From IMG/VR virus record IMGVR_UViG_3300029736_000004: a stretch of 64,000 bases of DNA; one strand, 5' to 3'. Below, piece after piece: positions 1 through 64,000 of this stretch. Made by a program: the position numbers and the translations under genes. The notes under the pieces are model-generated. The model was not told where the DNA came from and made no database searches. It saw only the letters and a list, made by a program, of their open reading frames with translations. Positions within the stretch are counted from its first letter, which is position 1. Every line of letters begins with the position of its first letter. The DNA comes from a virus. Its lineage: Duplodnaviria; Heunggongvirae; Uroviricota; Caudoviricetes.

Positions 1-194
1 CAATTACACCAAAAAAACATGCCTGTGGAGCGGACAAGGATTCATCATGCCAACTCCGCGAATCGACGAGTCGTTAGGTGATCCAGACAACCGAATACAC
101 AAGGCACCGCCAGGACCTGAAAGAGCGAATTTTCGTAGCGCAACACCTTACGGTTTTGCAAGAGCTGTATTTGAAGCAAATAAGGAGGGAATCC

Positions 195-1112
195 GTGGCT
201 GATATTGGTGCTAAATTTATTTCTTATAGCGACAATCATCGTCCTGCGGCGGAAGCCACTATCAACCATATGCGACGTATTCGCTCGGAGGACGAATTTG
301 ATCGCCCCGTCTTTAAGTGGGTCGGCGGCAAATTTTCTGCACTGCCCATTATCTTCGAACACCTGCCCCACGGAAAACGGTTGATAGAACCTTTCGTTGG
401 AGGTGGCGCTGTTTTCACTAATGCCGGATTTAAAAGCAACCTGCTGAACGATATCAATAATGACCTGATTAACTTCTATCAGACATTGCAGCGTGAAGGG
501 CATTCTCTTATCACACTGGCATATCGTTTTTTTCAGGATTACAACTCTGCTGATGCATTTTTGAATGTTCGCAATGCATTCAACAATGGTGCTTATGATT
601 CTCTTCACCATGCGGCGGCGTTCCTGTATCTCAATCGTCATTGTTTTAATGGCGTCACTCGCTATAACCGTAAAGGAGAGTTCAACGTCGGATATGGAAA
701 GCAGAAATCTCCCTACTTCCCTCTCGCGGAAATGGAGGCGTTCCTGGATGACGATATTTCAAAGTATTCGGAGTTTGTGTCCGGCGATTTTGCTGGTGTA
801 ATTGAGGCTGCCGGGAATGATGATGTGATTTTCTGCGATCCCCCCTATGAACCATTGCCTGACACTACCGGATTTACAAATTACTCAGGGCATAGCTTTA
901 GGTTTGAAGATCAACAACGGCTGGTGTCACTGCTGGTGGATGCCCACAGACGCGGAGCGAAAATTGTGATAACAAACAGTGGTGCGCCTAACATTCGCGA
1001 ACTTTACGTTGGCAATGGCTTCAAGGTGTATCCTATGCCATCCCGTCGCTCTGTATCCTGTAAAGCATCAACGCGAATGATAGCTAACGACATTATAGCC
1101 ACGCTTAATTAA
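195..1112 (+). CDS. dam: DNA adenine methyltransferase (Dam family)
   Basis: Dam-like motifs FKWVGGK, EPFVGGGAVF and DPPY in ORF 78-1112; AAGGAGG SD 5-6 nt before in-frame GTG at 195. ATG at 78 or 270 are alternative starts. Confidence 0.8.
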   Translation: MADIGAKFISYSDNHRPAAEATINHMRRIRSEDEFDRPVFKWVGGKFSALPIIFEHLPHGKRLIEPFVGGGAVFTNAGFKSNLLNDINNDLINFYQTLQREGHSLITLAYRFFQDYNSADAFLNVRNAFNNGAYDSLHHAAAFLYLNRHCFNGVTRYNRKGEFNVGYGKQKSPYFPLAEMEAFLDDDISKYSEFVSGDFAGVIEAAGNDDVIFCDPPYEPLPDTTGFTNYSGHSFRFEDQQRLVSLLVDAHRRGAKIVITNSGAPNIRELYVGNGFKVYPMPSRRSVSCKASTRMIANDIIATLN

Positions 1113-1117
1113 GAAAA

Positions 1118-1137
1118 GCCCCATATGGGGCTTTTAT
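1118..1137 (+). terminator. rho-independent terminator after dam
   Basis: GCCCCA-TA-TGGGGC hairpin followed by TTTTAT. Confidence 0.5.
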
Positions 1138-1149
1138 AACATCAAACAA

Positions 1150-1240
1150 GCACCGTTACGGTACACTAATAACACCATTCTGGTACTAAAAAGGAACCAA
1201 AGCAGCCTCAAAATAACACATGGAACCAAAACGGTGTTAT
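1150..1240. repeat. repeat cluster downstream of parAG (GGAACCA / ACCAAAACGGTGTT motifs)
   Basis: GGTACTAAAAAGGAACCAAA and ACCAAAACGGTGTT here are mirrored by inverse copies at 2363-2400 on the other side of the operon. Confidence 0.3.
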
Positions 1241-1247
1241 TCCGGCG

Positions 1248-1535
1248 TCATTTTGTATCCTCAGACTCTGCAAGCATGAGGATAGCATGGCGGATCATAT
1301 TCAATTTGCTGCGATTATGCTTTTTGCTTAACGCATCAAGTACCTGGTACTCGTATTCATTGAAGCCAACACGAATGGATTTAAAATCACGTGGGGCGTC
1401 CTTATCGAGCACTTTGTTGTCTTCTGGTTGCTCACCCGGCACCAAATCAGCTTTGCTGGCAAAAGCCTCAATTCGGCGTTCAAGATCGAGGTCTTTTACT
1501 TCGGGGGCTTTTACCGATTTACGAGGCTTAATCAC
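1248..1535 (-). CDS. ribbon-helix-helix partition protein (ParG-like centromere binder)
   Basis: 95 aa; C-terminal strand-helix-helix pattern (KSIRVGF...EYQVLDALSKKH...LNMIRHAILMLAE); start overlaps parA stop by 8 nt. Confidence 0.5.
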   Translation of the reverse strand: MIKPRKSVKAPEVKDLDLERRIEAFASKADLVPGEQPEDNKVLDKDAPRDFKSIRVGFNEYEYQVLDALSKKHNRSKLNMIRHAILMLAESEDTK

Positions 1536-2169
1536 TTAATAACTCCTTAACCAACATCTGGATTTCACCTTTAGCTTTCCCGTTGTCCATCTCAACAACG
1601 CCCTTCCCTTCAGCCATACAATCGCGGTAAACCTTGCGATCGCGAATGATGGTTTTCAGCAACTTCAGTTGCGGATATTCAGCAAGGTACTCTTTGGCCT
1701 CATTGGCTTCATTCACAACCGGATTGGATGGGGCCATTGTTAAGACTGCGCACGCCTTAATGCTAGGATTAGGCATCAGATCCAAAGCCTCTTCAAAGAC
1801 TTCAACAAAATGCGCCAGCGTGTCTAAATCTGGCTGAGATGGCCTGAATGGAACAAGCAAAACATCCGCCGCAGTAATACCGGTGCGCATCTCTTTGCTA
1901 TCACGACCAGCGGTATCAACAACCACAAATTCATAACGCTTGTCCAGATCAAGAAGTGTTTCACGAATATTCCCAAACTTCTGGACGCAATGAATTACTG
2001 GAGAAACCTCTGCCGCATTACGGTCCGATGCCCAACGGGCAGATGTTCCTTGCTTATCTGCATCAAGTAGAACTACGTCCTTATTTGCGCGGGCAAGCTC
2101 CGCACAAATGTTTACGCTGGTGGTTGATTTGCCACAGCCACCTTTTTGGCTGGCTACCAATATAATCAT
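1528..2169 (-). CDS. parA: ParA/ParF-type partition ATPase (small, type Ib)
   Basis: 213 aa; deviant Walker A KGGCGKST near N-terminus; VVLLDADKQG motif. Confidence 0.8.
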   Translation of the reverse strand: MIILVASQKGGCGKSTTSVNICAELARANKDVVLLDADKQGTSARWASDRNAAEVSPVIHCVQKFGNIRETLLDLDKRYEFVVVDTAGRDSKEMRTGITAADVLLVPFRPSQPDLDTLAHFVEVFEEALDLMPNPSIKACAVLTMAPSNPVVNEANEAKEYLAEYPQLKLLKTIIRDRKVYRDCMAEGKGVVEMDNGKAKGEIQMLVKELLSD

Positions 2170-2194
2170 ATCCGTTCCTCGGTGTTATTTTGGT

Positions 2195-2410
2195 ATCAAA
2201 ATGGTTCCAAACAGAAGCCTTATTGATGCGGTTTTGGCTCTATAGTGGAGTCACTATGCTTTGCAAAAGTATAACACTAAACACTCTAAATTTGCCCTCT
2301 GTTGCATCCTGTTTAACACGAAATCAGCCTCAAAGTGGAACCAGACACAAAACAGCACCATAACAACACCGTTTTGGTACTAAAAGAACACCAAATTAGA
2401 ACCATAACAG
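2195..2410. repeat. repeat cluster upstream of parAG (candidate centromere/operator)
   Basis: TGGTTCCAAAC, GTGGAACCAGAC, AACACCGTTTTGGTACTAAAAGAACACCAAA; related motifs at 1150-1240. Confidence 0.3.
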
Positions 2411-2440
2411 TATAAAAAAGGCTGCAAATTGCAGCCTTTG
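2410..2440 (-). terminator. rho-independent terminator after parMR (minus strand)
   Basis: GGCTGCAAATTGCAGCC hairpin; minus strand reads hairpin then TTTTTTAT. Confidence 0.45.
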
Positions 2441-2454
2441 AAGATGTAGATTTG

Positions 2455-2820
2455 TTAATCAGGGAGTGAGTTTGCCAAATTCTGTGCAGAGCGGCTTTTC
2501 GAAACGCCAGGTTTTTTAACATCCGCTGAGGCAGAGGGGTTTCCTTCAGGGTTTTCCCGAACTTCAGGCGAAATTTCAAGAAATGAAACCAGCATTTTTC
2601 TGATCACTTCAGGGCTATTATCACCGGATAAAAGCGATGCCAACATGGGAGGTAATCTGCTATCAACCTCGCCAAGAGCGATACCTGCAAGCATCGCTGT
2701 GCGCGCCATATCATTGCGATCTCTTAATGGATGGCCCTCAAGTTTTGCATCAGCATATTGCTCACTGGCGTTAAGACCAGGACGAAGATAAAACAATACT
2801 TTTCGACGTTCCTGAGACAT
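2455..2820 (-). CDS. parR: ParR-like centromere-binding protein (type II partition)
   Basis: 121 aa directly downstream of parM; N-terminal RRKVLFYLRPG...MARTAMLAGIALG resembles R1 ParR KRRTIAFKLNP...NRAALTAGLAL (recalled). Confidence 0.6.
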   Translation of the reverse strand: MSQERRKVLFYLRPGLNASEQYADAKLEGHPLRDRNDMARTAMLAGIALGEVDSRLPPMLASLLSGDNSPEVIRKMLVSFLEISPEVRENPEGNPSASADVKKPGVSKSRSAQNLANSLPD

Positions 2821-2830
2821 GGCAACCTCA

Positions 2831-3790
2831 TCAACCGATAGATTTTAGACCATAGACAAGAGCAAGTTGTGGATCATCAGCAACGAAAAACCTATCGTCA
2901 CGAATGTTTACCTGCTCACGGATAGCATCAGCAACAAGCGGCGCGCCGCCACCAATGACCATAACATGCGTGTATCCTTTGAAATCACTGATCACATCCA
3001 GTACGCGTGTACGGAGTCGTTCTATGCTTGACGAAATGGCTTTCTTAACATCATCAATAGCAGACGGATCGTTAATATTGTCGGTCAAATAATCCTCATC
3101 ATCACGATTAATGATTAATTGATCGACATTATAATTAGAGGTTTCGGTATTCGCTTTTGCAAGTGCCTGTCTGACCTCTTTAGTTACCAGCGAAACGCCG
3201 AGATTAGAATCGCCAAATACGCGAGAAACGGCGGTCATTTGCCCGGCGACCATCGACACATCCAGAGTAGTCCCACCAAGATCAACAATAAGCACAGAAT
3301 GCGCTGGCACAAGGCTGTCGCACAGACCGATCCCTGCGGGTATTGACTCCGGGCGCACAGTCACTTTTTTGATAGTAAAAACCTGACCTTTGTTAAGGGT
3401 GACTGGTCGCATCAGGCTGGCCTTTTTCCGCTCAATATTTTTCATGTTGTATTGTGCGTCGTCGTCATAAAACTCTGCCAGTGGCAACGTGACAACTATT
3501 TCCACTTCTTGAGGCTCAATGCCACTTGTAAGCAGGGCATGATGAACAGCAAGCACATTAAGCGGGCTGTATTGCCATTCAACGTTATTCGTCGGCAGCA
3601 CATCCGGCGAGATCAAGTCATATGAATATTTTTCGTCATCAATGATGTAGTTAAACGGCTTTCCTGCGCCAAATGTGGCGGACCATCCACGTTTAAAACT
3701 GTTCGGACAGATATGGGTTCGAGTTTCCCCGTCTTGTTCCCACAGCATTTTGATATTGGTAGAACCATCGTCGATAAAAATGCGCATCAT
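2831..3790 (-). CDS. parM: ParM/StbA actin-like segregation ATPase
   Basis: MRIFIDDGSTNIK phosphate-1 motif, VLIVDLGGTTLDV, VMVIGGGAPL; start set at ATGATG 3790 with GGAG SD rather than upstream ATG 3847. Confidence 0.8.
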   Translation of the reverse strand: MMRIFIDDGSTNIKMLWEQDGETRTHICPNSFKRGWSATFGAGKPFNYIIDDEKYSYDLISPDVLPTNNVEWQYSPLNVLAVHHALLTSGIEPQEVEIVVTLPLAEFYDDDAQYNMKNIERKKASLMRPVTLNKGQVFTIKKVTVRPESIPAGIGLCDSLVPAHSVLIVDLGGTTLDVSMVAGQMTAVSRVFGDSNLGVSLVTKEVRQALAKANTETSNYNVDQLIINRDDEDYLTDNINDPSAIDDVKKAISSSIERLRTRVLDVISDFKGYTHVMVIGGGAPLVADAIREQVNIRDDRFFVADDPQLALVYGLKSIG

Positions 3791-3799
3791 ATTGCTCCA

Positions 3800-3990
3800 C
3801 TTCTGAGACACATTTGAGAAAGAATTGAATTTTATATGAGAAAACAAAATAAGACCAGAAGTTAGATAGCGTAAAAAGCATCAAACTAGAGACGTAAAAG
3901 AGACACAAAAGAGACTTAGATGATACATGATGTACCCACGATACCCATTTGAGACAAATCAGAGACAAATATGAGAAGTAAGAAATCTGA
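3800..3990. repeat. parC-like centromere: phased 11-bp AGAGACA repeats
   Basis: AGAGACgtaaaAGAGACacaaaAGAGACttaga at 3888-3920 and GAGACAAATCAGAGACAAATATGAGAAG at 3950-3978, immediately upstream of parM. Confidence 0.5.
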
Positions 3991-4039
3991 AGAGTGAAAA
4001 TCACAAAGTGGAGAAGATTTAAGAAAAAGGAGGTGTTAG

Positions 4040-4324
4040 ATGAGTGCAATAGCGACCAGTGACACAGTTTGTTCTGGTCATGGAGGATTCCCTCCGCGAC
4101 CTGTAGCAGAAACAGTTTCCTGGTTTACCGTAAATGGAAAGCCAGTGGTTGTAGATGGGGGAGCGTTCCCCAGCCATACAGACGGAAATAGCGCGCACCC
4201 CGGATCAGCCGTATCGACGCGCTCATGGTTTGCAATAGGCGGAAAAGGAGTTGTTTGTGTGGGAGATCCCCTTTCTTGTGGCTCAGTCATCGCCAATGGT
4301 GAGGCAATTTTTCAGGTGTCATAA
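4040..4324 (+). CDS. PAAR-like spike-tip protein (putative)
   Basis: 94 aa; TVNGKPVVVDGG and VGDPLSCGSVIANG segments resemble PAAR repeats; AAGGAGG SD. Confidence 0.4.
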   Translation: MSAIATSDTVCSGHGGFPPRPVAETVSWFTVNGKPVVVDGGAFPSHTDGNSAHPGSAVSTRSWFAIGGKGVVCVGDPLSCGSVIANGEAIFQVS

Positions 4325-5118
4325 TGCTTGATTCAATCGCTGAAGTTAATGCATTCAAAATTCTAAATGCATCAGGCACAACTACGCCTGCATCTATCAC
4401 GCTAAGTAAAACAGCGTCATCCAATGCCAGTTCTCTGGAAGAGAATATCCAGGCTCTTATCCTGAAGGATAAAGCATACCCGGCGTCGGTGGTTTCATGG
4501 GTCAATCAGCTTTCTGTCTTTTCAGAACAACTGAAAACTGTCAGTGCAGAAGCAACCAATTTAGCCGACTCGCTGTCTCCGTATACTTCGCCAACTGAAT
4601 TACTTCAGATGAAAATTGGCTGGGAATGTTACGTCAAAGGTAATGAGTTATCTCCTGCGCCAGAATTTGCTCTCGTAACAGTTATGGGAGATACCCTGCA
4701 TCCGCAATCGCTTATTGACGCGTTGGCTGCATTTGAACTGGTGCCAATCACTTCAGCCATGGCCGCTATAAATGCAAAAGTTCAGGCGTCAAGCGGGGAG
4801 GCTTCAGGCAACGGAAGTTCCACCGGAACAACACAGCAACCAGCACTAACAGAAGAAGAGATCAAAGCACTAAAAGACGCTGTGGAAGCAGCAACAGAAC
4901 AAATAAATGCAATAAACAACACGAGCAGTAGTCTCTCAACACTTGCACAGCAAGTTAAGGACTCTACCGGAAAAGCCAAACAGGGACTGGAAAATGCTGT
5001 AGCTATTACGTTAACCGGTTCTCTACTGGGCGATGAAGTAATGAGTCCGGCAATCAGTTTGATCATGCCACAAGGTGTAATCGATGCGCTCCAAAGCAAC
5101 ACTAAAAAGGAATCATAA
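4324..5118 (+). CDS. hypothetical protein (Ser/Thr/Ala-rich)
   Basis: 264-aa ORF; start overlaps PAAR stop (TAATG). Confidence 0.5.
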   Translation: MLDSIAEVNAFKILNASGTTTPASITLSKTASSNASSLEENIQALILKDKAYPASVVSWVNQLSVFSEQLKTVSAEATNLADSLSPYTSPTELLQMKIGWECYVKGNELSPAPEFALVTVMGDTLHPQSLIDALAAFELVPITSAMAAINAKVQASSGEASGNGSSTGTTQQPALTEEEIKALKDAVEAATEQINAINNTSSSLSTLAQQVKDSTGKAKQGLENAVAITLTGSLLGDEVMSPAISLIMPQGVIDALQSNTKKES

Positions 5119-5188
5119 CCACACCATTTAAGCCCATAAATGGTTACAAATTGGTACACATATCACACCAACAAAAAATCTGAAGAGG

Positions 5189-5647
5189 ATGGTTTTGAAA
5201 AAGATAATTTTGATAGTAGTTGCGCTTTTAGCCATTTATGGAATTTACCGTACTACGGCGGCAGTTATCGATCACATCAGGTATATCCGTTCCCTGGAAG
5301 ACTCAAAATCACAACTTGAAAGCGAGAACAACACGCTTTCTACCGCATTGCAGTTAAGTGAAAAATCGCGATCTGCCATGATGGCTGAAAACGAAAGAAT
5401 TAAAACACTGGAGAAGGAGTACCAGCGCAAAACAGCAGAACTGAATACCAGCCTGATCAAACAACGGGAGGAAAGCCAGAATGAAATCAATCGTCTTGAA
5501 ACTGCGTTACGTAATGCCGGGGTTAATGATGTGCGTGTGCCTGATGACGTTATCAGGATGCAGCGGGAACGGGCAAAAGAAATCAATCAGCGTGCCAATG
5601 CAAATTACCGTAGAAGCCACCAGCAAACCGCAGGGAAATCTGATTGA
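5189..5647 (+). CDS. i-spanin (Rz-like)
   Basis: N-terminal TM (KKIILIVVALLAIYGIY) followed by a long coiled-coil periplasmic domain. Confidence 0.5.
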   Translation: MVLKKIILIVVALLAIYGIYRTTAAVIDHIRYIRSLEDSKSQLESENNTLSTALQLSEKSRSAMMAENERIKTLEKEYQRKTAELNTSLIKQREESQNEINRLETALRNAGVNDVRVPDDVIRMQRERAKEINQRANANYRRSHQQTAGKSD

Positions 5648-5813
5648 TTATACCCCTTGCATAGTGCCAGAGGACACACCTGTGCTGTTAAACAAGTATC
5701 CGGCATACACTGAACAGTTATTCAGCACTATCGATGAATGCAACCAACGAAATGCACTGAATAACCAAAGGAACAGGGAAATTTGGGAAGGGAAGGGGGA
5801 TCACGGCTCCTGA
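5481..5813 (+). CDS. o-spanin lipoprotein (Rz1-like), +1 frame overlapping i-spanin 3' end
   Basis: Signal peptide with lipobox LSGC, Pro-rich mature part; overlapped with the Rz-like gene. Confidence 0.45.
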   Translation: MKSIVLKLRYVMPGLMMCVCLMTLSGCSGNGQKKSISVPMQITVEATSKPQGNLIDYTPCIVPEDTPVLLNKYPAYTEQLFSTIDECNQRNALNNQRNREIWEGKGDHGS

Positions 5814-6283
5814 AGCCAGATATCCTGGCTGTCAGCTTCTTCAAAACCGTGACAGACGTTAAAGTCACTCAAGCGATACTGGCGCTGACGGCCTCTATTT
5901 CGCTCATGCCAATGCATATATCCACCGGCAAATGCCAGCGGACAATCGCTATAGTCGATGTAGCCAATACCATTACCCAAACGCGCTTCGCGCGCCCCGG
6001 CTTTCCAGGACAGTAGAAAAGAGTCACGATCTGCCAGCATGACTACAAAATCATCTGGATCGCCTATGCAGTGAAGAATGCCTGCCTTGCATAACTGTTT
6101 GAGTGCCTTAGACTGGCTCAGGATGTCTTCACCGTAATACTGAAAACAATCATCAACAATAGCGGGATAGCCAGCGGGTGGATTCAGGCTGGTTGGTATA
6201 GCTGACGCGATAGCCAGCATTAAACGATATTGTGTTTTCGATGGGTTCGCGTGACTCATGTTTCCTCTACTCACTGTCTCCAT
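5801..6283 (-). CDS. hypothetical protein
   Basis: 160-aa ORF, second gene of a two-gene minus-strand operon (13-nt overlap with upstream gene). Confidence 0.45.
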   Translation of the reverse strand: METVSRGNMSHANPSKTQYRLMLAIASAIPTSLNPPAGYPAIVDDCFQYYGEDILSQSKALKQLCKAGILHCIGDPDDFVVMLADRDSFLLSWKAGAREARLGNGIGYIDYSDCPLAFAGGYMHWHERNRGRQRQYRLSDFNVCHGFEEADSQDIWLQEP

Positions 6284-6663
6284 GCATTTTTCAGCTCCGG
6301 AATATCAGCCATTTCCACTAACTTCCGAAGCCCCGCGCTGACCTTCCCATTACCAACCGCAGCAAGCCAATCCCTTACTGACTTCGGCATATAAAGAGTG
6401 GTCGTTACAGGATCTTCCACTCTTACAGGCGTGCCAATTTGAGGCCACTTAACAGATGCCAAAACGTCAGAAGGCGGGGTAAGCGCGGGAACATTAAGAA
6501 TAGCCTTTCCTGAATGGAGAATCACGATTCGTTCAGCCAGGGAAAGAATGTCTCTTTCAGTAAGGATTGATGACAGTTGAGCTTCTACAAGGCATCTGCT
6601 GCTTGTATTCAGAGAATGGCTTTTAGCACCATTTTTGTATGAAACGAAGATCTTGTACGCCAT
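6271..6663 (-). CDS. hypothetical protein
   Basis: 130-aa ORF, first gene of the minus-strand pair. Confidence 0.45.
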   Translation of the reverse strand: MAYKIFVSYKNGAKSHSLNTSSRCLVEAQLSSILTERDILSLAERIVILHSGKAILNVPALTPPSDVLASVKWPQIGTPVRVEDPVTTTLYMPKSVRDWLAAVGNGKVSAGLRKLVEMADIPELKNAWRQ

Positions 6664-6679
6664 TTGTTCTAATGTTTTA

Positions 6680-6742
6680 TGTTAGAAAATTAAGATTAAA
6701 ACATACTAACACAAGATTGTTAACGAAAATTATTTTTCTAAT
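6680..6742. promoter_or_regulatory. operator-like motif cluster (inverted pair plus extra half-site) upstream of capsid gene
   Basis: TGTTAGAAAATTAA at 6680-6693 with inverted partner ACTAACA at 6705-6711, plus TTTTTCTAAT at 6733-6742. Confidence 0.45.
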
Positions 6743-6822
6743 GCTATTGACTAAATAACAAAGTGAGTATTGTCACCTCGTCAAAAGAATCTTCACGCCG
6801 CGCCCGAATTTAGGGTTTAACC

Positions 6823-8520
6823 GTGAACAAGAACATTGAGCCAGCTCGTAAGCGCGAGCGCGAGATTATGAATCGGGCGGCAAGCGTCATGGCTATGACC
6901 GTCGATCCAACCACTGATGCTGCCGGTAACATGATTGCCGACAACGAAGTGATGATGGCTAACCTGGAAAAAGCTATCCAGAAAGAGCCTATGTTTGAAG
7001 GCGTTGAACCAGAAGCAGCTCGCCAGATCATTGGTAGCTGGGCCATGTCTATTCATGAATACAAACGCCAGTATGGGCATTATCCGGCAAGCGATGTATT
7101 AGCCAACGCCCATGTAGCACTTGAGCGCCTGATGATGGAGTCCGCTAAAGAGACTCATGAAGGCGCTGGCAAAGCCATGTTTGAATCAGTAGCCAAGGAC
7201 ATGCGCACCTCCGATGGTGTAATGAAGGTTGCACAATATGCCGCACTGATCCTGCCTGCTTCTCTCGGCGCAGCCACCAGCGACGCATGTACGTTTATCC
7301 CTTGTGATCGTGATGAAACCAATATTTACGAGCTGACCAACGTTGCTGGTACAAAATTCGGTACATTCGAGCAGGGCGATGAACTGAACATGCAGTCTGC
7401 TGGAGTGTATTCGCAGATGAAACGCCTGTACATCCTGACCGAAAAAGGAGATGGCAGCAAAACCACCTTCCAGTTTGATATCCAGAACTTCGAAGGCCAG
7501 GCCTGCCCACTGCGCCAGGGCTACAACAAACTGCTGATTAACCGCAAACCGTCCAAAGTAGATGATGGTGACGGCAACCTGTATTTCAACGACAAAGACG
7601 TCAACGGCAACTCTTTCTCTGTGACGGCAAAGGTTCGATACGATACCGGCGTTATCGATATCACCTTTAATGAAGCACCAGCAGAAGGCACAGAAATCGC
7701 TGTTCAGGTTGAAATCAACATTGAACGCAATCCGAACCTGATACCTGTCATTAACCAGTCCATGCGCAATTACGCCCTGCGCCCGTCGGAGTACGTGATC
7801 GCATCCGAACATACGGTTATGGCTGCATCTGACCTGAGCCGTGAACACGGACTCGAACTGGCAGCATTGCAATTCTCTGCAATGCGCAACTGGATTTCCC
7901 ACGAAATCGATATGATGCGCCTGCGCACTCTGGTATTCCACACCGTTTACGGTCGTGAATTTGATGTGGCACTGCCAGAAGCGCAGAACTACGAGTCGTG
8001 GGTTGGTTTAATTCGCCATGTTGTGAACGCGCTGTCACAGGAGATGGCTGACCGCACCCTGACTACCGGTATCCGTGGTGGCTTTGCTGGTGGCGATGCT
8101 GCTAACTTCCTGCGTTCCTTACCGCCGCAGCACTTCCAGTTGGCACCGGGCTATGTACAGTCGCCGTACATTCAATACATCGGCACCCTGTTTGGTTCCA
8201 TTCGTATCTACGAAGTGCCGAAGCCTATCTGCAAACAATTCCAGAAATATGGCTACGACTTCGGCCTGGACGACATCTATTTCTATGGTCGTGGCGAAGG
8301 CATTGGTAAAGCAGGCCTGGTCGCAGGTGATGCTGTGCCTGCTATTCCGTATGTCCACGAAACAAATCCAGCCCTGGTGAACCGCACCACTTTCTGGGGC
8401 AAAGCAATCAACGATGTGCATCCGCGCAACGGTGAGAACTATTTCACTCGCCTTCGCCTGACACGTTCGAAAGAAGGTGCGATTGACATGTTGAGCGGGC
8501 AAATCAACGAAAAAAAGTAG
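6823..8520 (+). CDS. major capsid protein precursor (putative, P1 gp23-like)
   Basis: 565 aa (~62 kDa), size and position next to sheath/tube genes as in P1 genes 23-22-21; assignment versus sheath not certain. Confidence 0.45.
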   Translation: MNKNIEPARKREREIMNRAASVMAMTVDPTTDAAGNMIADNEVMMANLEKAIQKEPMFEGVEPEAARQIIGSWAMSIHEYKRQYGHYPASDVLANAHVALERLMMESAKETHEGAGKAMFESVAKDMRTSDGVMKVAQYAALILPASLGAATSDACTFIPCDRDETNIYELTNVAGTKFGTFEQGDELNMQSAGVYSQMKRLYILTEKGDGSKTTFQFDIQNFEGQACPLRQGYNKLLINRKPSKVDDGDGNLYFNDKDVNGNSFSVTAKVRYDTGVIDITFNEAPAEGTEIAVQVEINIERNPNLIPVINQSMRNYALRPSEYVIASEHTVMAASDLSREHGLELAALQFSAMRNWISHEIDMMRLRTLVFHTVYGREFDVALPEAQNYESWVGLIRHVVNALSQEMADRTLTTGIRGGFAGGDAANFLRSLPPQHFQLAPGYVQSPYIQYIGTLFGSIRIYEVPKPICKQFQKYGYDFGLDDIYFYGRGEGIGKAGLVAGDAVPAIPYVHETNPALVNRTTFWGKAINDVHPRNGENYFTRLRLTRSKEGAIDMLSGQINEKK

Positions 8521-8661
8521 CAGTGGCGAACGTGTCAGTTTCACCAACGGCAATTGAAGTAAACGAAGGTGAAACTATCGCCGCGAGCACTTCAAAGACA
8601 CGAAAAACACCCAAAAAGAAGTAAAACCAGCCCCTGAATAGGGGGCTATATGGAGGAAAAA

Positions 8662-8940
8662 ATGGCTGATATCAAAGTAACTATTACCCCACCAAATGCG
8701 ACAGATAAAACTTTCACTGTCGAATCCGATCATCCGGAAATTGTGAGAGTTGATGGAACCACATGCACCGCAGTATCTGCTGGTACTGCGGTACTAACCA
8801 TCAAAACTACAGATGGAAATAAAACCGCAACGTGCACTGTAACGGTTAATGAAGCCGTAGTAAGTGTCGACTCTGTCAGCGTTGATCCGTCAACCAAAGA
8901 AGTGACGGTAGGTGACAGCTTCACGGTCGGCGAAGCCTGA
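8662..8940 (+). CDS. Ig-like (Big_2-type) domain protein, probable virion decoration
   Basis: Beta-rich T/V repeats (VTITPPNATDKTFTV...AVLTIKTTDG); GGAGGA SD before ATG 8662 (ORF track start 8650). Confidence 0.45.
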   Translation: MADIKVTITPPNATDKTFTVESDHPEIVRVDGTTCTAVSAGTAVLTIKTTDGNKTATCTVTVNEAVVSVDSVSVDPSTKEVTVGDSFTVGEA

Positions 8941-8944
8941 TAAA

Positions 8945-8976
8945 AGCCTCCCCATGCAAATGGGGAGGCTTCTCTC
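8945..8976 (+). terminator. terminator-like hairpin between Ig-like and sheath genes
   Basis: AGCCTCCCCA-TGCAAA-TGGGGAGGCT stem-loop followed by TCTCTC. Confidence 0.35.
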
Positions 8977-9005
8977 ATCCGCTCGATAAAGAGGAAAAGA
9001 GCAGC

Positions 9006-10661
9006 ATGAATAAAATTGGTTTTTCTGTTGGTCAGGCTGCGGGCGTTGCGGTAGCGGACGTTAATGCCGATGCTACTCTGACTAACACATCTGGCGGTGC
9101 TTCCGTCTTTGCCGGGCTGGTCATTTCCCGCAGAGGGGCGCCAGGTAAGGTTTTGCAGGTTACAGCAGCCAACTATCAGAGCGTGTTAGGTTCACCTCTT
9201 CACCCGCGCACCGGGGCCGCATTTGAACCATATCGCCACGTTGAACGCGCAGTAAAAGGCGGCAGCGGTTATGTGGTTCGCGTATGCGCAAAAGACATGA
9301 AAGTACCGGGCATTGCCGTTTCTGTTCAGGCCAAGTCGAAAAGCACTAAGTCTGCAAAAACTCTGCAAATTGCTCCGACCGAAGCAACGGTAAACATCGG
9401 CGATACACTGACCGTTCGTGCCGTTTCTGGTGCCACTTCTACGGTAACTTTCGCTGCAAGCGAAACACCTGAAATTTCCGGCAGTGAACTGGCTATTTTC
9501 TACATAAAGGACGGTGATGCTTCGACAAACCGCACGTTATCACTGACCCGTGAGGACGAAGAAAATGACCTGTTCACTCTGGAACTGAAAGAGACACAGA
9601 CCGATGGTTCTGTAGAAACTCTGGAAAGCTACCAGGTTTCTTTCGATCCGGATGCAACGAACGATATGGGCCAGCCAGCATGGATTCCTGCGTTGTTAGA
9701 AAGTCAGTCCACCAGGCTTGGAGCTGTACTGGCTGATGGTGCCGAAGACTCCGCTCACTTGCTGACTTTCGAAGATGTAGCGTTTGAAGGCGGTACAGAT
9801 GGCGATCTGTCCTCAATTGACGCTGATGATTATCTGAAAGCGTTAGAGGTTCTCGAAGCGTCAGAAGTTAATTATACCGCGCTGCTTTCTCTGGGCTGCT
9901 ACGACGCATCCGTGCTGGCAAAAATCAATTCGCTGGCAGAAGACGTTCGCGTGGATATGTTCTACGACCTGAAATGTGCTCAGACTGGTGAAAACGCTAT
10001 CGCAGAAGCTAAATCACATGGTTTCGGCAAATCCCACCAGGCTGCACGTTATCACTTCCCGTACTCATGCCGTGACACTTTCAGCGGTATGAATGTGGTT
10101 TACGGAATCAGTTGCGACGCATTTGTGGCAAAAGCGAAAGGCGTTGCGCTTGTGTCTGATGTAGGCGGCTGGCATTACGCCCCGGCTGGTCTGTCTCGCG
10201 CAATCATTGATCGCCAGAACATCACCAGACTCTCCGGGATTGGCACAATCGATCGTGAAGCGTATGTAACCGCTCGTATTAACCCTGTAAGCGTTGCAGC
10301 GGATGGTTCTGTCTACATCGACGACTCCCTGACGACATACAGCAAAAATAACCATCTGCGATTCCAGCACGTTTCATCACTGATGAATGCAATTGCCCGC
10401 AATTTCTATGAAGTTGCTCAGGCAATCAAGCATGAACCTGATGGCGTAACGCAGGAAAGTCTGACTAACGCACTGACAGATCTTCTGGACCGTTTTTATG
10501 CGGCTGGTGCGCTGGTTACACCACGCGATGAATCTCAAGGTTCAGACCCTTATGTGGTCAAGGTAACTCAAAAAGACATCGACTTGTGGGAAGTGGAATG
10601 GTCCGTGTGCCCAACAGGCACTGCTCGTCGAATCCTCGGCAAACCAATCCTGATGCGTTGA
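9006..10661 (+). CDS. tail sheath protein (putative)
   Basis: 551 aa (~57 kDa), acidic, with an Ig-like segment near the N-terminus; followed by tube-like gene; contractile-tail context. Confidence 0.45.
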   Translation: MNKIGFSVGQAAGVAVADVNADATLTNTSGGASVFAGLVISRRGAPGKVLQVTAANYQSVLGSPLHPRTGAAFEPYRHVERAVKGGSGYVVRVCAKDMKVPGIAVSVQAKSKSTKSAKTLQIAPTEATVNIGDTLTVRAVSGATSTVTFAASETPEISGSELAIFYIKDGDASTNRTLSLTREDEENDLFTLELKETQTDGSVETLESYQVSFDPDATNDMGQPAWIPALLESQSTRLGAVLADGAEDSAHLLTFEDVAFEGGTDGDLSSIDADDYLKALEVLEASEVNYTALLSLGCYDASVLAKINSLAEDVRVDMFYDLKCAQTGENAIAEAKSHGFGKSHQAARYHFPYSCRDTFSGMNVVYGISCDAFVAKAKGVALVSDVGGWHYAPAGLSRAIIDRQNITRLSGIGTIDREAYVTARINPVSVAADGSVYIDDSLTTYSKNNHLRFQHVSSLMNAIARNFYEVAQAIKHEPDGVTQESLTNALTDLLDRFYAAGALVTPRDESQGSDPYVVKVTQKDIDLWEVEWSVCPTGTARRILGKPILMR

Positions 10662-10704
10662 TTTATCTTCCCCGCTGAAACGCGGGGATGAATGAGGTTT
10701 CCTA

Positions 10705-11451
10705 ATGAAAAACTATTCTGTTGTTGATCCATTCATGCGCGCGCTATTTGCAGGCAAAACAGCCGATAACGCAGATACAGCCATACTGGAAAGCGCCAAA
10801 GATTCTGGTTGTTTTGAAAGTGGCGATAACGCCATCCTGGAAAGTGCCAAGAATGGAACCGATGGCGCGGATATCGAAGCCGCAATGATGGAAGCGGTGG
10901 AATCCCGTGCACAAAGTGACATCCGCAGTCTGGCAGCTTCAATGCTGGCGAGCTGGGTAGAAGATGGCGACCCTGAAGCGGATTCATTTGATGCGCTGGC
11001 AATCACAATGGCTGGCCTGGCCGACATTGACGAAGACACAGAACTGACCGACGAACAGGTTGACGCATATAACGACGCACTCGCGGCGTTGGCTAACGCG
11101 GCTGTGGCCCTGGGCGCTGATCAGGACGACGTCACCGAGATGATCGATGACGAAGATGACGCGGCAGCAGAACGCGTATTTGACGCACTGTCAGAAAGCG
11201 ATAGCGAAATGATGGAAGAAGCCATTGCAATTTACACCGTTGCTGGTGGCAATACAGCAATGCTCGAAGCTGTAAGCAAAAAAGTCGTCCGTGATGGCAA
11301 GGTTACTATCATCCGCAAACGCCCGCGCCCGCGTCGCATGACGTCCTTACAAAAGCAGGCGCTGAAAAAAGCGCGCCTTAAGGCGCATACGTCGATAGCT
11401 AACACTCGCCGCCGGAAGTCTATCCGCATTCGCAAAAAACGCGGCCTGTAA
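10705..11451 (+). CDS. hypothetical structural protein (acidic, basic C-terminal tail)
   Basis: 248 aa, very acidic body and Arg/Lys-rich C-terminus; GAGG SD. Confidence 0.45.
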   Translation: MKNYSVVDPFMRALFAGKTADNADTAILESAKDSGCFESGDNAILESAKNGTDGADIEAAMMEAVESRAQSDIRSLAASMLASWVEDGDPEADSFDALAITMAGLADIDEDTELTDEQVDAYNDALAALANAAVALGADQDDVTEMIDDEDDAAAERVFDALSESDSEMMEEAIAIYTVAGGNTAMLEAVSKKVVRDGKVTIIRKRPRPRRMTSLQKQALKKARLKAHTSIANTRRRKSIRIRKKRGL

Positions 11452-11469
11452 TTATGTAAGCCACCTGTA

Positions 11470-12087
11470 ATGGTGGCCTGTTTGGGAGAAATAGCAGTGA
11501 TTTGCGGCGCGATCATGGCAGACGGCATAAGCCCGCTAATGAAAGCCTACATCAAGTCAAGTGAGGATATGGTAGTCGGATATATCGGCGAAGGTTCCTC
11601 TGCCGAACTATCGTCTCTGTGGCAGTCGCCATTTGAAGATAAAGCGATGGGCAGCATGTTAGGCGCTATTAGCGAGGCTGCATCATCTCTTGCAGGCATC
11701 GTGCAGACATCATCAGGGTACACGAGTAAAAGCCGGTTCAACTCCACCCTCGTGTGGGAAGGGCAACAACCGCCGGAATTTACCCTTGTCCTGGATTTTT
11801 TAGCTACATCCAGCGCAAAAATTGAGGTGAATGACGCCATCACGACGTTGCTGAAAATGGCATCGCCAGAACTAAACGACATTACGCCTTTTGGTCGAGT
11901 CCCGGAGGCCGTAACGATAAATATCGGCAGGAACGTGATGTTAACGAACGTTGTGATCAAAAGCGTCAGCTATCAGCTTGACGCCCCGCGCACATCGGAA
12001 GGCTATTTCACCCACAACACGGTCACTCTGCAATGCAGTGGCAACACATCTATTAACCGCAGCAATATCTCATCTGTTTTTGTTTAG
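11470..12087 (+). CDS. hypothetical tail-associated protein
   Basis: 205-aa ORF inside the structural block. Confidence 0.45.
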   Translation: MVACLGEIAVICGAIMADGISPLMKAYIKSSEDMVVGYIGEGSSAELSSLWQSPFEDKAMGSMLGAISEAASSLAGIVQTSSGYTSKSRFNSTLVWEGQQPPEFTLVLDFLATSSAKIEVNDAITTLLKMASPELNDITPFGRVPEAVTINIGRNVMLTNVVIKSVSYQLDAPRTSEGYFTHNTVTLQCSGNTSINRSNISSVFV

Positions 12088-12095
12088 GAGTAATT

Positions 12096-12587
12096 ATGGC
12101 CGGTTTTTCAAACACAAAAGCCGATCTCGCCTTCCTGAAAGCCAGATTCAACAAGAACCTGGCAGCAGGCGAAAAATTAATTGGCACTGAATACTGGATG
12201 ACCATTAAGGGATACGAAAATCTGTCAGTGCTGATCCGCACTGCGCAGTTACCGGAAATGACGCGTGAAGACGTAGAAGATTACGCACCAGGCGGTATGA
12301 AGTTCAACCAACACGGTCCGCTGCGTAACTCAGGTGAATTTCAGGTTACCTGTGCGGAGACGATTGAAGGTGTTGTACTCGCTGCCGTCAAAGAGATGGT
12401 TTATCAGAAGAAATATCTGGATATCTCTTTCCAGGCTGCCGCTGAATCTAACAGCGGTGACAGCAAAGGTCTGTCACGTACTTACTCACACTGCAAAGTG
12501 TATTCCGATGCCGTTGATTTCTCATCAGAAGATGTAACGGCGGTTGTCAGACCGACCCTGCGTATTGTGTACAACTGGGTTGAGTAA
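12096..12587 (+). CDS. tail tube protein (putative)
   Basis: 163 aa, same length as T4 gp19 and similar C-terminal ending (RIVYNWVE vs LDYWE, recalled). Confidence 0.45.
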   Translation: MAGFSNTKADLAFLKARFNKNLAAGEKLIGTEYWMTIKGYENLSVLIRTAQLPEMTREDVEDYAPGGMKFNQHGPLRNSGEFQVTCAETIEGVVLAAVKEMVYQKKYLDISFQAAAESNSGDSKGLSRTYSHCKVYSDAVDFSSEDVTAVVRPTLRIVYNWVE

Positions 12588-12638
12588 TACCGATCCCGCT
12601 CAAAAGAGCGGGGTTATCCCCCTCCGTCCGGAGCATCT

Positions 12639-13190
12639 ATGACACCTTCTGAACTATTAGAAAGCGTTAAAGCGCGATTCAATCCTCTTCTTGTACGGGA
12701 AGAGGAGACACTGAAAGCATTCCTGATCAAAGCATTGACTACTTACCAGGACAGAGCGGGAGTAGTGAAGGCATTAAAGCTGGAGAAAGCAGACGGTACG
12801 GCGATCCCTGTTCCGGATGATTATCTGTCTCTGGTCCACGTCACTGACCACAACGGACTTCTGGTTTACGCCGACGAGATTGCCGGTTTTGTCGAACTTG
12901 AGCTTACCGGTTCTGAACGCTGGCCTTTCAAGATGCAATACCTTGTAAATCTCCGCGATCGCAACCTGGATGAGTGGCAAGTTCCACCTGCGATTATCGG
13001 AATGCTTGAGGAATATCTTGAAGCACTAATCAATGTCCGCAACGTTGCCCGCCAGCGAAGGGCGTCAATTGATGGCAAGTTTGATTACTCCGATCTTCCT
13101 GATGAGGCGACGCTCTACGCGCGTGTTCAGGAGATAGAAGAAAAAATGGCAGCCAACCGGGCCATTATCCCTGGTGCCACCATTTTTTAA
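12639..13190 (+). CDS. hypothetical protein
   Basis: 183-aa ORF in the structural block. Confidence 0.45.
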   Translation: MTPSELLESVKARFNPLLVREEETLKAFLIKALTTYQDRAGVVKALKLEKADGTAIPVPDDYLSLVHVTDHNGLLVYADEIAGFVELELTGSERWPFKMQYLVNLRDRNLDEWQVPPAIIGMLEEYLEALINVRNVARQRRASIDGKFDYSDLPDEATLYARVQEIEEKMAANRAIIPGATIF

Positions 13191-13203
13191 CACGGAGGGC
13201 TAC

Positions 13204-13911
13204 GTGAGTATTTTTAGTGCTACAACGCAAACGCTAGCCAGTGCGGTATCGTTTAGCGCGAAATCGTTCACCAGCAACCTTATCAGCGACATTCTGGATA
13301 GAGCGGTGTCTGGCAGTGGCGTTAGTGGGAGCTACGGCAATGACATCGCTTACGGAAAGAACGTAGTTGCTACGGCTATGCGTATCCGCTATGCCCAGGG
13401 CTGGCAGTGGACGGTAGACGTAGACGGATTAAGCGGCTTTGATATGTTCGTTAAGGACATCACTTACAGTAGCGGGAATATTGAAACAGAAAGCAAAATC
13501 ATTGGTAGCGTCGAGTTCAATAAGCCAACGCACGTAACCGCCGGACCGGTAACAATGACGGTCAGAGACACAGAAGACGGCAAAATAATGAATTGGTTCA
13601 AGGAGCGCCGCGCCCGTGTAACCAATAGCGATGGTACGCTAAACCTGCCGCCAGATTATCTCATGAATATCAGGCTATACCGCGTTACACAGGAAGGCGG
13701 GAAAGAGCTGGAAGAGGAAATGCGTGTATTTCCGACTCAGATAGGAGAGATCAGCCGCTCACGTGATCAGGTGTCCGAATTCTTGTCCTATCCGATCACG
13801 TTCCAGCGATACACATCTGCTGGTTCCGGCCTGTCCGCATTAGTCAATGGAGCTGCTGGTTTAGCAACAAGCGCACTTAAAAGCGCCGCCAGCAACGTGA
13901 TCAAGTTTTGA
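13204..13911 (+). CDS. hypothetical protein
   Basis: GGAGGG SD 4 nt before GTG 13204 (ORF track start 13174). Confidence 0.4.
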   Translation: MSIFSATTQTLASAVSFSAKSFTSNLISDILDRAVSGSGVSGSYGNDIAYGKNVVATAMRIRYAQGWQWTVDVDGLSGFDMFVKDITYSSGNIETESKIIGSVEFNKPTHVTAGPVTMTVRDTEDGKIMNWFKERRARVTNSDGTLNLPPDYLMNIRLYRVTQEGGKELEEEMRVFPTQIGEISRSRDQVSEFLSYPITFQRYTSAGSGLSALVNGAAGLATSALKSAASNVIKF

Positions 13912-13952
13912 AATGCAATATTAAAGTGCGAGAAGGAGAGGAAAGGACAAAC

Positions 13953-14245
13953 TTGAGGGCAATTTTTACACCAGCTATTTACACCAGTGATGGCATTTTT
14001 TACACACCACAACAAAATCAATGAGTTACATTCAAAAAACACTTAACAGGTGTGCTATAAAAATAGCTATAACATACGATGCTATCTGAGGGTGATTTTT
14101 ACACATTACTTATTAATCAATAAATTACAAATGATGTTAGCCGTTAAAGCTCCAACCAACTCACTAATGGTGTAAGAATTGCCCTCAATCTCCCATCTTT
14201 AAGGGCAAATCCTACACCTACAGAGAGGTGTAGAAATTGCCCTTA
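13953..14245. repeat. iteron cluster downstream of repA (inc/control-type locus)
   Basis: TGAGGGCAATTTTTACACC-type 19-bp repeats at 13953, 14087, 14200 plus inverted copies at 14169 and 14227. Confidence 0.6.
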
Positions 14246-14998
14246 AGACTGCTGATAGGTGAATTTTATTTTTGTAACTCTGCCACCTTCTGTAACCTCT
14301 GAGAAAACTATTTTCATTTTTGTGTTTTTTTCGATTTCAGCTACAGCTTTTGCCAGAAAGCTTCTCTTAAATTCGGCGTACCGTTGATAGCTTTTGGGAA
14401 GACCATAACGCTCCCGCATCCATTCAACGCCAAGTATAGCGAAGCCGCTCCCATCATCCTTTCTATACTGGCATAAGGACTCATAAAGCCGCATAGAATA
14501 AGGGTTTGTCAGGCGAGACACTTCAGTAAAATTCAGCCTCGTGAACCTCTTATCAAGCAGAGTAAAAAACGGCATGAGATATGGATTCAGATGAATAATG
14601 TAAGTCCCCCGGCGTGGTGAGTAAGCATCCTTAATCATCCAGGGATAAGACTCATAACTGTCTTCTGATTCGGTTGATTCATCAGGGTTATATATCGTGA
14701 CTTTCTTCTCACTAAGTCCGGAGATAGCTTTACGAATATCCTTGCTGGCTTCAGCAGAGGGCAAATTATACATCTCTGCATATTCGTTGACCGTCAACTC
14801 ACAGGCTCCTGAACCAAGAACGCCATCCTTAGAAGCATAGCGAAGTCTTCCCACCACAATAAACAACAGTCGCTTTTGGTCGCGTGTCAGGTGATAAGCC
14901 GCCTCTGTGATCTCATTGGCCTGCGCCAAGCTACGGCTAATTGGTGTCGCTGATTCAATCAGACTGACGGCTTTTGCCGTTAATTCCGCTCTGTTCAT
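14243..14998 (-). CDS. repA: iteron-binding replication initiator RepA
   Basis: 252 aa flanked on both sides by iterons; start set at ATG 14998 (MNRAELT) because the upstream ORF extension would be encoded by iteron sequence. Confidence 0.7.
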   Translation of the reverse strand: MNRAELTAKAVSLIESATPISRSLAQANEITEAAYHLTRDQKRLLFIVVGRLRYASKDGVLGSGACELTVNEYAEMYNLPSAEASKDIRKAISGLSEKKVTIYNPDESTESEDSYESYPWMIKDAYSPRRGTYIIHLNPYLMPFFTLLDKRFTRLNFTEVSRLTNPYSMRLYESLCQYRKDDGSGFAILGVEWMRERYGLPKSYQRYAEFKRSFLAKAVAEIEKNTKMKIVFSEVTEGGRVTKIKFTYQQS

Positions 14999-15020
14999 AA
15001 CCCTGTGTGATCCTTCAAAT

Positions 15021-15140
15021 GGTGAGGGCAATTTTTACATCACTTTGAGGGCAATTACTACACCTTTTGAGGGCAAATCTTACACCTGCTGAGGGCAAAT
15101 CTTACACCTCAATAGCTTAATTGAGGGCAAATCTTACACC
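15021..15140. repeat. origin iterons: five direct 19-bp repeats upstream of repA
   Basis: TGAGGGCAA(A/T)T(C/T)TTACACC at 15023, 15046, 15068, 15090, 15122; three spaced 22 bp apart. Confidence 0.7.
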
Positions 15141-15235
15141 TTGGTCCTCTACAAGCCCCGCCACACCTGACCTCCGCGATGCCTAAAAAGGATCTAAAAA
15201 GGATTAAAAAGAGAAAAAGGTTTATAAAAATACTC

Positions 15236-15244
15236 TGTGGATAT
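15236..15244 (-). promoter_or_regulatory. DnaA box in A-rich origin segment
   Basis: TGTGGATAT = ATATCCACA on the minus strand (8/9 to TTATCCACA) beside AAAAAGGATCTAAAAAGGATTAAAAAG; extra inverted iteron at 15262-15283. Confidence 0.4.
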
Positions 15245-15384
15245 GTGAATTGCGTCACTTAAGGTGTAAAAATCACCCTCAATAGTTGCTGTTCGATCGA
15301 CAAAGATCCTTATTCAATACTCCCACAAATCACACACTCCCTATCCTCTGAAAAACTAACTGAACCTAGCTTTCGGAGGAATCC

Positions 15385-16209
15385 TTGAACATTCCCAAAT
15401 TCCCATTGCCTTCACAGCCTGAAATGGAAATTCAGTTTCATGCACCTACTGTGAAAGATGCCCTGAAATATTCAGACATCAATCCGGCAGAAGACGAGGC
15501 AACCACAACAGAATACCTCAATGCCATGCAAGACGGCGAAATTAACGACAGCTCAAACTGGACAGTTCAGGATCGCAGAACCGCACTTTGGTGGATCTTT
15601 GTCAATTCCAGACCAGATGCCGTAATGACTTACTCATACGAGTGTGGTCACTGTGGAAGCGTTCATCACGCAGATATTAACCTTTCCGACCTTGCCGAAA
15701 CGGTAGAAATCCTGACTGTTCCGCCGTTTATTAAAACTATGGTCCCAATAAACGGAGTACCAACCGAGTGGACGCTTAAACCACTAACAGGGAAAGGCGC
15801 TGAATTGCTTGAGCGTATGCGCGCCACTCTGCCTGATATGAAAACTCCAGAGTACAGTGCTAAGGTTGCTCGTCTCCGCATAGCTGAGTTGGCCTTGTGT
15901 ACATCTCTGAACGACGATCCAGAAGACTTCACACAAGCTGCAAACAGACGATTCGATATCATTGAAAACATGGCACTGGAAACCGAGTTTACCCCTCTGG
16001 TAGCTCGCATTCAGCTCATGCAGAAAGACCTTCGCCACGGCTTAAAAATGGCTATTGAACGAGGCACAAGCCGCCTGATCCTACCGCCACAACGTTGCAA
16101 AAACGCTAAGGAGGGTGCAGACGTGACTACCACGCTGTACGCCCCATTTCTCAATAGAGAGTTTATCCCATCAATTAGATCTGAATGGATGGCTAACCAT
16201 TATCAATAA
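15385..16209 (+). CDS. hypothetical protein
   Basis: 274-aa ORF; TTG start with GGAGGA SD at optimal spacing. Confidence 0.5.
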   Translation: MNIPKFPLPSQPEMEIQFHAPTVKDALKYSDINPAEDEATTTEYLNAMQDGEINDSSNWTVQDRRTALWWIFVNSRPDAVMTYSYECGHCGSVHHADINLSDLAETVEILTVPPFIKTMVPINGVPTEWTLKPLTGKGAELLERMRATLPDMKTPEYSAKVARLRIAELALCTSLNDDPEDFTQAANRRFDIIENMALETEFTPLVARIQLMQKDLRHGLKMAIERGTSRLILPPQRCKNAKEGADVTTTLYAPFLNREFIPSIRSEWMANHYQ

Positions 16210-16260
16210 CCTGACGTTATACGGCTACCAGCCAGTTAGTGACGTTGAACAATTACCGCA

Positions 16261-19200
16261 GTGGCGGGCACTCCATATGGAAAAAGCACTGGAAGAGAAA
16301 TACAAAGCCCACGCCAAAAAAACAGGGTGATCACCGCCGATGTAAGTGAGGTTATTTTGAACGATAAAAAAGACCGAATAGCGATAATCGACGCAATACA
16401 AACGGCAAACGCGAAAGAGCTAGCTGCGCTTTCAGAAATAAAAAAAGCACTTGAGTCTTACGGACGCAATCCTGATACCAGCGACGCACCACAAGGACGC
16501 GTAAGTCGTCGCCTGGCCCGAACAGGGAAAGCAGGGGCGCAACGCAACAGTTTCACACAGGGGCCGTATAAAGACCGGCTCCCTGCCAAGAAACAGAGAT
16601 TACGTATAAACAACGCTAGCGAGATAGATAATCCGCAAAAAGCAGCAGCAGATCACCGCACCGCTCATTCGGAATCAAAAACAGCACCGCTGGCTGAAGG
16701 CAAAGCCACGAAGTCATCACCTGAGCGCATTCAGTCGCTCACTTCTGACATTCAGCCTGCAAGGCAAGAACAACCAGTTAGAGAAAACCAGAGTATCGCT
16801 GGTGCACCGTTACGGGATAGCAACGGACGATTTGCCTCTCAGAAAAAAAACGAGGATCTCGCACGCCAGAATGAGCTACGCGCACAGGCAAAACTACAGG
16901 TTGGGTTCCTGCGAAAACTCGGTTCCATTATGGGGGTTGATGGTTCAGGGAAAGTCGACGATGGAGCTGTAACCGATGCTGCTGGGGTAGGTGCTGGTGG
17001 TCCACTATGGATGGCAGCACGGGGCGTATTTGATATCAGCCGCGAGATTACTGGTAAGGCTAAATCATTGAAAGAATGGATAGATAATGGCAACGACAAG
17101 GCGGCTGGCGCACCGGTGGTCGCAAAATCCCCCGCCATTACTTACCCGGCACCTGACAATGAAAGGAAGACTCCAGATAACGCGCCCGGTTCAGCAAAGG
17201 CATTTACTGAAGCCGTTAAAGAAAAATCTGTACGTGCGATCGAAGAACAAACGAAAGTTCTTCAACGCAACGACAGCCAGATAATTGATGAGCTGGAAAC
17301 TGTATCCGAAGAGATCCGGAAACTACGAAAGTCGCAGGAGAGTGGGCTAAAACTGAGCGACCTCCTCGGCGGTGGCGGATTACGTACCAAAATATCCCCT
17401 ACACGCGGTCGTAGCAGTGCACGTGGTGGCAACACGGGCCGCACTGGAGACAGTAAAGAAAACAAGGGCAAGAAGGGAAAAAACACCAGCAAACCTACTG
17501 AGACGGGCAGGAGTCAGGAAGGCAAAGAGGGGAAAAAAAATCAGCCAGGCAAAAACAACAGTGCGGGCGAGGAAAAAAATCGGACAAAAAATGCTGGTGG
17601 GAACGAGGGTAGTACCTCACCAAAATCATCGGGTGATAAATCTTCAGTTAAAACCAGAGCAGGTAAGGTCACTGAAGAAAGTGTAGCCAAAACGGTGACT
17701 GGTGGAGCGGCAGGGAAAGACGCTGGTAAAGCGGCAACTTCCGCTGGGGAAAGCCTTACCAGGAAAGAGGCGGGTAAGGTTGCCGTTGCCACTGGTGAAA
17801 ACATCGCGAAAAAAGAAGCTGGAAAAGTGGCTCTCAAAGCTGCCGGAGGTGTTGCCGCAAGGGCCGGATTCAGGGCGATTCCAGTCATCGGCCAGGTGGC
17901 TATGGTTGGTTATGATGCCGTAGACGGCTACAGCGACACAGAAGCGCAGAGGGCGACTTATAACCTGAAGGAAGGGCAGGACGTTACAACACAGCAAAAG
18001 AGCGCCTACGCCGCTGCTAACGTCCTGGATATGGGCGGTCTGGTGACGGGAGCGGCTAACCTCATTGGCGAGGGGATGTCCGCGCTAGGCTTTGAAGGTG
18101 TCGGACAAAAACTTCAGAGTCTTGATACCAGCAATATCGCTCGCGGCATAAATAGTTCTATCGACGCGTCGAAGAACGCATTCAGCAGCCTAAAAGAATC
18201 GTTCTCATCAAGCAGCGAAGGCACTGCGCAGGTTAAGAAAGCCGTTGAAGATGGCACCAAGCAAACGGTAGCCGCAATTAATGATCTGGCCCGACAGCTA
18301 CAGGGCGGGCGCAGAGGTGAGGATGGCGTGGGTGAACACGGCTACAAATCGCCAGACGAATTTAAAGCGCCTGAAAAAAATACAATAACGGCTGATCTGA
18401 ATATAGGCGGAAGCAACGCCAAGAACAGGAATTACCGGAATAACAACCTGGGGAACCTGGTTTTTGCAAATCAGGAGGGGGCGGTACTGGAAGCGCCGAA
18501 CGCGAAAGGCGAACAGCGTTTTGCGCGGTTTAATACGCCCGAAGAAGGGATTCGGGCATTGGCAAACCAGGTATCGAGTTATTACAACGGTACAAGTGCT
18601 GCCGCCGGGTATCAGAAGCTGCAAACAGTATCCAGCATCATTTCAAAATGGGCACCACCAACAGAGAACAACACCAATCAGTACATTGAAAACGTCAGCA
18701 AATATCTCGGGGTATCCCCCAACGATAAAATAGACGTTAGCAACCCTGAAGTTATGACGCACCTTGTTCGCGCCATTGCGACGAAGGAGGGGGGTAACCC
18801 GGCGGTTAACAACAATTTCATCAAAACAGCTCTTGGTTCATTCAACGCTAAAACTGGGCGTTGGGAAGGGCAATTCAATGATGAAACGCTGGAACACATT
18901 AATAAAATCCAGAAGGAAAAGGGCGGTCCTCTAATCGCTCGCAACTCCCAATATAGTGTCGGTAGCAAAGTCAAATACGCCAACGGCTCATCTTCTGCTA
19001 TTCCTGCGTCAAGCGTAGCCCAGGCTGTAATGCCTAGCCCTACTGACGTGGTTCAACACGCACAGGCAGCTAAAAAACCGAAGGCAGCTCAACAGGAAAA
19101 TGCCCAGGCGATCAGCCACGCGAAAGCTAGTGGCAATTCTTCCGCCGCAGCCGGATTGACGGAGCGGTTAATGAGTGCAGACGGTGTTGGGGGCGTCATC

Positions 19201-20124
19201 GCCGGGATAGTTGGGGGAGATCCCAATATGGGGCTAAATCTCGGCCCTGTCAGTTCTCCGGAAGAGATGTCCTCGTTAGCAGCAAAAGCCAAGCAATTGG
19301 ATAAGTTTCTTGTTGAAAAAATATCCAGAGCAACGGGCAAAAACTTTAGTTTCCAGAAGGCGGAACAGATCGCCGATATCACTACGGCTATACAGCAAAA
19401 GCGCAACGTTAACCGCGATACAGAAACCATTGGCCTGCTTCCGGAGAGTCCGGCAACCATCAGCGAGAAGCGTGCCACATCGACACCGGCGGGTGTGCAG
19501 ATGTACGACAACGGCTACAAGGTGGTTGAAGGTGAGGACAGGGGCTTCTTTGGCTCGCTATTTGATTCAACTGTGTCAGGGCTTAACCAGGTAGGCTCCG
19601 CCGTCCTCCCCGCCGTTGGAGATAACCTCTCGCGACTTGTGGGCGGTATTGATAGCACCGGAATGTTAAATGACTTTGTATTGCAGTCCTCTGGACAGAA
19701 TACCGATGTTGCTCGCGCTATTAGTCCGTTAACAAGGAGTGTTGGCGGTTGGCTGAATGGTGGCATACAGAAAACGGCGGATACGATCAGGGACACAACT
19801 GGCGCAATCAATCAAAGCCTGTTTGCTTCGGGCGTGGCTGCTAAAGAACCGTTCCTTGCAATGCCTCCGCAGCTACCAATCGTCACGGACCTCGCACGAA
19901 GCGGAATAAGGCAGATGCTAACAACAGATACCGCAAATAACGATCCGGCTATGTTGAAAGCACTGGAGAACGTTTATTCCGTTCTCAAAGAGATTCTTGG
20001 CGTAAGCAAAGACAACCGAAAAGGCGATCAGGACAAAGTTGTGAACACATCACAACCACAACCTCGTCAGCGTGCCAGCACGACTATCAATGACCCATCT
20101 CTTGACAAATTACTGGAGGATTAA
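16261..20124 (+). CDS. tail tape-measure / injection protein (Sit-like)
   Basis: 1287 aa, Lys/Gly/Ala-rich, directly upstream of baseplate genes; start uncertain (GTG 16261 or GTG 16327 coupled to a 17-codon upstream ORF). Confidence 0.5.
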   Translation: MAGTPYGKSTGREIQSPRQKNRVITADVSEVILNDKKDRIAIIDAIQTANAKELAALSEIKKALESYGRNPDTSDAPQGRVSRRLARTGKAGAQRNSFTQGPYKDRLPAKKQRLRINNASEIDNPQKAAADHRTAHSESKTAPLAEGKATKSSPERIQSLTSDIQPARQEQPVRENQSIAGAPLRDSNGRFASQKKNEDLARQNELRAQAKLQVGFLRKLGSIMGVDGSGKVDDGAVTDAAGVGAGGPLWMAARGVFDISREITGKAKSLKEWIDNGNDKAAGAPVVAKSPAITYPAPDNERKTPDNAPGSAKAFTEAVKEKSVRAIEEQTKVLQRNDSQIIDELETVSEEIRKLRKSQESGLKLSDLLGGGGLRTKISPTRGRSSARGGNTGRTGDSKENKGKKGKNTSKPTETGRSQEGKEGKKNQPGKNNSAGEEKNRTKNAGGNEGSTSPKSSGDKSSVKTRAGKVTEESVAKTVTGGAAGKDAGKAATSAGESLTRKEAGKVAVATGENIAKKEAGKVALKAAGGVAARAGFRAIPVIGQVAMVGYDAVDGYSDTEAQRATYNLKEGQDVTTQQKSAYAAANVLDMGGLVTGAANLIGEGMSALGFEGVGQKLQSLDTSNIARGINSSIDASKNAFSSLKESFSSSSEGTAQVKKAVEDGTKQTVAAINDLARQLQGGRRGEDGVGEHGYKSPDEFKAPEKNTITADLNIGGSNAKNRNYRNNNLGNLVFANQEGAVLEAPNAKGEQRFARFNTPEEGIRALANQVSSYYNGTSAAAGYQKLQTVSSIISKWAPPTENNTNQYIENVSKYLGVSPNDKIDVSNPEVMTHLVRAIATKEGGNPAVNNNFIKTALGSFNAKTGRWEGQFNDETLEHINKIQKEKGGPLIARNSQYSVGSKVKYANGSSSAIPASSVAQAVMPSPTDVVQHAQAAKKPKAAQQENAQAISHAKASGNSSAAAGLTERLMSADGVGGVIAGIVGGDPNMGLNLGPVSSPEEMSSLAAKAKQLDKFLVEKISRATGKNFSFQKAEQIADITTAIQQKRNVNRDTETIGLLPESPATISEKRATSTPAGVQMYDNGYKVVEGEDRGFFGSLFDSTVSGLNQVGSAVLPAVGDNLSRLVGGIDSTGMLNDFVLQSSGQNTDVARAISPLTRSVGGWLNGGIQKTADTIRDTTGAINQSLFASGVAAKEPFLAMPPQLPIVTDLARSGIRQMLTTDTANNDPAMLKALENVYSVLKEILGVSKDNRKGDQDKVVNTSQPQPRQRASTTINDPSLDKLLED

Positions 20125-20129
20125 GACCG

Positions 20130-20504
20130 ATGCTTTATGAGATTGATGCCCGCCTTCAGACAAACGAGAGCGGGGTGGTGATCGCTGAAGGCGACACAAA
20201 CGCCTGGATAGCCCGACTCGATGAATGGCTACGGACACCAAATGGCAGCGTTTACGGATTGCCGTCATGGGGGAATCCGATGGAGGAGTTCAAACACGAA
20301 CCCTTCGGTTCTGATACGTCACACATTGTTGAAGTGGCGATTGAAGCGCGAATGATGACGAAGCTACAGCAGGACTTACCAGGGCTTGGACTCCAGGCGA
20401 TCCGCTGCGCGACTGTCTCTGAAGACCAGTTACTAATTAGCTTCCAGGCAAAAGGAGGCACCGTGAATGTTGTTATGCAGAAAGATAGCGGAGATACAGC
20501 GTGA
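20130..20504 (+). CDS. baseplate protein (gpW/gp25-like)
   Basis: 124 aa immediately before the J-like gene, matching the P2-type W-J-I order; GGAGGA SD. Confidence 0.4.
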   Translation: MLYEIDARLQTNESGVVIAEGDTNAWIARLDEWLRTPNGSVYGLPSWGNPMEEFKHEPFGSDTSHIVEVAIEARMMTKLQQDLPGLGLQAIRCATVSEDQLLISFQAKGGTVNVVMQKDSGDTA

Positions 20505-21931
20505 GTATTACCGAATTACTGGACAAGTTTAATGCCAAGCTGAACGAAAACCCCTGGTGGGCGCGATTTGTAAACAGCCAGTTTATTCAAATGCAGTCCG
20601 TTTTGGGCGCGCAGATTGTTTATATTGCGCGTACATTTGCAAGCCGTGCACTTACAGAAGGATTCATTTCCACCGCGACGCGTAGAGCAAGTATTCTCGC
20701 GGCAGCGGAAGACCGTGGCTATGTCGGTCGTTTGGTCGATGCGTCATACGGCACTGTTTCCATCACCAACAAAACCGACAGGGATATTACTCTACCCGGA
20801 GGGGCTGAATTACTGACAAGTGACCAGACACCAATTGCAACCAGCAGTAGTGTTGTTATCCCTGCTGGTGAAACAGTACCCGGCATAGAAGTAAAACAGC
20901 ATGAAGCAGTCAGCGTAACGTTCGACGTGGTGCAAGAAACACCATTCTTGACGCTGTTACTTTCCCGTGAGTTAACAGCAGAAGTCGCCAGCCTGGAAGT
21001 TGTCGTGATAACTAATGGTGTCGAGGAAAAATGGACACATAACCCCCTGTTCCGCATGTCCAGGGATAACAGTAAACATTATGTGTTGGTTTATAAGCCG
21101 ACAGAACAGATCGGCGTGCGCTTCGGTGATGGATCAATGGGGATGATGCCAGCGGCAGGGAGTCAGGTACGCATTGACATTATGGCAAGCCTCGGTGATT
21201 ACACGCTGGCTGAAGGCCAGAAACTTGAACCAGCAGGGAACATCTCCGGGTATGTCGAATCACTGGAAGTAAAAACCGATTCGATCATTTCTGGCGGTGG
21301 TGGCATGGAAACTACCGAGGAAACCCGAAACAGGGCGCAGTATTATGTGGCCTACGATGAGCAGGTTGTTTGGGGCGGTGATTACCGCCAGTTCATTCAG
21401 AACGTGGTCAGTGGCACGTCATGGCTTAACGTGTGGGGGGAGGCGCTACAGGAGAAAATAACGGGCTTTGATGTGCGTAATATCAACAAAATTTTCTTTT
21501 GTGGGCATAAGCCCGGCGTAACACAGGAAGCTCTGAAAACAGAGATATTATCAGCCCTTGAGAGTATCCCTAATGAGCTGAATAAGAAGTTCGAATACGT
21601 CGCCACCAATGAACAGCCGTTCAATATCAAATTTACCGGTATCGTAAAAAAGAGTGTGCTGGTGGATGACGCGCTAACTGCAATTAAAGCGGCACTGGAG
21701 GAGAACTTCGGTAAAGACTCCATGTCATTTAACCAGCTATTGCAGAGTGATGACGACTCACAGCAATGTTATGCACAGGTCAAAGTAAAAGATATCTGGC
21801 GAGTAATCGAATCGCTGGATATGTTCCTGTCTTATGACGTGGCTACGCAGAACATGAAAGAAGCAGTGTACTTTAATGATTTTGTTTATCTGGACGTGGA
21901 ATCATCAACGTTCAGCATAACCTATCCGTAA
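20501..21931 (+). CDS. baseplate J-like protein
   Basis: 476 aa; GTG start overlaps upstream stop (GTGA); position between W-like and I-like genes. Confidence 0.5.
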   Translation: MSITELLDKFNAKLNENPWWARFVNSQFIQMQSVLGAQIVYIARTFASRALTEGFISTATRRASILAAAEDRGYVGRLVDASYGTVSITNKTDRDITLPGGAELLTSDQTPIATSSSVVIPAGETVPGIEVKQHEAVSVTFDVVQETPFLTLLLSRELTAEVASLEVVVITNGVEEKWTHNPLFRMSRDNSKHYVLVYKPTEQIGVRFGDGSMGMMPAAGSQVRIDIMASLGDYTLAEGQKLEPAGNISGYVESLEVKTDSIISGGGGMETTEETRNRAQYYVAYDEQVVWGGDYRQFIQNVVSGTSWLNVWGEALQEKITGFDVRNINKIFFCGHKPGVTQEALKTEILSALESIPNELNKKFEYVATNEQPFNIKFTGIVKKSVLVDDALTAIKAALEENFGKDSMSFNQLLQSDDDSQQCYAQVKVKDIWRVIESLDMFLSYDVATQNMKEAVYFNDFVYLDVESSTFSITYP

Positions 21932-21940
21932 GAGGTCACA

Positions 21941-22783
21941 ATGCAGAATAACTGGCTAAAAGAGCGTCTGACGCAATTTAAACAGGATTCTAAATTGTGG
22001 GCCGCCTTTGTTGATACGATTCAGGACGTGTGGAATGAATCGGTTGAACCTATTCTCACGCGAATAAGCAACCGTAAATCGTTTTTCACAATGGCAAGCG
22101 AGGATATGGACACTCGCATTGCTGAATATGGTCGTTTCTTTGTTATCACAGAAACGGACAAAACACGCAGGCCAATGCTATTAGCTCAACGACTGGATGA
22201 GGTGCACTTCAAAGGAACAGTAAGGCCGATAGAGCAAACGTTCTGGCGTGAATTTGGCACAATCCCCGTCTCATGGGAACCTTTGTATGCGCCTGTCGAT
22301 ACAGAAAAACATCCCTATGGTTCATTCTTCGCGACTGCAAATGAAATACCGACTGCTCAGGCACAATATGGTGAGTTTTTCCTGACATCCAGAGGGCTGG
22401 TTGTCGTCAACCAAAATAAGCTGTATCGAGCTTATGATAGCGATGACAGAGACGTTGCTGTACAGAAGCTACTTGCTGATTTTGATACGGTTATAGCGCC
22501 GCTATTGCCATTGCATATCGTGTTTGATGGTGTTTCTTTCCAGTTGAGCGCAACATTGCCGGAAATGGCGGAGATCCTGAATTGCTTATCTGCGGAAGTG
22601 TCCTTTATTGAGGGGGTGTACACGACGCAAGAGATGGTCGATGAACTATCTATTAGCGATACGATCATTCAATTAGACGGCATCCAGTTCGCAGGAAGGC
22701 CAGACCGGACGACGGAAAGAGTGCTTCATCTCGATGAACTCCCGCTCGACGCCTGGGCGCTGGATTATAATTTTGCACCTTAG
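21941..22783 (+). CDS. baseplate/tail protein (gpI-like)
   Basis: 280 aa following the J-like gene; hairpin terminator at 22791-22820. Confidence 0.4.
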   Translation: MQNNWLKERLTQFKQDSKLWAAFVDTIQDVWNESVEPILTRISNRKSFFTMASEDMDTRIAEYGRFFVITETDKTRRPMLLAQRLDEVHFKGTVRPIEQTFWREFGTIPVSWEPLYAPVDTEKHPYGSFFATANEIPTAQAQYGEFFLTSRGLVVVNQNKLYRAYDSDDRDVAVQKLLADFDTVIAPLLPLHIVFDGVSFQLSATLPEMAEILNCLSAEVSFIEGVYTTQEMVDELSISDTIIQLDGIQFAGRPDRTTERVLHLDELPLDAWALDYNFAP

Positions 22784-22790
22784 CAAACCA

Positions 22791-22820
22791 GGCCCCACCA
22801 ACCTGGGTGGGGCCATTTCT
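22791..22820 (+). terminator. rho-independent terminator
   Basis: GGCCCCACC-AACCT-GGGTGGGGCC hairpin followed by ATTTCT. Confidence 0.45.
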
Positions 22821-22899
22821 CAAAACAAAAGACCACTGGAAATCACAAACTGAACATACTGCCCTTCGATTTATTGCTTGTTAAAGGGGCTATGTTCGT

Positions 22900-23346
22900 A
22901 TGGCTGAAACTTTAAAATCCCAAAGCGATTCAAGTATTTACAAGGCGCAACTCCTTTCTTACTACTACTCTCGCCGTGCAGAGTCTGCAATCGGCAGGGG
23001 TGAGCGTTTTGTTATGACAAAGGCTTATTGGTGCAAGTCCGATCTTGTGACGGTAAATAGTGCTGGTGGCTGGACTATTTCTGATATTCCGCTCGACTTC
23101 AAGTTAAGTGATGCACAGCATTTTGCTGAATCCAATCTCATTCTTTCCAGCCTCGATGGTGTCATTACGATTAATGCCGCTTTTCCACAAGAAACGATGC
23201 CGGACGATACACCTTACGATTTCAATACGCTGGTTCTCGTAGATGCAGAGGATCAGGCTTTTGGGGTTGTTTGTACTCAACAGGACACCTTATTCAAAGG
23301 TAAGCGATACAGCTTGCTCATGACCATTGAACAGGTCGAGGGATAA
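22900..23346 (+). CDS. hypothetical tail-fibre-associated protein (P1 R position)
   Basis: 148-aa ORF immediately upstream of the tail fibre gene. Confidence 0.35.
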   Translation: MAETLKSQSDSSIYKAQLLSYYYSRRAESAIGRGERFVMTKAYWCKSDLVTVNSAGGWTISDIPLDFKLSDAQHFAESNLILSSLDGVITINAAFPQETMPDDTPYDFNTLVLVDAEDQAFGVVCTQQDTLFKGKRYSLLMTIEQVEG

Positions 23347-23348
23347 TT

Positions 23349-26300
23349 ATGTGCGCAGATAAAGTAAAGAATATTGTCACCTTATCTTCGGACATTTCCG
23401 CTCCACTAATTGCAGACATGCAATACTTTGAGCTGTATAGCACCGAAGCTCTAAACAGGAAGATGAAAAATATCGTTCTGCCCGGAGTGTACTGTGGGTT
23501 TGAACCGGTGCCAGGGGATGGTCTGTTTGTGCGTATTACATCCGAGAAAACAGAGGGAAGAGGGGCGGCTTCAATTGACGTGGGTAAATGTCAGATATCC
23601 GTGCAGCAAGTCAGTGATGTTCTTGTTCCTGTAGAAGCTGGTGTAACGACAATCATCGTTCTTGAAGCTAATTACGAACATGGAGTGAAAACCAGCCAGG
23701 TAGATAGCTCATCGGATATTAGCGCAGCGAGAATTATTGCTCTCGTTGATGAGGAAATAGCATCTAACCAGATTGAGCTATGCCGCGTGATCGTGCCTGA
23801 CAATGCTCAAGCCGTTACCGCAGATATGATTAGCACTGAATATCGTGCTAATCGTGCTGTTGGTGTTGAGTTTTCCAGTGCTTTGGATAGTGACGAAGAA
23901 TATAAAGCCGCAACACCTCTTGCTATCAGCACGTTAAACAAACTAAAAGCTCCGGTTGATAGCCCGGAGTTTATTGGTATACCTAAATCTCCAACTCCGG
24001 AACAAGGTACAAACAGTACACAAATCGCAAACACTGCCTTTGTTCAGGCCGCAATAACCGCCCTTATTGATGGTTCTCCTTCAGCGTTGGATACGCTGAA
24101 AAAAATTGCAGATGCAATTAACAATGATCCTCAGTTTAGCCAGACGATTAATGCTGCTTTAGCTCTTAAAGCACCGTTATTAAGCCCGGCATTTACAGGG
24201 GTGCCAACAGCGCCTACAGCGTCACAAGGTACGAACAACACTCAGATTGCAACAACCGCTTATGTTCGTGCCGCTATTTCTGCATTGGTCGGCTCATCAC
24301 CAGAAGCTCTTGATACTCTTAATGAGCTTGCTGCGGCGCTGGGCAATGACCCGAACTTTGCGGCTACAATGACAAATGCCCTGGCAGGTAAGCAGCCTCT
24401 CGACGCAACCTTAACCGCGCTCGCTGACCTGGCGACGGGGGCAAATAAATTACCGTACTTTACCGGAACAGACACTGTAGCCCAGACTGATTTAACGTCA
24501 GTCGGTCGCGATATTCTTGCTAAAACAAGCACACTGGCTGTTATCCAATACCTTGGTTTAAGAGAACTCGGAACCAGCGGAGAAAAGCTCCCCCTGTTGA
24601 GCACAGCTAATACCTGGAGTGCACGCCAGACTTTCAGCGCGGGGATCACTGGTACGCTGACCGGGAACGCCGATACTGCGACGAAATTAAAAACAGCCAG
24701 AAAGATTAACGGTGTGGCATTTGATGGGTCGGCAGATATTACTCTGACCCCTGAAGATCTTGGCTTAACGGATATTGCTTCTCAAGCTGGTAACGCAGTT
24801 CAGCGTTCTGGCGACACAATGGGGGGGCAGCTAAAAATTGGCACAATAAATGCCCTTCGAATATTTAACCAGGACTTTGGCCTTATCTTCAGGAGATCCG
24901 AGGAATATCTTCATCTTATCCCGACAAATGAAGGTGAGGGAGAAAATGGTGACATCGGCCCATTAAGACCTTTTGCTATAAATTTAAGAACCGGGTTGGT
25001 GTCCATCGGTAATGGGGTAACAGTTAGTGGTGGCATTACAGGTAATTTGACGGGAAACGCAGATACTGCCACAAAGCTCAAGATGGCCCGAACGATCGGC
25101 GGGGTGGCATTTGATGGCACCGCCAATATCGACCTGCCGGGTGTGAACATTGCCGGTAACCAGAACACAACAGGTAATGCTGCAACCGCTACAAAACTTC
25201 AGACGGCACGCACAATCAACGGTGTTAAGTTTGATGGTTCTGCGAACATTTCGATACCAACAATTACGTCCAGAGGGCGTGTTACTGCGCTCACCGGTAC
25301 AACGCAAGGTGCTGCTGCTGGATTGCAGATGTATGAGGCGTACAACAACGGCTATCCTTCTGCTTACGGGAATGTGCTTCATCTTAAGGGCGCAACGGCA
25401 GTTGGTGAAGGCGAGTTGTTCATAGGCTGGAGCGGTACAAGTGGCGCTCATGCCCCGGCTTTTATTCGCTCTCGCAGGGATTCAACAGATGCTGCATGGT
25501 CTGAGTGGGCGCAGGTCTACACATCGAAGGATTCCATCCCTGGTGTAAATACAACAGGCAACCAGAACACAACCGGAAACGCAGATACTGCCACAAAGCT
25601 CAAGATGGCCCGAACGATCGGCGGGGTGGCATTTGATGGCACCGCCAATATCAACCTGCCGGGCGTTAATAAAACAGGTAATCAGAGCACAACCGGTAAT
25701 GCTGCAACCGCAACAAAACTTCAGACGGCACGCACAATCGGCGGGGTGGCATTTGATGGCAGCGCCAATATCAACCTGCCGGGTGTGAACATTGCCGGTA
25801 ACCAGAACACAACAGGTAATGCTGCAACCGCTACAAAACTGCAAACAGCCCGCACAATCAACGGTGTTAAGTTTGATGGTTCTGCAGATATCACATTAAC
25901 GGCAAGTCATGTTGGTGCGTTACCAACAACAGGTGGTACTGTTACCGGTGAAATTATATCCAGCAGCCAAAATGCTATACGCCTAACTTATAATAATAAC
26001 TATGGATTCCTAATAACTAATACTGGATATAGTTTCCAGATATCAACCACTGGGCAAAATGTTAATGGTGATGTCGTTTACACTCCATTAAAGATAGATG
26101 GCGGTGATGGTCGCGTAGAATTAGGACGTGCTGATGGTCATGTAAGGGTTATGGGGAATTTATCTGCCGCTGGTCAGATTACCCCTGGTAACTATAGTAA
26201 TTTCAACACGAAATATCAGGCTAAAAACACAGCATATGCCAACATTCATGGATGGCATAAGGATACATCAACTAAGGTGATGATGCAGTGGGGGATTATA

Positions 26301-26498
26301 GCGGCTGTTACTCCAGGAAGCGTAGTTAAATTTCCGACTGCTTTTCCTGAGGCGTGTGCGGTAGTTGTGATTTCACCTAATAGCGGGAATGCTGTTAATG
26401 CAATTCTTTATACATACAACAACTCAGCCACTGGTTTTACAGTAAAAAGTAGCTCTACTGATAAAGTATATGCACAGTATGTTGCTTATGGGTATTAA
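23349..26498 (+). CDS. tail fibre protein with internal repeats
   Basis: 1049 aa; repeated TGNQNTTGNAATATKLQTARTI(N/G)GV(K/A)FDG(S/T)ANI and GNADTATKLKMARTIGGVAFDG units; followed by Tfa gene. Confidence 0.75.
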   Translation: MCADKVKNIVTLSSDISAPLIADMQYFELYSTEALNRKMKNIVLPGVYCGFEPVPGDGLFVRITSEKTEGRGAASIDVGKCQISVQQVSDVLVPVEAGVTTIIVLEANYEHGVKTSQVDSSSDISAARIIALVDEEIASNQIELCRVIVPDNAQAVTADMISTEYRANRAVGVEFSSALDSDEEYKAATPLAISTLNKLKAPVDSPEFIGIPKSPTPEQGTNSTQIANTAFVQAAITALIDGSPSALDTLKKIADAINNDPQFSQTINAALALKAPLLSPAFTGVPTAPTASQGTNNTQIATTAYVRAAISALVGSSPEALDTLNELAAALGNDPNFAATMTNALAGKQPLDATLTALADLATGANKLPYFTGTDTVAQTDLTSVGRDILAKTSTLAVIQYLGLRELGTSGEKLPLLSTANTWSARQTFSAGITGTLTGNADTATKLKTARKINGVAFDGSADITLTPEDLGLTDIASQAGNAVQRSGDTMGGQLKIGTINALRIFNQDFGLIFRRSEEYLHLIPTNEGEGENGDIGPLRPFAINLRTGLVSIGNGVTVSGGITGNLTGNADTATKLKMARTIGGVAFDGTANIDLPGVNIAGNQNTTGNAATATKLQTARTINGVKFDGSANISIPTITSRGRVTALTGTTQGAAAGLQMYEAYNNGYPSAYGNVLHLKGATAVGEGELFIGWSGTSGAHAPAFIRSRRDSTDAAWSEWAQVYTSKDSIPGVNTTGNQNTTGNADTATKLKMARTIGGVAFDGTANINLPGVNKTGNQSTTGNAATATKLQTARTIGGVAFDGSANINLPGVNIAGNQNTTGNAATATKLQTARTINGVKFDGSADITLTASHVGALPTTGGTVTGEIISSSQNAIRLTYNNNYGFLITNTGYSFQISTTGQNVNGDVVYTPLKIDGGDGRVELGRADGHVRVMGNLSAAGQITPGNYSNFNTKYQAKNTAYANIHGWHKDTSTKVMMQWGIIAAVTPGSVVKFPTAFPEACAVVVISPNSGNAVNAILYTYNNSATGFTVKSSSTDKVYAQYVAYGY

Positions 26499-26529
26499 AA
26501 ATATAGTTAATTAGAATGAAGGCTTTTAA

Positions 26530-26952
26530 ATGGCAAAGTATTACAGCAAAGATACTGGTGGTTTCTACGACGATAGACTAAAAGAAGATTACGATAAAAA
26601 CGGTTCATGGCCGTCCGATGCTGTACATATACCTGATGACTTATATGATGAATTGTTATCAGGGTATGGCAATGGGAAAATAATAATTGCAAATGGCGAT
26701 GGTTATCCAATGTTATCTGACCCACAACCTATGAGCTTAGAGGATAGAGTCAGCATTGCTGAAAACACCAAAAGTAGTCTTATGAATGATGTGAGCATAA
26801 AAATATCAACGCTTCAGGATGCTGTTGATATGGATATTGCCACTGATGAGGAAATAGAAATGTTGACAAAGTTAAAGAGGTATAGAGTTCTTCTTAATAG
26901 AGTTGACACTTCTGTTGATGCAGATATCTCATGGCCTGAGATGCCTGCATAA
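26530..26952 (+). CDS. tfa: tail fibre assembly chaperone (Tfa)
   Basis: C-terminus KSSLMNDVSIKISTLQDAVDMDIATDEEIEMLTKLKRYRVLLNRVDTS matches lambda Tfa C-terminal region (recalled). Confidence 0.8.
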   Translation: MAKYYSKDTGGFYDDRLKEDYDKNGSWPSDAVHIPDDLYDELLSGYGNGKIIIANGDGYPMLSDPQPMSLEDRVSIAENTKSSLMNDVSIKISTLQDAVDMDIATDEEIEMLTKLKRYRVLLNRVDTSVDADISWPEMPA

Positions 26953-26996
26953 ACAATCATAACAATCCAATCAGCACTGCTTTTTTGATATTTCAA

Positions 26997-27021
26997 GCCC
27001 TCTTTTGTTGAGGGCTTTATT
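26997..27021 (+). terminator. rho-independent terminator after tfa
   Basis: GCCCTC-TTTTGTTG-GAGGGC hairpin followed by TTTATT. Confidence 0.55.
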
Positions 27022-27412
27022 AGTGAGTGCTTTTGTGACCTTTTTTAGTAATACAATCCTTTGGTACAAAAAAGCCGCCGTCCAGTCAATGACGGCGGGC
27101 AAAATGAACACTCAGTTAGTGGTATCTGAGAGGGGGGCATTATATTCACTGAATGACGCTTGTGAAGACTCACATGTCATCATTTTGTCCTCAAGAATCA
27201 GCTCACATCTTGCGCATTCAAGCGTATTTCTCTTTAAAGCCGTGTTTGGACCATTTTGTTGATACGCGAATTTGGCATCCTCCACGCTCTGAGTGACGAG
27301 GTTTACGGACCACCGGGCCATCATATGCATCCATTTTGTGTGAATGGCATTTAGTCGGGAAATAACAAACTGGATAAGTTGAAGCCGCGTTAAACGTCAT
27401 TTCTGGAGGGGT

Positions 27413-27739
27413 ATGTTTGCAGATTATGAAAATCTGGCTGTAGCAGTCATAACATCCCTGCTGAGTGGAACCGGCGTATTCCTTCTCGGAGTTAGAGACG
27501 GGCGCATTTCTGCGTCACTGCTCAACCTCGCGAGTGAATTGTTTACTGCGGTAACTGCCGGGCTTGCGGGGTTTTGGGTGGCTGATAGCTATGAATGGCC
27601 GGAAGGCATCATTTACTGCGTTGTTCTGATTGCCAGTAACAACGGAAGTGAAATTTTACAGGGCTTGAAGTCCAGAGCTAGTAACGTCTTGAATCTCTTA
27701 AGCGTAATAGCGAGTGGGGGAAAAGGTGGAGAGAAGTAA
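27413..27739 (+). CDS. holin-like small membrane protein (P1 LydA position)
   Basis: 108 aa with two or three hydrophobic helices; GGAGGGG SD. Confidence 0.4.
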   Translation: MFADYENLAVAVITSLLSGTGVFLLGVRDGRISASLLNLASELFTAVTAGLAGFWVADSYEWPEGIIYCVVLIASNNGSEILQGLKSRASNVLNLLSVIASGGKGGEK

Positions 27740-28185
27740 TGGGTGACTTTGGAAATTATTTCATTTTTATCATGGCATTTGTTGCCGTTATTGACCGTTT
27801 CTTATTTCGTCGCAAGAGTGTTGATATTTTGAGCATTGGCGAAGCTGTAGTGAAAGAGTCTGCTATAGCGTTTCCTGTGTCGCTTCGCGTTAAACGAAGC
27901 TGGGTAAGCAATGCACAAATCGAATATTGGTTGCAGGACTTGAAAAATCCATCTGTGGTTATTTCGGGGAAAACCAGACCAGTTGACGCGTCAAAACGCG
28001 GTGAGAGAGAAGAATATTTGCTCATCGACACGAAATATCTTGAGCCAGCGAAGTGGGATCTAAAGGTCACATTGACTAACGGTAATTGCCGCCTGAATCC
28101 GCTTTATCGCATTTTCCCTATCAATGACTGCATAGAACGTCAGTTTATGATTGAAAAGTGTGAAGGAGACTGGAATGTCAAATAA
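27739..28185 (+). CDS. hypothetical protein (P1 LydB position), N-terminal TM
   Basis: 148 aa; start overlaps upstream stop (TAATG). Confidence 0.35.
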   Translation: MGDFGNYFIFIMAFVAVIDRFLFRRKSVDILSIGEAVVKESAIAFPVSLRVKRSWVSNAQIEYWLQDLKNPSVVISGKTRPVDASKRGEREEYLLIDTKYLEPAKWDLKVTLTNGNCRLNPLYRIFPINDCIERQFMIEKCEGDWNVK

Positions 28186-28792
28186 GTCTAATTATGTTCT
28201 TCTTAATTATGATGAGTTAAACGAAAAGGGGCTGGCAAAACTCGTCAAAGAAATCGGTAAAGGAGGCTACAAGATAGCGAGGGTGATCCCCGCCAGTAAT
28301 GGCAGGAAGAAAGACGGGATCATGACGCGCACGTTTACCCTTATCGGAATCGATGAGCAGACGATGGACGTTCAGGTTAATGATACTGGTGATATTTCTG
28401 GTGTAAAACTGAACGGAAAAATTGTTCCTTTCAAGCCAGTTAAAACGCTGATGGCTTTAGGGCAATCACTGGCTGCTTTATTTAATAAAGGCGCATCATC
28501 ATTTCAGAAATCATTGGCGCGTAAGTTAGCTCGTGCGGCGAAAGATATTGATGATGGGAATAAGAAAATAAAAGGCGTTAAGTCCAATGCGCAGAAACTA
28601 GCAGAGGCAAAGGAATCTCGCGATGCGATCCGCGAGGATATTGAAAGGGCCAAAGAAAAATTAAATCAGGTGCAAGGTAATTCAGACCGCGCAACAAGAG
28701 AAACTGAAATCATTAGAACCGAGATGGCGCAGGAACTGGCGAAAACTCGCGTATTGAAAGAAGAAATAGCGCGCCTGGAGGAAGATGCATGA
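28175..28792 (+). CDS. coiled-coil protein of Dar-operon-like block (Hdf-like by position)
   Basis: GGAGAC SD before ATG 28175 (ORF track TTG start 28151); Lys/Glu-rich coiled coil. Confidence 0.35.
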   Translation: MSNKSNYVLLNYDELNEKGLAKLVKEIGKGGYKIARVIPASNGRKKDGIMTRTFTLIGIDEQTMDVQVNDTGDISGVKLNGKIVPFKPVKTLMALGQSLAALFNKGASSFQKSLARKLARAAKDIDDGNKKIKGVKSNAQKLAEAKESRDAIREDIERAKEKLNQVQGNSDRATRETEIIRTEMAQELAKTRVLKEEIARLEEDA

Positions 28793-30741
28793 TAAAGAAA
28801 CCTATTCGAATAAATATCCAGTCCACTTTTGCAGATACGCTCACTGGATATACGCCTAATCGTTGGGTGGCGGAAGATATCACCGAGGATGATTTACTTA
28901 TCGAGCCTGCGACGCTGGAAGATATCGAGCTGGCCTATATGGGCAACGAAATTTTGGTAACTACCAATGAGGCAATGTTCGAAGCCATAACCACAACAAA
29001 ATTGCGGTTAGCGCAAACAATGCGAGCATTTGTCCGGGCGCTTAATCGCGGCCTGAATGGCACTGACATTGCTGCGGGTACGGATGAGGCAGGTGAATAT
29101 GAAGACGGACGTAATAGTATCGGTGGGGCAATCATTGGGCGCGTGCGCCGGGTTGCTAATATCCCTGTTGTAACAGCACAAATACCTCTAACCGATGGAC
29201 AAACGACAAGCATAATTTTCCATTCTCCAACCGCAGACGGCACAAGAATTAAAGGGGATGACGAGCTGGTTGCGTTTCAGTTTCTTCTTAACAAAAGAAA
29301 CGTTACGCATGTTGTTGCGCCAATCGGTGGGCGTGATGTATCTCTGAGCCAGGTGTGTCAGGCGCTTTCTAACCTCATTGAGCGTAACAGTGCAAAATTC
29401 AAAAAAGCAAAGGAGCGCCAGGACAAAATGAAGGCTGATATTGAGGGGTATCTCAATGAAGCCGACAAGCTGGCAGAAGAACGTTCTGTGCTGATTGAGC
29501 AGGTTGAAGACGCACAGCGGGGGCTGGCAGAGAAACGCTCAACACTCAATGATATGCAGAATAAATTAGACGCACAAAAAGCCCTTAACGCGGAATTGCA
29601 GGCTAAACGCGATAATTTATTGTCAGCTAAGAGCCAAGGAACTAAAGAGCGTGCCTTCAATGATCAACTGCGACACATAAAACATAATCTTGCTACAGAA
29701 GGCCAAACAACGCTGGATAATGGTGCTGTAGTTAAGTATGTCACGTCAGGCAGTGATAGCTTTGTCACGATTGAGGCACCAGAAGGCAATTTCAGTATTG
29801 ATGTCAGTGCTGTTAAAGGTGGGAGTTCAGCGGACGCTGCAACCAAATTACTTAAAGCCTATCGTGAACATAATGCTGATCAATACAAAGTGGATGTGTT
29901 GCCGGGCCAGCCTGAGCCAACTGATCAGCCGCAGCCTGAACAGGAGCCACAACCAGCATCACATCCTGATCCCCTGGAGGTTGGTAAATATCGCTATGCG
30001 CTCCAATCTCGCCCGGCGGGTGTTGGTGCGGTTCCTGAAGGAAATAAAGCTGTACTTGACCGTCCTGATCAGGCTGATCCGTATTACGAATATGCTCGTC
30101 ACGGAATCATTACGTATGACCGCAAACTGACAGACGAAGAAGTCAGTCAGTACGAGTTGCTATATCTCCCTGGTGACGATGAATTGAAAGAGATTGCAGG
30201 CGAATTGGTTGCGTCCAGTATGTCGAACCATATTGATGGCTATGTTGATCTGTTTAGAAGCGACTTGAAAACCTTTAAGGCGCAGATAAAAATCCTCTTC
30301 CGCAAAGCATTTCCTAACGTCGCTTATCCACTTGGAGATGGGGAGAACCTTTTTATAATGGATATCTATGACGCGCTTCAGAATCAATCAGAAGTAGTCG
30401 AAGCTGAACAGACATTAGATCAGGCACCGGAAGCAGTACAAGAACCAGAACCTGAGTCTGAACCTGAATCCCCCCAAGAGTCTGATACAGGTTCAGATGG
30501 GCCAGTAGTTAGTGAGGCTGATCAGGAGGCGGACAGTGCGCTGGAATATCTGAAATCCGTGCCGTTGCAGTTTACGTCCCGTGATTTGACGGTGATTAGA
30601 GCGGAGTTTGATCGCATTCAGGAGGCAGCTAATGTTCTTATCAACGCAGGTCGATATGATGAGAACGAGTCACTTGTTGGTGCGGCAGCCGATCACCTGA
30701 TCAACATTCTGGCAGAGATACAACAAGGGGGCGTGTGGTGA
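28789..30741 (+). CDS. DarA-like internal head / antirestriction protein (by size and position)
   Basis: 650 aa (P1 DarA is about 640 aa), acidic Pro/Glu-rich C-terminal region; GGAGGA SD. Confidence 0.35.
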   Translation: MIKKPIRINIQSTFADTLTGYTPNRWVAEDITEDDLLIEPATLEDIELAYMGNEILVTTNEAMFEAITTTKLRLAQTMRAFVRALNRGLNGTDIAAGTDEAGEYEDGRNSIGGAIIGRVRRVANIPVVTAQIPLTDGQTTSIIFHSPTADGTRIKGDDELVAFQFLLNKRNVTHVVAPIGGRDVSLSQVCQALSNLIERNSAKFKKAKERQDKMKADIEGYLNEADKLAEERSVLIEQVEDAQRGLAEKRSTLNDMQNKLDAQKALNAELQAKRDNLLSAKSQGTKERAFNDQLRHIKHNLATEGQTTLDNGAVVKYVTSGSDSFVTIEAPEGNFSIDVSAVKGGSSADAATKLLKAYREHNADQYKVDVLPGQPEPTDQPQPEQEPQPASHPDPLEVGKYRYALQSRPAGVGAVPEGNKAVLDRPDQADPYYEYARHGIITYDRKLTDEEVSQYELLYLPGDDELKEIAGELVASSMSNHIDGYVDLFRSDLKTFKAQIKILFRKAFPNVAYPLGDGENLFIMDIYDALQNQSEVVEAEQTLDQAPEAVQEPEPESEPESPQESDTGSDGPVVSEADQEADSALEYLKSVPLQFTSRDLTVIRAEFDRIQEAANVLINAGRYDENESLVGAAADHLINILAEIQQGGVW

Positions 30742-31106
30742 AAATATCAGTAACGGAGCGCCTTAGCTTAGGCAAAGAACTGTCTGAGCTGATGTCAGCG
30801 CAAAAAAGCGCGACTGCGGTACAACGTGTCACTATTGGCGTGCGGATAGTTGAAGTGATGATGAAGCTGGGGCTTGGTTCATCGAATAATCCAGCACAAC
30901 AGCAAGAAGAGGAAGTGCAACCGGCGGCACAAGAAACGCCTAAAATTGTTGCTGACTTCCTTAGTGGTGCATTTACTAAATCATCACAAATGGAGTTCAT
31001 CGATGCTTTGAGAGGCATATCTCAATATATTGGTGAATTTTTGACACTCGACCAGGCCAAAGAACAGACCGTAAACTGGGTTTCAGCTAACGGGTATGCA
31101 GCGTAA
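30735..31106 (+). CDS. hypothetical protein (DdrA position)
   Basis: 123-aa ORF overlapping upstream stop; terminator-like hairpin follows. Confidence 0.35.
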   Translation: MVKISVTERLSLGKELSELMSAQKSATAVQRVTIGVRIVEVMMKLGLGSSNNPAQQQEEEVQPAAQETPKIVADFLSGAFTKSSQMEFIDALRGISQYIGEFLTLDQAKEQTVNWVSANGYAA

Positions 31107-31112
31107 AAGAGA

Positions 31113-31136
31113 GGGGCAGAATGCCCCTTTCTTCTT
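31113..31136 (+). terminator. terminator-like hairpin
   Basis: GGGGCA-GAA-TGCCCC then TTTCTTCTT. Confidence 0.4.
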
Positions 31137-31197
31137 AAAATAGTCACCGAAATAACACACTTTTTACACTGCCTTTTTTACAGAAAGGTGGTTAATT

Positions 31198-32583
31198 GTG
31201 ACTCAAAACGTAACATCAGCACTTCTGGCCGCAGCGAACATTGAGGGGGTTATCGCTGTGGTGTCATCTCTTGAAAAGCAAGAGACGAAGTTGGGGCGTA
31301 GCAGCTATGTCGTCACCAGCAAAGGCGACGAAGTTAAAACAGCGTTCAAGGTTATTGATGCCAAAAAGCTCATCATTTCTAACAACCTGGACGGAAGTAT
31401 AAATCCGTCATTTCCGGAGGAACTCCAGCCTCGCGATCGCACCCGACTGTCAAGTAAGCTCCAGGTTAACCGTATCGCCGCCAATTTACGCCCGGCACAG
31501 CTCACTGATTCGGGTATGAGTAGTCATGGTTCCCCGATTGTTGGTCCGGATAATGTCGTTGAGTCTGGTAATGGTCGAAGCATGGGAATCTGGCGTGCTT
31601 ATGAACAAGGACAGGCTGAAGATTACCGACAATATCTTATCGATCACGCTAAAGAGTTTGGCCTTAATCCCGAAGACGTCAGGGCAATGGTGATGCCTGT
31701 ACTGGTTCGCGAGCGCCTCACTGACGTTGATCGTGCTCAATTTGCACGCGACTCAAACATCAGCGATCTGCAAGAGATGGCTGCAAGTGAGAAAGCGTAT
31801 GCGGATGCGCAATTTCTCACTGAGAGCGTCATGGCGCTATTTAATCCTTCAGATGATGGAAATCTACTGGCGCGGTCCAATGATGCGTTTATTCGTGCGT
31901 TTTTGCACGAAATAGGCGATACCGCGACGGCAGGTTTGCTTACAGCCGATGGACGTCCAACGAAACAGCTTATCGATCGCATTCAGAATGCGATTTTTGC
32001 CAAAGCCTATAAGGATGAGCGACTTGTTCGGCTTGTGGCGGAAGAACCGGATCCGGAAATGCGCAATATCCTGACCGCGCTTAATACAGCAGCCAGTGAC
32101 TTTGCGCAAATGCAGTCGATTTCTGGCGATGCACATCATGATGCTGTAACTGGTCTGGTTGATGGTATAGAGCAGGTGAACGGTCTGGATAAACAGGCTA
32201 TAGCAGCACTCCAGGACGCGATTAACCTTGTTCGTGAAGCCAAAGACAACGGTCAGGCAGTGGAAGAGGTGATAGCCCAGCGCGGACTCTTCGGTGATAG
32301 CACGCCGGAAGCCGAGGCGTTGGCGCTATTCATCGTGGCAAATAATCGAAGCGCGAAGCGCATGGGGGCTGCATTCAAAAAAATGGCACAAAAAATCAAC
32401 GACGAACTGATTCATAAACAGCAGGCGTTGGGCGATATGTTCGGCGGTGGAGATGTCGATCTACGTAGTATTTTGACCGCTGTTTCTAATGAGATTGAAC
32501 TGGAACATGGAGAGGGGAAAGGGCTTAACTTCACGATGTTCGAAGCCAAAACAGAACAAAGCGATTTTGGGCTGGAAACCTGA
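31198..32583 (+). CDS. hypothetical protein (DdrB position)
   Basis: 461 aa; GTG start with AAAGGTGG SD. Confidence 0.35.
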   Translation: MTQNVTSALLAAANIEGVIAVVSSLEKQETKLGRSSYVVTSKGDEVKTAFKVIDAKKLIISNNLDGSINPSFPEELQPRDRTRLSSKLQVNRIAANLRPAQLTDSGMSSHGSPIVGPDNVVESGNGRSMGIWRAYEQGQAEDYRQYLIDHAKEFGLNPEDVRAMVMPVLVRERLTDVDRAQFARDSNISDLQEMAASEKAYADAQFLTESVMALFNPSDDGNLLARSNDAFIRAFLHEIGDTATAGLLTADGRPTKQLIDRIQNAIFAKAYKDERLVRLVAEEPDPEMRNILTALNTAASDFAQMQSISGDAHHDAVTGLVDGIEQVNGLDKQAIAALQDAINLVREAKDNGQAVEEVIAQRGLFGDSTPEAEALALFIVANNRSAKRMGAAFKKMAQKINDELIHKQQALGDMFGGGDVDLRSILTAVSNEIELEHGEGKGLNFTMFEAKTEQSDFGLET

Positions 32584-32695
32584 CCTGGCGACCGGACACC
32601 CCGGATAACCTCCGGGGGATTCGGTATTTCTTCTTTGAATAGAGCGTTTTTAACAAATACCCCGTAAATCCTCGCCCAGCCAGGGCGGGGAGCAG

Positions 32696-33127
32696 TCACC
32701 GCATTGGTGTGACAGATACGGCGATATTTTTATTCAGTTGATGCAGTGCCAGCTCGACAGTTTCAACTTTCGATGAATGTTCGACGTCGAGAAGCCGATC
32801 AATCTGTGTTCCATTTTTTCCGAGTTTGCGCGCCAACTCTGCTTTGCGTGTGCCGGTTTCTATCATCGCGTTGTGGAGTGCAGCCTTCATTGCTGGTAGC
32901 ACTGGCAAAGAGACAACGTACTCACCTTCTTTTGGCTCGCTACCAGTGGGAACAGGTCGGCGTTCTTCAATCTCAATCGCAACCGCTGCGACCAATCCAT
33001 AACCAGCCTCAAGCAACGCTTCTTCAACTGAGTCACCCACGGAATTAAACAATGGTAGGTCGCGGCATGATACGACATACGCGCCGGTTTTGTCGTCGCG
33101 CTCCAGTTTTACCGGATAGTTAAACAT
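32696..33127 (-). CDS. hicB: HicB antitoxin
   Basis: 143 aa immediately downstream of the HicA-like gene; C-terminal HTH-like segment (TRKAELARKLGKNGTQIDRLL). Confidence 0.7.
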   Translation of the reverse strand: MFNYPVKLERDDKTGAYVVSCRDLPLFNSVGDSVEEALLEAGYGLVAAVAIEIEERRPVPTGSEPKEGEYVVSLPVLPAMKAALHNAMIETGTRKAELARKLGKNGTQIDRLLDVEHSSKVETVELALHQLNKNIAVSVTPMR

Positions 33128-33157
33128 AGAGAAGCTCCTAGTGAAAAAGGCTGGGGC

Positions 33158-33340
33158 TTAAAGCCCCAGGTCCTTCATTATTTTCTTGCGTAGCGGTTCA
33201 GGCATTTCCTTTGAACCGTGGTCCGGGAAAACCGACCGCTTTCCGTTCAGGTTCACTTTCTGATGACTGCCGCCACCAGGCGCTTTCCTGAACTCTGCCC
33301 CTTGCTGGATTAACCAGCGTTTGAACTCTGAATACTTCAC
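33158..33340 (-). CDS. hicA: HicA mRNA-interferase toxin
   Basis: 60 aa; MKYSEFKRWL...GGSHQKV...RSVFPDHG...PLRKKIMKDLGL matches the HicA pattern. Confidence 0.8.
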   Translation of the reverse strand: MKYSEFKRWLIQQGAEFRKAPGGGSHQKVNLNGKRSVFPDHGSKEMPEPLRKKIMKDLGL

Positions 33341-33572
33341 AAGTTTCCTTATGCAATTTATCCATCATGGGCGATAAGAATAGTAACACAAAAGATATAA
33401 AACACAACAAAAATGTTTATAAACATAACTTCCTTGTTTGGTGGTTGCGTTTTTGGAAAAGCATTTCCGCATATGAAAAAACATCAGCATATGGTGAAAA
33501 CAACGAAAAATTACTGATGAAATCACACACTGGATAAGCTGCCACGAAATCGGAAACCTTTTGCGGTGAATC

Positions 33573-35258
33573 ATGGCAACGAAAGACAAAAACAAGGGCT
33601 TTCTGTCGGCATTGAAGAAAGCCTTCAGCGGTGGTGATGTTACGCCTGCCGATCCGGTCGTATTTGCGAGCGGGCATAGCGTCGTTGCTCGTTCTGGCCT
33701 GTCCGCCTTGCGTCCTGGCATCCTGGGGAGCAATAGCGATGGCATGACAAGCGCGGCGGATACTGTATCTATATCGGCAGAATTACCGAGTGACCGCCTG
33801 CAAAAATACAACATACTGGAGACGATGGCGAAAAGTCCGACTATCTCCACAGCATTAAACATTCACATTGCGCATTCTCTGGCTCCATCAAAAAAAACAG
33901 GCCTCGCATTTATTCTCTCTCCGAAAAATGGGGCGGATAAGGAGGCTGTAAGTCGATGTGAGGAATTGACCGCTGATTTAAGCTCAATGATTAATGATGG
34001 CCTGCCATCGTGGGCCATGATCATGGCTATTTTCGGTGTGTCGTATATCCGTCCATATGCAGAGCAAGGGAAGGGGATAACTGGAATTGAGTCGAGCTAT
34101 TACACGCTCCCTCATTTCGTTCAGGAGTTTTATCGCGGTAGCCAACTTGTCGGATTCAGCGGTGATTATATTCTGGATACGCATACTTTGCGCAGAGTTA
34201 TAACCGAACCGTGGAATCTGGTTTCCATGAAAAACCCGTACTGGATGCCTCAGCATAAAGTAATGCCAGTAACTTACGGCACTAACGGCTATTCCTTGCT
34301 TAGTGAACAGCAGGACAAGCCGTTAATGGAGACGCAGAACTACGGTACGTCGTTTCTTGAATACAGTTATGAACCCTACCTGAATTTATGTGCCGCGCTT
34401 GCTGCGCTGAAAGCAACGCGAAACAACGCTGCAAAAATTGATCGCCTGATTGCACTCACAACGAACACGATAGATCCGGTAAACGCGGCGAATTATACGC
34501 GCGGGGTCAGCCAGGCACTGAAGCGTCATAGCGACCTCGTAGCGCAACGGTCGATTAATTCTAATGCTCTCCCATCTGTACTTAACCATCTGATACCCGT
34601 CATGGGGGATGGGAAGAACGGGATCACCATTGATACGCAATCTATACCCGCAGATATCAGTGGTATCGAAGACGTTATGTTTCATCTCCGACAGCTCGCG
34701 GCAAGCCTCGGTATTGACGCAACAATGCTTGGCTGGGCTGATCAGATGAGTGGTGGACTTGGAGAAGGCGGTTGGCAGCAAACAGCTATCCAGGCCGCCT
34801 TACGCGCGAACTGGATCAGACAGGCCGCCCAGCGGACTATTTATCGGCTTCATGACATTCACCTCGCTTATAAATACGGGAAGGTTTACACCGAAAAAAA
34901 CCGTCCTTATGACGTGCAATTCAACTCAATGAACACAGCTATCCAGGAAGAGGAAAACCGAGAGCTGGATGCGCGCGCCAACTTCGTAGCTGTCATCTCG
35001 CAAATAATGGACCAGATCCAGAACAACCCGAAACTGGCGGGTAGCGACGCGTTTATGCGTTATCTGTTCACCGAACAGCTTCGTATCGACGATGACACTC
35101 TCAACGTAATGATCAAAGAGTTTAAGGCGAATGAATCAGAGCAAAACAACGAGCATGGTATGTACGAATCCGCGCCGTTGTCGTCCGGTGACGATCCGGA
35201 AAACTGGACGCAAGAACAATTAATCAACTTTGCAAAATTTGTGATGAGCAATAATTAA
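33573..35258 (+). CDS. portal protein (putative)
   Basis: 561 aa immediately upstream of the prohead protease/scaffold gene. Confidence 0.5.
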   Translation: MATKDKNKGFLSALKKAFSGGDVTPADPVVFASGHSVVARSGLSALRPGILGSNSDGMTSAADTVSISAELPSDRLQKYNILETMAKSPTISTALNIHIAHSLAPSKKTGLAFILSPKNGADKEAVSRCEELTADLSSMINDGLPSWAMIMAIFGVSYIRPYAEQGKGITGIESSYYTLPHFVQEFYRGSQLVGFSGDYILDTHTLRRVITEPWNLVSMKNPYWMPQHKVMPVTYGTNGYSLLSEQQDKPLMETQNYGTSFLEYSYEPYLNLCAALAALKATRNNAAKIDRLIALTTNTIDPVNAANYTRGVSQALKRHSDLVAQRSINSNALPSVLNHLIPVMGDGKNGITIDTQSIPADISGIEDVMFHLRQLAASLGIDATMLGWADQMSGGLGEGGWQQTAIQAALRANWIRQAAQRTIYRLHDIHLAYKYGKVYTEKNRPYDVQFNSMNTAIQEEENRELDARANFVAVISQIMDQIQNNPKLAGSDAFMRYLFTEQLRIDDDTLNVMIKEFKANESEQNNEHGMYESAPLSSGDDPENWTQEQLINFAKFVMSNN

Positions 35259-35271
35259 CCGGAGGGAAATA

Positions 35272-36270
35272 ATGCAATCACTGAATACCGTTACGGATCG
35301 CTTCTCCCTGGTAGAGAAAATCCGCAAACACACACCTCAGAACAATCGCAATTACGTTATCCAGTCGGTACGAGACACATTCAACTCGCCAGAAACAAAA
35401 GAGCGTATCGCACTGGGTGAGATGTATGGTTATTACGGTCATGGTCGCCGGGCGATGCACTATAACAAAACGAAAAGCCTGGACTTGCCGGAAGTCTCTG
35501 TTGTGATGGTAGATGGGAAGCCTGTTGTATTGGAGAACGTGCCGTCAAACAGGACTATCGACATTTCAATTGACGACAACGGCATTGTTACCCATACACA
35601 GGAAATACTGGATACGGACACCGGACGTATTGTTCAGGGTATGATTAATTCTGGCGCAGGTGGTTGGTCATGGGCTACATCTGGTCCAGATTACTCTGTA
35701 TCCCTGGTAAAGTCTTTTCACGGTTTTGATTACGTAACTGTGCCTAACTATATCAGCCTCGACAAGAAAAGCCTGATGCTTGAATCAGCAGAAGAACGCG
35801 ACGCGGCGATTCATGCGGCACTTATCGAACAAGGTTTTACCGATAATGCTGCTACGGATCTGGTTCACCACTTTTCAGCAATGAAGAGTCAGCAAGCCAT
35901 ATTCGAATCAGCACAACGTGAAGTTCTGGAGTCGGAACTGATACATCTTGAAGTGGAAAATATGCAGCTTCGCGACAAACTACGCGACCAGGCCGCGATG
36001 ATGGAAAGCCAGGGGGAGAACGCGAAGAAATGCCGCCGTATTTTGCGTGATGCTATCCAGGAAATGCCTGTTTTTATCAGCGCAGAACAGCGCCGGGCGC
36101 TCTGCCGTATGCAGTCAGAGGATGATGCACGCATTGTCGCAGCGATGCTTGAATCCCTGGGGGCTAATGCCACTTATGGTCTGCCAATATCAGCCAATAA
36201 ACAACAAGAAATACCGGTGAAAGAGAACAAGACGGTGACTCCGCTGATCTTTGTGTCTAAGAGGATGTGA
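35272..36270 (+). CDS. prohead protease / scaffold (putative)
   Basis: 332 aa; N-terminal domain followed by C-terminal coiled coil; GGAGGG SD. Confidence 0.45.
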   Translation: MQSLNTVTDRFSLVEKIRKHTPQNNRNYVIQSVRDTFNSPETKERIALGEMYGYYGHGRRAMHYNKTKSLDLPEVSVVMVDGKPVVLENVPSNRTIDISIDDNGIVTHTQEILDTDTGRIVQGMINSGAGGWSWATSGPDYSVSLVKSFHGFDYVTVPNYISLDKKSLMLESAEERDAAIHAALIEQGFTDNAATDLVHHFSAMKSQQAIFESAQREVLESELIHLEVENMQLRDKLRDQAAMMESQGENAKKCRRILRDAIQEMPVFISAEQRRALCRMQSEDDARIVAAMLESLGANATYGLPISANKQQEIPVKENKTVTPLIFVSKRM

Positions 36271-36283
36271 GCTAAAAGATAGC

Positions 36284-36297
36284 TTAATTTTCTAACA
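36284..36297. promoter_or_regulatory. operator-like site (TTAATTTTCTAACA)
   Basis: Reverse-orientation perfect copy of the TGTTAGAAAATTAA 14-mer. Confidence 0.45.
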
Positions 36298-36385
36298 CAG
36301 TGTGTTTTTATACACTGTTGATCCGACGGCGCGTGATCGAGTAGGATCGCGGTCACTGCTCCGGTAGCGACTGCCAAAAAAGCAA

Positions 36386-36409
36386 AAGCCGCTGAGAAGC
36401 GGCTTTTGG
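36386..36409 (+). terminator. rho-independent terminator
   Basis: AAGCCGCT-GAGA-AGCGGCTT followed by TTGGG. Confidence 0.4.
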
Positions 36410-36468
36410 GTGTATAAATCTCCGGACATAGATTTATACGGTAGATAGATTTTTCACGGTACTATCTG

Positions 36469-37428
36469 GTGAGTATTTTAAATTCAGTTTCAGTAACTTT
36501 CAACACTTCTGAGTATAAAAACAACACTGAATACCACAAAAAAATCAAAGGTCATCAGTTGAGTTTTTTTGCTCGTCATAGCGGTTTTCTTTCCCCTTCA
36601 CATAGCGCCATTATTGCCGAGTTCGCCAACCTGGCAGGAGCTACCGATGAATACATGATCCGTCGCTCATATGCTGATATGTCCGAGATTACAGGACGCA
36701 GTATTTCTACTGTGCGCCGGGCATTTACCGAAGCGACGAAGTGCGGAATGCTTGTTAAGCAGCATCAGGTAGCGAATAACAATGCTCAGGTGTGTAACGT
36801 GTACCGGTTTACAACACAATTTCTCCACTTCATTCATGTAGCAATGGAGATAGGGAGTAAGCAGGGCATCAAATTTGCCAACGCCACAAAACTGGTTAAG
36901 CAGTTGATTTCAAAGGTTCGTTATTTTTTTGAAACTGGGAACCCCCTGTTCAAATTGAACAAGTCCCCCCATGTTCAAAATGAACAGCCAATAGAAAATA
37001 AGAGTCACTCTATAGCCAAAAGAAGAGAAAGATCATGCGCGGTTCAGCCAAAGGCTTCACCAGCAGATAGTTCTCAAGCGGATAATGGCTTGCTGGATAA
37101 AAAAACAGTAATCAGGGAAGAACATACCAACCACTGCCTGGCGGCAGCAAAAGCGAGAGCTGCAAAGCGTCGTTCAGACGAGGGGTACGCAAAACGGCAG
37201 GCTCTGTATCGTACCGCTGAAAAACTGGCAAAAAAATTTGCATGGTTACGTAGTGCTACCACAGTGAATAAGCCCAAACGATCCAGCGCCCTGGATTTCT
37301 CTATGGATTATTCTGCTTCCCAGGGATGTGCAACCATCAATGAAGCATTTGACCTGATGAAACAGCGTGGCTATCGGTCTGAATTTGACCGGGAAGACTG
37401 GTCAATTCCGGAGGGCTTTCGGGGATGA
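36469..37428 (+). CDS. HTH DNA-binding protein, possible RepL-like replication initiator
   Basis: 319 aa; HTH-like ISTVRRAFTEATKCGMLVK; preceded by operator-like site and palindromes. Confidence 0.3.
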   Translation: MSILNSVSVTFNTSEYKNNTEYHKKIKGHQLSFFARHSGFLSPSHSAIIAEFANLAGATDEYMIRRSYADMSEITGRSISTVRRAFTEATKCGMLVKQHQVANNNAQVCNVYRFTTQFLHFIHVAMEIGSKQGIKFANATKLVKQLISKVRYFFETGNPLFKLNKSPHVQNEQPIENKSHSIAKRRERSCAVQPKASPADSSQADNGLLDKKTVIREEHTNHCLAAAKARAAKRRSDEGYAKRQALYRTAEKLAKKFAWLRSATTVNKPKRSSALDFSMDYSASQGCATINEAFDLMKQRGYRSEFDREDWSIPEGFRG

Positions 37429-37485
37429 TGTTGCGATTGACTGTACAATAACCGTGCGGCGGGAATTTCATCGCTCGAAAATGTA

Positions 37486-37514
37486 TGTTAGAAAATTAAA
37501 TTGATGTTTCTAAT
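37486..37514. promoter_or_regulatory. operator-like inverted pair
   Basis: TGTTAGAAAATTAAATTGATGTTTCTAAT; additional half-site CTTTCTAATGTT at 37574-37585. Confidence 0.45.
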
Positions 37515-37599
37515 CAAGAATGTATGATTTATATCGTCACTAAAAAACAGCATCTGATAAAAATTCTGTTGATCTTTCTAATGTTCAGGCTTATATTCA

Positions 37600-37830
37600 T
37601 GCCGTCGTAGCAAATTCTGCGACCGGGTTTAGCAGCCTGAATGTTAGTGCGGACAACCGCAGATATCCGATATTGCGGTATTTTTGTGTCCGTAAAACCG
37701 CGTTACGCCCAAATTATGGTGGGGCGTGATGGGGAGGCTTCGGCCTGCTGGTTTCACTAACGCCAGTCTGCTAACCCCGTCACGTCCTGCCACCTGTTTA
37801 GCAGCGGGTAGCAGGTTGTTAAACCTGTTA
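37600..37830 (+). ncRNA. candidate c4-like antisense RNA / structured leader
   Basis: TTTAGCAGC at 37628 and 37798 is complementary to CTGCTAA at 37768; GAGGCTTCGGCCTGC tetraloop hairpin; lies upstream of icd-like and Rha-family genes. Confidence 0.3.
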
Positions 37831-37844
37831 GTGAGGCCGTAACT

Positions 37845-38069
37845 ATGGTTAATGCCAATCCTTGCTCACGTCCAGAATTCATCTGGCGTTTTCACTCCCT
37901 GCAAAAACACTGCGATCACTTCGCAATTGCCGCAACTGAAAAAGAAGCCCGTTCTCTGATCCCGGATCAGTATGGCGTTCTCACTGGTCGTTTCTCTACT
38001 TCCCCACAACCAAACACCAATCCCTGGTATCGCAATATTACCAATCCCGGCATTGTGGAGGCTCACTGA
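37845..38069 (+). CDS. small protein translationally coupled to antirepressor (icd-like position)
   Basis: 74 aa; stop overlaps the start of the Rha-family gene (TGATG). Confidence 0.35.
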   Translation: MVNANPCSRPEFIWRFHSLQKHCDHFAIAATEKEARSLIPDQYGVLTGRFSTSPQPNTNPWYRNITNPGIVEAH

Positions 38070-38776
38070 TGGATATCTGCATTCTCGAAAAGCCATCAAT
38101 GACAAGCATTGAGATCGCGGAGCTGGTGGGAAAACGTCATGACAATGTGAAACGCACTATTGAGACATTAGCCAAAGGTGGCGTTATTGTTCGTCCTCAA
38201 ATTGAGGTTTTCGAAAAAATCAATAACTTAGGACTACGACGTAGTGTTGAGGCTTACGTCTTCGAAGGCGAGCAAGGCAAGCGCGATAGCATTATCGTCG
38301 TCGCGCAGCTCTCTCCCGAATTCACCGCCCGGCTGGTGGACCGCTGGCGCGAACTGGAAGAACAAGTACGCCAGCCGTTGACCGAAATAGAGATGATCGC
38401 TGCAATGGCTGCAAATGCAGTTCAGCAGCAAAAGCGGCTTCATGTTGTTGAGTCAAAGGTTAGCCAGGTTGCTGAAACCGTCGAGCAGATCAAGAAAGGC
38501 AATATTCCGGAAGGCTACATTGGCTATCGCCAGTTGGCGGCAAAATGCGGCCTGACTGAAGCCAAATGCCGCAACCTGGTCAACGCTTACCGGATACCCA
38601 CTGATACGCATGAGTTTTTGACGCCAGAGGGGGTATTGTCGCGTCGTACTATTGTGGCCTTATCTCCCTTCATGAATGCCTTTACCCTGATGATGTCGGA
38701 GGCTGAACACCGAGGAAAACGCTGGTATCACCCAAGGATGGGACAATTCCAGGTGATCGGTTGGGGAGGCGAGTGA
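38069..38776 (+). CDS. Rha-family phage regulatory protein / antirepressor-like
   Basis: N-terminus MTSIEIAELVGKRHDNVKRTIETL matches the Rha-domain signature. Confidence 0.6.
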   Translation: MDICILEKPSMTSIEIAELVGKRHDNVKRTIETLAKGGVIVRPQIEVFEKINNLGLRRSVEAYVFEGEQGKRDSIIVVAQLSPEFTARLVDRWRELEEQVRQPLTEIEMIAAMAANAVQQQKRLHVVESKVSQVAETVEQIKKGNIPEGYIGYRQLAAKCGLTEAKCRNLVNAYRIPTDTHEFLTPEGVLSRRTIVALSPFMNAFTLMMSEAEHRGKRWYHPRMGQFQVIGWGGE

Positions 38777-38973
38777 TGGACATCATGCAGGCGGTAAAAA
38801 AAATCAGGGAAGGACAGGCTGAAGTGTGCCGCCGTAAAGCATGGAGTGTTGGTATATGGATCTGGCCTGATAATTGCTCTACTACCGGATGGTTTTGTAT
38901 TAATGGATGCCAGATCCGGGAAGTCGATTTATCGATGGCGGATGCAGTCGGTAATGATTGGATCGTAACTTGA
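38776..38973 (+). CDS. small protein with W..G..V.RR..W and C-terminal DWIV signature
   Basis: 65 aa; GGGGAGG SD; start overlaps upstream stop; one of four paralogous domains in the window. Confidence 0.4.
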   Translation: MDIMQAVKKIREGQAEVCRRKAWSVGIWIWPDNCSTTGWFCINGCQIREVDLSMADAVGNDWIVT

Positions 38974-38982
38974 AGTGTGATG

Positions 38983-39005
38983 CCCCGGCCTGGCCGGGGC
39001 TTTTT
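38983..39005 (+). terminator. rho-independent terminator
   Basis: GCCCCGGCC-T-GGCCGGGGC hairpin followed by TTTTT. Confidence 0.6.
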
Positions 39006-39490
39006 CATGCCTCATTAGTTGAGGTTGCTGCGTCTCCGACAGGTAACAGAGCTGTATTGCGTGGTTCGCCAGCAGGCCAGCGATAGCCAGACACTCTTGA
39101 TGTTGGGAATGCGCGAATATTAACAGCATCCCCCTGGTTCCCACCCAAGACAAGCAGATCGCCATTGGCGCGGCGTCCGACAACAAAGCCTACATGCCCA
39201 CCGCCTGCGCGAGTAAATACAACGATACATCCGTATGCCGGTGTATCTAATTTCTCGCCCCAATCCAGATAGGATTTTGCCGACTCAAATCTTGTTGAGC
39301 GGATACCTACACGTTCCAGCATTGCACCAACAAATGCAGCGCACCACGGCGTTTCGTCGTCTTTAATTCCGCTGCGCTTAATATCCCGCCAGAACTGGAC
39401 GATCTCAGGATTGTGTTTCGCTCCTTTTATTTCGGTGACTCCAATATTTTTACGGGCCTCAATAAGCCAACGAGGTTCATTGTTTGCCAT
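39005..39490 (-). CDS. peptidoglycan hydrolase (CHAP/NlpC-P60-like, TIGR02594-type)
   Basis: 161 aa; conserved Cys (ETPWCAAFVG) and His (GGHVGFVVG) spaced as in cysteine-peptidase cell-wall hydrolases; GGGAGA SD. Confidence 0.45.
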   Translation of the reverse strand: MANNEPRWLIEARKNIGVTEIKGAKHNPEIVQFWRDIKRSGIKDDETPWCAAFVGAMLERVGIRSTRFESAKSYLDWGEKLDTPAYGCIVVFTRAGGGHVGFVVGRRANGDLLVLGGNQGDAVNIRAFPTSRVSGYRWPAGEPRNTALLPVGDAATSTNEA

Positions 39491-39627
39491 ATATTTCTCC
39501 CGGTCATGGGTTAATAAGTAGGCAAACTATGGTGAGTATATGATTTTGACGGTAGTATCGTTCATCCCTGAAAATAACATTCTCCATACCCTCTCAAACC
39601 GTACCGCTTAAGGCGGATTTAACGGTT

Positions 39628-42600
39628 TTGAGGGGGCTTCCTTTGGACAAAATAATTGATTCAATTAGCCAGGCCACCAGCATTGGGGCGCTGATTGAAA
39701 TTGTTAGTCGGTTGCATAAACCGCGAGCTGTAGTGACCTTTGGCGTTAAGAAAGTCGATGGCGTCAGTATTCAGAAAACACGCCGGGCAGCAAACAACGC
39801 CGCAGTAAATCTTCTTAATTCCCTTCCGCCTGGCTTCGATGGGGCGAAATTAACTGACGAACAGCGTCAGATTCTTGCCGGGTATACCGGTGAAGGCGGC
39901 CTGACAGATGGTGAGGGCAGCCAATACGAATACTATACGCCACAGTTTATGGCAGAAGGTATATGGGATCTCTTCGGCGACTACGGTATTGATAGCGGTC
40001 ACGTACTGGAACCGTCAGCAGGCACAGGTATTTTCCAGGAGACAAAACGGCAGGGCATGATAATGACCAGCGCCGAACTGTCTCCGATCTCCGGTCGAAT
40101 AAACCAGCTTTTGCACCCGGAAGATGATGTGAATATCGGGGCGTTTGAGGCGCTGGCGGCGAAAGATGCAATGTATGACCACGCAGTTGGTAACGTACCG
40201 TTTGGCGAAGGGCGTTCCGGCGTCGCCGGGCTTGATCCGGCATATGCAAACGAGAAGAACGTTGGCAATTATTTTGTGCTGCGCACGATCGACAAGGTTA
40301 AGCCTGGTGGACTAATTGTATTGGTGGTGCCGAATGGCATGACCGATGGTACGAAATACAAAAAATTGCGCGATAAAGTCAGCCGTAAAGCGGAATTTTT
40401 GGGCGCGCATCGTATGCCTTCTGGTACGTTCAGCGAATCCGGTACAGATACCGTGGTGGACGTATGGGTATTGCGTAAACACCCGGAAACCTTCCTGGAG
40501 ATGATCCCCGACACGGATGATGCAACGCTCAAATCGGCAAACGTCCTTTGGGATACCTTCCTCAAAGGGAAATGGTTTACAACCGAAGGGAAGCGATTTG
40601 TTTACGGCGACATGGAACGCACCAGCTTCCGCAATACCCTGGTGGTGAAAAAGGACGGTCGTGTATCCAATGAGTCGATGAAAACCGCGTTATCACGCCG
40701 CTTTGAAAGCCGTATTAATTGGGATTTGCTCGGAGTAACTACCCAGGCATGGCAGGGCGCAAAAGTAGGGGATAAGCGTCTTGTAGGCGGTATCTGGCAT
40801 GAGTTTGATGGCCTGAAATGGGTTAAGGACACGACAACCAAATCCTCCGCGCTTGATGTAAGTCGATATGGTGTTTCGACGTTTGGCGATCTGCAGATCG
40901 CGTTCCAGTCAACAAACGGGATTCTGGCTTTGTCATGGGACCAGATATCGGCGATCGCGTCCGACTATCCATCGGTTGTCAGTGATGAAGTGGCAGCAAT
41001 GATTCGCTTTGCTGGCAAACAGCGAGAAAAAGACAGGGAGCGCGTTATGCGCGGTGCACTGATAGGTCAGTTGATCAACAAGGCACTTGATTTGCGTAAC
41101 CTGGGGGGGAACGTTGATGACAAACTGGCAGATGCATCCCGCCTGGCGGCAGCAGAAGTTGCGAAGTATGGACCACCGCACGCGATTAAGCTGAATGGGC
41201 TTGCAGAAGCTGGAGCTAAAAACTGGATGACGTTCACTGGCAATGTGAAACAGGATGGTTCCACTTCTGACCTTCTGGCAGGGCGACTTGATGTAACGGA
41301 TGGTGCTGCCGGTATTGACTTTACACGTCCGGAACAAGTGATAGCACATCTTTTCAGTGATGTAGCCCTTAATCCTATAACGCTGGGCGACTTTCGTGAG
41401 GCGTTTGCTGGTGAACTGCCAGAGGACGACGACGCGGCCCTTGAATACCTGGCGAAATTTGATGATATCGCTATTGATGGGTATGGCTGCCTGCTGCCGA
41501 TGGACCGCGCCACCAGCGGCGATATTGCAACCAAAACAACATTGCTGGTGGGCTGGCGTGATGCGTCAACAGGTGAACAGAAAGCGAACTTTGAGCGTCA
41601 GTTGGCGAAAATCGAAGAGAAACGCATTTTCACGCCACTAAATAAAGTCACCGTTAATCTGAACGCCCGCTGGCTGGATCGCCGCTTGATAAAAGAGTTC
41701 CTGGCAGAGCAGGGCTATGACGAGTTTAAGTACACTGAACCTGATCTGAAGGTCGTCGATGGCATTCTGGTATCTCCGGACGATTACGAAGGTAAGGACG
41801 GGGTATTTACCGGCTATCAGCTACGAACCGTAAACGGCAAAAACGGGAATGAGTTCAAGAAGGCCAACAATAAAGACGGCTTCCTGAACCAGTTAGAAAA
41901 CTACCTGAACGGTGTTAAACCGCGTGGGCAGAACGCTAACGAGTACCTGGATAAAATTGCTCAACTGGAAGTTAGCTTTAACGACTGGTTACGCACCCAC
42001 CCGCAGGCGGATCAGATAGCCCGTGACTATAACGACGCATTCAATGGCTTCATTCCGTTCACGCACTCTAACGCACCGCTTGGCCTGGAAGGGATTAGTG
42101 GAAAGCGCATTCCTCTGACTTATCAGAATGAAGAAGTTCGTCGCTTGTCAGAAGATGGGCGCGGCATCATGGGATTTGGTACCGGGCTGGGTAAAACCAC
42201 GACCGCGCTTGCGCTTGAGGCGTATAACTTCGAAACAGGTCGTACTAAACGCACGTGTATTGTTGTTCCGAAGGCGGTTTATCAGAACTGGTATCACGAG
42301 GCACAGAGCTTCTACAGTGCTGATGCCTTCGCCAATATGATGTTTATCGGTCTGGATGAAGTTCGTGATGAAGACGGCAATATTCTGACCGCGCCGGTGC
42401 TTGATGAAAATGGCGAACCCCGCCTCGACAGTAACGGGCAGCCTCTTACCAGAAATGTTGTGAAAGAGTCCGCCAGCGCCGTTATCGTTCAGCGCATGAA
42501 CATGATCCCGTCGTCAAATTGGCGAACGGTCATCATGACAAAAGAACAATTCGCGTCTATCCCGCTACGAGAAAAAACCATCGAGGAGAACTCACAGCAA

Positions 42601-45600
42601 GCTGTCTTTAATGCTGTGGAAATGGGGCGTCTTGACCTGGCGTCTGGTAAACACCGTGATGCGCAGAAGAAGAACAAGATTAAGGATCAGGCCGCGAATA
42701 CCGGTACAACGAAGAAGCAGAATATCCCGTACTTTGAGGATATGAACTTCGATAGCGTGATTGCCGACGAGGGGCATAACTACCGCAACTCCTTTAATGC
42801 CGGGCGTGAAGCGGGACAACTGGCATATTTGCCTAACCCGGCAGTATCCAAGATGGCCCGCGACATGGCTGTAAAAGCTGCGTACATGATGAAACGCAAC
42901 AACGGGCGTGGTGTAGTCATGCTGACGGCAACTCCGCTGGTGAACAGTCCGATTGATGCCTTCAACATGCTGTCTACTGTCATTCCGCAGGAAGAGTGGA
43001 TGCGCATGGGCATTATTACGCCGGATGATTTCGTTCGCGTGTTCGGCAAAACAGCCACAGTTCAGGTTCAGAAAATTTCCGGTGAGGTGGAAGAGAAGCA
43101 GGGGCTGGTGGGCTTCCAGAACCTTGATGGTCTGCGTGGTATTTTCCACCGTTGGACCACTCTGAAGACTGCCGCAGATGTCGGAGCGACGGTTAAAATT
43201 CCCGACATCATCGAGAACACCTTGCAGATCCCGATGACAGGGGAGCAGGAGGCTGCTTATGAAGAGCTTCGTAAGCGTGCTCAGGAGTTAAGTCGCAATG
43301 ATGAGCTGACAGTCGATGAAAACGGGCATATCACTAACGACAAACCGGATGATTTCATCTTCTCCATCATCCGCGACATGGATAAGGTTGCTATAGATCC
43401 GGATCTGTATGCCAGTGCGATTACATTCCAGTTCCCCGTTGAGCTTGCAGACAAGGTAAAAGCTATTGCGGATGCCCTGCCAAAAGTCGCAGGCGGTAAA
43501 GTGGCAGATGATGCAGACGAGGCCGAAGAAGACGGCGCTGGTGGACTGGTCAGTACGCGTACCAGCAAGGTAGTGAAGACCACCTTTAGTGAACATCCGG
43601 CGCATGTTGAAATACGCGCCAGCATTGAACTGGAAGCTGAAATACTGAAGGCCATTGCTGCCGCCGGGATTGATCTGCAGCAGGTATCACACCCCATCCC
43701 GCCGAAGTATGCCGCGCTGATCGAAAACCTTCGTGAAGGTTTGAAGAACGGTAAACAAATTGTCTTCATTGATGAAAAAGCCCAGCACCAGAAGCTGCGC
43801 CGTATTATCGCCAGTGCACTGCAAATGCCGGAGCAGGAGATAGGCATTATCAATGCGACGACCGTTAGCCAGGCTGGCGGCATCAAGCTGAAGAAGGTGA
43901 ATAAGCCGACTGAACCTACTCCGAATAAAAACGGTGAATACAAAGAAGGGGCATGGGAAACCTACTACAGCAAACTTGCCCAATATGAGGATTATCTCTC
44001 AGCTAAAAATGATGCTGGCCTTGAGGGTATGGAAGGCATTGCCGCCGACTATAACGAAGGGCGCACGCGCATCATTATCTGTAACAAGAAGGCTGAAGTA
44101 GGTATTAACCTGCATATCGGGACAACCGATATCCACCACCTGACACTACCCTGGACACCAGCCAGTATCGACCAACGAAATGGGCGCGGTGCGCGCGTAG
44201 GTTCACCGCAAGAGAAGGTCAATGTTCACTACTATTGTGGCAAAGGCACATTCGACGACTTCCGTCTGGATACGCTGAAACGTAAGAAAGACTGGATCAA
44301 GATGGTGATGACCTCCGACATGTCAGAGATCGCCAATGGTGATGCGGATGATGCTGATGAACGCGCCATTATGCTGGCGGCAAACCCGGAAGAACGCCGC
44401 GCAATCATGGCTCGCCAGGCGCAAGAGCGCGAAGAACGTCTGAAACTGAAAGCACAGCGCGAGGCCAACAATGCTCTCGATATCTACCTGAAAGCGGCAA
44501 ACGCCGCTGGAAAAGATATCGGCATGATGGAGACAGAACTGAAAAGCGCGATGGAACAGATAGAGTATTACCAGCGAAATCTTGACGACCTGATAAAAGC
44601 GGGTACGAACAGGAATGGGCAAAAATTCGCGCTTGAGCAGTTGAGTAGCTACAGAAAACGTGCGCGGGTGCTGCGGTTTGCGATCACCAGGGCAAAAGAC
44701 GCGGATACCATAATGAAACGCTCTCGTGGTGATGTGGAGCGAGCTATTAAGTCTGGTGTGCTGGATATCAGTATCGATGTTATTCAGAACCCACAGGAAT
44801 ATATGCGCACTGACAAGAATATCCTGTTGCATAAAGGTAGTTATTACCGTGCAGTCATTGATGATCGCGAAACAACAGCGATTGTCCGGGTGGAAAAAAT
44901 TGACGGTGAAAAAGCACAATACCTCTGCCGTATCGCCTGGCTGGATAGAGCAAGTCGTTACGCTCGATCACCGGGGTCAATCGTTACATTGCCGTTTGAC
45001 TCTGTGATTGAAGCGGTAACTTTTGAAGAGGGGGTAGCTGAATCGCGCGCAACGGCTGCGCGTGGTGTTCAGTGCCACCAGCTATCAACAATACTTACTC
45101 GCGATCAGTTCTATGATGCTATTCGCAATGGGGTAATGAATGTTATTGCTGGTAAACCTGGTAATGCATGGGGCGGTGGGTCAGCTATTAAATACTGGGC
45201 ATATCGCACAGATGATGGTCAGATCGCGCTGTCATCGGCCTATGATGGCGTGATAGGCCAAAAAATCGGGCGAGCATCGGATATAGCACCTGAACGATGG
45301 ATATATCCAGATGGCAACGATGAGGCGCTGAAGCGTGAAGTGGCAAAAATACAAGCCAGTGATAACCCGCTGAATATCGTGGACGGCGAGGGATTCCTCC
45401 AGGCATTGTATGGGTATGATTACATCCAGGGAATGCAGGCATGGGGCGCACAGGCAACGATGGATGATGTTGTCCAGGAGTTCGAAAACTGGATGGCTGG
45501 GCGTGGTCTGTCAGGTCGTTCGCTTAATAAAGTCACTTCTGAAGATATTCTTAGCTTGTTCCGCAAACCGTCCGGAGAAGGTCTGGAATCATTCTGGAGG

Positions 45601-46479
45601 ACCGTGCTGGCATACCGTTTATTCAAGGGCAGAATGAAAGCCTTTAGCAATATCGATGATATTGAACGGATGTTTAATCAGGTCAAGATCGCGAAAATTA
45701 AGACGAAGATCGAAAAAACACGTTCTGCGCTGGTGGCCTGGCGCGATGCATTGTTTGAGCAATATAAATCACTCAGTGATGCAGATGGATGGGCGGCATT
45801 GGAACAGTTGGCGAATAATGGGGTAGATGGAGCGAAACTCGCCATAGTCCAGGCTGATAACCCCCTGGAATCACCGGCAGCACAGTGGATTAAGGTGGGG
45901 GCTGTCATCAATGCATTTGATGAAAAACACATTAGTAAGGACGATTTTGCTGATGCTGTTTCTGTTAATCGCCTGGTAGAAATGGCTACCCGCCGCGCCC
46001 GTGAGTTGAAAGACGGTGACTATGTGAATGAGTTGCCGGATGCGCTCAAATCAGCAACGTGGCAAGACTATGTATCGCTGAAAAACGGCGGGGCCACCGA
46101 ATCAGAGATCGCGGAAAGGCTTGAACAGGCTGAAAGCAAAAGAGAAGAGCAGGCGGCAGTGGCTGAAGCCAGAGCTGATGAAGCGGCGAATGATGACTAT
46201 ATCATTGTGGTTAATGATAAGCCGATTCGCGCTAAGGCGCGTGTTCGCGGGCGCTGGTGGAGTGTCAGCGAGGACGTCGGTGCGGTTTATCTCATTGCCG
46301 ACCAACCTGGTTCCTCGACAATACGGAACGCCAAAGACGCGATTAAGAAGATTGGCGGGCGTTTCTGGAATTTTGAAGCAAACCCGGTTGCTGATGTGAA
46401 CTTTGACCGTCCGGCATGGATGGTATCTACGCGTTACTCGGTAGATGAACTGCGTAAAATAATCGCCGATGCGGCCTAA
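39628..46479 (+). CDS. DarB-like N6-adenine methyltransferase / SF2 helicase fusion
   Basis: 2283 aa; MTase motifs EPSAGTGIF and GNVPFGEG; helicase Walker A GFGTGLGKTT, DEGH box, motif VI QRNGRGARVG; start may be TTG 39628 or 39643. Confidence 0.7.
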   Translation: MRGLPLDKIIDSISQATSIGALIEIVSRLHKPRAVVTFGVKKVDGVSIQKTRRAANNAAVNLLNSLPPGFDGAKLTDEQRQILAGYTGEGGLTDGEGSQYEYYTPQFMAEGIWDLFGDYGIDSGHVLEPSAGTGIFQETKRQGMIMTSAELSPISGRINQLLHPEDDVNIGAFEALAAKDAMYDHAVGNVPFGEGRSGVAGLDPAYANEKNVGNYFVLRTIDKVKPGGLIVLVVPNGMTDGTKYKKLRDKVSRKAEFLGAHRMPSGTFSESGTDTVVDVWVLRKHPETFLEMIPDTDDATLKSANVLWDTFLKGKWFTTEGKRFVYGDMERTSFRNTLVVKKDGRVSNESMKTALSRRFESRINWDLLGVTTQAWQGAKVGDKRLVGGIWHEFDGLKWVKDTTTKSSALDVSRYGVSTFGDLQIAFQSTNGILALSWDQISAIASDYPSVVSDEVAAMIRFAGKQREKDRERVMRGALIGQLINKALDLRNLGGNVDDKLADASRLAAAEVAKYGPPHAIKLNGLAEAGAKNWMTFTGNVKQDGSTSDLLAGRLDVTDGAAGIDFTRPEQVIAHLFSDVALNPITLGDFREAFAGELPEDDDAALEYLAKFDDIAIDGYGCLLPMDRATSGDIATKTTLLVGWRDASTGEQKANFERQLAKIEEKRIFTPLNKVTVNLNARWLDRRLIKEFLAEQGYDEFKYTEPDLKVVDGILVSPDDYEGKDGVFTGYQLRTVNGKNGNEFKKANNKDGFLNQLENYLNGVKPRGQNANEYLDKIAQLEVSFNDWLRTHPQADQIARDYNDAFNGFIPFTHSNAPLGLEGISGKRIPLTYQNEEVRRLSEDGRGIMGFGTGLGKTTTALALEAYNFETGRTKRTCIVVPKAVYQNWYHEAQSFYSADAFANMMFIGLDEVRDEDGNILTAPVLDENGEPRLDSNGQPLTRNVVKESASAVIVQRMNMIPSSNWRTVIMTKEQFASIPLREKTIEENSQQAVFNAVEMGRLDLASGKHRDAQKKNKIKDQAANTGTTKKQNIPYFEDMNFDSVIADEGHNYRNSFNAGREAGQLAYLPNPAVSKMARDMAVKAAYMMKRNNGRGVVMLTATPLVNSPIDAFNMLSTVIPQEEWMRMGIITPDDFVRVFGKTATVQVQKISGEVEEKQGLVGFQNLDGLRGIFHRWTTLKTAADVGATVKIPDIIENTLQIPMTGEQEAAYEELRKRAQELSRNDELTVDENGHITNDKPDDFIFSIIRDMDKVAIDPDLYASAITFQFPVELADKVKAIADALPKVAGGKVADDADEAEEDGAGGLVSTRTSKVVKTTFSEHPAHVEIRASIELEAEILKAIAAAGIDLQQVSHPIPPKYAALIENLREGLKNGKQIVFIDEKAQHQKLRRIIASALQMPEQEIGIINATTVSQAGGIKLKKVNKPTEPTPNKNGEYKEGAWETYYSKLAQYEDYLSAKNDAGLEGMEGIAADYNEGRTRIIICNKKAEVGINLHIGTTDIHHLTLPWTPASIDQRNGRGARVGSPQEKVNVHYYCGKGTFDDFRLDTLKRKKDWIKMVMTSDMSEIANGDADDADERAIMLAANPEERRAIMARQAQEREERLKLKAQREANNALDIYLKAANAAGKDIGMMETELKSAMEQIEYYQRNLDDLIKAGTNRNGQKFALEQLSSYRKRARVLRFAITRAKDADTIMKRSRGDVERAIKSGVLDISIDVIQNPQEYMRTDKNILLHKGSYYRAVIDDRETTAIVRVEKIDGEKAQYLCRIAWLDRASRYARSPGSIVTLPFDSVIEAVTFEEGVAESRATAARGVQCHQLSTILTRDQFYDAIRNGVMNVIAGKPGNAWGGGSAIKYWAYRTDDGQIALSSAYDGVIGQKIGRASDIAPERWIYPDGNDEALKREVAKIQASDNPLNIVDGEGFLQALYGYDYIQGMQAWGAQATMDDVVQEFENWMAGRGLSGRSLNKVTSEDILSLFRKPSGEGLESFWRTVLAYRLFKGRMKAFSNIDDIERMFNQVKIAKIKTKIEKTRSALVAWRDALFEQYKSLSDADGWAALEQLANNGVDGAKLAIVQADNPLESPAAQWIKVGAVINAFDEKHISKDDFADAVSVNRLVEMATRRARELKDGDYVNELPDALKSATWQDYVSLKNGGATESEIAERLEQAESKREEQAAVAEARADEAANDDYIIVVNDKPIRAKARVRGRWWSVSEDVGAVYLIADQPGSSTIRNAKDAIKKIGGRFWNFEANPVADVNFDRPAWMVSTRYSVDELRKIIADAA

Positions 46480-46515
46480 CAGATAAGGAGCGGCCCCAAC
46501 CGGGGCCGAATTTGA

Positions 46516-46950
46516 ATGACGACATTAATTGACACTGTAAAACCGACGGAATCCTACCTTGAGGACATTTTGCCGCAGGCGCTCAATGGCAGGAGTGAAG
46601 AGGCGTTTCTGGATGCATATCTGGATGGCATGGCGGAAAGGCTGAAAAGAGATCCACAGCTTTATCATCTTTATGGGCCGTGGTGGCCTGCGCTTAAAAC
46701 GTTATTGCTGGAGCGCGGCGACATATCATTTGGACAAGTTGTAGATAGTGATGTGGCAGAAATCTACAAAATGAGTCGCCCGGCGCTTACGGTTTTAGCC
46801 GGGCATCTGTATTCGAGCGATCGCCTGGAAAATGACGCGGTATACAATCCCGTTCATGCTCTGGAAGTCGCGCCTTATGCTGATGATACAGAGCCATACG
46901 TATACACAAGTTACGACGAGTCTATAGAGAAATATCGAATCGTGGGGTAG
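46516..46950 (+). CDS. hypothetical protein
   Basis: 144-aa ORF. Confidence 0.45.
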   Translation: MTTLIDTVKPTESYLEDILPQALNGRSEEAFLDAYLDGMAERLKRDPQLYHLYGPWWPALKTLLLERGDISFGQVVDSDVAEIYKMSRPALTVLAGHLYSSDRLENDAVYNPVHALEVAPYADDTEPYVYTSYDESIEKYRIVG

Positions 46951-46952
46951 CC

Positions 46953-47213
46953 ATGCGAAAGAATCGTAGGTTTACGATCGACGACTTAAAAGCGTACTCA
47001 CAAGGGAAGGGATACGCCCTTGAATACCACCGTTATAAGCGGGTATTTACCCTGCGGCATATAGAAAACCCTTCGAAATGGGGATGGATTTATTTTCCGC
47101 ACACTGACGATAAGCTGGTGGGGCTTGTTGATGATTTATCCTATGAAGGATGGATGATTGCTATCGACAAGGCGGTTACGGAAATTAACGAACCGGATAA
47201 AATAAACCATTAA
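46953..47213 (+). CDS. hypothetical protein
   Basis: 86-aa ORF, tightly spaced after the upstream gene. Confidence 0.4.
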   Translation: MRKNRRFTIDDLKAYSQGKGYALEYHRYKRVFTLRHIENPSKWGWIYFPHTDDKLVGLVDDLSYEGWMIAIDKAVTEINEPDKINH

Positions 47214-47389
47214 AAATAACAAGTTGGGTAAATGACATACAATTTACCCGGCTTGTTGACCCGCATCACCATTTACTCTAAAAACAAGTCCGACCTGTTG
47301 CATCCGCTTATCTCTTCAGTAGTATTCCCCTCGGTTTTGATAAAACTAACGCTCTTGTTATTATCGTTTTCATGATTTCAGGAAGTTTG

Positions 47390-47400
47390 TGTTAGAAATT
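47390..47400. promoter_or_regulatory. operator-like half-site (TGTTAGAAATT)
   Basis: Overlaps the start region of the VRR-NUC gene. Confidence 0.4.
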
Positions 47401-47402
47401 TG

Positions 47403-47846
47403 ATGCGAAGACGCAGGCATCATAGTGCGTATTCTGAAATATCCCCGCACGCTGCTGCACTAAGAGAGTTAGAAAGAAATCCTGACTTATTAAAACGGAA
47501 TTACGAACATTACGAACAGGTTCGCGTTCTGGATTGGCTGTATCGCAACATGCGATACGTGTATGAGCACACACACTCAACACCGAACGGCGGCCTGAGA
47601 GGCAAAAGGACAGCCATTAAGATGGTGGCAGAAGGTCAGAAGAAGGGCTATCCGGACCTTTCTATTGACCTTGCTCGTGGTGGGTATCACGGAATGCGCA
47701 TTGAGATGAAGCACGGGAGAAACCGTCTGACTCCCGAACAGCTCGTCTGGATGACCCGCCTCACGGAAGCAGGCTATTACTGCTTTGAGGCGCGCAGTGC
47801 CGATGAAGCCATAAAAGCTATCACGGAATATGTAAATCTTGATTAA
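47403..47846 (+). CDS. VRR-NUC domain nuclease
   Basis: GYPDLSIDLARGGYHGMRIEMKHGRNRLTPEQLVWMTRLTEAGY matches the VRR-NUC signature. Confidence 0.5.
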   Translation: MRRRRHHSAYSEISPHAAALRELERNPDLLKRNYEHYEQVRVLDWLYRNMRYVYEHTHSTPNGGLRGKRTAIKMVAEGQKKGYPDLSIDLARGGYHGMRIEMKHGRNRLTPEQLVWMTRLTEAGYYCFEARSADEAIKAITEYVNLD

Positions 47847-47860
47847 ACGGAGAAATAGTT

Positions 47861-48061
47861 TTGCGTTTACTTAACGTGGCTGAACTTATCCCTGCCGGTG
47901 CTAACGTTGTTGCTCGTCGCTGCTCATGGCCTCATTCTTTCTGTATAGAGCTTAAAAAGATGGATGATGGGGCATTAGAAGCCCGAAACATAGTTACCGG
48001 CGACAAGGTATGCATTACCCCGGAAAGCGCGAAAGCCAATGATTGGGAGTTTGTTCATTGA
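47861..48061 (+). CDS. small protein with W-domain signature (AGANVVARRCSW ... NDWEFV)
   Basis: 66 aa; paralogous to 38776-38973. Confidence 0.35.
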   Translation: MRLLNVAELIPAGANVVARRCSWPHSFCIELKKMDDGALEARNIVTGDKVCITPESAKANDWEFVH

Positions 48062-48369
48062 GCAGAAAACACCACGTAAATCTGACGTTTGCTGATGACG
48101 CCGGAAGAACCAGAAGCATAACCATGAAAGTTGCTTCCAGGAAAGTAACCGCTCCACTTATACGAGAGGCCGTAAGTGAACTTGATATGAGTGAGAATGC
48201 AGCTCTGTTATCGGTAAGCTGGCTTGGGAAAATGACGGATCAGGAATACTCGGATGGTATACCCCACGGTGAGCGGCAGATAGTAAAGCGCGCGTTTAGA
48301 ATTTCAGAGGTAGTTGTCGTACTGATAGCTTTGATTTATATGGCATACATGCTACTCCAACACGTCTAA
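48043..48369 (+). CDS. hypothetical tail-anchored membrane protein
   Basis: C-terminal hydrophobic helix VVVVLIALIYMAYMLL; start uncertain (possibly ATG 48124); terminator follows. Confidence 0.3.
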   Translation: MGVCSLSRKHHVNLTFADDAGRTRSITMKVASRKVTAPLIREAVSELDMSENAALLSVSWLGKMTDQEYSDGIPHGERQIVKRAFRISEVVVVLIALIYMAYMLLQHV

Positions 48370-48380
48370 ACGGTCATAAA

Positions 48381-48404
48381 CCCGCCAGTTGGCGGGTTTT
48401 TTGT
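48381..48404 (+). terminator. rho-independent terminator
   Basis: CCCGCC-AGTT-GGCGGG followed by TTTTTTGTT. Confidence 0.6.
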
Positions 48405-48444
48405 TGCCTGAGTCTTTTTATTGAAATTGCATACTAATAAAATA

Positions 48445-48458
48445 TGTTAGAAAACTAA
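48445..48458. promoter_or_regulatory. operator-like site (TGTTAGAAAACTAA)
   Basis: 20 bp upstream of the 48479 gene; ATACTAATA variant half-site at 48431. Confidence 0.4.
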
Positions 48459-48478
48459 TTTCAAGAAAGGGAACAAAC

Positions 48479-49687
48479 ATGAGTCAGCAAGTAGAATCAT
48501 CAAGCCTGGAGATCATCTCAACCGCAATTGAAACGCTGCGGACACAAATCGCGCTTATACAGAAACGAAATCCGGGCGATGACCTGTCAAAGCGACTGCA
48601 TGAGAGCGTCATTGCCACTACAGATAACCTGGTGGCGGAAATCAACCAGCTCCTTGATGATGGGGCAGTTGATTACAATAAGCTGGTGGATCAGTTTGAG
48701 GAGTATCAGCAAGCCGTTAATGATGGCTTGATCCGTTTTTCTCAAGTCACTGGTGTATCAGCGACAGTTGAAAGCCTGGGGGATGCAGTTAATCAATTTG
48801 CCGCGAATATGCGTAATGAGATCGGCAATCTGGAGGCGCGTCTTGAGCAGGCAAATACACTGCGCAAATCTGCTGAAGTCGATTTGAGTCGTTACAAAAA
48901 AGACTATCCGCCAAGCCTGACAAAACGACTGGATGTTGCGGAGAAAGATAACCGCACGCTGAAAAGAGAGCGTCGCGAACTAAAAGAGCGTTTAACCAAG
49001 CTAAATCAGCAATGCGTTGAGTATCAAGGCGAACTCGTCACACTGCGTAAAAAGTTAGCAGCGGCGCAGAGCATTATTGAAACATTGAAACGAGAGTGCT
49101 CAGAGCTTGGTCATGATCTGAATCGCGCCTGTGGCATGGGGCAAAGGCCAGAGACATTCCCGCTAATGTATGACGGAAGAGAAGCTATTGCCTATATCCA
49201 TGAGTTTCCGCATGGTCTGGTCGCGGAGACTGGGCAACGTGGCGAAGCGTTGCTGACGGCAAATTACCATCAGCAAATCAGAACCAGCCGCCTGCTGACG
49301 ATGGATGTGATCCCGTCAGTATGGGGAACGCCGCTTTACTACCGAATTCCTGGCTTCGAAACTGACTGGAATACCGACATAGACGAATGTCTGGCAGATA
49401 AAATTATGGCGTACCTTGAAACGGATTTTCCACGCTTGCATCGCCGGATTATGGACTCTAAGGATGCACCGATCGACGAATTGAAAATGCGTCCAGAGAC
49501 GTTGGAGGCAATCAAGCAGACTGAGTTTGATACAGTGTTCAGTGTGGCCTGCATTCCAAGCAGCTTTCATGAAAGCATTCCGTTCATGCAGGGCGATCGC
49601 CGTCAGGAAATAATTGATGCTTGCCGGGTATGGGCGAACGAGTGGGATAAGAAGAACGGTGGAGTTGAAAATCTTTACGGGAAATAA
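48479..49687 (+). CDS. hypothetical coiled-coil protein
   Basis: 402 aa; N-terminal half predicted coiled coil, C-terminal globular part. Confidence 0.45.
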   Translation: MSQQVESSSLEIISTAIETLRTQIALIQKRNPGDDLSKRLHESVIATTDNLVAEINQLLDDGAVDYNKLVDQFEEYQQAVNDGLIRFSQVTGVSATVESLGDAVNQFAANMRNEIGNLEARLEQANTLRKSAEVDLSRYKKDYPPSLTKRLDVAEKDNRTLKRERRELKERLTKLNQQCVEYQGELVTLRKKLAAAQSIIETLKRECSELGHDLNRACGMGQRPETFPLMYDGREAIAYIHEFPHGLVAETGQRGEALLTANYHQQIRTSRLLTMDVIPSVWGTPLYYRIPGFETDWNTDIDECLADKIMAYLETDFPRLHRRIMDSKDAPIDELKMRPETLEAIKQTEFDTVFSVACIPSSFHESIPFMQGDRRQEIIDACRVWANEWDKKNGGVENLYGK

Positions 49688-49688
49688 T

Positions 49689-49720
49689 ATGTTAGAAAAT
49701 TAAAATTGTTTTTCTAACAT
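49689..49720. promoter_or_regulatory. operator-like perfect palindrome
   Basis: ATGTTAGAAAATTAAAATTGTTTTTCTAACAT; another site TGTTAGAAAGTAAA at 49840-49853. Confidence 0.5.
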
Positions 49721-50548
49721 ATTGATTATGGGGTTAACTTAACATAGAATTTTTCGTGCTGGTGGGGAGCTTCCCATGTCGCTTGCGGGTTTGATAGTCA
49801 CTTCATTGTCTTTCCCCACCAGCATCAAACAAATTTAAGTGTTAGAAAGTAAATTTTAAGGTAAGGGAAAGCTCCGGCACCGTGCAAATACATGCCCGGC
49901 AGGTTTAGTGCGTAAAGTGGCTTCAGCGAGAGCATTTTACGGAGTAAACGACAGTGACTTGAGCCACGGAAGGTCTTTTTATGGTGTTCATTGATGATGA
50001 TCTGGCAGTGAGTATGTTAAGTGGGCCAGGCTGCATCGGGTCATCATCAGTGCACATCCTCAACGTTAAGGAGGCGCAGAGTTGGGTTTTCCTCTTATTT
50101 TGCTGACTCTGAGTCTCCTTAACGTTGCGGTAATGCACCTATGCGGATGTGGCCTTGCATTGTGTCTTGAAAGAATGGGGTAAGGCCGGGGATATCCCCA
50201 GGGGGAGGCACCCCCGCTGCAACGAACAGCCACAGACGGCAGTCGAGTGATGGAAACGTGCAAAGACTTTAAACCTCGTTACGGCTGGCGTGGCAAACGC
50301 GACAACCGAGACAGAGCGGTGACGGGCGGAGAGAGAGCCGCTTCAAGATAAAAGCCGACTATGGATTCCTTTCTGCGGGCCTTTGAAAGTGAATCTTGCT
50401 CAGGCAGTCGGCTTTTATGTTGATACGTAGCGATAGCCGCGACAGGCGCGGCGGCAAGTATGGCGGGGTAGTGACTCCTTCCCCCTTATGACGCCGATTT
50501 GCCAGGCTGGCCATACGCCTAAGTGGCAATACCGCGAGTGGGATATTT

Positions 50549-50574
50549 GCCCACCTTCGGGTGGGTGTTTTTTC
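50549..50574 (+). terminator. rho-independent terminator inside non-coding region
   Basis: GCCCACC-TTCG-GGTGGGT followed by GTTTTTTC. Confidence 0.6.
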
Positions 50575-51034
50575 AGGGTTTTCGTCATGGTTAGCGACTT
50601 TGCGGCGGTTTAGAACCCGACCATTAAAGTAAATGCAAACGATGATCTGATGATGGTAGCGGCCTAAGAAGCCTGACGCCACGGGGTATGAGTCGTCCCC
50701 CGTCAAAAAATCGACCGCAGAGTGTCCCCGTCTGTGTATTAGGGAACGGGGAGGCATAACAGGCAAGGGCGCTGGTGTGATTAACCAGATGAATGAGAAG
50801 GGTCAGGTCTTTCTGGTCAGCGCCCTTACCTGTTACGTCCTTACCGCGTAACAGCCATTGGTTAATGGCTTTCTGGAATAATGTCTTGTAACGGGTATAT
50901 CCCGTCATGCTGAAGGCGCTAATCACGCTGGAAGCCAGGGTTATGCATCCCCTGTTACCGAATTGCAGCCAGGGCGCGGTGCGCCGAAAAGCATACGGAG
51001 GTGGAAGCCCTCGCCGGAGACGTACCCGGCAAGT

Positions 51035-51111
51035 GATGGTGTAGCTCAGTAGGATAGAGCAGCAGCCTTCTAAGCTGTCGGTCGGTGGTTCGAATCCACC
51101 CACCATCGCCA
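51035..51111 (+). tRNA. tRNA-Arg (anticodon TCT)
   Basis: Cloverleaf: acceptor GATGGTG/CACCATC, D-arm TAGCTCAGTAGGATAGAGC, anticodon loop CTTCTAA, T-arm GGTGGTTCGAATCCACC, CCA end. Confidence 0.85.
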
Positions 51112-51116
51112 ATTTA

Positions 51117-51203
51117 GGGGAGTTAGTCCGTAGGGGTAGCGGGGTAGACTGTAAATCTACTGTCATTGCGACTCGGATGGTTCGACTCCATCACTCCCCA
51201 CCA
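51117..51203 (+). tRNA. tRNA-Tyr (anticodon GTA)
   Basis: Acceptor GGGGAGT/ACTCCCC, anticodon stem-loop GTAGA-CTGTAAA-TCTAC, long variable arm, T-loop TTCGACT, CCA. Confidence 0.8.
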
Positions 51204-51207
51204 AATT

Positions 51208-51283
51208 GCCGGTTTAGCTCAGTTGGTAGAGCAGTCGCTTTGTAAGCGAATGGTCAGCGGTTCGATCCCGTTAACCGGCACCA
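51208..51283 (+). tRNA. tRNA-Thr (anticodon TGT)
   Basis: Acceptor GCCGGTT/AACCGGC, D-arm GCTCAGTTGGTAGAGC, anticodon loop TTTGTAA, T-loop TTCGATC, CCA. Confidence 0.8.
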
Positions 51284-51296
51284 ACACAACAGGTAA

Positions 51297-51361
51297 GGGT
51301 ATTTTGCGACATCGGAGATCGCCGAGCTTGGCAGAGGGTTCGAATCCCTACGAAGTACCCT
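51297..51361 (+). other. tRNA-like element lacking a canonical anticodon arm (possible degenerate tRNA)
   Basis: Acceptor-like GGGTATT/AGTACCC, D-arm-like GCGA...TCGC, T-arm GAGGGTTCGAATCCCTA, but only 11 nt between D and T arms; extended outer stem CACAACAGGTAAGGG/CCCTTGCCGTTGTG. Confidence 0.25.
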
Positions 51362-51471
51362 TGCCGTTGTGATGAATGCACAGGCTGATGTGCCGCAACT
51401 ACAGTAGTGCGCGCTTTGCGGGGCTTGCTACAACCCTGTGTCGGAGTTCAGCACCGACCATCACAATCACT

Positions 51472-51558
51472 GGAGAGTAGGGAGCATGGTGCTCAAGCGG
51501 TCTTGAAAACCGTCCCATTGCGCAAGCGATGATGGTTCGATTCCATTACTCTCCGCCA
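51472..51558 (+). tRNA. tRNA-Ser (anticodon TGA)
   Basis: Acceptor GGAGAGT/ACTCTCC, anticodon stem-loop GCGGT-CTTGAAA-ACCGT, long variable arm, T-arm GATGGTTCGATTCCATT, CCA. Confidence 0.8.
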
Positions 51559-51849
51559 GCGCAACGTTAAGAGTATTTGGCTAATTAAGCGAATGCCGGA
51601 AGCAGAACCGGATCACCAAATGCGTACAGGCGTCATCGCCGCCCAGTCAGCCAAATGCTCTTACCATTGCGGTGAATGCGGCTAAGCGCACGCGGAACAG
51701 TTAAAACAGTAAAGGTGGTCTTTTTACTGGCGTAACGAGCATCCATAAGTGATCCGGCGTTAATTGTTAACTGGTTAACGTCACCGGGAGGCACCCGGCA
51801 CCGCAACCTAACAGCAATGGCGTTTTGTCTTAAAAGGTGGCTGCAAGTG

Positions 51850-51978
51850 ATGGATTTTTGGGCGTTTGCCGATAAAAACCCGGAGTGGACATTATTGTTT
51901 CTGCTGGTGGTTGCATACGGGGTAGAGCAAGCGGCAAAAGCCTTACGCGGTTCTGGCAAAAAGCGTAAGCGTAATTAA
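51850..51978 (+). CDS. small hydrophobic ORF (42 aa) between tRNA genes
   Basis: MDFWAFADKNPEWTLLFLLVVAYGVEQAAKALRGSGKKRKRN; not in the ORF track (under 60 aa); AAAGGTGG upstream. Confidence 0.25.
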   Translation: MDFWAFADKNPEWTLLFLLVVAYGVEQAAKALRGSGKKRKRN

Positions 51979-51987
51979 CAGTAATCT

Positions 51988-52063
51988 GGCCCTTTAGCTC
52001 AGTGGTTAGAGCGGGCGACTCATAATCGCACGGTCACCGGTTCAAGTCCGGTAGGGGCCACCA
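51988..52063 (+). tRNA. tRNA-Ile2-like (anticodon CAT; Met not excluded)
   Basis: GGCCCTTTAGCTCAGTGGTTAGAGCGGGCGACTCATAATCGC...GGTTCAAGTCCGGTAGGGGCCACCA closely resembles E. coli ileX-type tRNA (recalled). Confidence 0.8.
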
Positions 52064-52517
52064 CATTTGGTTGTAACACGGCGTATGGCACATGCGTCGT
52101 TAGCGGTCTGGTGTAGCTGTTAGGTGCCTTACTAACACTGCATGGGCACACCAGGTAGCCGGAATGTGCAAGTCACCGTTGGAGGGATAGCGGACTCAGG
52201 GACTCACCATCCTGGCGATTCGGTGTGACAGCCGGAATAGCACGGCGTACAACAGGAAAAGGTGTTTAATTAATACGAGCGCCTTCTCCGTTGTGGTAAT
52301 TGCGGCTATGCGCTCGTGACGAAGCCATTTTCATTCACTACGTTCTGATAAGTGTCGTCGCCGGGCGTGGCTAACCTGGCAGGTGGAGGCACCACCGCCA
52401 CAACTCCTTTCAATTCATCATATAGCCGCTCAGGCTGTAACCCTTAATTAATACGAAGTTACGACGTCACTACCGGTTCAGCCGGGGGATAGTCGCGCGT
52501 GTAAAAAAGGAGACGTT

Positions 52518-53093
52518 ATGTTAACGGCGAACGATAACGCGTATTCAGAAGATGATCTCGTTTTGAGTGACTTTATAGGGCGACGAGAATGCTGGACGCA
52601 AAAGCGCGAGGAGCTTTATGCAGCGTTAGTTCGTAAAGGCGTCAACATCGAAACCGCACAGAACGGTGATATGACAGTGGTAAGTGTTGGACTGCACGGC
52701 GTAAGCGTGTCAGCAATCAATCATGAGCCGTACATTGCGTTATCCGAGTCAATGGTAAGGTTAGTTAAGTTCCTGAAGTACACAGAAGCGAATAACGTGC
52801 TCATCGCCAAAAAGAACATCCCGTTCTCATCGGCCTTTTACTGGATGATGAAGGGGCTTGATGCCCGGCGAACATCATGGCCTAAAGGGAGCTATATATC
52901 GATGCTCCGTGGCAGTGTTGGCAGCAAAGAAAAGCTCGTCGAATTCCTGCCGGAAGAGGCATTCGATATTGTTGAAGGTTGTGATGTGATGGTTATGCCT
53001 CGCCTGGTAATGATGAATGGGGATTTACAGGCACAGACAGACTGGTTTGCAACTGGTGTTGATATTATCGCTACTGACTGGGAGGTTTTTTGA
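52518..53093 (+). CDS. hypothetical protein with C-terminal W-domain (FYWMMKGLDARRTSW ... TDWEVF)
   Basis: 191 aa; GGAGAC SD; same signature as 38776, 47861 and 60733 proteins. Confidence 0.45.
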   Translation: MLTANDNAYSEDDLVLSDFIGRRECWTQKREELYAALVRKGVNIETAQNGDMTVVSVGLHGVSVSAINHEPYIALSESMVRLVKFLKYTEANNVLIAKKNIPFSSAFYWMMKGLDARRTSWPKGSYISMLRGSVGSKEKLVEFLPEEAFDIVEGCDVMVMPRLVMMNGDLQAQTDWFATGVDIIATDWEVF

Positions 53094-53473
53094 TGTACGA
53101 GGCTACTAAATTACGCATTGAGGATGCGATGCACATTGGTTGGGACATCATCACCTGCAAGATAACATCATGCAAGGCTACACGCACAGACGCCGGACAC
53201 AAGAGCACAATATCAGGTTATGTCGTGATGTCAGTCAGGAGTGTGCGCATACGCTTCAGATGGAAAGCCTGCCAGGTTACATCATCAATGCCGCTTACCG
53301 TCGAGCAGGATTACTTATGCTTACCTGAAATAGACGGAGCGTTGCTGGTGGGTAATAGTGGTCGAAAAGCCGATTTTGAAGCCAGTCTGAAGATGGCCCA
53401 GACGGTGATCAACAAACATAAAGGGAAGTGGGAGGCAAAAGTTAAGCATGTTGTTCGTTTATCCCGCTGGTAG
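53090..53473 (+). CDS. hypothetical protein
   Basis: 127-aa ORF overlapping upstream stop. Confidence 0.4.
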   Translation: MMYEATKLRIEDAMHIGWDIITCKITSCKATRTDAGHKSTISGYVVMSVRSVRIRFRWKACQVTSSMPLTVEQDYLCLPEIDGALLVGNSGRKADFEASLKMAQTVINKHKGKWEAKVKHVVRLSRW

Positions 53474-53505
53474 TGTTAGTAAATTAATATTAATTTTCTA
53501 ATACA
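53474..53505. promoter_or_regulatory. operator-like inverted pair upstream of Lpa-like gene
   Basis: TGTTAGTAAATTAATATTAATTTTCTAATACA. Confidence 0.45.
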
Positions 53506-53580
53506 TCATGTTTTTGACAGTCTTCTCAGTATTAACAAGCTGATTATCATCCCCTCGGTCTTTTTCTATCCGGGGGATAA

Positions 53581-53973
53581 ATGGAGCAAATCAGTAGCGC
53601 CGAAATAGCGGATATCATGATCAGGGCTGACTGCTATCTGACGGTCACCGAAATCACCAGCCGTGCAAAAGCACAATATCCTCACCTTCATGTGTCGCGC
53701 GTAAACGTAAATAACATCATACGTTTTTTTGTTCGTTCCAGTCGTGCCATTTGCGAAATAGACGACCGCGTATACCCCCGGAAATATTGGTTACATGGCC
53801 TGAATGGATACCAGTTCAAGGTGCGCGGGCGCACTCCTGAATTCGGTCGGCTGTTGGTGAAAAACACCAACCGAAAGATAGAAGCTCAATTACGAAAGGA
53901 GCAGCGTCAGTTGGTGGCGATGACTAACCAGCTATGGAACGCCGCTGTGAAAAAACGTGAGGCTTCCCTATGA
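53581..53973 (+). CDS. putative late-gene activator (Lpa-like, by position)
   Basis: 130 aa immediately upstream of pacA with an operator-like palindrome in its promoter region; no motif-level support. Confidence 0.3.
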   Translation: MEQISSAEIADIMIRADCYLTVTEITSRAKAQYPHLHVSRVNVNNIIRFFVRSSRAICEIDDRVYPRKYWLHGLNGYQFKVRGRTPEFGRLLVKNTNRKIEAQLRKEQRQLVAMTNQLWNAAVKKREASL

Positions 53974-55334
53974 CGTTAATTAACTGGGAAGCGCATCGAG
54001 CTAAGTTCCTGGAGTTAAGAGAAGAAACCGGGATCACCATAAAAGAATATTGCGAGCAGCATGACCTCAGCTTTAACACCGCCAGAAAGCATCTCAATAT
54101 GAAAAAAAATGAGGTTAAGGCGAAAGCAAAGGCTGCCGGGAAAAGTACAAAACAGCGCGCAAAAAGCAGCGCCACCGGCTCAAAAAAAGAGCAAAAAAAG
54201 GCTGATAAAAGCACAGAATTTACAAAAACTGACAAATCGTTAGCTGGTGGACGGTTCCGCGCCATGCCGCAAAAACAAAATGCGGATCACAAAGAAAAGC
54301 CAAGTAATAACAACAAGATACACAAGGATGTGAAGGGATCATTTTGTGATGAAATGGGAGAAATGATCCCTAAAAGCAGCGAAAAAGCCCAACGAAACAA
54401 GGGATCATTGCAAATGATCCCTGACTCATCAGCTCAAAGCGCCACTTTGCCTGCCACCAACGTCGCCCGTGAGATGATGAAGAACGGCGCGACTGAACAT
54501 TTACGACTTGCGATACAGATGGCGCAGGAACGAGCAATTCAGTATCAGGCCATCGTTGACCAGGAAGCGGAGCGACTACAGGAAGAGATTGACGCCCTCG
54601 GCGATACACAGCCAGAGGGGATGCACCCAGGGCAGCGTCTTCTCGGCCTAATAAGCGATGCGGCCTACTACATGAATGACTTTATCAGTAGGTTGGCAGC
54701 CATCTACCAGACCGAGCAGAAGCTACGCCAGGGGGATGAAAAACTTGCGCAGGGCGCGCGTCAGCAGGCATTCAGGGAGGCTGAGGCCAGAGAAAAACTG
54801 GCGATTGCCCGCCTGCAGGCCGAGCAGCGTGGCAAGGAGATTGAGTATCGCATTGGCGCTGACGCACGCGCCGCCAGGGTTATCGCCGCCGCTATACGTA
54901 TGCGTGAGCGCGAGGAGCTGGACGATATAGGCGTAGCTGAATATATCGAGCGGCAGGGCGTCAGTGTCCCAGCTATCCTGGCGGCACGAGCGGCAAAAGC
55001 GATCTCACTTCTGGAGCCTCCGGTTTCTGACGTTAACGATGTTGATGATGAGCAACTGGATAAAGAGGCGAAGCAGTTTGCCGAGCAACAAGCTGGACTA
55101 CCACAATGGCTTGCACAACGCCGGGCTGAAGTAGCGAAAATCGTTGATAGGCTTGGGATGGGGGATTACGACCGGAACGGAGAACGTAAAGCCGGTGAAT
55201 TTGAGGCCAATGATGAAGACCTGAATATAGACCCTTCCGCCACGGCTGATATCTACGGTGATTATGACGCGGGGGATACCGGTTTTGATGCTGTAGATGA
55301 CGAGATTGTGATAGACCAGCCGGAGGATGACTAA
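53970..55334 (+). CDS. pacA: terminase small subunit (PacA-like)
   Basis: 454 aa directly upstream of the large terminase; N-terminal HTH-like region, Lys-rich linker, internal GATC-hexamer cluster. Confidence 0.6.
   Translation: MTLINWEAHRAKFLELREETGITIKEYCEQHDLSFNTARKHLNMKKNEVKAKAKAAGKSTKQRAKSSATGSKKEQKKADKSTEFTKTDKSLAGGRFRAMPQKQNADHKEKPSNNNKIHKDVKGSFCDEMGEMIPKSSEKAQRNKGSLQMIPDSSAQSATLPATNVAREMMKNGATEHLRLAIQMAQERAIQYQAIVDQEAERLQEEIDALGDTQPEGMHPGQRLLGLISDAAYYMNDFISRLAAIYQTEQKLRQGDEKLAQGARQQAFREAEAREKLAIARLQAEQRGKEIEYRIGADARAARVIAAAIRMREREELDDIGVAEYIERQGVSVPAILAARAAKAISLLEPPVSDVNDVDDEQLDKEAKQFAEQQAGLPQWLAQRRAEVAKIVDRLGMGDYDRNGERKAGEFEANDEDLNIDPSATADIYGDYDAGDTGFDAVDDEIVIDQPEDD
54333..54422. 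other. pac-like site: four GATC hexamers as two inverted pairs inside pacA
   Basis: GGGATCATT...AAATGATCCC at 54335-54370 and again at 54401-54420; GATC at 54337, 54365, 54403, 54416. Confidence 0.45.
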
Positions 55335-56842
55335 TGGCTGGTGGTCGTAAGATTAAGTGCGTCACCAGTGATCCACGTTGGCGCGATATGGTTATCAGGT
55401 ATCGATACAACTTTACCCAGGCGGTTGTCGATATTTTTGGGATGTTCCCCTCCCATCAGCAGCAGCAGATCATTCAGTCAGTGCAGGAGACGGGGAGCAG
55501 GACGACCGTTACGTCCGGACACGGAACGGGTAAGTCATCCCTTACCGCGATGTTGCTACTAATTTTTATGATCCTGTTCCCCGACGCCCGCGTCATTATT
55601 GTTGCGAACAAAATAGGCCAGGTAAAAACAGGCGTATTCAAATACGTGAAACAGTTTTGGGCGAATGCTGTTAAGCGCCACGGCTGGTTACAGACCTATT
55701 TTGTCCTGTCTGACACCATGTTTTATGAGCGTTCCCGTAAAGGGATATGGGAAGTGCTCTGTAAAGGTTATCGACTCGGTAACGAAGAGGCACTGGCGGG
55801 GGAGCACGCGGAGCATTTACTGCTAATCCTTGATGAAGCATCGGGCATATCCGATAAGGCGATTAACGTCATGACGGGGGCGTTAACGCAGAAAGATAAC
55901 CGTATGCTCATGCTTTCCCAGCCTACGCGTCCAAGCGGTTACTTTTATGAATCCCACCATTCAAGGGCAAAGGCAGAAGGCAATCCGGAAGGAGTCTGGA
56001 CGGCAATAGTCCTTAACTCTGAAGAATCTCCATTCGTTGAACCGAGCTTTATTCGTGAGAAATTGCTGGAGTACGGCGGCAGGGATTCGCTGGAGTACAT
56101 GGTTAAGGTGCTGGGCCAGTTCCCGCGTGCAATTAACGGGTATTTGCTTGGTCGTGATGAGTGCGACCGCGCCGCACGGCGTAAAGTGTTGCTGGAGAAA
56201 GATTGGGGCTGGGTAGCGACCGCTGACGTCGGTAATGGTCGCGACAAATCGGTGCTCAATATATGCAAAGTATCCGGTTATCGTGAGAAACGACGCGTTG
56301 TGAACTTTAAGATACTGGAGATGCCAGGCACTATGGACCCGTTGGCTTTTGCCGACTTTATCTATAACGAATGCACTCCTGATAAATACCCGAACATCAC
56401 CATTGCTGTGGATGCTGATGGCTTTGGTTCAGATACGTGTGCGCAGCTTGTCCGCCGTGGTGCTAATCCCGTTCGCATCCGTTGGGGTAAGCCTATGTTT
56501 GCGCTAAGAGACAGAGAACGCTTTGTCAATCAGCGTGCTTACGCCAATATTATGGCAGGGGATGCCATTAAATCAGGGCGTATGCGTATCGATAGTGACC
56601 CCAAAACCGCAGATCAGGCATCAAAAATCCCGTATATGCTTAACGAAGAAGGGAAGGTAGCGATGATGCGCAAGGAGCACATGCGGCAGAAGTTAAACAT
56701 CAAGTCGCCGGACAGATGGGATACCTACTGCTTCACTATGCTGGTGGATTACGTGCCTGCTAATGAAGACATTGGCGCAGAACTCGCAACATTCCGCGAT
56801 CAGGTGTTGGCAGAAGTGGATATTCCTGATATTGACATTTAA
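55334..56842 (+). CDS. pacB: terminase large subunit (PacB-like)
   Basis: Walker A SGHGTGKS, Walker B LLLILDEA, C-terminal nuclease-like acidic residues; GGAGGA SD. Confidence 0.75.
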   Translation: MAGGRKIKCVTSDPRWRDMVIRYRYNFTQAVVDIFGMFPSHQQQQIIQSVQETGSRTTVTSGHGTGKSSLTAMLLLIFMILFPDARVIIVANKIGQVKTGVFKYVKQFWANAVKRHGWLQTYFVLSDTMFYERSRKGIWEVLCKGYRLGNEEALAGEHAEHLLLILDEASGISDKAINVMTGALTQKDNRMLMLSQPTRPSGYFYESHHSRAKAEGNPEGVWTAIVLNSEESPFVEPSFIREKLLEYGGRDSLEYMVKVLGQFPRAINGYLLGRDECDRAARRKVLLEKDWGWVATADVGNGRDKSVLNICKVSGYREKRRVVNFKILEMPGTMDPLAFADFIYNECTPDKYPNITIAVDADGFGSDTCAQLVRRGANPVRIRWGKPMFALRDRERFVNQRAYANIMAGDAIKSGRMRIDSDPKTADQASKIPYMLNEEGKVAMMRKEHMRQKLNIKSPDRWDTYCFTMLVDYVPANEDIGAELATFRDQVLAEVDIPDIDI

Positions 56843-56843
56843 A

Positions 56844-56870
56844 AGCCCCGGCGATTCGGGGCTTGTGGGT
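56844..56870 (+). terminator. terminator-like hairpin between convergent pacB and c1 candidate
   Basis: AGCCCCG-GCGATT-CGGGGCT hairpin. Confidence 0.4.
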
Positions 56871-56879
56871 GGTTTGCGA

Positions 56880-57917
56880 TTACCAGAGTTTTGCCGCGTA
56901 CATCGTTTGTGTGAATGTGTACCCATAGCGTTCTTCAACGCTTTTACCGTATTTTTTCCTGGCTTCAGTAAGGCGGATGCCTGTCAGGTCATCGCCGGAG
57001 GCAATCATAACTTCCAGTAGTTCCAGGTCCATTTTATCCAGCCTTGCCATTGCATCTTTAGCCTCTTGAATTTTCCGGCTAACGATCTGGTGTATGGCTG
57101 GATCGGCTTCGGCCAGCATTTTATCTGATTTGTTTTTTAAACTCTGATTGCGGATATCAATGTTTCTCAGGATATATGACTTCACGACATAGCTTGGCTG
57201 CTGCTTTTCCAGATCACGAACCCGATAAAGGTCAAATTCGCCGAGAAGTCCGCACGGAAGCGGTTTAATGCCAGTGTAAATGGTAAGGGTACGGCGCTCA
57301 CCAACGTTGTTAACAACGGGAATCTCTGTGTTTGCTTTTCTTGCAAAGATCAGCGCACCGTGCGCACCCACTCGGAAGCGTGAAAGTCCATTGTTGCCCT
57401 CGATATTGGTGGTAATCACCACATCGGTATAACCTTCTTTTCTTGCGCGGTATACCTCGCCCTCACGTTCAGCGGCGAAGAATCTGCGTTCTTCTTCAAG
57501 CGCACCGACAACCTGTGAAAATATCCTGTTTTTCATGCTTTTCTTTATAGTTTTATCGTATTTTTTCAGCAGGTCTTCGCGCGTAAATGTTCTCGTTGTG
57601 GTTGCGCTTTGCATAACGATATGCGTACTCTGATTAGTATCCTCAACAATGAATGGGATCGGTAAATAAACCGACTCAACAATGTTTGAGGCTTTGTCAT
57701 CATCCTTGCGACACAGATCAACAAAGGCTTTCCATTCGGCTATGCATTTTTCAGCTTCTTCTAATACAGCCGGATCATGTGTTAATGCAACATGGCGAAA
57801 TTCCTCGCCAACATAACTGGTATCATGGAAAACAGAGTTTGCGACCACCAGCTCTTTCCACCGTTCGGCGGTTTGCAGGAACCGTTTGTACTCATTCTCG
57901 ATCGACTTCTTACTCAT
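56880..57917 (-). CDS. candidate immunity repressor (c1 position)
   Basis: 345 aa between pacB and the rox-like site, as c1 lies in P1-family pac-c1 regions; operator-like sites at 57936-57946 and 58021-58030 in its upstream region. Confidence 0.35.
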   Translation of the reverse strand: MSKKSIENEYKRFLQTAERWKELVVANSVFHDTSYVGEEFRHVALTHDPAVLEEAEKCIAEWKAFVDLCRKDDDKASNIVESVYLPIPFIVEDTNQSTHIVMQSATTTRTFTREDLLKKYDKTIKKSMKNRIFSQVVGALEEERRFFAAEREGEVYRARKEGYTDVVITTNIEGNNGLSRFRVGAHGALIFARKANTEIPVVNNVGERRTLTIYTGIKPLPCGLLGEFDLYRVRDLEKQQPSYVVKSYILRNIDIRNQSLKNKSDKMLAEADPAIHQIVSRKIQEAKDAMARLDKMDLELLEVMIASGDDLTGIRLTEARKKYGKSVEERYGYTFTQTMYAAKLW

Positions 57918-57931
57918 TATTCCTACTCGAT

Positions 57932-57946
57932 TTAGTTTTCTAACAT
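57932..57946. promoter_or_regulatory. operator-like site (TTAGTTTTCTAACAT)
   Basis: 15 bp upstream of the c1-candidate start; variant ATTAGAAAAT at 58021-58030. Confidence 0.45.
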
Positions 57947-58102
57947 AAAAGTCCTGTGACAAATTTATGCTGAATAACAAGGTGAGTAAAGGATAAAACC
58001 GCTTTTTTTTGATTGTTCCTATTAGAAAATGTAGCCAGGAACGGCTACCGCATGGCTGACGGATTTGCGAAGTGATCTGGTCGGTGTTTTTTTGGGAAAA
58101 AA

Positions 58103-58134
58103 GCCCCGATTCCAACTTTAAATAATTGGCATTA
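58103..58134. other. rox-like site-specific recombination site
   Basis: CAACTTTAAATAAT-TGGC-ATTATTTAAAGTTA: 14-bp inverted arms with 4-bp spacer; 31/32 identical to the reverse complement of the D6 rox site as I recall it. Confidence 0.65.
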
Positions 58135-58296
58135 TTTAAAGTTAGGCTATAATCTCCAGTAAACAGGTAGTATTGACAAGGATGAAAAATCATGCCTCGA
58201 ATCAAAGGCTTGAATTTTGAAAATTAACTTATAACTACCCTGTCAGTTTTCTATTTTTCATGTAGCGTTATCTGTATATAGAGGTTTAATAGTTTC

Positions 58297-59325
58297 ATGG
58301 GTGAACTAGTTATCTCCGGCGGTTCTGGTGGTTTTCTGCGCGATATTGGCACCGAATACCAGGAAGCTGCAAAAAACTTTATGCAGTTCATGAACGACCA
58401 GGGAGCTTATGCCCCAAATACGCTTCGAGATCTCCGTCTGGTGTTTCATTCCTGGGCGCGGTGGTGTAACTCGCGCCAGCGCCCCTGGTTCCCGATTACG
58501 CCGGAAATGGCCCGCGAGTATCTTCTCCAGTTGCATGAGGCCGATCTGGCTTCGACCACCATTGATAAGCACTATGCCATGCTTAACATGCTGCTTTCGC
58601 AATGTGGCCTCCCGCCGCTCTCGGACGATAAAAGTGTGTCTCTGGCCATGCGGCGCATCCGGCGCGAAGCGGCAACGGAAAAAGGCGAGCGAACAGGCCA
58701 GGCTATACCGTTGCGGTGGGATGATCTGAAATTGCTCGACGTGTTGCTGTCCCGTTCCGAGCGGCTGGTGGACCTGCGCAATCGGGCGTTTCTCTTCGTG
58801 GCATACAATACCCTGATGCGTATGTCAGAAATCTCGCGCATCCGCGTCGGAGATCTGGAACAAACAGGTGACACTGTAACGCTGCATATTTCACACACGA
58901 AGACCATCACGACCGCCGCCGGACTTGATAAGGTGCTTTCTCGTTACACTACCGCCGTACTGAACGACTGGCTGGAGGTGTCCGGACTTCGAGAACATCC
59001 GGACGCGGTGCTATTCCCGCCAATACACCGCAGTAATAAGGCCAGAATCACGACAACGCCCCTTACTGCACCTGCAATGGAGAAAATATTCAGCGATGCC
59101 TGGGGGTTGCTGAACAAACGAGATGCCACGCCGAACAAAGGAAGATACCGGACGTGGACAGGCCATAGTGCGCGTGTTGGTGCGGCAATTGATATGGCTG
59201 AGAAACAGGTGTCAATGGTCGAGATCATGCAGGAAGGCACATGGAAAAAGCCCGAAACACTTATGCGATATTTGCGCCGTAGCGGGGCATCCGTTGGTGC
59301 AAATAGTCGCCTGATGGATTCATAA
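58297..59325 (+). CDS. dre: Cre-family tyrosine recombinase (Dre-like)
   Basis: WARWCNSRQRPWFPITPEMAREYLLQL...LPPLSDDKSVSLAMRRIRRE aligns with Cre WAAWCKLNNRKWFPAEPEDVRDYLLYL...SNAVSLVMRRIRKE; C-terminal WTGHSARVGAAIDMA catalytic region; rox-like site 160 bp upstream. Confidence 0.7.
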   Translation: MGELVISGGSGGFLRDIGTEYQEAAKNFMQFMNDQGAYAPNTLRDLRLVFHSWARWCNSRQRPWFPITPEMAREYLLQLHEADLASTTIDKHYAMLNMLLSQCGLPPLSDDKSVSLAMRRIRREAATEKGERTGQAIPLRWDDLKLLDVLLSRSERLVDLRNRAFLFVAYNTLMRMSEISRIRVGDLEQTGDTVTLHISHTKTITTAAGLDKVLSRYTTAVLNDWLEVSGLREHPDAVLFPPIHRSNKARITTTPLTAPAMEKIFSDAWGLLNKRDATPNKGRYRTWTGHSARVGAAIDMAEKQVSMVEIMQEGTWKKPETLMRYLRRSGASVGANSRLMDS

Positions 59326-59326
59326 A

Positions 59327-59340
59327 TTAATTTTCTAACA
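59327..59340. promoter_or_regulatory. operator-like site (TTAATTTTCTAACA)
   Basis: Perfect reverse-orientation 14-mer just after the dre stop. Confidence 0.45.
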
Positions 59341-59397
59341 ATCTTTTTAGACAGTGCATTTTAATGTAAAGTACCCTCGCCTATTGCGGAGGGTACT

Positions 59398-59742
59398 TTG
59401 CACAATCGTATTACGGAATCAAAACGCTTCACTGTTGACGGTTACACCATAACCTTCACTGCGGGCGTTAAGCGCGACCAGGCGGTCGTGGTGTTCGGTG
59501 TTATGACCGGACTTGATGCCGTTCCCGTATTTACCCTCGAAAAAAACTGGCGAAATCTGGAGGAAGCTGAACGCTACGTCCGGAAAGTAACCGTCATTGC
59601 TGCTGAAAAACTCCTGGCCCACTATCAGGAAAATTATCGCGCTATGACCGAGAAAATTAACCATGTTTTCACTCGCCCCACCAGCGGCTTCATTGCCCCT
59701 GATGCGAATGCCGGGCGCTATCCGGCAAGGGGGCGCAAATGA
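59398..59742 (+). CDS. hypothetical protein
   Basis: 114-aa ORF. Confidence 0.45.
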   Translation: MHNRITESKRFTVDGYTITFTAGVKRDQAVVVFGVMTGLDAVPVFTLEKNWRNLEEAERYVRKVTVIAAEKLLAHYQENYRAMTEKINHVFTRPTSGFIAPDANAGRYPARGRK

Positions 59743-60227
59743 AAACTTACTACCCATCTCTGAACTGCTATCCAACCACTAATCCTGAGCTGTCAGGGAA
59801 ACTTCTGTCCCTCCTGGCTGATAGTCCTGATGAATGGCATAAGCCTGGTGATATCAACACACAGTTCCCTGAGTACGGGTGTATCCGCACCCGAAATGAG
59901 CTGAAGAACCTCATTGCTCACGGTTTTGTCCGTCACCGTAGCGGGAAAGGCTATCAGTTGGCTATCCCACAAGGAGAGGCAAGAGAACTCTTTGGCTATC
60001 GAGAAAGCCAGACGCAAGCGCGGGTGATCGCAGAAATTATCCGTAATGGCAGCGTCTATGCCCGCAAATTCTGGCTGTCTGGCGGTGGCGATGCATCACA
60101 GTTCTTGCGTGCTGTGCGATCGCTGGAGGAACAAGGTGTAATCGAGAATACCTGCGTCTCCGTTCCGACCGCTCCGCATATCAAACGCCGGATTTATACA
60201 TTTACCCGGAGAGCTAAAAAGCAATGA
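59739..60227 (+). CDS. hypothetical protein
   Basis: 162-aa ORF overlapping neighbours by 4 nt. Confidence 0.45.
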   Translation: MKTYYPSLNCYPTTNPELSGKLLSLLADSPDEWHKPGDINTQFPEYGCIRTRNELKNLIAHGFVRHRSGKGYQLAIPQGEARELFGYRESQTQARVIAEIIRNGSVYARKFWLSGGGDASQFLRAVRSLEEQGVIENTCVSVPTAPHIKRRIYTFTRRAKKQ

Positions 60228-60718
60228 TTAACGTGAAAGTGAAACGCCTTCATCCGGCGGCAAAACTCCCCGTTTACGCCACCGCCGGATCGGCGGCGAT
60301 GGATTTTGTTGCTGTTGAAATAACGCCTGGTATCGATAGCAATGGCGCTATTTCCTCAAGCTGGTGGGTGCATACCGGCCTCGCTATGGCGATCCCTCCT
60401 GGCTGGTGTCTGAAACTTTATCCTCGTTCCGGATTGGGCTGCAAAAAGCATACGCGCCTGGCTAACTGCGTAGGAATTATCGACGCCGATTATCGCGGTG
60501 AAATCATGGCAAAACTGATTACAGATCCTGGTGGTGAAGGTGTTTGCCTCAAGCCTGGAATGGCGGTCATGCAAGGCATTTTTGAGCGTGTTGAACCGGT
60601 ATCGCTGGTAGAAGTTGATGAACTCGATGAAACAGAGCGAGGTGCTGGTGGCTTTGGTAGCACATCGGAAGACCGCATTGAAATCAAGCGTACACCGCTT
60701 CAGTACGAAAAGTTTTAA
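60224..60718 (+). CDS. dut: dUTP diphosphatase (dUTPase)
   Basis: dUTPase motifs AGSAAMD, GIIDADYRGEI and RGAGGFGSTS. Confidence 0.75.
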   Translation: MINVKVKRLHPAAKLPVYATAGSAAMDFVAVEITPGIDSNGAISSSWWVHTGLAMAIPPGWCLKLYPRSGLGCKKHTRLANCVGIIDADYRGEIMAKLITDPGGEGVCLKPGMAVMQGIFERVEPVSLVEVDELDETERGAGGFGSTSEDRIEIKRTPLQYEKF

Positions 60719-60732
60719 GTAGAGGAAAGATT

Positions 60733-61419
60733 ATGGCCAGCACTTTTCAGGTGTTCCCCAAATACAAAAGCCACAGCATCATTCGGGCATCGAAAATCAA
60801 AGATATTGTTATTGTCGGCGAAGCTTATGCGCCCATTTTTGGCAGTATCGAAGTCGTGGAGCCAAAAGGAATGACGCTTCGTGTTGATGGTGTGTTCTTG
60901 GAAAAATTCCGACCGCAAATAGGAGGATATCTCGTCACTGCTGAAAATGGCTATCTGGTCTATGTGCCAGAGAAAGCATTTGAAAAATGCTATAGCCGGG
61001 TTAACGACGCCTCCGAAAATGGGGTATCGCTCAGCATTGAAGGTCACAATGGGGTGACATTCATTACAGCCAGGGACGTAACTATTTCTGCAGGCGGTAT
61101 CGCTACTCTACAAGAAGAAATCGACCTTGAAGCAGCCGACTTTTCTGACGCGCTGATGTGGCTGAAGGATGGCAAGAAAGTTGCCCGGCGCGGGTGGAAT
61201 GGCGAAAACCAATTCTGCTGGCTGGTTCCAGACAAACAGGGCGCTTCAAGACTAACCCCTATAAAACATGCCATCAATGGAGAGCTTGAAATCAATTTCG
61301 ACTCTCCTCTTGCTCCTTATGGTACGCATTTCGCTTTGAAAAATGCACAAGGTGTAGTTGTTCCGTGGGTGCCTTCAGTTGGCGACCTGCTGGCCTGTGA
61401 CTGGTTTGTTGTGGAGTGA
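60733..61419 (+). CDS. hypothetical protein with C-terminal W-domain (MWLKDGKKVARRGW ... CDWFVVE)
   Basis: 228 aa; C-terminal domain shares the signature of three other proteins in the window. Confidence 0.45.
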   Translation: MASTFQVFPKYKSHSIIRASKIKDIVIVGEAYAPIFGSIEVVEPKGMTLRVDGVFLEKFRPQIGGYLVTAENGYLVYVPEKAFEKCYSRVNDASENGVSLSIEGHNGVTFITARDVTISAGGIATLQEEIDLEAADFSDALMWLKDGKKVARRGWNGENQFCWLVPDKQGASRLTPIKHAINGELEINFDSPLAPYGTHFALKNAQGVVVPWVPSVGDLLACDWFVVE

Positions 61420-61425
61420 TTTAAC

Positions 61426-62223
61426 GTGGAAAATACCAAGAACATTCAATATCGCCTGCGTAACGGCCTGCTGGTGGATGTAAACGATGATATGTCCCTG
61501 CCCTTTGCCACCATTGAGCGAACCATCCTTACATACCTGGGTTTAGACGAAGAGTTAGATAGTGAGAATGGCATTGCTATCTGGCGTGACGGAAAAACGG
61601 GAGTCAGACGTTTTATTACGGCAAGAGGCATTCAGTGCACACAGGAAGAATTGTTTGAACTGGCGCAGTCTTATGGATGCATCGCGTTAGATCCCCTGCA
61701 TGACCCAGCCATAGCGCAACAACTCATTCGAGAGCTGTCGCTTTCGGTCACGCCAATAATCTTCCGCCAGGGAACCTTAACCGGCACATGGCGTGTAGAA
61801 CGCATCTCTAAATATCAGCCATATAATATCCATTTGAACGGCACTATTACTGGTGTGGATCAACCAGTAGCAGGTGAAAACAAAGACCTGGAACTTGCAG
61901 TAATGATGGCTGCTTGTCGCGTGCTTGGCCTGGGCAAGCAGATGTTTATCCATTTCCCAAACGGCGCGGAAGGCGAAGTAGAGCTGATTTCCTGCGACTT
62001 TTCCTTAACCTGGATGCTTGATGAATTCCTGGACAAAACAGTATTCCGTGCTGAAGAACTGGATATGTATGTCACCTCAAGTATTCCTAATGACGTGAAA
62101 GTTGAGGCCATCGCTACAGCCAGGGCGAAATGCCGTGCGGCGATTGCAGAACAGGCCAAAGAAGAACAGTCCGATGAAGTCGCGGCAGATGTGGAAGCAG
62201 AGGATGCTGATGCTGACGCCTAA
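61426..62223 (+). CDS. hypothetical protein (acidic C-terminus)
   Basis: 265-aa ORF; hairpin terminator follows. Confidence 0.45.
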   Translation: MENTKNIQYRLRNGLLVDVNDDMSLPFATIERTILTYLGLDEELDSENGIAIWRDGKTGVRRFITARGIQCTQEELFELAQSYGCIALDPLHDPAIAQQLIRELSLSVTPIIFRQGTLTGTWRVERISKYQPYNIHLNGTITGVDQPVAGENKDLELAVMMAACRVLGLGKQMFIHFPNGAEGEVELISCDFSLTWMLDEFLDKTVFRAEELDMYVTSSIPNDVKVEAIATARAKCRAAIAEQAKEEQSDEVAADVEAEDADADA

Positions 62224-62273
62224 AAGCAAGAAATTAGCTGGCTGACAGCAGAAAAAATCATTGAGTGATAGTA

Positions 62274-62305
62274 GGAAGCCCGCTTGGTTGAGCGGGCTTC
62301 TTTTC
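62274..62305. terminator. bidirectional terminator-like hairpin between convergent genes
   Basis: GGAAGCCCGC-TTGGTTGA-GCGGGCTTC followed by TTTTC. Confidence 0.5.
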
Positions 62306-62684
62306 AAATATTGGAACCATATAGTTCACGTAGTTTTTCCGCTACTGAAGATACGGGGATTTCACCAGTTGCAGCCCCCACCGCAAGTTCCACCAGCACG
62401 GGAGAATCATATACCTGTATACCGTTACGGCGTAGAAATAGCAGCGCACTGTTTAGCGCGGTACGCTTATTGGCATCATTGAATATATGCCCTCTCGCAG
62501 TAGCCACCAGGTAGGTGGCGGAGACTTCGAAAAGGCCGGTGATCTCTTCGTAGGCAACTCTGGCCTGAACTCTCCCGATAATGGCCTCTGCCCTACCCGG
62601 ATCTGACATTCCCGGCAGGCCGCCGTAGCGGTTTATATTCGCATCATGAAGCGCAATAAGTTCTTCCGGTGATATATGCCTCAT
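62304..62684 (-). CDS. doc: Doc toxin (Fic/Doc family)
   Basis: [11 protein letters not shown] Fic/Doc motif; sequence near-identical to P1 Doc as I recall it; start overlaps phd stop. Confidence 0.85.
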
Positions 62685-62905
62685 TATCGGTTAACCAGTT
62701 CCTTGTTAGTGGAGTCCAGGGTGTCAAACAGGGATGCAAATTCAGCATCCAGCGCCGCTTTTTTGTAGGCTTCGAAAGTAGCCTTGCTGACAATTACTGC
62801 TGGCTCACGGCCTCTGCGGGTGATTTCAACCTCTTCACCGGCTTCAACATTGTTGAGCACTTCAGAAAGGTTGCCACGCGCGGTACGGAAGTTAATGGAT
62901 TGCAT
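62684..62905 (-). CDS. phd: Phd antitoxin
   Basis: [49 protein letters not shown]... matches P1 Phd as recalled; GAGGTG SD; start set at second Met. Confidence 0.85.
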
Positions 62906-62977
62906 AAACACCTCGTGTACTCGTTATGTGTACACAATTATAAACTTCACAGGCATAAAGCACCAGCACTTTGCAGC

Positions 62978-63367
62978 TTAAATAACCGGACAATCATCAA
63001 ATTCCCCACTCCGGGCATCATTGATGATGTGAGTGATCACGCCAAACACAGCATTGCTACCAGTATATCCATCATCATCCACTGGCAACGCCTCTTTCTT
63101 CCCGGTGCTTAAATCTTCCAGGTGCTGGCTCGGATGCTTCCGGTATCTCTTTATGCGATATTCCCCCTCTATAGCGCATACAAGCAGTGAACCATCAACC
63201 GGAGTAAGTGAGGAATCAACCACCAGCAAAGCACCTTGCAATATTCCCTCACGGTGATGGCTGTCTGCCGCCCGCATGAAGTAGGTCGCTGAAGGATGTC
63301 TGATTAGTTGCTGATCAAGAGAAATACGGCTCTCTGCATAATCCGCCGCAGGAGAAGGGAAGCCCAT
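62978..63367 (-). CDS. humD: UmuD-like SOS protein (HumD-like)
   Basis: 129 aa, GFPSPAADY N-terminus, S24 peptidase-like; LexA box directly upstream; humD-phd-doc order as in P1. Confidence 0.7.
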   Translation of the reverse strand: MGFPSPAADYAESRISLDQQLIRHPSATYFMRAADSHHREGILQGALLVVDSSLTPVDGSLLVCAIEGEYRIKRYRKHPSQHLEDLSTGKKEALPVDDDGYTGSNAVFGVITHIINDARSGEFDDCPVI

Positions 63368-63387
63368 AGCGTTTTACCTCAATGATA

Positions 63388-63403
63388 CTGTTTATTCATA
63401 CAG
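63388..63403. promoter_or_regulatory. LexA box (SOS operator)
   Basis: CTGTTTATTCATACAG = CTGT-N8-ACAG, ending about 20 nt upstream of the humD start. Confidence 0.65.
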
Positions 63404-63466
63404 TATACATTGAAAAGGCATAGTTTGTGAAAGCGGGGTTTGTACGCGCGCCACGCTGGGGGCTAA

Positions 63467-63817
63467 TCACATTGGTGGCGTGAACGTGCCATTCATATAT
63501 TGCAAAATGCTTGACTCGATTTTTTCATTAAAATCAGAATGATGCTCCTCAAGGACAAAGCGCGCCTTATTGTTGCGCACAATAACCTCCGCCAACGGCT
63601 TAACCAGAGATGTGGAGTTAGAGATTTTCTCGGCGCGCTCTACATCGCTTTTAAACGTTACGATGAAGTGCTGGTGGCCTGGTGACCGGCGACACAACAT
63701 GCGTCGCACTTCCACGGTATCTTCACGGCCTTGAGTATGTACAGGAAAGCTATCGACCACCGCTGTATTGGTGCGGATTGTCTGCATAGAACGCGTGTTG
63801 TCGTGATAGTTAAGCAT
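63467..63817 (-). CDS. hypothetical protein
   Basis: GGGGGAG SD before ATG 63817 (ORF track lists a longer 63467-63964 frame). Confidence 0.4.
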   Translation of the reverse strand: MLNYHDNTRSMQTIRTNTAVVDSFPVHTQGREDTVEVRRMLCRRSPGHQHFIVTFKSDVERAEKISNSTSLVKPLAEVIVRNNKARFVLEEHHSDFNEKIESSILQYMNGTFTPPM

Positions 63818-64000
63818 GTTTAATGTCTCCCCCATCTTGCCGTTATTTTTTTGGTGCATCCTCGTTCTGATACACCGGATCGCTCCCTTTTGGCAACTGG
63901 AGGGGGTTCCGTGGGAATTTCTGCGATAACACCCGCTAAGCGATTCCTCCCTGACGGAAATCACTTGTTTTCCGTCAGGTCCTGCAGTTGAAGAAAATTG

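Follow-up and report, generated by a model that had tools for sequence, protein, structure and literature searches.

Adjacent type Ib and type II partition cassettes with two families of 11-bp-phased repeats in a D6-like phage-plasmid

The window analysed here, a stretch of 64,000 nucleotides from a D6-like (P1-related) phage-plasmid, carries four partition genes as intact open reading frames, all on the minus strand and located between dam and upfC, a P1 gene of unknown function (Table 1). They form two pairs, parM with parR, which lie 10 nt apart, and parA with an overlapping gene for a 95-amino-acid ribbon-helix-helix (RHH) protein. The terminator between the two pairs is kept in all five aligned relatives, and the perfect hairpin near dam is probably a bidirectional terminator bounding the module; an Rfam search of the par region returned no match. 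Each cassette is intact and evolves under purifying selection; dN/dS is 0.02 in ParM (versus D6-type alleles), 0.03 in ParA and 0.09 in the RHH protein.

Table 1. Partition genes and associated cis elements in the window
Feature	Position	Strand	Description
Perfect 11+11 hairpin	1114..1135		between the dam gene and the par module
S1 downstream array	1149..1238		words at 1149, 1171, 1182, 1193, 1222, 1233; candidate second centromere
95-aa RHH gene	1248..1535	-	ParG-like centromere-binding protein candidate; GTG start overlapping the parA stop by 8 nt
parA	1528..2169	-	213-aa partition ATPase, type Ib size, deviant Walker A KGGCGKST
S2 array	2181..2208		GGTGTT, GGTATC, GGTTCC at 2181, 2192, 2203; candidate autoregulatory operator
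Candidate parA promoter	2268..2276	-	extended -10 element TGTTATACT
S3 distal upstream array	2337..2403		six RRHACC/GGTDYY words at 2337, 2354, 2365, 2376, 2387, 2398; candidate centromere
Intrinsic terminator 3' of parR	2417..2439	-	10-bp stem and T run; splits two transcription units
parR	2455..2820	-	121-aa adaptor, predicted centromere-binding; directly downstream of parM
parM	2831..3787	-	actin-like segregation ATPase, 318 aa counted from the second ATG
parC	3805..3983	-	three phased clusters, upstream of parM, with ~12 iterons of 11 bp in all

The type II cassette is readily recognised from its ATPase, with ParM matching the Pfam families StbA_N (2e-69) and ParM_N (9e-56) and aligning to R1 ParM over its full length (residues 1-319, E 1e-110). 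The nucleotide-binding motifs DDGSTN and DLGGTTLD are intact, and the latter holds the equivalent of R1 D170, which is essential (PMC6519299). The parM start is preceded by GGAG 7 nt upstream, with an alternative ATG at 3790, and GAGG lies within the spacer between parM and parR. ParR matches Pfam Plasmid_stab_B (3e-14) and, over residues 3-78, the ParR of pB171 (PDB 2jd3, 4e-7), its only solved relative.

Upstream of parM we observe iterons with the core GAGAC on the plus strand (GTCTC in the direction of the genes), starting at 3805, 3816, (3827) and 3838, at 3889, 3900, 3911 and 3922, and at 3940, 3951, 3962 and 3973. Between 3795 and 3990, GAGA[CA] occurs nine times, against ~0.36 expected, on one strand only and at the densest spot of the 64 kb, and the region matches itself at a lag of 11 (z = 5.4). 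A consensus sigma-70 scan gave no promoter for parMR, and a relaxed scan gave two weak candidates, TTTACG-18-TATTTT and TGGTCT-17-TAAAAT, lying between or over the iteron clusters.

In the type Ib cassette, ParA aligns with TP228 ParF (PDB 4dzz) over residues 4-211 (3e-18), matches the Pfam families AAA_31, CbiA, MipZ and VirC1, and scores 158 bits (2e-46) against NCBIfam ParA_partition, which is under the cut-off of 180. It is without the DNA-binding N-terminal extension of type Ia ParAs. Upstream of the gene, the -10 element that we put forward as a candidate promoter is invariant in five relatives, and the spacer around it has diverged.

The 95-aa protein is made up of an N-terminal MxK(R/K)R peptide, a helix at residues 16-29, a linker and a C-terminal ribbon-helix-helix at ~50-92. 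In sequence searches the protein itself had no match in Pfam, NCBIfam or PDB, and a PDB search with a profile of close homologues gave nothing useful. A word-indexed search returned relatives at 74% identity or higher only, and an exhaustive profile search returned 125 representatives. Among 83 family members, 24 match the NikA-like family and 20 match RHH_1 in Pfam, with further matches of relatives to RHH_7, TraY and TacA1, and the family profile aligns to CopG residues 3-43 (E 0.14). A first AlphaFold model, built on a shallow alignment, had a pLDDT of 61 and a Foldseek list that was merely suggestive. When redone with the 83 sequences, the model reached a pLDDT of 85, with values above 95 over a strand-helix-helix at residues 50-92, and its top Foldseek matches are RHH proteins (CopA_SO, probability 0.99; CopG, TM 0.83 and rmsd 1.0; ParG at rank 6). 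Across CopG, Arc and CopA_SO the TM scores are 0.7-0.84 and the rmsd values 1.0-1.7, with weak E-values (0.1-1) because the domain spans only ~40 residues. The model thus supports an RHH fold for the 95-aa protein. Neither the protein (no match to PF09274) nor the 25 families most often matched by its relatives bring in the ParG family, and as modelled its likeness to ParG is one of fold only, outside the ParG sequence family. The basic N-terminal peptide is well kept, with K3 and R5 present in ~85% of family members.

The flanks of parA-RHH carry a second repeat family, consisting of RRHACC/GGTDYY words mostly spaced 11 nt apart; of all 110-nt windows in the 64 kb, these two flanks are the richest in such words. 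Within the two flanks, ATAACAC occurs five times (0.02 expected), GGAACCA is found at 1193, 1222 and 2337 and inverted at 2202, and ACCAAAACGGTGTT at 1225-1238, within S1, has an inverse copy at 2365-2378. Given these counts and densities, the repeats are far beyond chance. The motifs reported in the preliminary description are thus present, with coordinates that were 1-2 nt off (1224 for 1225, 2363 for 2365), and its suggestion that they could act as centromere or operator gains weight from the 11-bp phasing of the arrays and from the distant cassettes described below. The S2 words, which are oriented opposite to most S3 words and lie just upstream of the parA ribosome-binding site, are conserved in L001 and L008. 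Despite sequence identities of only 40-65%, the S3 words and their 11-nt spacing recur at the equivalent place in D6, L005, L007 and L008; words that persist where the sequence around them can no longer be aligned between lineages carry the signature of selection on the motif.

The same association is seen well outside the D6-like elements. Starting from a 17-sequence alignment of the 95-aa family, we examined 30 distant loci. In 28 of these, a full-length ParA gene immediately precedes the RHH gene, and in none is ParM or ParR present within 4 kb. Upstream of parA, 24 non-redundant loci from this set contain 89 RRHACC words against 34.7 expected (P = 1e-14), and the distance between nearest neighbours is a multiple of 11 in 43 of 56 cases (P ~ 1e-34). 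Downstream, we count 52 words against 30.5 expected, and since the downstream array is weakly supported in distant cassettes, S1 may be lineage-specific. Cassettes of Serratia and Aeromonas plasmids show the same pattern, beside repA or alone; on the Aeromonas plasmid the pair adjoins repA, and the 7.2 kb examined there contain no further annotated partition gene.

Taken together, we consider it probable that this low-copy, D6-like plasmid prophage carries here a tandem double partition locus, composed of two autonomous, codirectional cassettes with a terminator between them. This agrees with the preliminary description, which had recognised two adjacent partition systems of different types: a small type Ib ParA, here seen to be of ParF-like size and sequence, with an RHH partner guessed from sequence and now backed by the Pfam matches of its relatives, the AlphaFold model and the Foldseek hits, next to a ParM/ParR operon whose phased 11-bp, parC-like repeats are borne out by the R1, pB171 and Pfam matches and by the iteron count. 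Of the inactivating lesions that it had named as grounds for doubt, none was found in any of the four genes.

It is unlikely that partition is carried out by ParMRC alone, with the ParA-RHH pair serving instead in copy-number or transcriptional control, or in incompatibility or exclusion towards related plasmids. RHH proteins are often plain repressors, as are CopG and Arc, and the gene list published for a D6-like Salmonella plasmid reads "cop, parA, stbB and parM"; a lone repressor, however, would need no full-length ParF-like Walker ATPase of the kind to which the RHH gene is coupled in nearly all distant loci, and the conserved basic N-terminal peptide fits a ParA-activating tail. The ParA-RHH cassette has been recently exchanged between lineages, as an incompatibility determinant might be, but multi-copy arrays phased by the helical turn on both sides of the operon match what has been described as the layout of type Ib centromeres in pB171, pSM19035 and pESBL (PMC7602700), and the pair on the Aeromonas plasmid stands beside repA as the only annotated partition genes in the stretch examined. 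The stability role of co-resident par systems can also be masked by other maintenance systems, as for the two systems of Shigella pINV, where the effect was in addition temperature-dependent (PMC6519299); for this reason, an equal contribution of both cassettes is not assured here. Toxin systems are present on the element too, namely Phd/Doc, HigB and HicA. Very improbable is a centromere of the ParA system lying elsewhere, with the RRHACC arrays being RepB iterons, host-factor sites or recombination scars at module junctions: S1 and S3 do sit exactly where identity to D6-type plasmids breaks down, so that they coincide with recombination junctions, and the downstream enrichment in distant cassettes is modest, but RepB is distant in this element, the arrays keep their words between lineages, and words and 11-nt phasing travel with ParA-RHH into 24 unrelated genomic contexts in many Gammaproteobacteria.

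With respect to the D6 lineage, the tandem double partition locus is nothing exceptional. The same four genes, in the same order and genomic position, are found in phage D6 (orf58-orf61, GenBank MF356679) and in D6-like plasmids such as pYU39_89; the layout is kept in D6 and four other relatives, that is, in every relative examined, and the module is common to 122 PLSDB plasmids. The D6 annotation names StbA, StbB and a "possible ParA" and leaves orf61 "hypothetical". This layout is therefore what elements of the D6 lineage normally carry, and earlier annotation had already recorded it; a double par locus is an already recognised kind. In the literature searched, which excluded the D6 genome paper (Gilcrease and Casjens 2018), we found no description of the repeat arrays. 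One difference in gene content is glnS, which lies between par and dam in D6-type elements and is missing from that position in the window.

The pieces of the module differ in their relatedness to D6, with identities of 96% for ParA, 96% for the RHH protein and 93% for ParM, but only 58% for ParR and ~45% at the DNA level for parC. D6-type relatives likewise show 11-bp GAGA phasing in this region, but in a different sequence. The ParR allele of the window has a conserved C-terminal tail and is rare, being found at 95% identity or higher in only seven PLSDB plasmids, with the next best match at 59%. Two plasmids matched by ParR proved to be IncI loci with parMR only. The divergence of ParR and parC from D6 suggested ParMRC as a recently imported piece; this was rejected because divergence is just as high (dS > 1) in the neighbouring genes dam, upfC and upfB. 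The anomalously similar piece is instead the parA-RHH segment, which is 99-99.8% identical to a D6-type plasmid against a genome-wide median of 81% and, from this comparison, appears to be a recombinant patch.

P1 itself, a related plasmid prophage, serves the same purpose with a type Ia parS-parB-parA locus next to repA, comprising a 398-aa ParA, a ParB of the ParB/SopB family and a parS with an IHF site. In the near-identical relative of the window (99.4% identity, 92.8 kb), no P1-type large ParA, ParB/SopB-family ParB or parS and no further partition genes are annotated, and the replicon, as read from that relative, is of RepB type and lies ~11 kb from the par module. The earlier view that the module is not P1-like and looks mosaic is thus upheld, on the first count by its position between dam and upfC, away from RepB, and on the second by the parA-RHH patch. 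P1 ppfA was considered as a ParA-like gene at the equivalent position and set aside, the P1 record giving it a "possible periplasmic function".

Double par loci, ParMRC and type Ib systems are all textbook. By layout and by the ParR match, a close likeness is to the E. coli virulence plasmid pB171, which also carries a type II locus (par1, parMR) and a type Ib locus (par2, parAB with parC1 and parC2) side by side on one low-copy enterobacterial replicon. The pB171 loci are transcribed divergently from a shared region. They share a single regulatory region (PMC6519299), and repeat arrays occur both before and after the type Ib operon (PMC7602700, PMC4270457). In contrast to pB171, the cassettes here are in tandem on one strand, with a terminator between them and unrelated repeat families (GAGAC versus RRHACC), so that they have no common central regulatory or centromere region, and the host element is a phage-plasmid rather than a virulence plasmid.

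With R1/NR1 ParMRC (StbAB), the type II cassette has in common the gene order parC-parM-parR and 11-bp iterons upstream of parM; its ParR, however, is so diverged that it is detectable only through Plasmid_stab_B and pB171 ParR. The R1 parC has a 5+5 iteron layout, compared with three clusters here, and the iteron sequence differs even between D6-like lineages. TP228 ParF-ParG-parH offers the nearest comparison for the type Ib cassette, ParF being the best solved relative of ParA and of the same size, and ParG, among the top structural matches, being like the 95-aa protein small, with a flexible N-terminus and a C-terminal RHH. The TP228 repeats are 4-bp boxes with 4-bp spacers, as opposed to the 6-bp words spaced 11 bp on either side of the operon described here.

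From R1, pB171, TP228 and pESBL we infer, by analogy, which protein binds which site, where the promoters lie, how the operons are autoregulated and that the cassettes stabilise the element. ParR dimers are expected to coat the GAGAC iterons of parC, and this binding would also repress parMR, since the promoter candidates sit between or over the iterons. The C-terminal tail of ParR would latch onto ParM-ATP filaments at their growing ends, and the filaments would push sister plasmids apart. In the type Ib cassette, the 95-aa protein would bind RRHACC words one helical turn apart via its RHH dimer, with S3 and S1 as centromeres and with S2, plus the words over the -10 element, as operator. The basic N-terminal peptide of the 95-aa protein would boost ATP hydrolysis by ParA bound to the nucleoid, and plasmids would thereby be positioned along the nucleoid.

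More tentatively, and with somewhat less than even confidence, we suggest that the ParA-RHH cassette represents a type Ib subfamily widespread in Gammaproteobacteria, in which the RRHACC code stays constant while the binding protein diverges to ~40-55% identity, and whose coding part is exchanged as a unit among D6-like phage-plasmids, the flanking arrays and ParR/parC being lineage-specific. If this is true, partition specificity is reshuffled piece by piece. We found no experimental characterisation of this subfamily in the literature searched.

Apart from the comparative repeat result the finding is an ordinary one, the D6 genes having been annotated before. Phage-plasmids of the P1/D6 group are nevertheless common in E. 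coli, Salmonella and Shigella and must be inherited at about one copy per chromosome. Two independent segregation machines in the D6 lineage, together with their cis sites, would guide which pieces to keep or remove in D6-based vectors and in prophage curing, and knowledge of the cis sites would help to predict partition incompatibility between elements. Finally, a repeat vocabulary common to a broad ParA-RHH subfamily offers a ready hypothesis for centromere recognition.

The par region (positions 1100-4040) shows 99.4% identity to the Escherichia coli plasmid NZ_LR890273.1 and about 85% to Escherichia phage D6 (GenBank MF356679), and it matches 122 PLSDB plasmids; almost all of these are non-mobilizable plasmids of about 90 kb, and their hosts are Escherichia, Salmonella and Shigella. 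The full annotation of a 92.8-kb relative contains phage structural genes, a Cre-like recombinase, an initiator of the RepB type located about 11 kb away from the par region, and the toxin systems Phd/Doc, HigB and HicA, with no further partition genes beyond the par region studied here. The element, a plasmid prophage, belongs with the D6-like relatives of phage P1. At 37591-37797 and 51035-52063, both on the plus strand, it also carries a P1-type immunity RNA C4 with its a1/b1 target region (Rfam 70 and 54 bits) and a cluster of five tRNA genes (Arg-TCT, Tyr, Thr-TGT, Ser-TGA and Met-CAT).

The par region contains four intact ORFs, all on the minus strand and arranged head to tail, parM and parR forming a type II cassette with parC, and parA forming a type Ib cassette with the gene for a 95-aa protein.

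Features of the par region and its flanks (window coordinates)
Feature	Position	Strand	Remarks
Methylase gene beside par module	195-1112	+	Dam-only; 305 aa as annotated in a close relative
S1 word array	1149, 1171, 1182, 1193, 1222, 1233		Downstream of operon
95-aa ORF (RHH gene)	1248-1535	-	8-nt overlap with parA stop
ParA	1528-2169	-	213 aa; deviant Walker A motif KGGCGKST
S2 word array	2181, 2192, 2203		Directly ahead of parA ribosome-binding site; orientation opposite to most S3 words
Imperfect hairpin TGGCTCTATAGTGGAGTCA	2235-2253		In presumed parA 5' leader
Extended -10 element TGTTATACT	complement of 2268-2276	-	Candidate parA promoter
S3 word array	2337, 2354, 2365, 2376, 2387, 2398		Directly past parR terminator
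Terminator after parR	2417-2439	-	10-bp stem
ParR	2455-2820	-	Pfam Plasmid_stab_B 3e-14; 10 nt past parM, GAGG ahead of start
ParM	2831-3787	-	Pfam StbA_N 2e-69, ParM_N 9e-56
parC iterons	three in-phase clusters starting 3805, 3889, 3940		Upstream of parM
upfC homologue	4040-4324	+	Small PAAR-motif protein; Pfam PAAR 6e-7

The alignment of ParM with its R1 counterpart covers both proteins over their whole length (E = 1e-110), and the DDGSTN and DLGGTTLD motifs are retained, the latter containing D171, the equivalent of the aspartate D170 that is essential in R1 ParM (PMC6519299). The sole solved relative of ParR is the ribbon-helix-helix (RHH) N-terminal domain of pB171 ParR (2jd3, 4e-7). Upstream of parM, GAGA[CA] occurs nine times in 196 nt (0.36 expected), on a single strand and more densely than anywhere else in the window, and self-similarity at parC peaks at lag 11 (z = 5.4). 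These matches bear out the preliminary description, which had recognized a ParM/ParR operon with phased 11-bp repeats and whose motif coordinates are off by 1-2 nt at most. ParM is 93% identical to the D6 type and the C-terminal tail of ParR is also conserved, whereas ParR as a whole is only 58% identical to D6-type ParR, itself almost invariant, and the parC DNA (3805-3983) is about 45% identical. Only seven PLSDB plasmids carry the window ParR allele, with a gap between 60% and 95% identity, and this rare ParR/parC allele may pair an unchanged motor with a different centromere specificity.

In the type Ib cassette, TP228 ParF, a type Ib ATPase, aligns with ParA residues 4-211 (3e-18), and ParA matches NCBIfam ParA_partition at 2e-46, yet under the cut-off of that model. 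The 95-aa protein has no direct match in Pfam, NCBIfam or PDB, and an indexed homologue search returned only close relatives. An exhaustive profile search recovered 125 representative relatives with lengths of 54-130 aa, along with a few longer proteins; among the 83 aligned, 24 match NikA-like and 20 match RHH_1 in Pfam, and others match DUF6290, RHH_7, TraY, TacA1 and RHH_5, the named families being RHH families. The family profile also aligns the whole strand-helix-helix of CopG (E = 0.14). An AlphaFold model built from the deep alignment (pLDDT 85 overall, >95 at residues 50-92) shows an N-terminal helix (16-29) and, within residues 50-92, an extended segment and helices at 60-73 and 77-92. 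Its top Foldseek matches are essentially all RHH proteins (CopA_SO with probability 0.99, Arc, CopG, ParG, TacA1, CdbA and NikA), CopG superposing with a TM score of 0.83 and an rmsd of 1.0 Å; the tiny size of the domain keeps the E-values weak, yet the match list is uniform. Together with the ParF alignment, this agrees with the small ParA and RHH partner proposed earlier. The N terminus of the family is conserved (K3 in 66/79, R5 in 68/78, then I-E-x-F-A-x-x-A-D) and, by analogy with ParG and other ParA partners, is likely the part that contacts ParA and stimulates its ATPase.

The two non-coding flanks of this cassette contain five copies of ATAACAC (0.02 expected) and four of GGAACCA (0.07 expected). 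Generalized to RRHACC and its complement GGTDYY, such words form the arrays S1, S2 and S3, with a spacing of exactly 11 nt in most cases, and S1 and S3 are the top two 110-nt windows by word density in the entire 64 kb. The element TGTTATACT is unchanged across five relatives although the surrounding spacer has diverged, and it is the best candidate for the parA promoter. The hairpin TGGCTCTATAGTGGAGTCA is partly kept in D6-type relatives.

The four genes and their order are retained in D6 and three comparison loci (L005, L007 and L008). S3 and S1 of these relatives can hardly be aligned with their counterparts in the window (40-65% identity); RRHACC words at 11/22-nt spacings are nonetheless present in S3, and D6-type S1 contains close word variants that the strict pattern mostly misses. 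Beyond the D6 group, the RHH protein is found on plasmids of Serratia, Aeromonas, Arsenophonus, Acinetobacter and Moraxella, usually adjacent to an "AAA family ATPase." Stand-alone cassettes of the same ParA-RHH subfamily, without ParMR, occur on conjugative plasmids of Serratia (pELP1.10, L010) and Aeromonas salmonicida (L011), next to repA in the latter, and upstream of both we observe GGTAC, AACACC, GGAACC and GCACC in 11-nt steps. A Tn3-family transposase gene directly follows the Aeromonas cassette, so any downstream array may have been lost there. Among 30 distant loci from diverse Gammaproteobacteria (one genome per species), a full-length ParA homologue (57-70% identical) lies directly upstream of the RHH gene in 28, and no ParM or ParR lies within 4 kb of any of the 30. 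Across 24 non-redundant distant loci, the window-defined word is enriched in the region ahead of parA (89 versus 34.7 expected, P = 1e-14), nearest-neighbor spacings are multiples of 11 in 43/56 cases (P = 1e-34), and downstream enrichment is weaker (52 versus 30.5, P = 2e-4). This enrichment and phasing indicate that the arrays travel with the ParA-RHH pair, the strongest support short of a footprint for regarding them as its predicted cis sites, as the preliminary description had suggested for these flanks.

The inactivating lesions that the preliminary description named as evidence against functional cassettes were looked for, and the four par ORFs have no frameshifts or premature stops. 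Relative to D6-type alleles, dN/dS is 0.02 for ParM (dS about 2), 0.03 for ParA and 0.09 for the RHH protein. In the 94.5%-identical relative pMUB-MIN14-1 (NZ_CP069647.1; 1000-3930), parM and parA are fragmented and parR alone is annotated, which could reflect sequencing indel errors or genuine decay of both motors. Compared over 400-nt windows with the D6-type plasmid NZ_CP069886.1, the window has a genome-wide median identity of about 81%, whereas parA and the RHH gene (1251-2250) reach 99-99.8%, the maximum in the 64 kb, and the ParA proteins are 100% identical. Synonymous divergence is saturated at the neighboring dam, upfC, upfB and parM genes, so this segment points to recent exchange between sublineages, and the pattern implies that recombination swapped only the coding sequences of the type Ib cassette. 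The description of the module as mosaic is therefore apt.

P1 has a type Ia parS-parB-parA locus beside incA-repA-oriR; the locus includes an operator for ParA and, within parS, an IHF site. The upfC gene of P1 directly abuts the uhr-hrdC-dmt operon; in the window, the double par module fills the dam-upfC junction, and the element has a different replicon from P1. The module was therefore correctly called not P1-like. The homologue of P1 upfC adjoins parC and is followed by an upfB homologue with only about 59% identity to the D6-type version. In D6-type elements, a full glutaminyl-tRNA synthetase gene (glnS) separates the par module from the methylase gene (L001, 1069-2730; L008, 1-1230; L005, 5554-7215); it is absent from the window lineage and L007. 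The L005 methylase (7264-9552) has 762 aa and, like P1 Dmt, joins a cytosine-methylase domain to a D12 adenine-methylase domain; the Dam-only methylase of the window does not.

The preliminary observation is real and correctly read, but ordinary. In pB171, type I and type II loci are adjacent and have one regulatory region in common, and pINV has two par systems, both functional (PMC6519299); repeat arrays lie on both sides of the type Ib operons of pB171, pSM19035 and pESBL (PMC7602700). In the D6 GenBank record the products already appear as StbA, StbB and "possible ParA," and a paper on a Salmonella D6-like plasmid gives the partition system as "cop, parA, stbB and parM." The double-par arrangement is thus known in kind, and the window is a somewhat variant example, its layout differing from pB171 in being tandem and terminator separated, with two unrelated iteron families. 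Our additions are to assign the fourth gene to the RHH proteins, to recognize the type Ib cassette as recombinant, to map parC, S1, S2 and S3, and to find the RRHACC words and their 11-bp phasing conserved across a broad subfamily of ParA-RHH cassettes. We consider it likely that two autonomous partition machines serve one low-copy prophage. By analogy with R1, pB171, TP228 and pESBL, from which all binding and stabilizing steps are drawn, ParR/parC/ParM would drive the separation of sister copies, ParA and the RHH protein on the phased arrays would position copies along the nucleoid, and both systems would be autoregulated via the repeats at their own promoters.

What the first reader, a model, noticed from the sequence alone, without database searches (positions are those of the whole stretch)
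6680..59340. Dispersed 14-bp operator-like motif (TGTTAGAAAATTAA) at 11 intergenic sites, four as inverted pairs
Five perfect copies of the 14-mer (6680, 37486, 49690 forward; 36284, 59327 reverse) plus close variants occur in 64 kb, almost always in gene-start regions. Four sites are inverted pairs with about 32-bp span (6680-6711, 37486-37514, 49689-49720, 53474-53505). Sites sit before the capsid gene, the RepL-like gene, the c4-like region, the VRR-NUC gene, the Lpa-like gene and the c1 candidate. This is the pattern expected of a master immunity repressor regulon, analogous to the dispersed C1 operators of P1, but the sequence differs from the P1 operator as I recall it (only a TCTAA core in common). 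A late-promoter element is the alternative reading.
Basis: partly seen in the sequence, partly recalled or inferred. Interest (0 to 1): 0.7.

Follow-up and report, generated by a model that had tools for sequence, protein, structure and literature searches.

The report
Repressor operator set of D6-like phage-plasmid
The repeated 14-base motif is real and is most likely the set of binding sites through which the master repressor (a distant relative of phage P1's C1) of a D6-like plasmid prophage of E. coli keeps its lytic genes silent; this is what one expects for this phage family, but with a different site sequence and geometry than in P1.

Summary
TGTTAGAAAATTAA occurs 5 times exactly (0 expected) and 12 times with up to 2 mismatches (0.57 expected). 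A matrix scan gives 13 strong sites, 12 of them in the 9% of the window that is non-genic.

The window is a D6-like, P1-family plasmid prophage of E. coli. The motif sits where P1 has experimentally mapped C1 operators: c1, lpa, the c4-icd-ant immunity region, repL, pmgS, pmgM and the tRNA/tci ("ban") operon. It overlaps predicted sigma-70 promoter elements at several sites.

The P1 operator is absent. The encoded C1 homologue is only 21% identical to P1 C1. In 80 related loci the C1 type and the motif type go together without exception.

The rival "late promoter" reading is rejected. A different motif, AAAT[A/C]ACA[A/C]A[C/G]T-N3-TAnnnT, marks the late operons.

Only two of the four claimed inverted pairs are strong.

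Verdict: a heteroimmune counterpart of the P1 C1 regulon, so a new member of a known kind. Binding by C1 is inferred, not shown.

Side lead: the C1 model resembles only Tus, a monomer that binds asymmetric DNA sites.

The parts
6680..6693 (+). Strong site (exact 14-mer) in the divergent region between the leftward orf52-like gene (6271-6663, -) and capsid gene 23 (6823-8520, +)
6698..6711 (-). Weak partner site TGTTAGTATGTTTT (5 mismatches, offset 18)
6730..6743 (-).
36284..36297 (-). Exact site just after the pro stop codon and 172 nt upstream of repL (36469-37428). Same context as P1 OrepL. No convincing promoter was found at it.
37486..37515 (.). Exact site 37486-37499 (+) plus weak partner 37502-37515 (-). 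Together they overlap the -35 hexamer and spacer of the predicted promoter TTGATG-16-TATGAT (37501-37528), upstream of the c4 RNA.
37570..37583 (-). Weak core site CATTAGAAAGATCA in the spacer of the second c4 promoter TTGATC-17-TATATT (37569-37597)
37591..37797 (+). c4-a1b1 target element (37591-37643) and C4 antisense RNA (37712-37797). This is the immI unit that the 37486 operator would control.
   Evidence: Rfam RF03163 53.9 bits, RF01695 70 bits
47390..47403 (+). Site TGTTAGAAATTTGA ending at the ATG of the pmgM/VRR-NUC gene. It lies about 26 nt downstream of the predicted promoter TTGATA-16-TATTAT (47337-47364).
48445..48458 (+). Site before pmgS (ATG 48479). Its 5' flank plus first bases form the -10 hexamer TATGTT of the predicted promoter TTGAAA-16-TATGTT (48421-48448).
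49690..49719 (.). Strong inverted pair, 49690-49703 (+) and 49706-49719 (-). The -10 hexamer TATGTT of the predicted promoter TTGAAA-17-TATGTT (49665-49693) overlaps it, and a second promoter, TTGATT-17-TAGAAT, lies at 49722-49750. It heads the tRNA/tci unit, the position of the divalent P1 Obanab.
49840..49853 (+). Site TGTTAGAAAGTAAA in the long non-coding leader before the tRNA cluster. Conserved in D6 (13 of 14 bases).
53474..53503 (.). Strong inverted pair, 53474-53487 (+) and 53490-53503 (-), 78 nt upstream of the lpa ATG (53581). Same position as P1 Olpa.
57932..57945 (-). c1-proximal site, 14 nt upstream of the c1 ATG (57917). Invariant, together with the 5'UTR, in four C1 allele classes.
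58020..58033 (+). c1-distal weak site TATTAGAAAATGTA in inverted orientation, about 88 bp from the proximal site. Its core TTTTCTAA is the only invariant island in a hypervariable stretch.
59327..59340 (-). Exact site right after the stop codon of the cre-like recombinase gene (58297-59325), before a hairpin and the orf117-dUTPase operon. Position and orientation are kept in L085-L087.
56880..57917 (-). c1 gene: a 345-aa distant homologue of the P1 C1 repressor and the proposed binding protein

Best explanation
The motif is the operator of the C1-type master repressor of a D6-like, P1-family plasmid prophage. The product of c1 (56880-57917, minus strand) recognises an asymmetric site of about 17 bp whose conserved core is TGTTAGAAAA. 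It binds singly at most places and as two oppositely oriented units at the lpa and tRNA/tci promoters. Occupied sites would block RNA polymerase in three ways: by covering the -10 hexamer (pmgS and the tRNA/tci unit), by covering the -35 hexamer and spacer (c4-icd-ant), or by sitting just downstream of the start site (pmgM, c1). In the lysogen this would silence the late activator Lpa, lytic replication, the antirepressor operon and several accessory operons, and would also autoregulate c1. A proximal and a distal site about 88 bp apart flank the c1 promoter, which suggests autoregulation by DNA looping. What is shown here: the motif, its statistics, its positions, its promoter overlaps, and its conservation and co-occurrence with the C1 type. 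What is inferred: that C1 is the protein that binds, that it binds as a monomer, that binding represses, and that it loops DNA.
For: (1) Statistics.
(2) Identity of the element: 92% identical to phage D6 and 98-99% to E. coli plasmids.
(3) Positions match the C1 operators annotated in P1 record AF234172: Oc4/P2c4/P1c4/c4 matches 37486, two promoters and c4 RNA. Olpa lies 71 nt before lpa, and the window pair 78 nt before lpa. The divalent Obanab before the tRNAs matches the divalent 49690/49706 before the tRNAs. OpmgR, O26/Oppp, OrepL and Oc1 also have counterparts. In the part of D6 outside the window, further sites lie near hrdC-dmt, ref, ppp and mat, the genes at which P1 has Odmt, Oref, Oppp and Omat.
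(4) Promoter overlap.
(5) The P1 operator consensus has no match with up to 3 mismatches in the window. P1 itself has 14 such matches in half its genome.
(6) The c1 product is a C1 homologue: PHROG 1678 at 1.7e-159, the same family as P1 C1. Its close relatives carry PF27008, Phage_P7_repressor_C1. It is 21% identical to P1 C1, E = 2e-7.
(7) Co-occurrence: all 31 loci with D6-type C1 have the motif and no P1 operator. All 49 loci with P1-type C1 have P1 operators and only chance-level D6 motifs.
(8) Conservation: the core is kept at the same positions in D6 and in elements whose C1 is 44-50% identical. The c1-proximal site and the distal core are invariant within a diverged region.
(9) Published P1 facts: C1 binds 22 dispersed operators with an asymmetric 17-bp consensus and controls RepL and Lpa (PMC8546580).
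Against: There is no binding or expression data; everything is by position and analogy. The co-occurrence of C1 type with motif type is confounded with lineage, because D6-like and P1-like elements differ in many other genes too. Two exact sites (36284, 59327) lie between a stop codon and a hairpin, have no recognisable promoter, and point against local transcription, so simple promoter occlusion does not explain them. The pair upstream of lpa ends 20 nt before the only predicted promoter. Site conservation between the window and D6 (85%) is only modestly above that of the flanks (79%), and the partner half-sites of both strong pairs are not conserved in D6. No coi-like ORF and no recognisable lxc were found, so the P1 circuit is not fully reproduced.
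Confidence: 0.85

Rival explanations
1. The motif is the upstream element of Lpa-dependent late promoters.
For: One site cluster lies upstream of the capsid gene. Lpa here is only 34% identical to P1 Lpa, and the P1 late box is absent, so a new late element is expected somewhere in the genome.
Against: A different motif, AAAT[AC]ACA[AC]A[CG]T-N3-TAnnnT, occurs 7 times in the window against 0.26 expected. Each copy lies 22-50 nt before the first gene of a late operon: the upfC-like gene, gene 23, pmgB, R, lydA, ddrB and prt. It occurs 10 times at equivalent places in D6, including gene 7 and mat. The capsid gene has its own copy (6753-6773) downstream of the 14-mer cluster. The 14-mer is absent from 6744-36283, the whole tail, lysis and head block. 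Instead it precedes c1, lpa itself, c4-icd-ant and repL, which are early or immunity functions.
Confidence: 0.03
2. The motif is the operator of some other DNA-binding protein of the element, not C1. Candidates include the Rha/Roi-type regulator at 38069-38776 or an unrecognised regulator.
For: The assignment to C1 rests on analogy. The co-occurrence with C1 type would hold equally for any protein specific to the D6 lineage.
Against: The sites fall at the same genes where C1 binding was mapped experimentally in P1. One site lies 14 nt upstream of c1 itself, with a second about 88 bp away, in five diverged elements; this is the signature of an autoregulated repressor. No second candidate shows such a link.
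Confidence: 0.08
3. The motif is not a protein operator. It is either a shared early-promoter core (the -10 hexamer TATGTT plus the initial transcribed sequence) or an RNA-level signal in 5' leaders.
For: At 48443-48448 and 49688-49693 the motif's 5' end is the predicted -10 hexamer TATGTT. Most single sites point in the direction of transcription and lie in leaders.
Against: Position relative to promoters varies: over the -35 hexamer at 37501, about +20 at 47390, and upstream of the promoter at 53474. Two sites form 30-bp palindromic pairs. Two exact sites point against transcription, in stop-codon-to-hairpin gaps. No complementary sequence exists in the c4 RNA, because every reverse-complement occurrence is already counted as a site.
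Confidence: 0.04

Closest known systems
Phage P1/P7 C1 repressor and its dispersed operators (immC; consensus ATTGCTCTAATAAATTT)
   Same: A homologous repressor family (PHROG 1678; PF27008 on close relatives). Many asymmetric sites of about 17 bp are scattered over a plasmid-prophage genome of about 90 kb. The sites lie at the same genes (c1, lpa, c4-icd-ant, repL, pmgR/S, pmgL/M, the ban/tRNA operon, and in D6 also the hrdC-dmt, ref, mat and ppp regions). Single and divalent operators are mixed. Sites overlap sigma-70 promoter hexamers (PMC8546580).
   Different: The repressor is only 21% identical and carries about 60 extra residues, mostly a C-terminal helical extension absent from P1 C1. 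It falls far below the NCBIfam C1 equivalog cut-off (23.9 against 500 bits). The operator sequence differs: no P1-type site within 3 mismatches, and at most 6 of 17 or 9 of 14 bases shared depending on the register (my own alignment). The divalent geometry differs: the 14-mers are separated by 2 bp in a 30-bp span, whereas the P1 Obanab 17-mers overlap by 6 bp in a 28-bp span. No coi ORF lies upstream of c1 and no lxc is recognisable.
Phage D6 (MF356679) and D6-like plasmid prophages
   Same: The window is 92% identical to D6 over the region tested, with the same gene order. D6 carries the same core motif at the same places.
   Different: C1 is only 81% identical to D6 C1, making it one of several C1 alleles (100, 81 and 65% classes). 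The D6 GenBank record annotates no operators or late promoters. Both strong inverted pairs of the window are single sites in D6. Whether the D6 genome paper (PMC5800970, not held) describes the motif could not be checked.
Stoperators of Cluster A mycobacteriophages (L5 gp71 type)
   Same: Twenty to thirty asymmetric repressor sites of 13-14 bp are spread through the genome, only some of them in promoters. Motifs differ between heteroimmune relatives (PMC6550527). In the window some sites lie downstream of start sites or in gaps without a promoter.
   Different: The repressor family is unrelated (helix-turn-helix against C1 type). There are far fewer sites here, none in the 30-kb late block, and no strict orientation rule: 36284 and 59327 point against transcription.
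Tus-Ter replication terminator complex of E. coli
   Different: There is no sequence or profile similarity. TM-scores are only 0.34-0.40. The function is repression of transcription, not fork arrest. C1 has an extra C-terminal helical domain. The similarity rests on a predicted model built from a 10-sequence alignment.
P1 Lpa-dependent late promoters (-22 box AAGTNACTT, 4 nt, then the -10 hexamer)
   Same: Both are dispersed short motifs in front of operons of a P1-family phage.
   Different: The 14-mer has neither the position nor the gene set of late promoters. A separate D6-type late element fills that role.

Membership tests
P1-type C1 repressor-operator regulon (immC) | Element encodes a C1-family repressor | tested here: met
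   PHROG 1678 at 1.7e-159 over the full length, the same family as P1 C1. BLASTP to P1 C1: 21% identity, E = 2e-7. Homologues of 44-97% identity carry PF27008, Phage_P7_repressor_C1. The NCBIfam equivalog cut-off is not reached (23.9 against 500 bits), so it is a distant homologue and not an equivalog.
P1-type C1 repressor-operator regulon (immC) | Many dispersed, asymmetric operators of about 17 bp, some of them divalent | tested here: met
   Thirteen strong sites at 10 loci in 64 kb. Informative positions span about 17-18 bp without internal symmetry. There are two strong divalent sites.
P1-type C1 repressor-operator regulon (immC) | Operator sequence ATTGCTCTAATAAATTT (P1/P7 immunity specificity) | tested here: not met
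   No match with up to 3 mismatches in the window, against 14 in half of P1.
P1-type C1 repressor-operator regulon (immC) | Operators at the promoters of c1, lpa, c4-icd-ant, repL and the ban operon | tested here: met
   Positions compared with the P1 annotation, using Rfam c4, Pfam Lpa, tRNAs and promoter scans. No promoter was found at the repL site.
P1-type C1 repressor-operator regulon (immC) | C1 protein physically binds the sites and represses transcription | not testable with these tools
   Needs EMSA or footprinting and reporter assays.
P1-type C1 repressor-operator regulon (immC) | Accessory proteins Coi (antirepressor gene upstream of c1) and Lxc (corepressor) | tested here: not met
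   No separate ORF of 20 aa or more on the c1 strand between c1 and the rox-like site; the only ORF there is the in-frame upstream (TTG-start) extension of c1 itself. The 86-aa ORF at the lxc position (46953-47213) has no BLASTP similarity to Lxc. Distant or relocated analogues are not excluded.
P1 Lpa-dependent late promoter | Conserved box at a fixed distance upstream of a -10 hexamer, in front of late (morphogenesis and lysis) operons | tested here: not met
   The 14-mer is absent from 6744-36283. A different motif meets this definition: 7 hits against 0.26 expected, and 10 in D6.
Cluster A mycobacteriophage stoperators | Asymmetric sites mostly outside promoters, all oriented with transcription, bound by a helix-turn-helix repressor | tested here: not met
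   Most sites overlap or adjoin predicted promoters. Two exact sites point against transcription. The repressor family is unrelated.
Tus (Ter-binding protein) fold | Two alpha/beta domains joined by antiparallel beta strands that form a DNA-binding cleft, with detectable structural similarity to Tus | tested here: inconclusive
   [not shown]

The most novel reading that the evidence does not exclude
C1-family phage repressors (P1, P7, D6 types), whose fold has never been solved, may be Tus-like monomeric DNA clamps. That would explain how one protein chain reads a long asymmetric site of about 17 bp. The D6 branch would then have added a C-terminal helical domain that lets bound monomers pair. 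Pairing would account for the 30-bp inverted operators and for the conserved spacing of about 88 bp between the proximal and distal sites at c1, which suggests looping. It could also replace the missing Coi/Lxc layer. This would link a replication-fork barrier protein and a phage immunity repressor in one structural family.
Probability: 0.3. Interest if true: 0.65.

Novelty: new member of a known kind. Interest (0 to 1): 0.4.

Why it matters
D6-like phage-plasmids are common in E. coli, Salmonella and relatives: 613 PLSDB plasmids match this region. Their lysis-lysogeny control has not been dissected, and the D6 record carries no regulatory annotation.

A defined operator (core TGTTAGAAAA) and a defined late-promoter element give a direct map of the repressed regulon and the late regulon. 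They predict heteroimmunity with P1. They also supply parts for engineering, induction assays and the annotation of these plasmids.

The operator core is kept across C1 proteins that are only 44-50% identical. Together with the Tus-like model, this offers a tractable system for studying how a monomeric repressor reads an asymmetric site. The finding does not change the known picture of P1-family immunity.

Tried and rejected
1. Late-promoter reading. The P1 late box AAGTNACTT-N4-TAnnnT gave only two poor matches in the window. A distinct D6-type late motif was found instead, so this reading is rejected.
2. P1 operator scan of the window: nothing.
3. Literature. The D6 genome paper (DOI and PMC5800970) and the P1 genome paper (PMC523184) are not held. 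Full-text searches for the motif strings, for 'phage D6' with 'C1 repressor', and for Tus with C1 repressor found nothing relevant. Prior description of the D6 operator therefore cannot be excluded.
4. Pfam (local copy) and the PDB by sequence gave nothing for C1. hhalign of the C1 profile against E. coli Tus was negative.
5. BFVD fold search: no significant hit. The afdb50 library was unavailable.
6. Lxc candidate at the syntenic position: no similarity. Coi: no ORF.
7. Strict promoter scans found no sigma-70 promoter at 6680, 36284, 57932 or 59327. I read weaker candidates by eye, such as TTAACA-17-TTTAAT on the minus strand at 6680-6720 and TTTACT-17-TAAATT before c1; these are inference only.
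8. Site-against-flank conservation between window and D6 was only modestly informative: 85% against 79%.

Full report
**Observation**

The 14-mer TGTTAGAAAATTAA occurs exactly five times, at 6680+, 37486+, 49690+, 36284- and 59327-. One hundred dinucleotide-preserving shuffles gave no exact copy. With up to two mismatches there are 12 sites against 0.57 expected.

A weight matrix built from these sites finds one more strong site, 6730(-). It also shows that information extends beyond the 14-mer, giving T(A/G)TGTTAGAAAA(T/C)TAAnnT, about 17-18 bp with no internal symmetry.

Twelve of the 13 strong sites lie wholly in the 9.2% of the window not covered by ORFs, tRNAs or the c4 RNA (P = 4e-12). 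The 13th, 47390, ends at the ATG of the VRR-NUC/pmgM gene. Eleven of the 12 copies of the 8-mer TTAGAAAA are non-genic.

Each is a 14-mer, 2 bp, then the reverse 14-mer, 30 bp in all. In the other two (37486/37502 and 6680/6698) the partner has five mismatches and keeps only the core.

**What the window is**

The window is 92% identical to Escherichia phage D6 and 98-99% identical to about 90-kb E. coli plasmids. It is therefore a D6-like, P1-family plasmid prophage.

The D6 record annotates genes by their P1 names but carries no operators or late promoters. Rfam finds the C4 antisense RNA (37712-37797) and its a1b1 target (37591-37643). Pfam identifies Lpa at 53581-53973. ARAGORN finds five tRNAs at 51035-52063.

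**The repressor**

The ORF at 56880-57917(-) encodes 345 aa. Its relationships are:

- 81% identical to D6 'prophage repressor'.
- 21% identical to P1 C1 over 241 residues, E = 2e-7.
- In the same PHROG (1678) as P1 C1.
- Its database homologues, 44-97% identical, carry PF27008, Phage_P7_repressor_C1.
- Far below the NCBIfam C1 equivalog cut-off.
- No solved relative by sequence.

It is a distant member of the C1 family with a C-terminal helical extension that P1 C1 lacks.

**Positions compared with P1**

P1 record AF234172 annotates the experimentally defined C1 operators and late promoters (operator scan). According to PMC8546580, P1 C1 binds 22 dispersed operators with the asymmetric consensus ATTGCTCTAATAAATTT and controls RepL and Lpa, among other genes.

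| P1 operator and context | Counterpart in the window |
|---|---|
| Oc4 overlaps the -35 hexamer of P2c4, followed by P1c4, the a1/b1 targets and c4 | 37486/37502 overlaps the -35 hexamer and spacer of TTGATG-16-TATGAT (37501-37528), followed by TTGATC-17-TATATT (37569-37597), a1b1 and c4 |
| Olpa, 71 nt before lpa | 53474/53490 pair, 78 nt before lpa |
| Divalent Obanab heading the operon with tRNAs and tciA-C | Divalent 49690/49706 heading the tRNA/tci unit; its left half supplies the -10 hexamer of TTGAAA-17-TATGTT |
| OpmgRa/b before pmgR-pmgS | 48445, which supplies the -10 hexamer of TTGAAA-16-TATGTT just before pmgS |
| O26/Oppp around pmgL-pmgM | 47390, at the pmgM start and about 26 nt after TTGATA-16-TATTAT |
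| OrepL | 36284, 172 nt before repL |
| The Oc1 group | 57932, 14 nt before the c1 ATG, plus a distal inverted core at 58020-58033 |

In the part of D6 not covered by the window, further sites lie near hrdC-dmt, ref, ppp/pdcB and mat/simB. These are the genes at which P1 has Odmt, Oref, Oppp and Omat. The P1 operator itself has no match in the window, even with three mismatches.

**Co-occurrence and conservation**

A scan of IMG/VR with a C1 alignment returned 80 loci. All 31 loci with D6-type C1 (65-100% identity) carry the motif (1-4 copies within about 6 kb on either side of c1) and no P1 operator. All 49 loci with P1-type C1 carry 1-8 P1 operators. Six of those 49 have one D6-type match, about the number expected by chance.

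This association is perfect, but it is confounded with lineage. It says the motif belongs to the D6 lineage; it does not say which protein binds it.

Three elements whose C1 is only 44-50% identical (L085-L087) keep the core TGTTAGAAAA at the same positions: c1-proximal, c1-distal, after cre and before lpa. L085 and L086, which extend further, also keep it before pmgM and, in L086, before pmgS. In L085 and L086, position 11 is mostly A rather than T/C.

The spacing between the proximal and distal c1 sites is 87-89 bp in the window, D6, L085 and L086, and 100 bp in L087. In an alignment of four c1 upstream regions, the proximal site with the 5'UTR and the distal core TTTTCTAA are invariant while the stretch beyond them is scrambled.

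Between the window and D6, sites are 85% identical and flanks 79%. The second half-sites of both strong pairs are not conserved. This fits recognition of single asymmetric sites, with pairing as an optional extra.

**The late-promoter alternative**

From the P1 annotation, P1 late promoters read AAGTNACTT-N4-TAnnAT. The window has no convincing copy.

Upstream of the late operons I found another motif, AAAT[A/C]ACA[A/C]A[C/G]T-N3-TAnnnT. It has seven hits against 0.26 expected. Each lies 22-50 nt before the first gene of an operon: the upfC-like gene, gene 23, pmgB, R, lydA, ddrB and prt. D6 has ten at matching places.

The capsid gene has its own copy (6753-6773) downstream of the 14-mer cluster. 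The 14-mer is absent from the whole 6744-36283 morphogenesis and lysis block. The 14-mer is therefore not the late element. The 6680-6743 cluster more plausibly controls the divergent leftward gene (6271-6663).

**Mechanism**

The best-supported reading is that C1 binds these sites and represses by occlusion of the -10 hexamer, occlusion of the -35 hexamer, or a roadblock just downstream of the start site. It would also autoregulate c1.

P1 C1 is a monomer that can loop DNA between operators; this comes from my own knowledge of the older literature and was not checked here. The conserved spacing of about 88 bp at c1 suggests the same here, by inference.

Two things remain unexplained. The exact sites at 36284 and 59327 lie between a stop codon and a hairpin, without a recognisable promoter, and point against transcription. 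They may be auxiliary or looping sites, as some P1 operators seem to be. In addition, no coi ORF and no recognisable lxc were found.

**Structural lead**

TM-scores are low (0.34-0.40) and there is no sequence or profile similarity. No paper in the library links C1 and Tus. Tus is a monomer that clamps an asymmetric Ter site, so the resemblance would fit C1's asymmetric operators. It remains a lead only.

**Novelty and verdict**

The kind of system, a C1 repressor with dispersed asymmetric operators in a P1-family plasmid prophage, is textbook. What differs here is:

- the operator sequence;
- the geometry of the divalent sites (half-sites 2 bp apart, rather than overlapping by 6 bp as in P1 Obanab);
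- the very diverged and longer repressor;
- the apparent lack of coi and lxc.

I could not read the D6 genome paper, so an earlier description of the motif cannot be excluded. The GenBank record and the searchable literature do not contain it.

I rate the finding as a new member of a known kind. Confidence in the C1-operator explanation is 0.85, and interest is 0.4.

Noticed in passing
window 3998-4018, 6753-6773, 15327-15347, 22840-22860, 27360-27380, 31150-31170, 33520-33540 (all +): A second dispersed motif, AAAT[A/C]ACA[A/C]A[C/G]T-N3-TAnnnT, has 7 hits against 0.26 expected. Each lies 22-50 nt before a late operon: the upfC-like gene, gene 23, pmgB, R, lydA, ddrB and prt. D6 has 10 at equivalent places. 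It is probably the D6-type Lpa-dependent late promoter, and it differs from the P1 box AAGTNACTT. Lpa here is 34% identical to P1 Lpa.
   Followed up: partly
[not shown]
   Followed up: partly
window 36383-36503 (-): A predicted antisense promoter, TTGAAA-17-TAAAAT (36503 to 36475, 10 of 12 matches), lies at the 5' end of repL. It is followed on the same strand by a strong terminator hairpin (36408 to 36383). This would give an antisense RNA of about 90 nt over the repL leader, reminiscent of P1 PaskilA.
   Followed up: no
window 58114-58153: A rox-like (lox-like) inverted repeat, AACTTTAAATAAT-TGGC-ATTATTTAAAGTT (58114-58143), lies between c1 and the cre-like recombinase gene and is conserved in all C1 allele classes. 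A near-consensus promoter, TTGGCA-16-TATAAT (58126-58153, 11 of 12), starts inside it and points toward the recombinase gene.
   Followed up: no
window 57946-58113; loci L005, L009, L028, L032: c1 exists in several allele classes (100, 81 and 65% identity, plus 44-50% in more distant elements). The stretch between the distal operator core and rox is hypervariable, while both operator cores and the c1 5'UTR are invariant.
   Followed up: partly
window 46953-47213 (+): An 86-aa ORF sits directly after ulx, where P1 has the corepressor gene lxc (82 aa), but shows no BLASTP similarity to Lxc. No coi-like ORF lies between c1 and rox.
   Followed up: partly
window 49720-52063: About 1.3 kb without convincing ORFs follows the divalent operator, before a cluster of five tRNAs: Arg-tct, Tyr-gta, Thr-tgt, Ser-tga and Met-cat. 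D6 annotates three (Ser, Thr, Asn). P1 has a dicF-like region at the equivalent place, but no Rfam family reached threshold here.
   Followed up: no
L085, L086 (C1 about 50% identical to the window's): Operator position 11 is A in 11 of 12 sites (TGTTAGAAAAA...) instead of the T/C of the window and D6. This may be a shift in immunity specificity that goes with C1 divergence. The sample is small.
   Followed up: no

What the first reader, a model, noticed from the sequence alone, without database searches (positions are those of the whole stretch)
8509..8624. Slippery A_AAA_AAG heptamer in the last codons of the putative major capsid gene
The capsid ORF ends GAA AAA AAG TAG. A -1 shift at the A_AAA_AAG heptamer (8511-8517) would read 35 extra codons (VAVANVSVSPTAIEVNEGETIAASTSKTRKTPKKK) before TAA at 8622. 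The extension begins like a beta-strand Ig-like segment and the next gene is an Ig-like protein. Ig-like domains are known to be appended to phage structural proteins by programmed frameshifts, so a minor extended capsid form is plausible. No downstream stimulatory structure was identified.
Basis: partly seen in the sequence, partly recalled or inferred. Interest (0 to 1): 0.5.

Follow-up and report, generated by a model that had tools for sequence, protein, structure and literature searches.

The report
Capsid frameshift adds an Ig-strand tail
The major capsid gene of this D6-like (P1-related) phage-plasmid ends in a conserved slippery site that most likely makes a minority of capsid subunits 35 residues longer, and the added tail is not a domain but the missing first strands of the small Ig-like protein encoded next door.

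Summary
The capsid gene (6823-8520) ends GAA AAA AAG TAG, with A_AAA_AAG (8511-8517) in the shift-prone register. The -1 frame stays open for 35 codons, to TAA at 8622.

One sequence alone proves little, because AAAAAAG is common in the window. Comparison with relatives is strong:
- The heptamer is invariant in 68 related copies, while the stop codon varies (TGA, TAG, TAA).
- It sits at the same junction in five lineages whose zero-frame C-termini differ.
- Three lineages carry the homologous segment fused in frame to the capsid.
- A further lineage uses G_GGA_AAG plus a strong hairpin for a different extension.
- The extension shows purifying selection only in the -1 frame.
- Three lineages have no start codon in the extension.
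- A conserved hairpin begins 5 nt after the heptamer.

I conclude that this is programmed -1 frameshifting of the T3/A2 capsid type, newly recognised in D6-like phage-plasmids and not annotated in the records I saw.

The unusual part is the content of the extension. It matches only Big_2 profile positions 1-21. The downstream 92-aa Ig-like protein starts at position 22 and ends with another such fragment, and the tail sheath carries a third. I infer strand donation that anchors the Ig protein. This is untested.

The parts
6823..8520 (+). Major capsid protein gene in the zero frame (565 aa), a homolog of P1 gp23.
   Evidence: ORF. It is 87% identical to the phage D6 major capsid protein and 44% to P1 gp23. 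D6 annotation.
8511..8517 (+). Slippery heptamer A_AAA_AAG in X_XXY_YYZ register (zero-frame codons GAA AAA AAG).
   Evidence: Invariant in 68 related copies while the stop codon varies. Present at the same junction in L042/L165, L167, L169 and L171, whose C-termini differ.
8518..8520 (+). Zero-frame stop codon TAG immediately 3' of the heptamer.
   Evidence: Relatives have TGA (41), TAG (22) or TAA (5). In L042, L165, L169 and L171 the stop lies two codons further on.
8517..8624 (+). Extension ORF in the -1 frame: 35 codons plus TAA. Positions 8517-8588 encode the Ig-strand-like part VAVANVSVSPTAIEVNEGETIAAS. Positions 8589-8621 encode the lysine-rich tail TSKTRKTPKKK.
   Evidence: pN/pS is 0.3-0.55 in this frame only. 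Fused to the Ig body it gives a full-length Big_2 match of 35.6 bits, against 25.5-30.2 bits for 9 shuffled versions.
8523..8584 (+). Candidate frameshift-stimulating hairpin. The outer stem is 8523-8529 with 8578-8584 and the inner stem is 8537-8545 with 8568-8576. The spacer after the heptamer is 5 nt.
   Evidence: MFE is -25.3 kcal/mol with z = -2.8. The outer stem pairs in all 9 distinct relatives. One inner pair is AU, GU or GC. There is no statistically supported covariation.
8628..8648 (+). GC-rich hairpin (CAGCCCCTGAATAGGGGGCTA) between the extension stop and the Ig-like gene. It has no T-tract on the + strand.
   Evidence: A hairpin sits at the equivalent place after the capsid ORF in all relatives, including P1.
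8662..8940 (+). Ig-like protein gene (92 aa) with Shine-Dalgarno GGAGG at 8652-8656. The body (8671-8847) corresponds to Big_2 positions 22-79. The C-terminal tail (8848-8937) is a second Big_2 N-terminal fragment.
   Evidence: Pfam results. RefSeq relatives annotate a 279-nt CDS. In the AF2 model (pLDDT 79.9) the body overlays solved Big_2 domains over 58-61 columns at 1.3 A, and the tail is not paired to the body.
9351..9437 (+). Insertion in the tail sheath gene (9006-10661) encoding SAKTLQIAPTEATVNIGDTLTVRAVSGAT, a third Big_2 N-terminal-like fragment.
   Evidence: Sheath alignment and new lineages. The insertion is present only in lineages that carry the Ig gene. The chimera with the Ig body scores 31.6-33.9 bits over Big_2 positions 3-79; for D6 the score is 42.1 against 34.9 bits for the body alone.

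Best explanation
Ribosomes translating the late capsid mRNA reach A_AAA_AAG (8511-8517) with Lys-tRNAs on AAA and AAG. A fraction slip back one base. Three things favour this: the weak pairing of E. coli tRNA-Lys(UUU) with AAG, the stop codon that follows, and probably the hairpin 5 nt downstream. Those ribosomes read 35 more codons. The result is two capsid proteins from one gene: a 565-aa major form and a 600-aa minor form.

The sequence features and their conservation are shown. The slip itself and its rate are inferred.

Inferred function, at lower confidence (about 0.3): the extension carries strands A and A' of a Big_2 Ig fold, ending just inside strand B, plus a lysine-rich end. It inserts into the downstream 92-aa Ig-like protein, which lacks exactly those strands. 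This would tether the Ig protein to a controlled fraction of capsid subunits. The Ig protein's own C-terminal fragment and the sheath insertion would be further donors.
For: - Heptamer register and open -1 frame.
- The heptamer is invariant in 68 copies while the stop codon varies.
- Five lineages keep A_AAA_AAG at the junction although their zero-frame C-termini differ...INEKK*...EEEKKSE*...GDEKK*...GEAKKSE*...ETEKKSK*.
- L040/L041, L166 and L172 have the homologous segment in frame.
- L014 and L132 use G_GGA_AAG plus a 9-13 bp hairpin (z = -6.3 in L132). Their 71-72-aa -1 extensions differ only by indels that are multiples of 3. L129 carries a similar tail in frame.
- pN/pS is 0.3-0.55 in the -1 frame and 1 or more in the other frames.
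- L042/L165 and L171 have no ATG, GTG or TTG in the extension, and L169 has only a GTG at codon 16.
- The hairpin has z = -2.8 and conserved pairing.
- The shiftiness of tRNA-Lys on AAG is documented in PMC4066793. Capsid frameshifts that add Ig-like extensions, and the interchange of in-frame and frameshifted forms, are reviewed in PMC5009743.
- For the function: the Ig protein covers Big_2 positions 22-79 only. Extension plus body covers 1-79 and gains 6-9 bits in the window, D6 and L040 lineages, against shuffled controls for the window. The chimera aligns end to end with solved Big_2 domains. AF2 and Foldseek show a body of about 60 residues with an unpaired but confident tail. The Ig gene, the Ig-type extension and the sheath insertion always occur together.
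Against: - There is no proteomic or reporter evidence.
- The hairpin has no statistically supported covariation, and its arms also encode conserved residues.
- No convincing upstream SD-like element was seen.
- L042-type sequences lack a hairpin at the optimal spacing.
- All Ig-bearing lineages form one capsid clade, so the co-occurrence may reflect a single ancestral event.
- The L042 extension adds only 1 bit, and the L040 sheath insertion adds none, in the Big_2 chimera test.
- No complex could be modelled.
Confidence: 0.75

Rival explanations
1. The shift is transcriptional. RNA polymerase slips on the run of seven A (8510-8516) and adds one A to a fraction of transcripts, which puts the extension in frame. 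The protein outcome is nearly the same, with one extra Lys.
For: All A_AAA_AAG lineages have the run as GAAAAAAAG or similar, with A6-A7. Slippage on A runs is a known alternative (review PMC5009743).
Against: Seven A is short for efficient slippage by the E. coli polymerase (my knowledge). L169 has only GCAAAAAAG, which is A6. The sister case L014/L132 uses G_GGA_AAG, which is not a homopolymer, together with a classic hairpin. The hairpin spacing of 5 nt fits a ribosomal mechanism.
Confidence: 0.1
2. The -1 ORF is a separate small gene, annotated as orf50 in phage D6. It would be translated by termination-reinitiation at ATG or GTG beside the capsid stop, giving a free peptide of 33-34 aa.
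For: D6-type sequences have AAG TGA TGG or TAA TGG, with an ATG overlapping the stop. GenBank annotates orf50 there. The window has a GTG at 8523.
Against: There is no Shine-Dalgarno sequence upstream. L042/L165 and L171 have no ATG, GTG or TTG in the extension, and L169 has only a GTG at codon 16. L040, L166 and L172 encode the segment as part of the capsid protein. This model does not explain why the heptamer is strictly conserved.
Confidence: 0.07
3. The extension is an untranslated remnant of an older capsid-Ig fusion, and the heptamer is a chance Lys-Lys codon pair.
For: AAAAAAG is common in the window. A 35-codon open frame is not rare. The Ig fold is fragmented, as might follow decay.
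Against: Frame, length and peptide pattern are kept across lineages with 70-87% capsid identity, and substitutions are biased toward synonymous changes in that frame. The heptamer is invariant while neighbouring codons and the stop codon change. The same break points of the Ig fold recur in every lineage.
Confidence: 0.05

Closest known systems
Phage T3 gene 10 (10A/10B) and Lactobacillus phage A2 capsid -1 frameshifts, and the related Listeria phage A118, A500 and PSA capsid frameshifts (reviewed in PMC5009743)
   Same: A frameshift near the 3' end of the major capsid gene yields a minor, C-terminally extended capsid protein with Ig-like sequence. Relatives may carry the extension in frame instead.
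   Different: In those phages the extension is a whole Ig-like domain, or in T7 a non-Ig peptide. Here it is only about 21 residues of a Big_2 fold plus a lysine-rich tail, and the rest of the fold lies in a separate gene. The slippery site here is A_AAA_AAG, with X_XX = A_AA, where T7 gene 10 has G_GU (PMC5009743).
E. coli dnaX and IS-element -1 frameshift sites (A_AAA_AAG plus a 3' hairpin)
   Same: The same heptamer and the same dependence on the shift-prone tRNA-Lys(UUU) on AAG (PMC4066793). A hairpin lies a few nucleotides downstream.
   Different: dnaX also has an upstream SD-like stimulator, and I saw none here. In dnaX the shift truncates the product. Here it extends the product, and the zero-frame stop follows the heptamer directly.
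Phage phi29 capsid protein gp8 with an in-frame C-terminal BIG2 domain, and distant P1-gp23-family capsids P0057 and P0077 found here
   Same: Ig-like modules sit at the capsid C-terminus, so the C-terminus is a surface site that tolerates appendages (phi29 is from my knowledge).
   Different: Those carry complete domains on every subunit, with no recoding and no split fold.
Donor-strand complementation in chaperone-usher pili
   Same: This is how I propose it works: an Ig-like subunit that lacks one edge strand is completed by a strand from another polypeptide. A subunit carrying its own donor segment could chain head to tail.
   Different: In pili the missing strand is the C-terminal G strand and the donor is an N-terminal extension. 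Here the missing part is the N-terminal A/A' and the donors are C-terminal or internal. There is no chaperone or usher and no sequence relationship. Nothing is shown experimentally here.
Ig-like capsid decoration proteins (T4 Hoc, T5 pb10, N4 gp17)
   Same: A small Ig-like protein encoded beside head genes, presumably displayed on the virion.
   Different: Those proteins bind through a dedicated capsid-binding domain to unmodified capsid protein (PMC10385173, PMC5292684). None is reported to need a strand supplied by a frameshifted capsid subunit.

Membership tests
-1 programmed ribosomal frameshift site (X_XXY_YYZ type) | Slippery heptamer in the correct register of the upstream ORF | tested here: met
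   A_AAA_AAG at 8511-8517, read as GA[A AAA AAG] in the capsid frame.
-1 programmed ribosomal frameshift site (X_XXY_YYZ type) | Heptamer conserved in relatives despite available synonymous alternatives | tested here: met
   68 of 68 copies read GAAAAAAAG, with three different stop codons. The heptamer is retained in four further lineages whose flanks differ.
-1 programmed ribosomal frameshift site (X_XXY_YYZ type) | The -1 ORF is conserved and evolves as coding sequence | tested here: met
   pN/pS is 0.3-0.55 in the -1 frame only. In-frame homologs exist. In the sister case L014/L132 all indels are multiples of 3.
-1 programmed ribosomal frameshift site (X_XXY_YYZ type) | 3' stimulatory RNA structure about 5-9 nt after the heptamer | tested here: inconclusive
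   The hairpin 8523-8584 has a 5-nt spacer and z = -2.8. The outer stem is 100% paired in 9 distinct sequences, but the shuffle controls give no covariation support. No Rfam match.
-1 programmed ribosomal frameshift site (X_XXY_YYZ type) | Trans-frame protein detected | not testable with these tools
   No proteomic data are available. The D6 genome paper could not be read.
Phage structural proteins with a C-terminal Ig-like domain added by frameshift (T3 10B, A2 class) | Frameshift site at the 3' end of a major structural gene, with in-frame variants in relatives | tested here: met
   The class is described in PMC5009743.
Phage structural proteins with a C-terminal Ig-like domain added by frameshift (T3 10B, A2 class) | The extension is a complete Ig-like domain | tested here: not met
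   The extension alone has no Pfam hit. It corresponds to Big_2 profile positions 1-21 of 79.
Big_2 (PF02368) bacterial Ig-like domain | Score above the gathering threshold over the whole profile | tested here: inconclusive
   The Ig protein scores 28.2-28.8 bits (cut-off 22.8) but covers only profile positions 22-79. Full coverage of 1-79 appears only when the capsid extension, the protein's own tail or the sheath insertion is joined to it.
Donor-strand complementation systems | Ig-like subunit lacking an edge strand | tested here: met
   The profile match starts at position 22. The start is at the same point in eight further sequences of the same architecture at 42-60% identity. The AF2 body overlays about 60 residues of Big_2 structures, and the tail is unpaired.
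Donor-strand complementation systems | Physical completion of the fold by a strand from a partner protein | not testable with these tools
Only co-occurrence and profile scores support it.

The most novel reading that the evidence does not exclude
The frameshift does not append a domain. It appends a docking strand. The virion would use a split Ig fold with four pieces. First, a 92-aa Ig-like protein that lacks strands A and A'. Second, a frameshift-limited fraction of capsid subunits that supply those strands. Third, an insertion loop in the tail sheath that also supplies them. Fourth, the Ig protein's own C-terminal copy of the segment, which would allow head-to-tail chains; lineage L167 also has a tail-less 68-aa version that could cap a chain. 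This would be donor-strand complementation on a phage particle, with recoding setting the number of attachment points.
Probability: 0.3. Interest if true: 0.8.

Novelty: new variant of a known kind. Interest (0 to 1): 0.55.

Why it matters
It adds a well-supported recoding site to a widespread group of E. coli, Shigella, Salmonella and Enterobacter phage-plasmids. Current annotations either omit the extension or call it a separate small gene. The site offers natural comparisons of the same capsid tail made in frame or by frameshift, which is useful for asking why phages limit the dose of capsid appendages. If the split-Ig reading is right, it would show a new way of fixing decoration proteins to heads and tails. 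It would also show a new use of frameshifting, namely setting the stoichiometry of attachment points. Both ideas can be tested directly with D6, which is a cultivable phage.

Tried and rejected
- Heptamer count alone: not significant.
- Rfam search of 8300-9100: only sub-threshold chance hits.
- Upstream SD-like stimulator: I saw nothing conserved in the alignments.
- Covariation test of the hairpin: too little variation to support or reject it.
- AF2 of the Ig protein with a shallow alignment: pLDDT 57.8, uninformative. It was repeated with 97 sequences.
- Stop-codon readthrough: rejected. The zero frame hits TAA 14 codons later, and the Ig gene, although in the same frame, is separated from it by three stops.
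- Translational bypass from the last extension codon (AAG, followed by stop and hairpin) to AAA before the Ig start: considered because Lys codons match in the window, D6 and E. fergusonii/Shigella-type sequences and GAG matches in L042. I rejected it as unlikely. L040 has no matching codon (TCC), the matches lie in the A-rich SD spacer where chance is high, and the Ig gene has its own strong SD and ATG.
- Test for within-lineage resemblance between the extension and the Ig tail: no excess over between-lineage scores.
- The D6 genome paper (PMC5800970) is not held. The P1 virion proteome paper reports no decoration protein for P1, and P1 lacks both the extension and the Ig gene.

Full report
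**What the window is.** The region is the late structural block of a D6-like, P1-related phage-plasmid.
- The 565-aa ORF 6823-8520 is 87% identical to the major capsid protein of Escherichia phage D6 and 44% identical to P1 gp23.
- It is followed by a small Ig-like gene and then the tail sheath gene.
- Close copies occur in 121 PLSDB plasmids of Escherichia, Shigella and Salmonella.
- The window-type region occurs in 25 of 5,426 complete E. coli genomes, always on plasmids.

**The observation.** The coordinates and reading are right.
- The zero frame reads GAA AAA AAG TAG at 8509-8520, and the heptamer A_AAA_AAG at 8511-8517 is in X_XXY_YYZ register.
- The -1 frame then reads 35 codons (VAVANVSVSPTAIEVNEGETIAASTSKTRKTPKKK) to TAA at 8622-8624, so the shifted product would be 600 aa.
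- Taken alone this is weak evidence. AAAAAAG occurs 23 times in the window against 18.4 expected, and a 35-codon open frame is not rare.
- Of the 23 copies, four are in shift register inside long ORFs. Only this one lies at the very end of an ORF with a -1 frame that runs on.

**Conservation of the site.**
- In 29 related loci (18 distinct sequences) from the window, E. fergusonii/Shigella and D6 clades, the heptamer and a 35-codon -1 frame are kept.
- A degenerate pattern that allows all synonymous Glu-Lys-Lys codons matched 68 copies among the loci held. All read GAAAAAAAG, while the stop codon was TGA in 41, TAG in 22 and TAA in 5.
- More distant relatives came from genome, viral and metagenome scans and from the neighbours of Ig-protein homologs. 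Their zero-frame C-termini differ, yet each keeps A_AAA_AAG exactly where an Ig-strand-like -1 frame begins:

| Locus | Zero-frame end | -1 extension |
|---|---|---|
| L042/L165 | ...EEEKKSE* | VGVTGVSVSSDGQELSEGDSFAIE in L042 (FVIE in L165) |
| L167 | ...GDEKK* | VSVTGISVSQATLECSPGDNVLFVD |
| L169 | ...GEAKKSE* | VRVTGVIAEPAENVEVSVGEKLATATKPKATRTKRKEPPQ |
| L171 | ...ETEKKSK* | VQVTGISVSPENVEVAAGNTIDTTTKSRKKRK |

**In-frame counterparts.** In L040/L041, L166 and L172 the homologous segment is fused in frame to the capsid core with no slippery site, for example ...GQVNGTSGTVVEGVTLSPASITVSAGDEITAGNTKKDS*. This is the clearest sign that the segment is a C-terminal part of the capsid protein. The recoding review notes the same interchange of in-frame and frameshifted Ig extensions in other phages (PMC5009743).

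**A second, independent case in the family.**
- Rosenbergiella-type capsids (L014, L132) end in G_GGA_AAG followed by TGA or TAG. A 9-13 bp hairpin lies 4-6 nt downstream; its stem is identical in both and its loop differs. The z-score in L132 is -6.3.
- Their -1 frames encode 71-72-aa Ala/Lys/Asp/Gln-rich tails that are 80% identical at the DNA level, and every indel is a multiple of three.
- L129 carries a similar tail in frame.
- Other relatives have in-frame low-complexity tails. P1 has neither a tail nor an Ig gene.
- Two distant homologs carry long in-frame Ig arrays at the C-terminus.
- The capsid C-terminus in this family is therefore a variable appendage site, and it is expressed either fully or through a -1 shift.

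**Coding signal and rival readings.**
- Between the window, E. fergusonii/Shigella and D6 clades, pN/pS in the -1 frame of the extension is 0.3-0.55. In the other two frames it is about 1 or more. Counts are small.
- L042/L165 and L171 have no ATG, GTG or TTG in the extension, and L169 has only a GTG at codon 16. No Shine-Dalgarno sequence precedes the window's GTG at 8523. A separate reinitiated peptide is therefore unlikely, even though phage D6 is annotated that way as orf50.
- Transcriptional slippage on the A run would give nearly the same protein and cannot be excluded. The G_GGA_AAG-plus-hairpin sister case and the hairpin spacing both point to the ribosome.

**Stimulator.**
Its MFE is -25.3 kcal/mol with z = -2.8, and 2 of 200 shuffles fold as well.
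- The 7-bp outer stem pairs in all nine distinct sequences. One inner pair changes among AU, GU and GC.
- Stem columns vary less than the rest: 3 of 28 against 20 of 55, Fisher p = 0.019.
- The shuffle controls give no covariation support, and the arms also encode conserved residues. The structure remains a candidate.
- The other heptamer lineages each have some predicted hairpin 4-10 nt downstream. These were not tested against shuffles.
- The high shiftiness of bacterial tRNA-Lys(UUU) on AAG is documented (PMC4066793).

**What the extension is.**
- It has no Pfam hit by itself.
- The downstream protein matches Big_2 only from profile position 22 to 79.
- Joining the first 20 extension residues to that body gives a full 1-79 match at 35.6 bits. 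Nine composition-matched shuffles give 25.5-30.2 bits.
- The gain is 8.8 bits in D6, 6.0 in L040 and 1.0 in L042.
- The chimera aligns end to end with solved Big_2 domains 7quz and 7z47.
- The Ig protein's own last 28 residues are a second such fragment, giving a 2-79 match at 32.9 bits. They align without gaps to the extension.
- The same architecture recurs in eight further sequences at 42-60% identity: the protein starts at strand B and ends a few residues after the next G-D/E-x-F/I motif.
- With a 97-sequence alignment AF2 gives pLDDT 79.9. The body overlays Big_2 structures over 58-61 columns at 1.3 A. The tail has a confident local shape (pLDDT 85-89) but is not beta-paired to the body.

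**A third fragment, and the proposed function.**
- The sheath gene carries an insertion at 9351-9437 (SAKTLQIAPTEATVNIGDTLTVRAVSGAT) with the same pattern. It is present in every lineage that has the Ig gene and absent from those that do not. It also completes the Big_2 match in the window and in D6.
- L167 additionally has a 68-aa body-only Ig gene.
- I infer that the Ig protein is tethered by strand donation from the frameshifted capsid tail, and perhaps from the sheath loop and from other Ig subunits, with the frameshift rate setting the number of capsid sites.
- This is inference only. All carriers belong to one capsid clade, no complex could be modelled, and I found no paper describing such an arrangement.

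**Verdict.**
- The frameshift belongs to a known kind, the capsid -1 frameshifts that add Ig-like sequence as in T3 and A2.
- It uses the dnaX and IS-type heptamer.
- It is unannotated in the records seen.
- It departs from the known kind in that only a fragment of the fold is appended.

Noticed in passing
window 9351-9437 (inside sheath gene 9006-10661): The sheath has an insertion, SAKTLQIAPTEATVNIGDTLTVRAVSGAT, that resembles the first strands of a Big_2 domain. It is present in all lineages with the Ig gene (short in L042/L165) and absent in lineages without it.
   Followed up: partly
window 8628-8648: A GC-rich hairpin lies between the extension stop and the Ig gene, with no T-tract on the + strand. 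A hairpin sits at the same place after the capsid ORF in all relatives, including P1. For T7 gene 10, a CCCC in the terminator over 200 nt downstream affects frameshifting (PMC5009743), so a long-range role here is conceivable.
   Followed up: no
L014 4695-4701 and L132 2492-2498: A second capsid frameshift site occurs in Rosenbergiella-type relatives: G_GGA_AAG followed by a stop, a 9-13 bp hairpin 4-6 nt downstream, and a 71-72-aa Ala/Lys/Asp/Gln-rich -1 extension. L129 has a similar tail in frame.
   Followed up: yes
L167 2238-2444 and 2501-2776: This lineage has two Ig-like genes after the capsid gene. One encodes a 68-aa body-only form with no C-terminal strand fragment, and the other the usual 91-aa body-plus-tail form.
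   Followed up: no
window 8589-8621; also the C-termini of L013, L020, L045, L129, P0017 and P0057: Lysine-rich last residues (TSKTRKTPKKK here, ...KAKKKTTKTPAKK in P0057) recur at the extreme C-terminus of many capsids of this family, whatever lies before them and whether the tail is in frame or frameshifted.
   Followed up: no
L001 4721-4825 (phage D6 record): GenBank annotates the -1 extension of D6 as a separate hypothetical gene (orf50) starting at an ATG that overlaps the capsid stop. RefSeq plasmid records leave the region unannotated.
   Followed up: partly
L033 (IMG/VR), extension tail: One copy has A6 instead of A7 in the run inside the lysine-rich tail of the extension, which would change its last residues. 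This is either a homopolymer sequencing error or a real variant.
   Followed up: no
P0057 (919 aa) and P0077 (897 aa): These distant homologs of the capsid protein carry 300-400 extra C-terminal residues with Ig_3/I-set or tandem Big_2 domains in frame.
   Followed up: partly
window 8944-8971: A hairpin AGCCTCCCCATGCAAATGGGGAGGCT lies right after the Ig gene and before the sheath gene. The simple terminator scan did not call it, and the Rfam hits there are below threshold.
   Followed up: no
window 7597-7749 (capsid residues 259-309): There is a weak match to Big_8 (E = 0.093) inside the capsid protein, which may indicate an Ig-like insertion domain.
   Followed up: no
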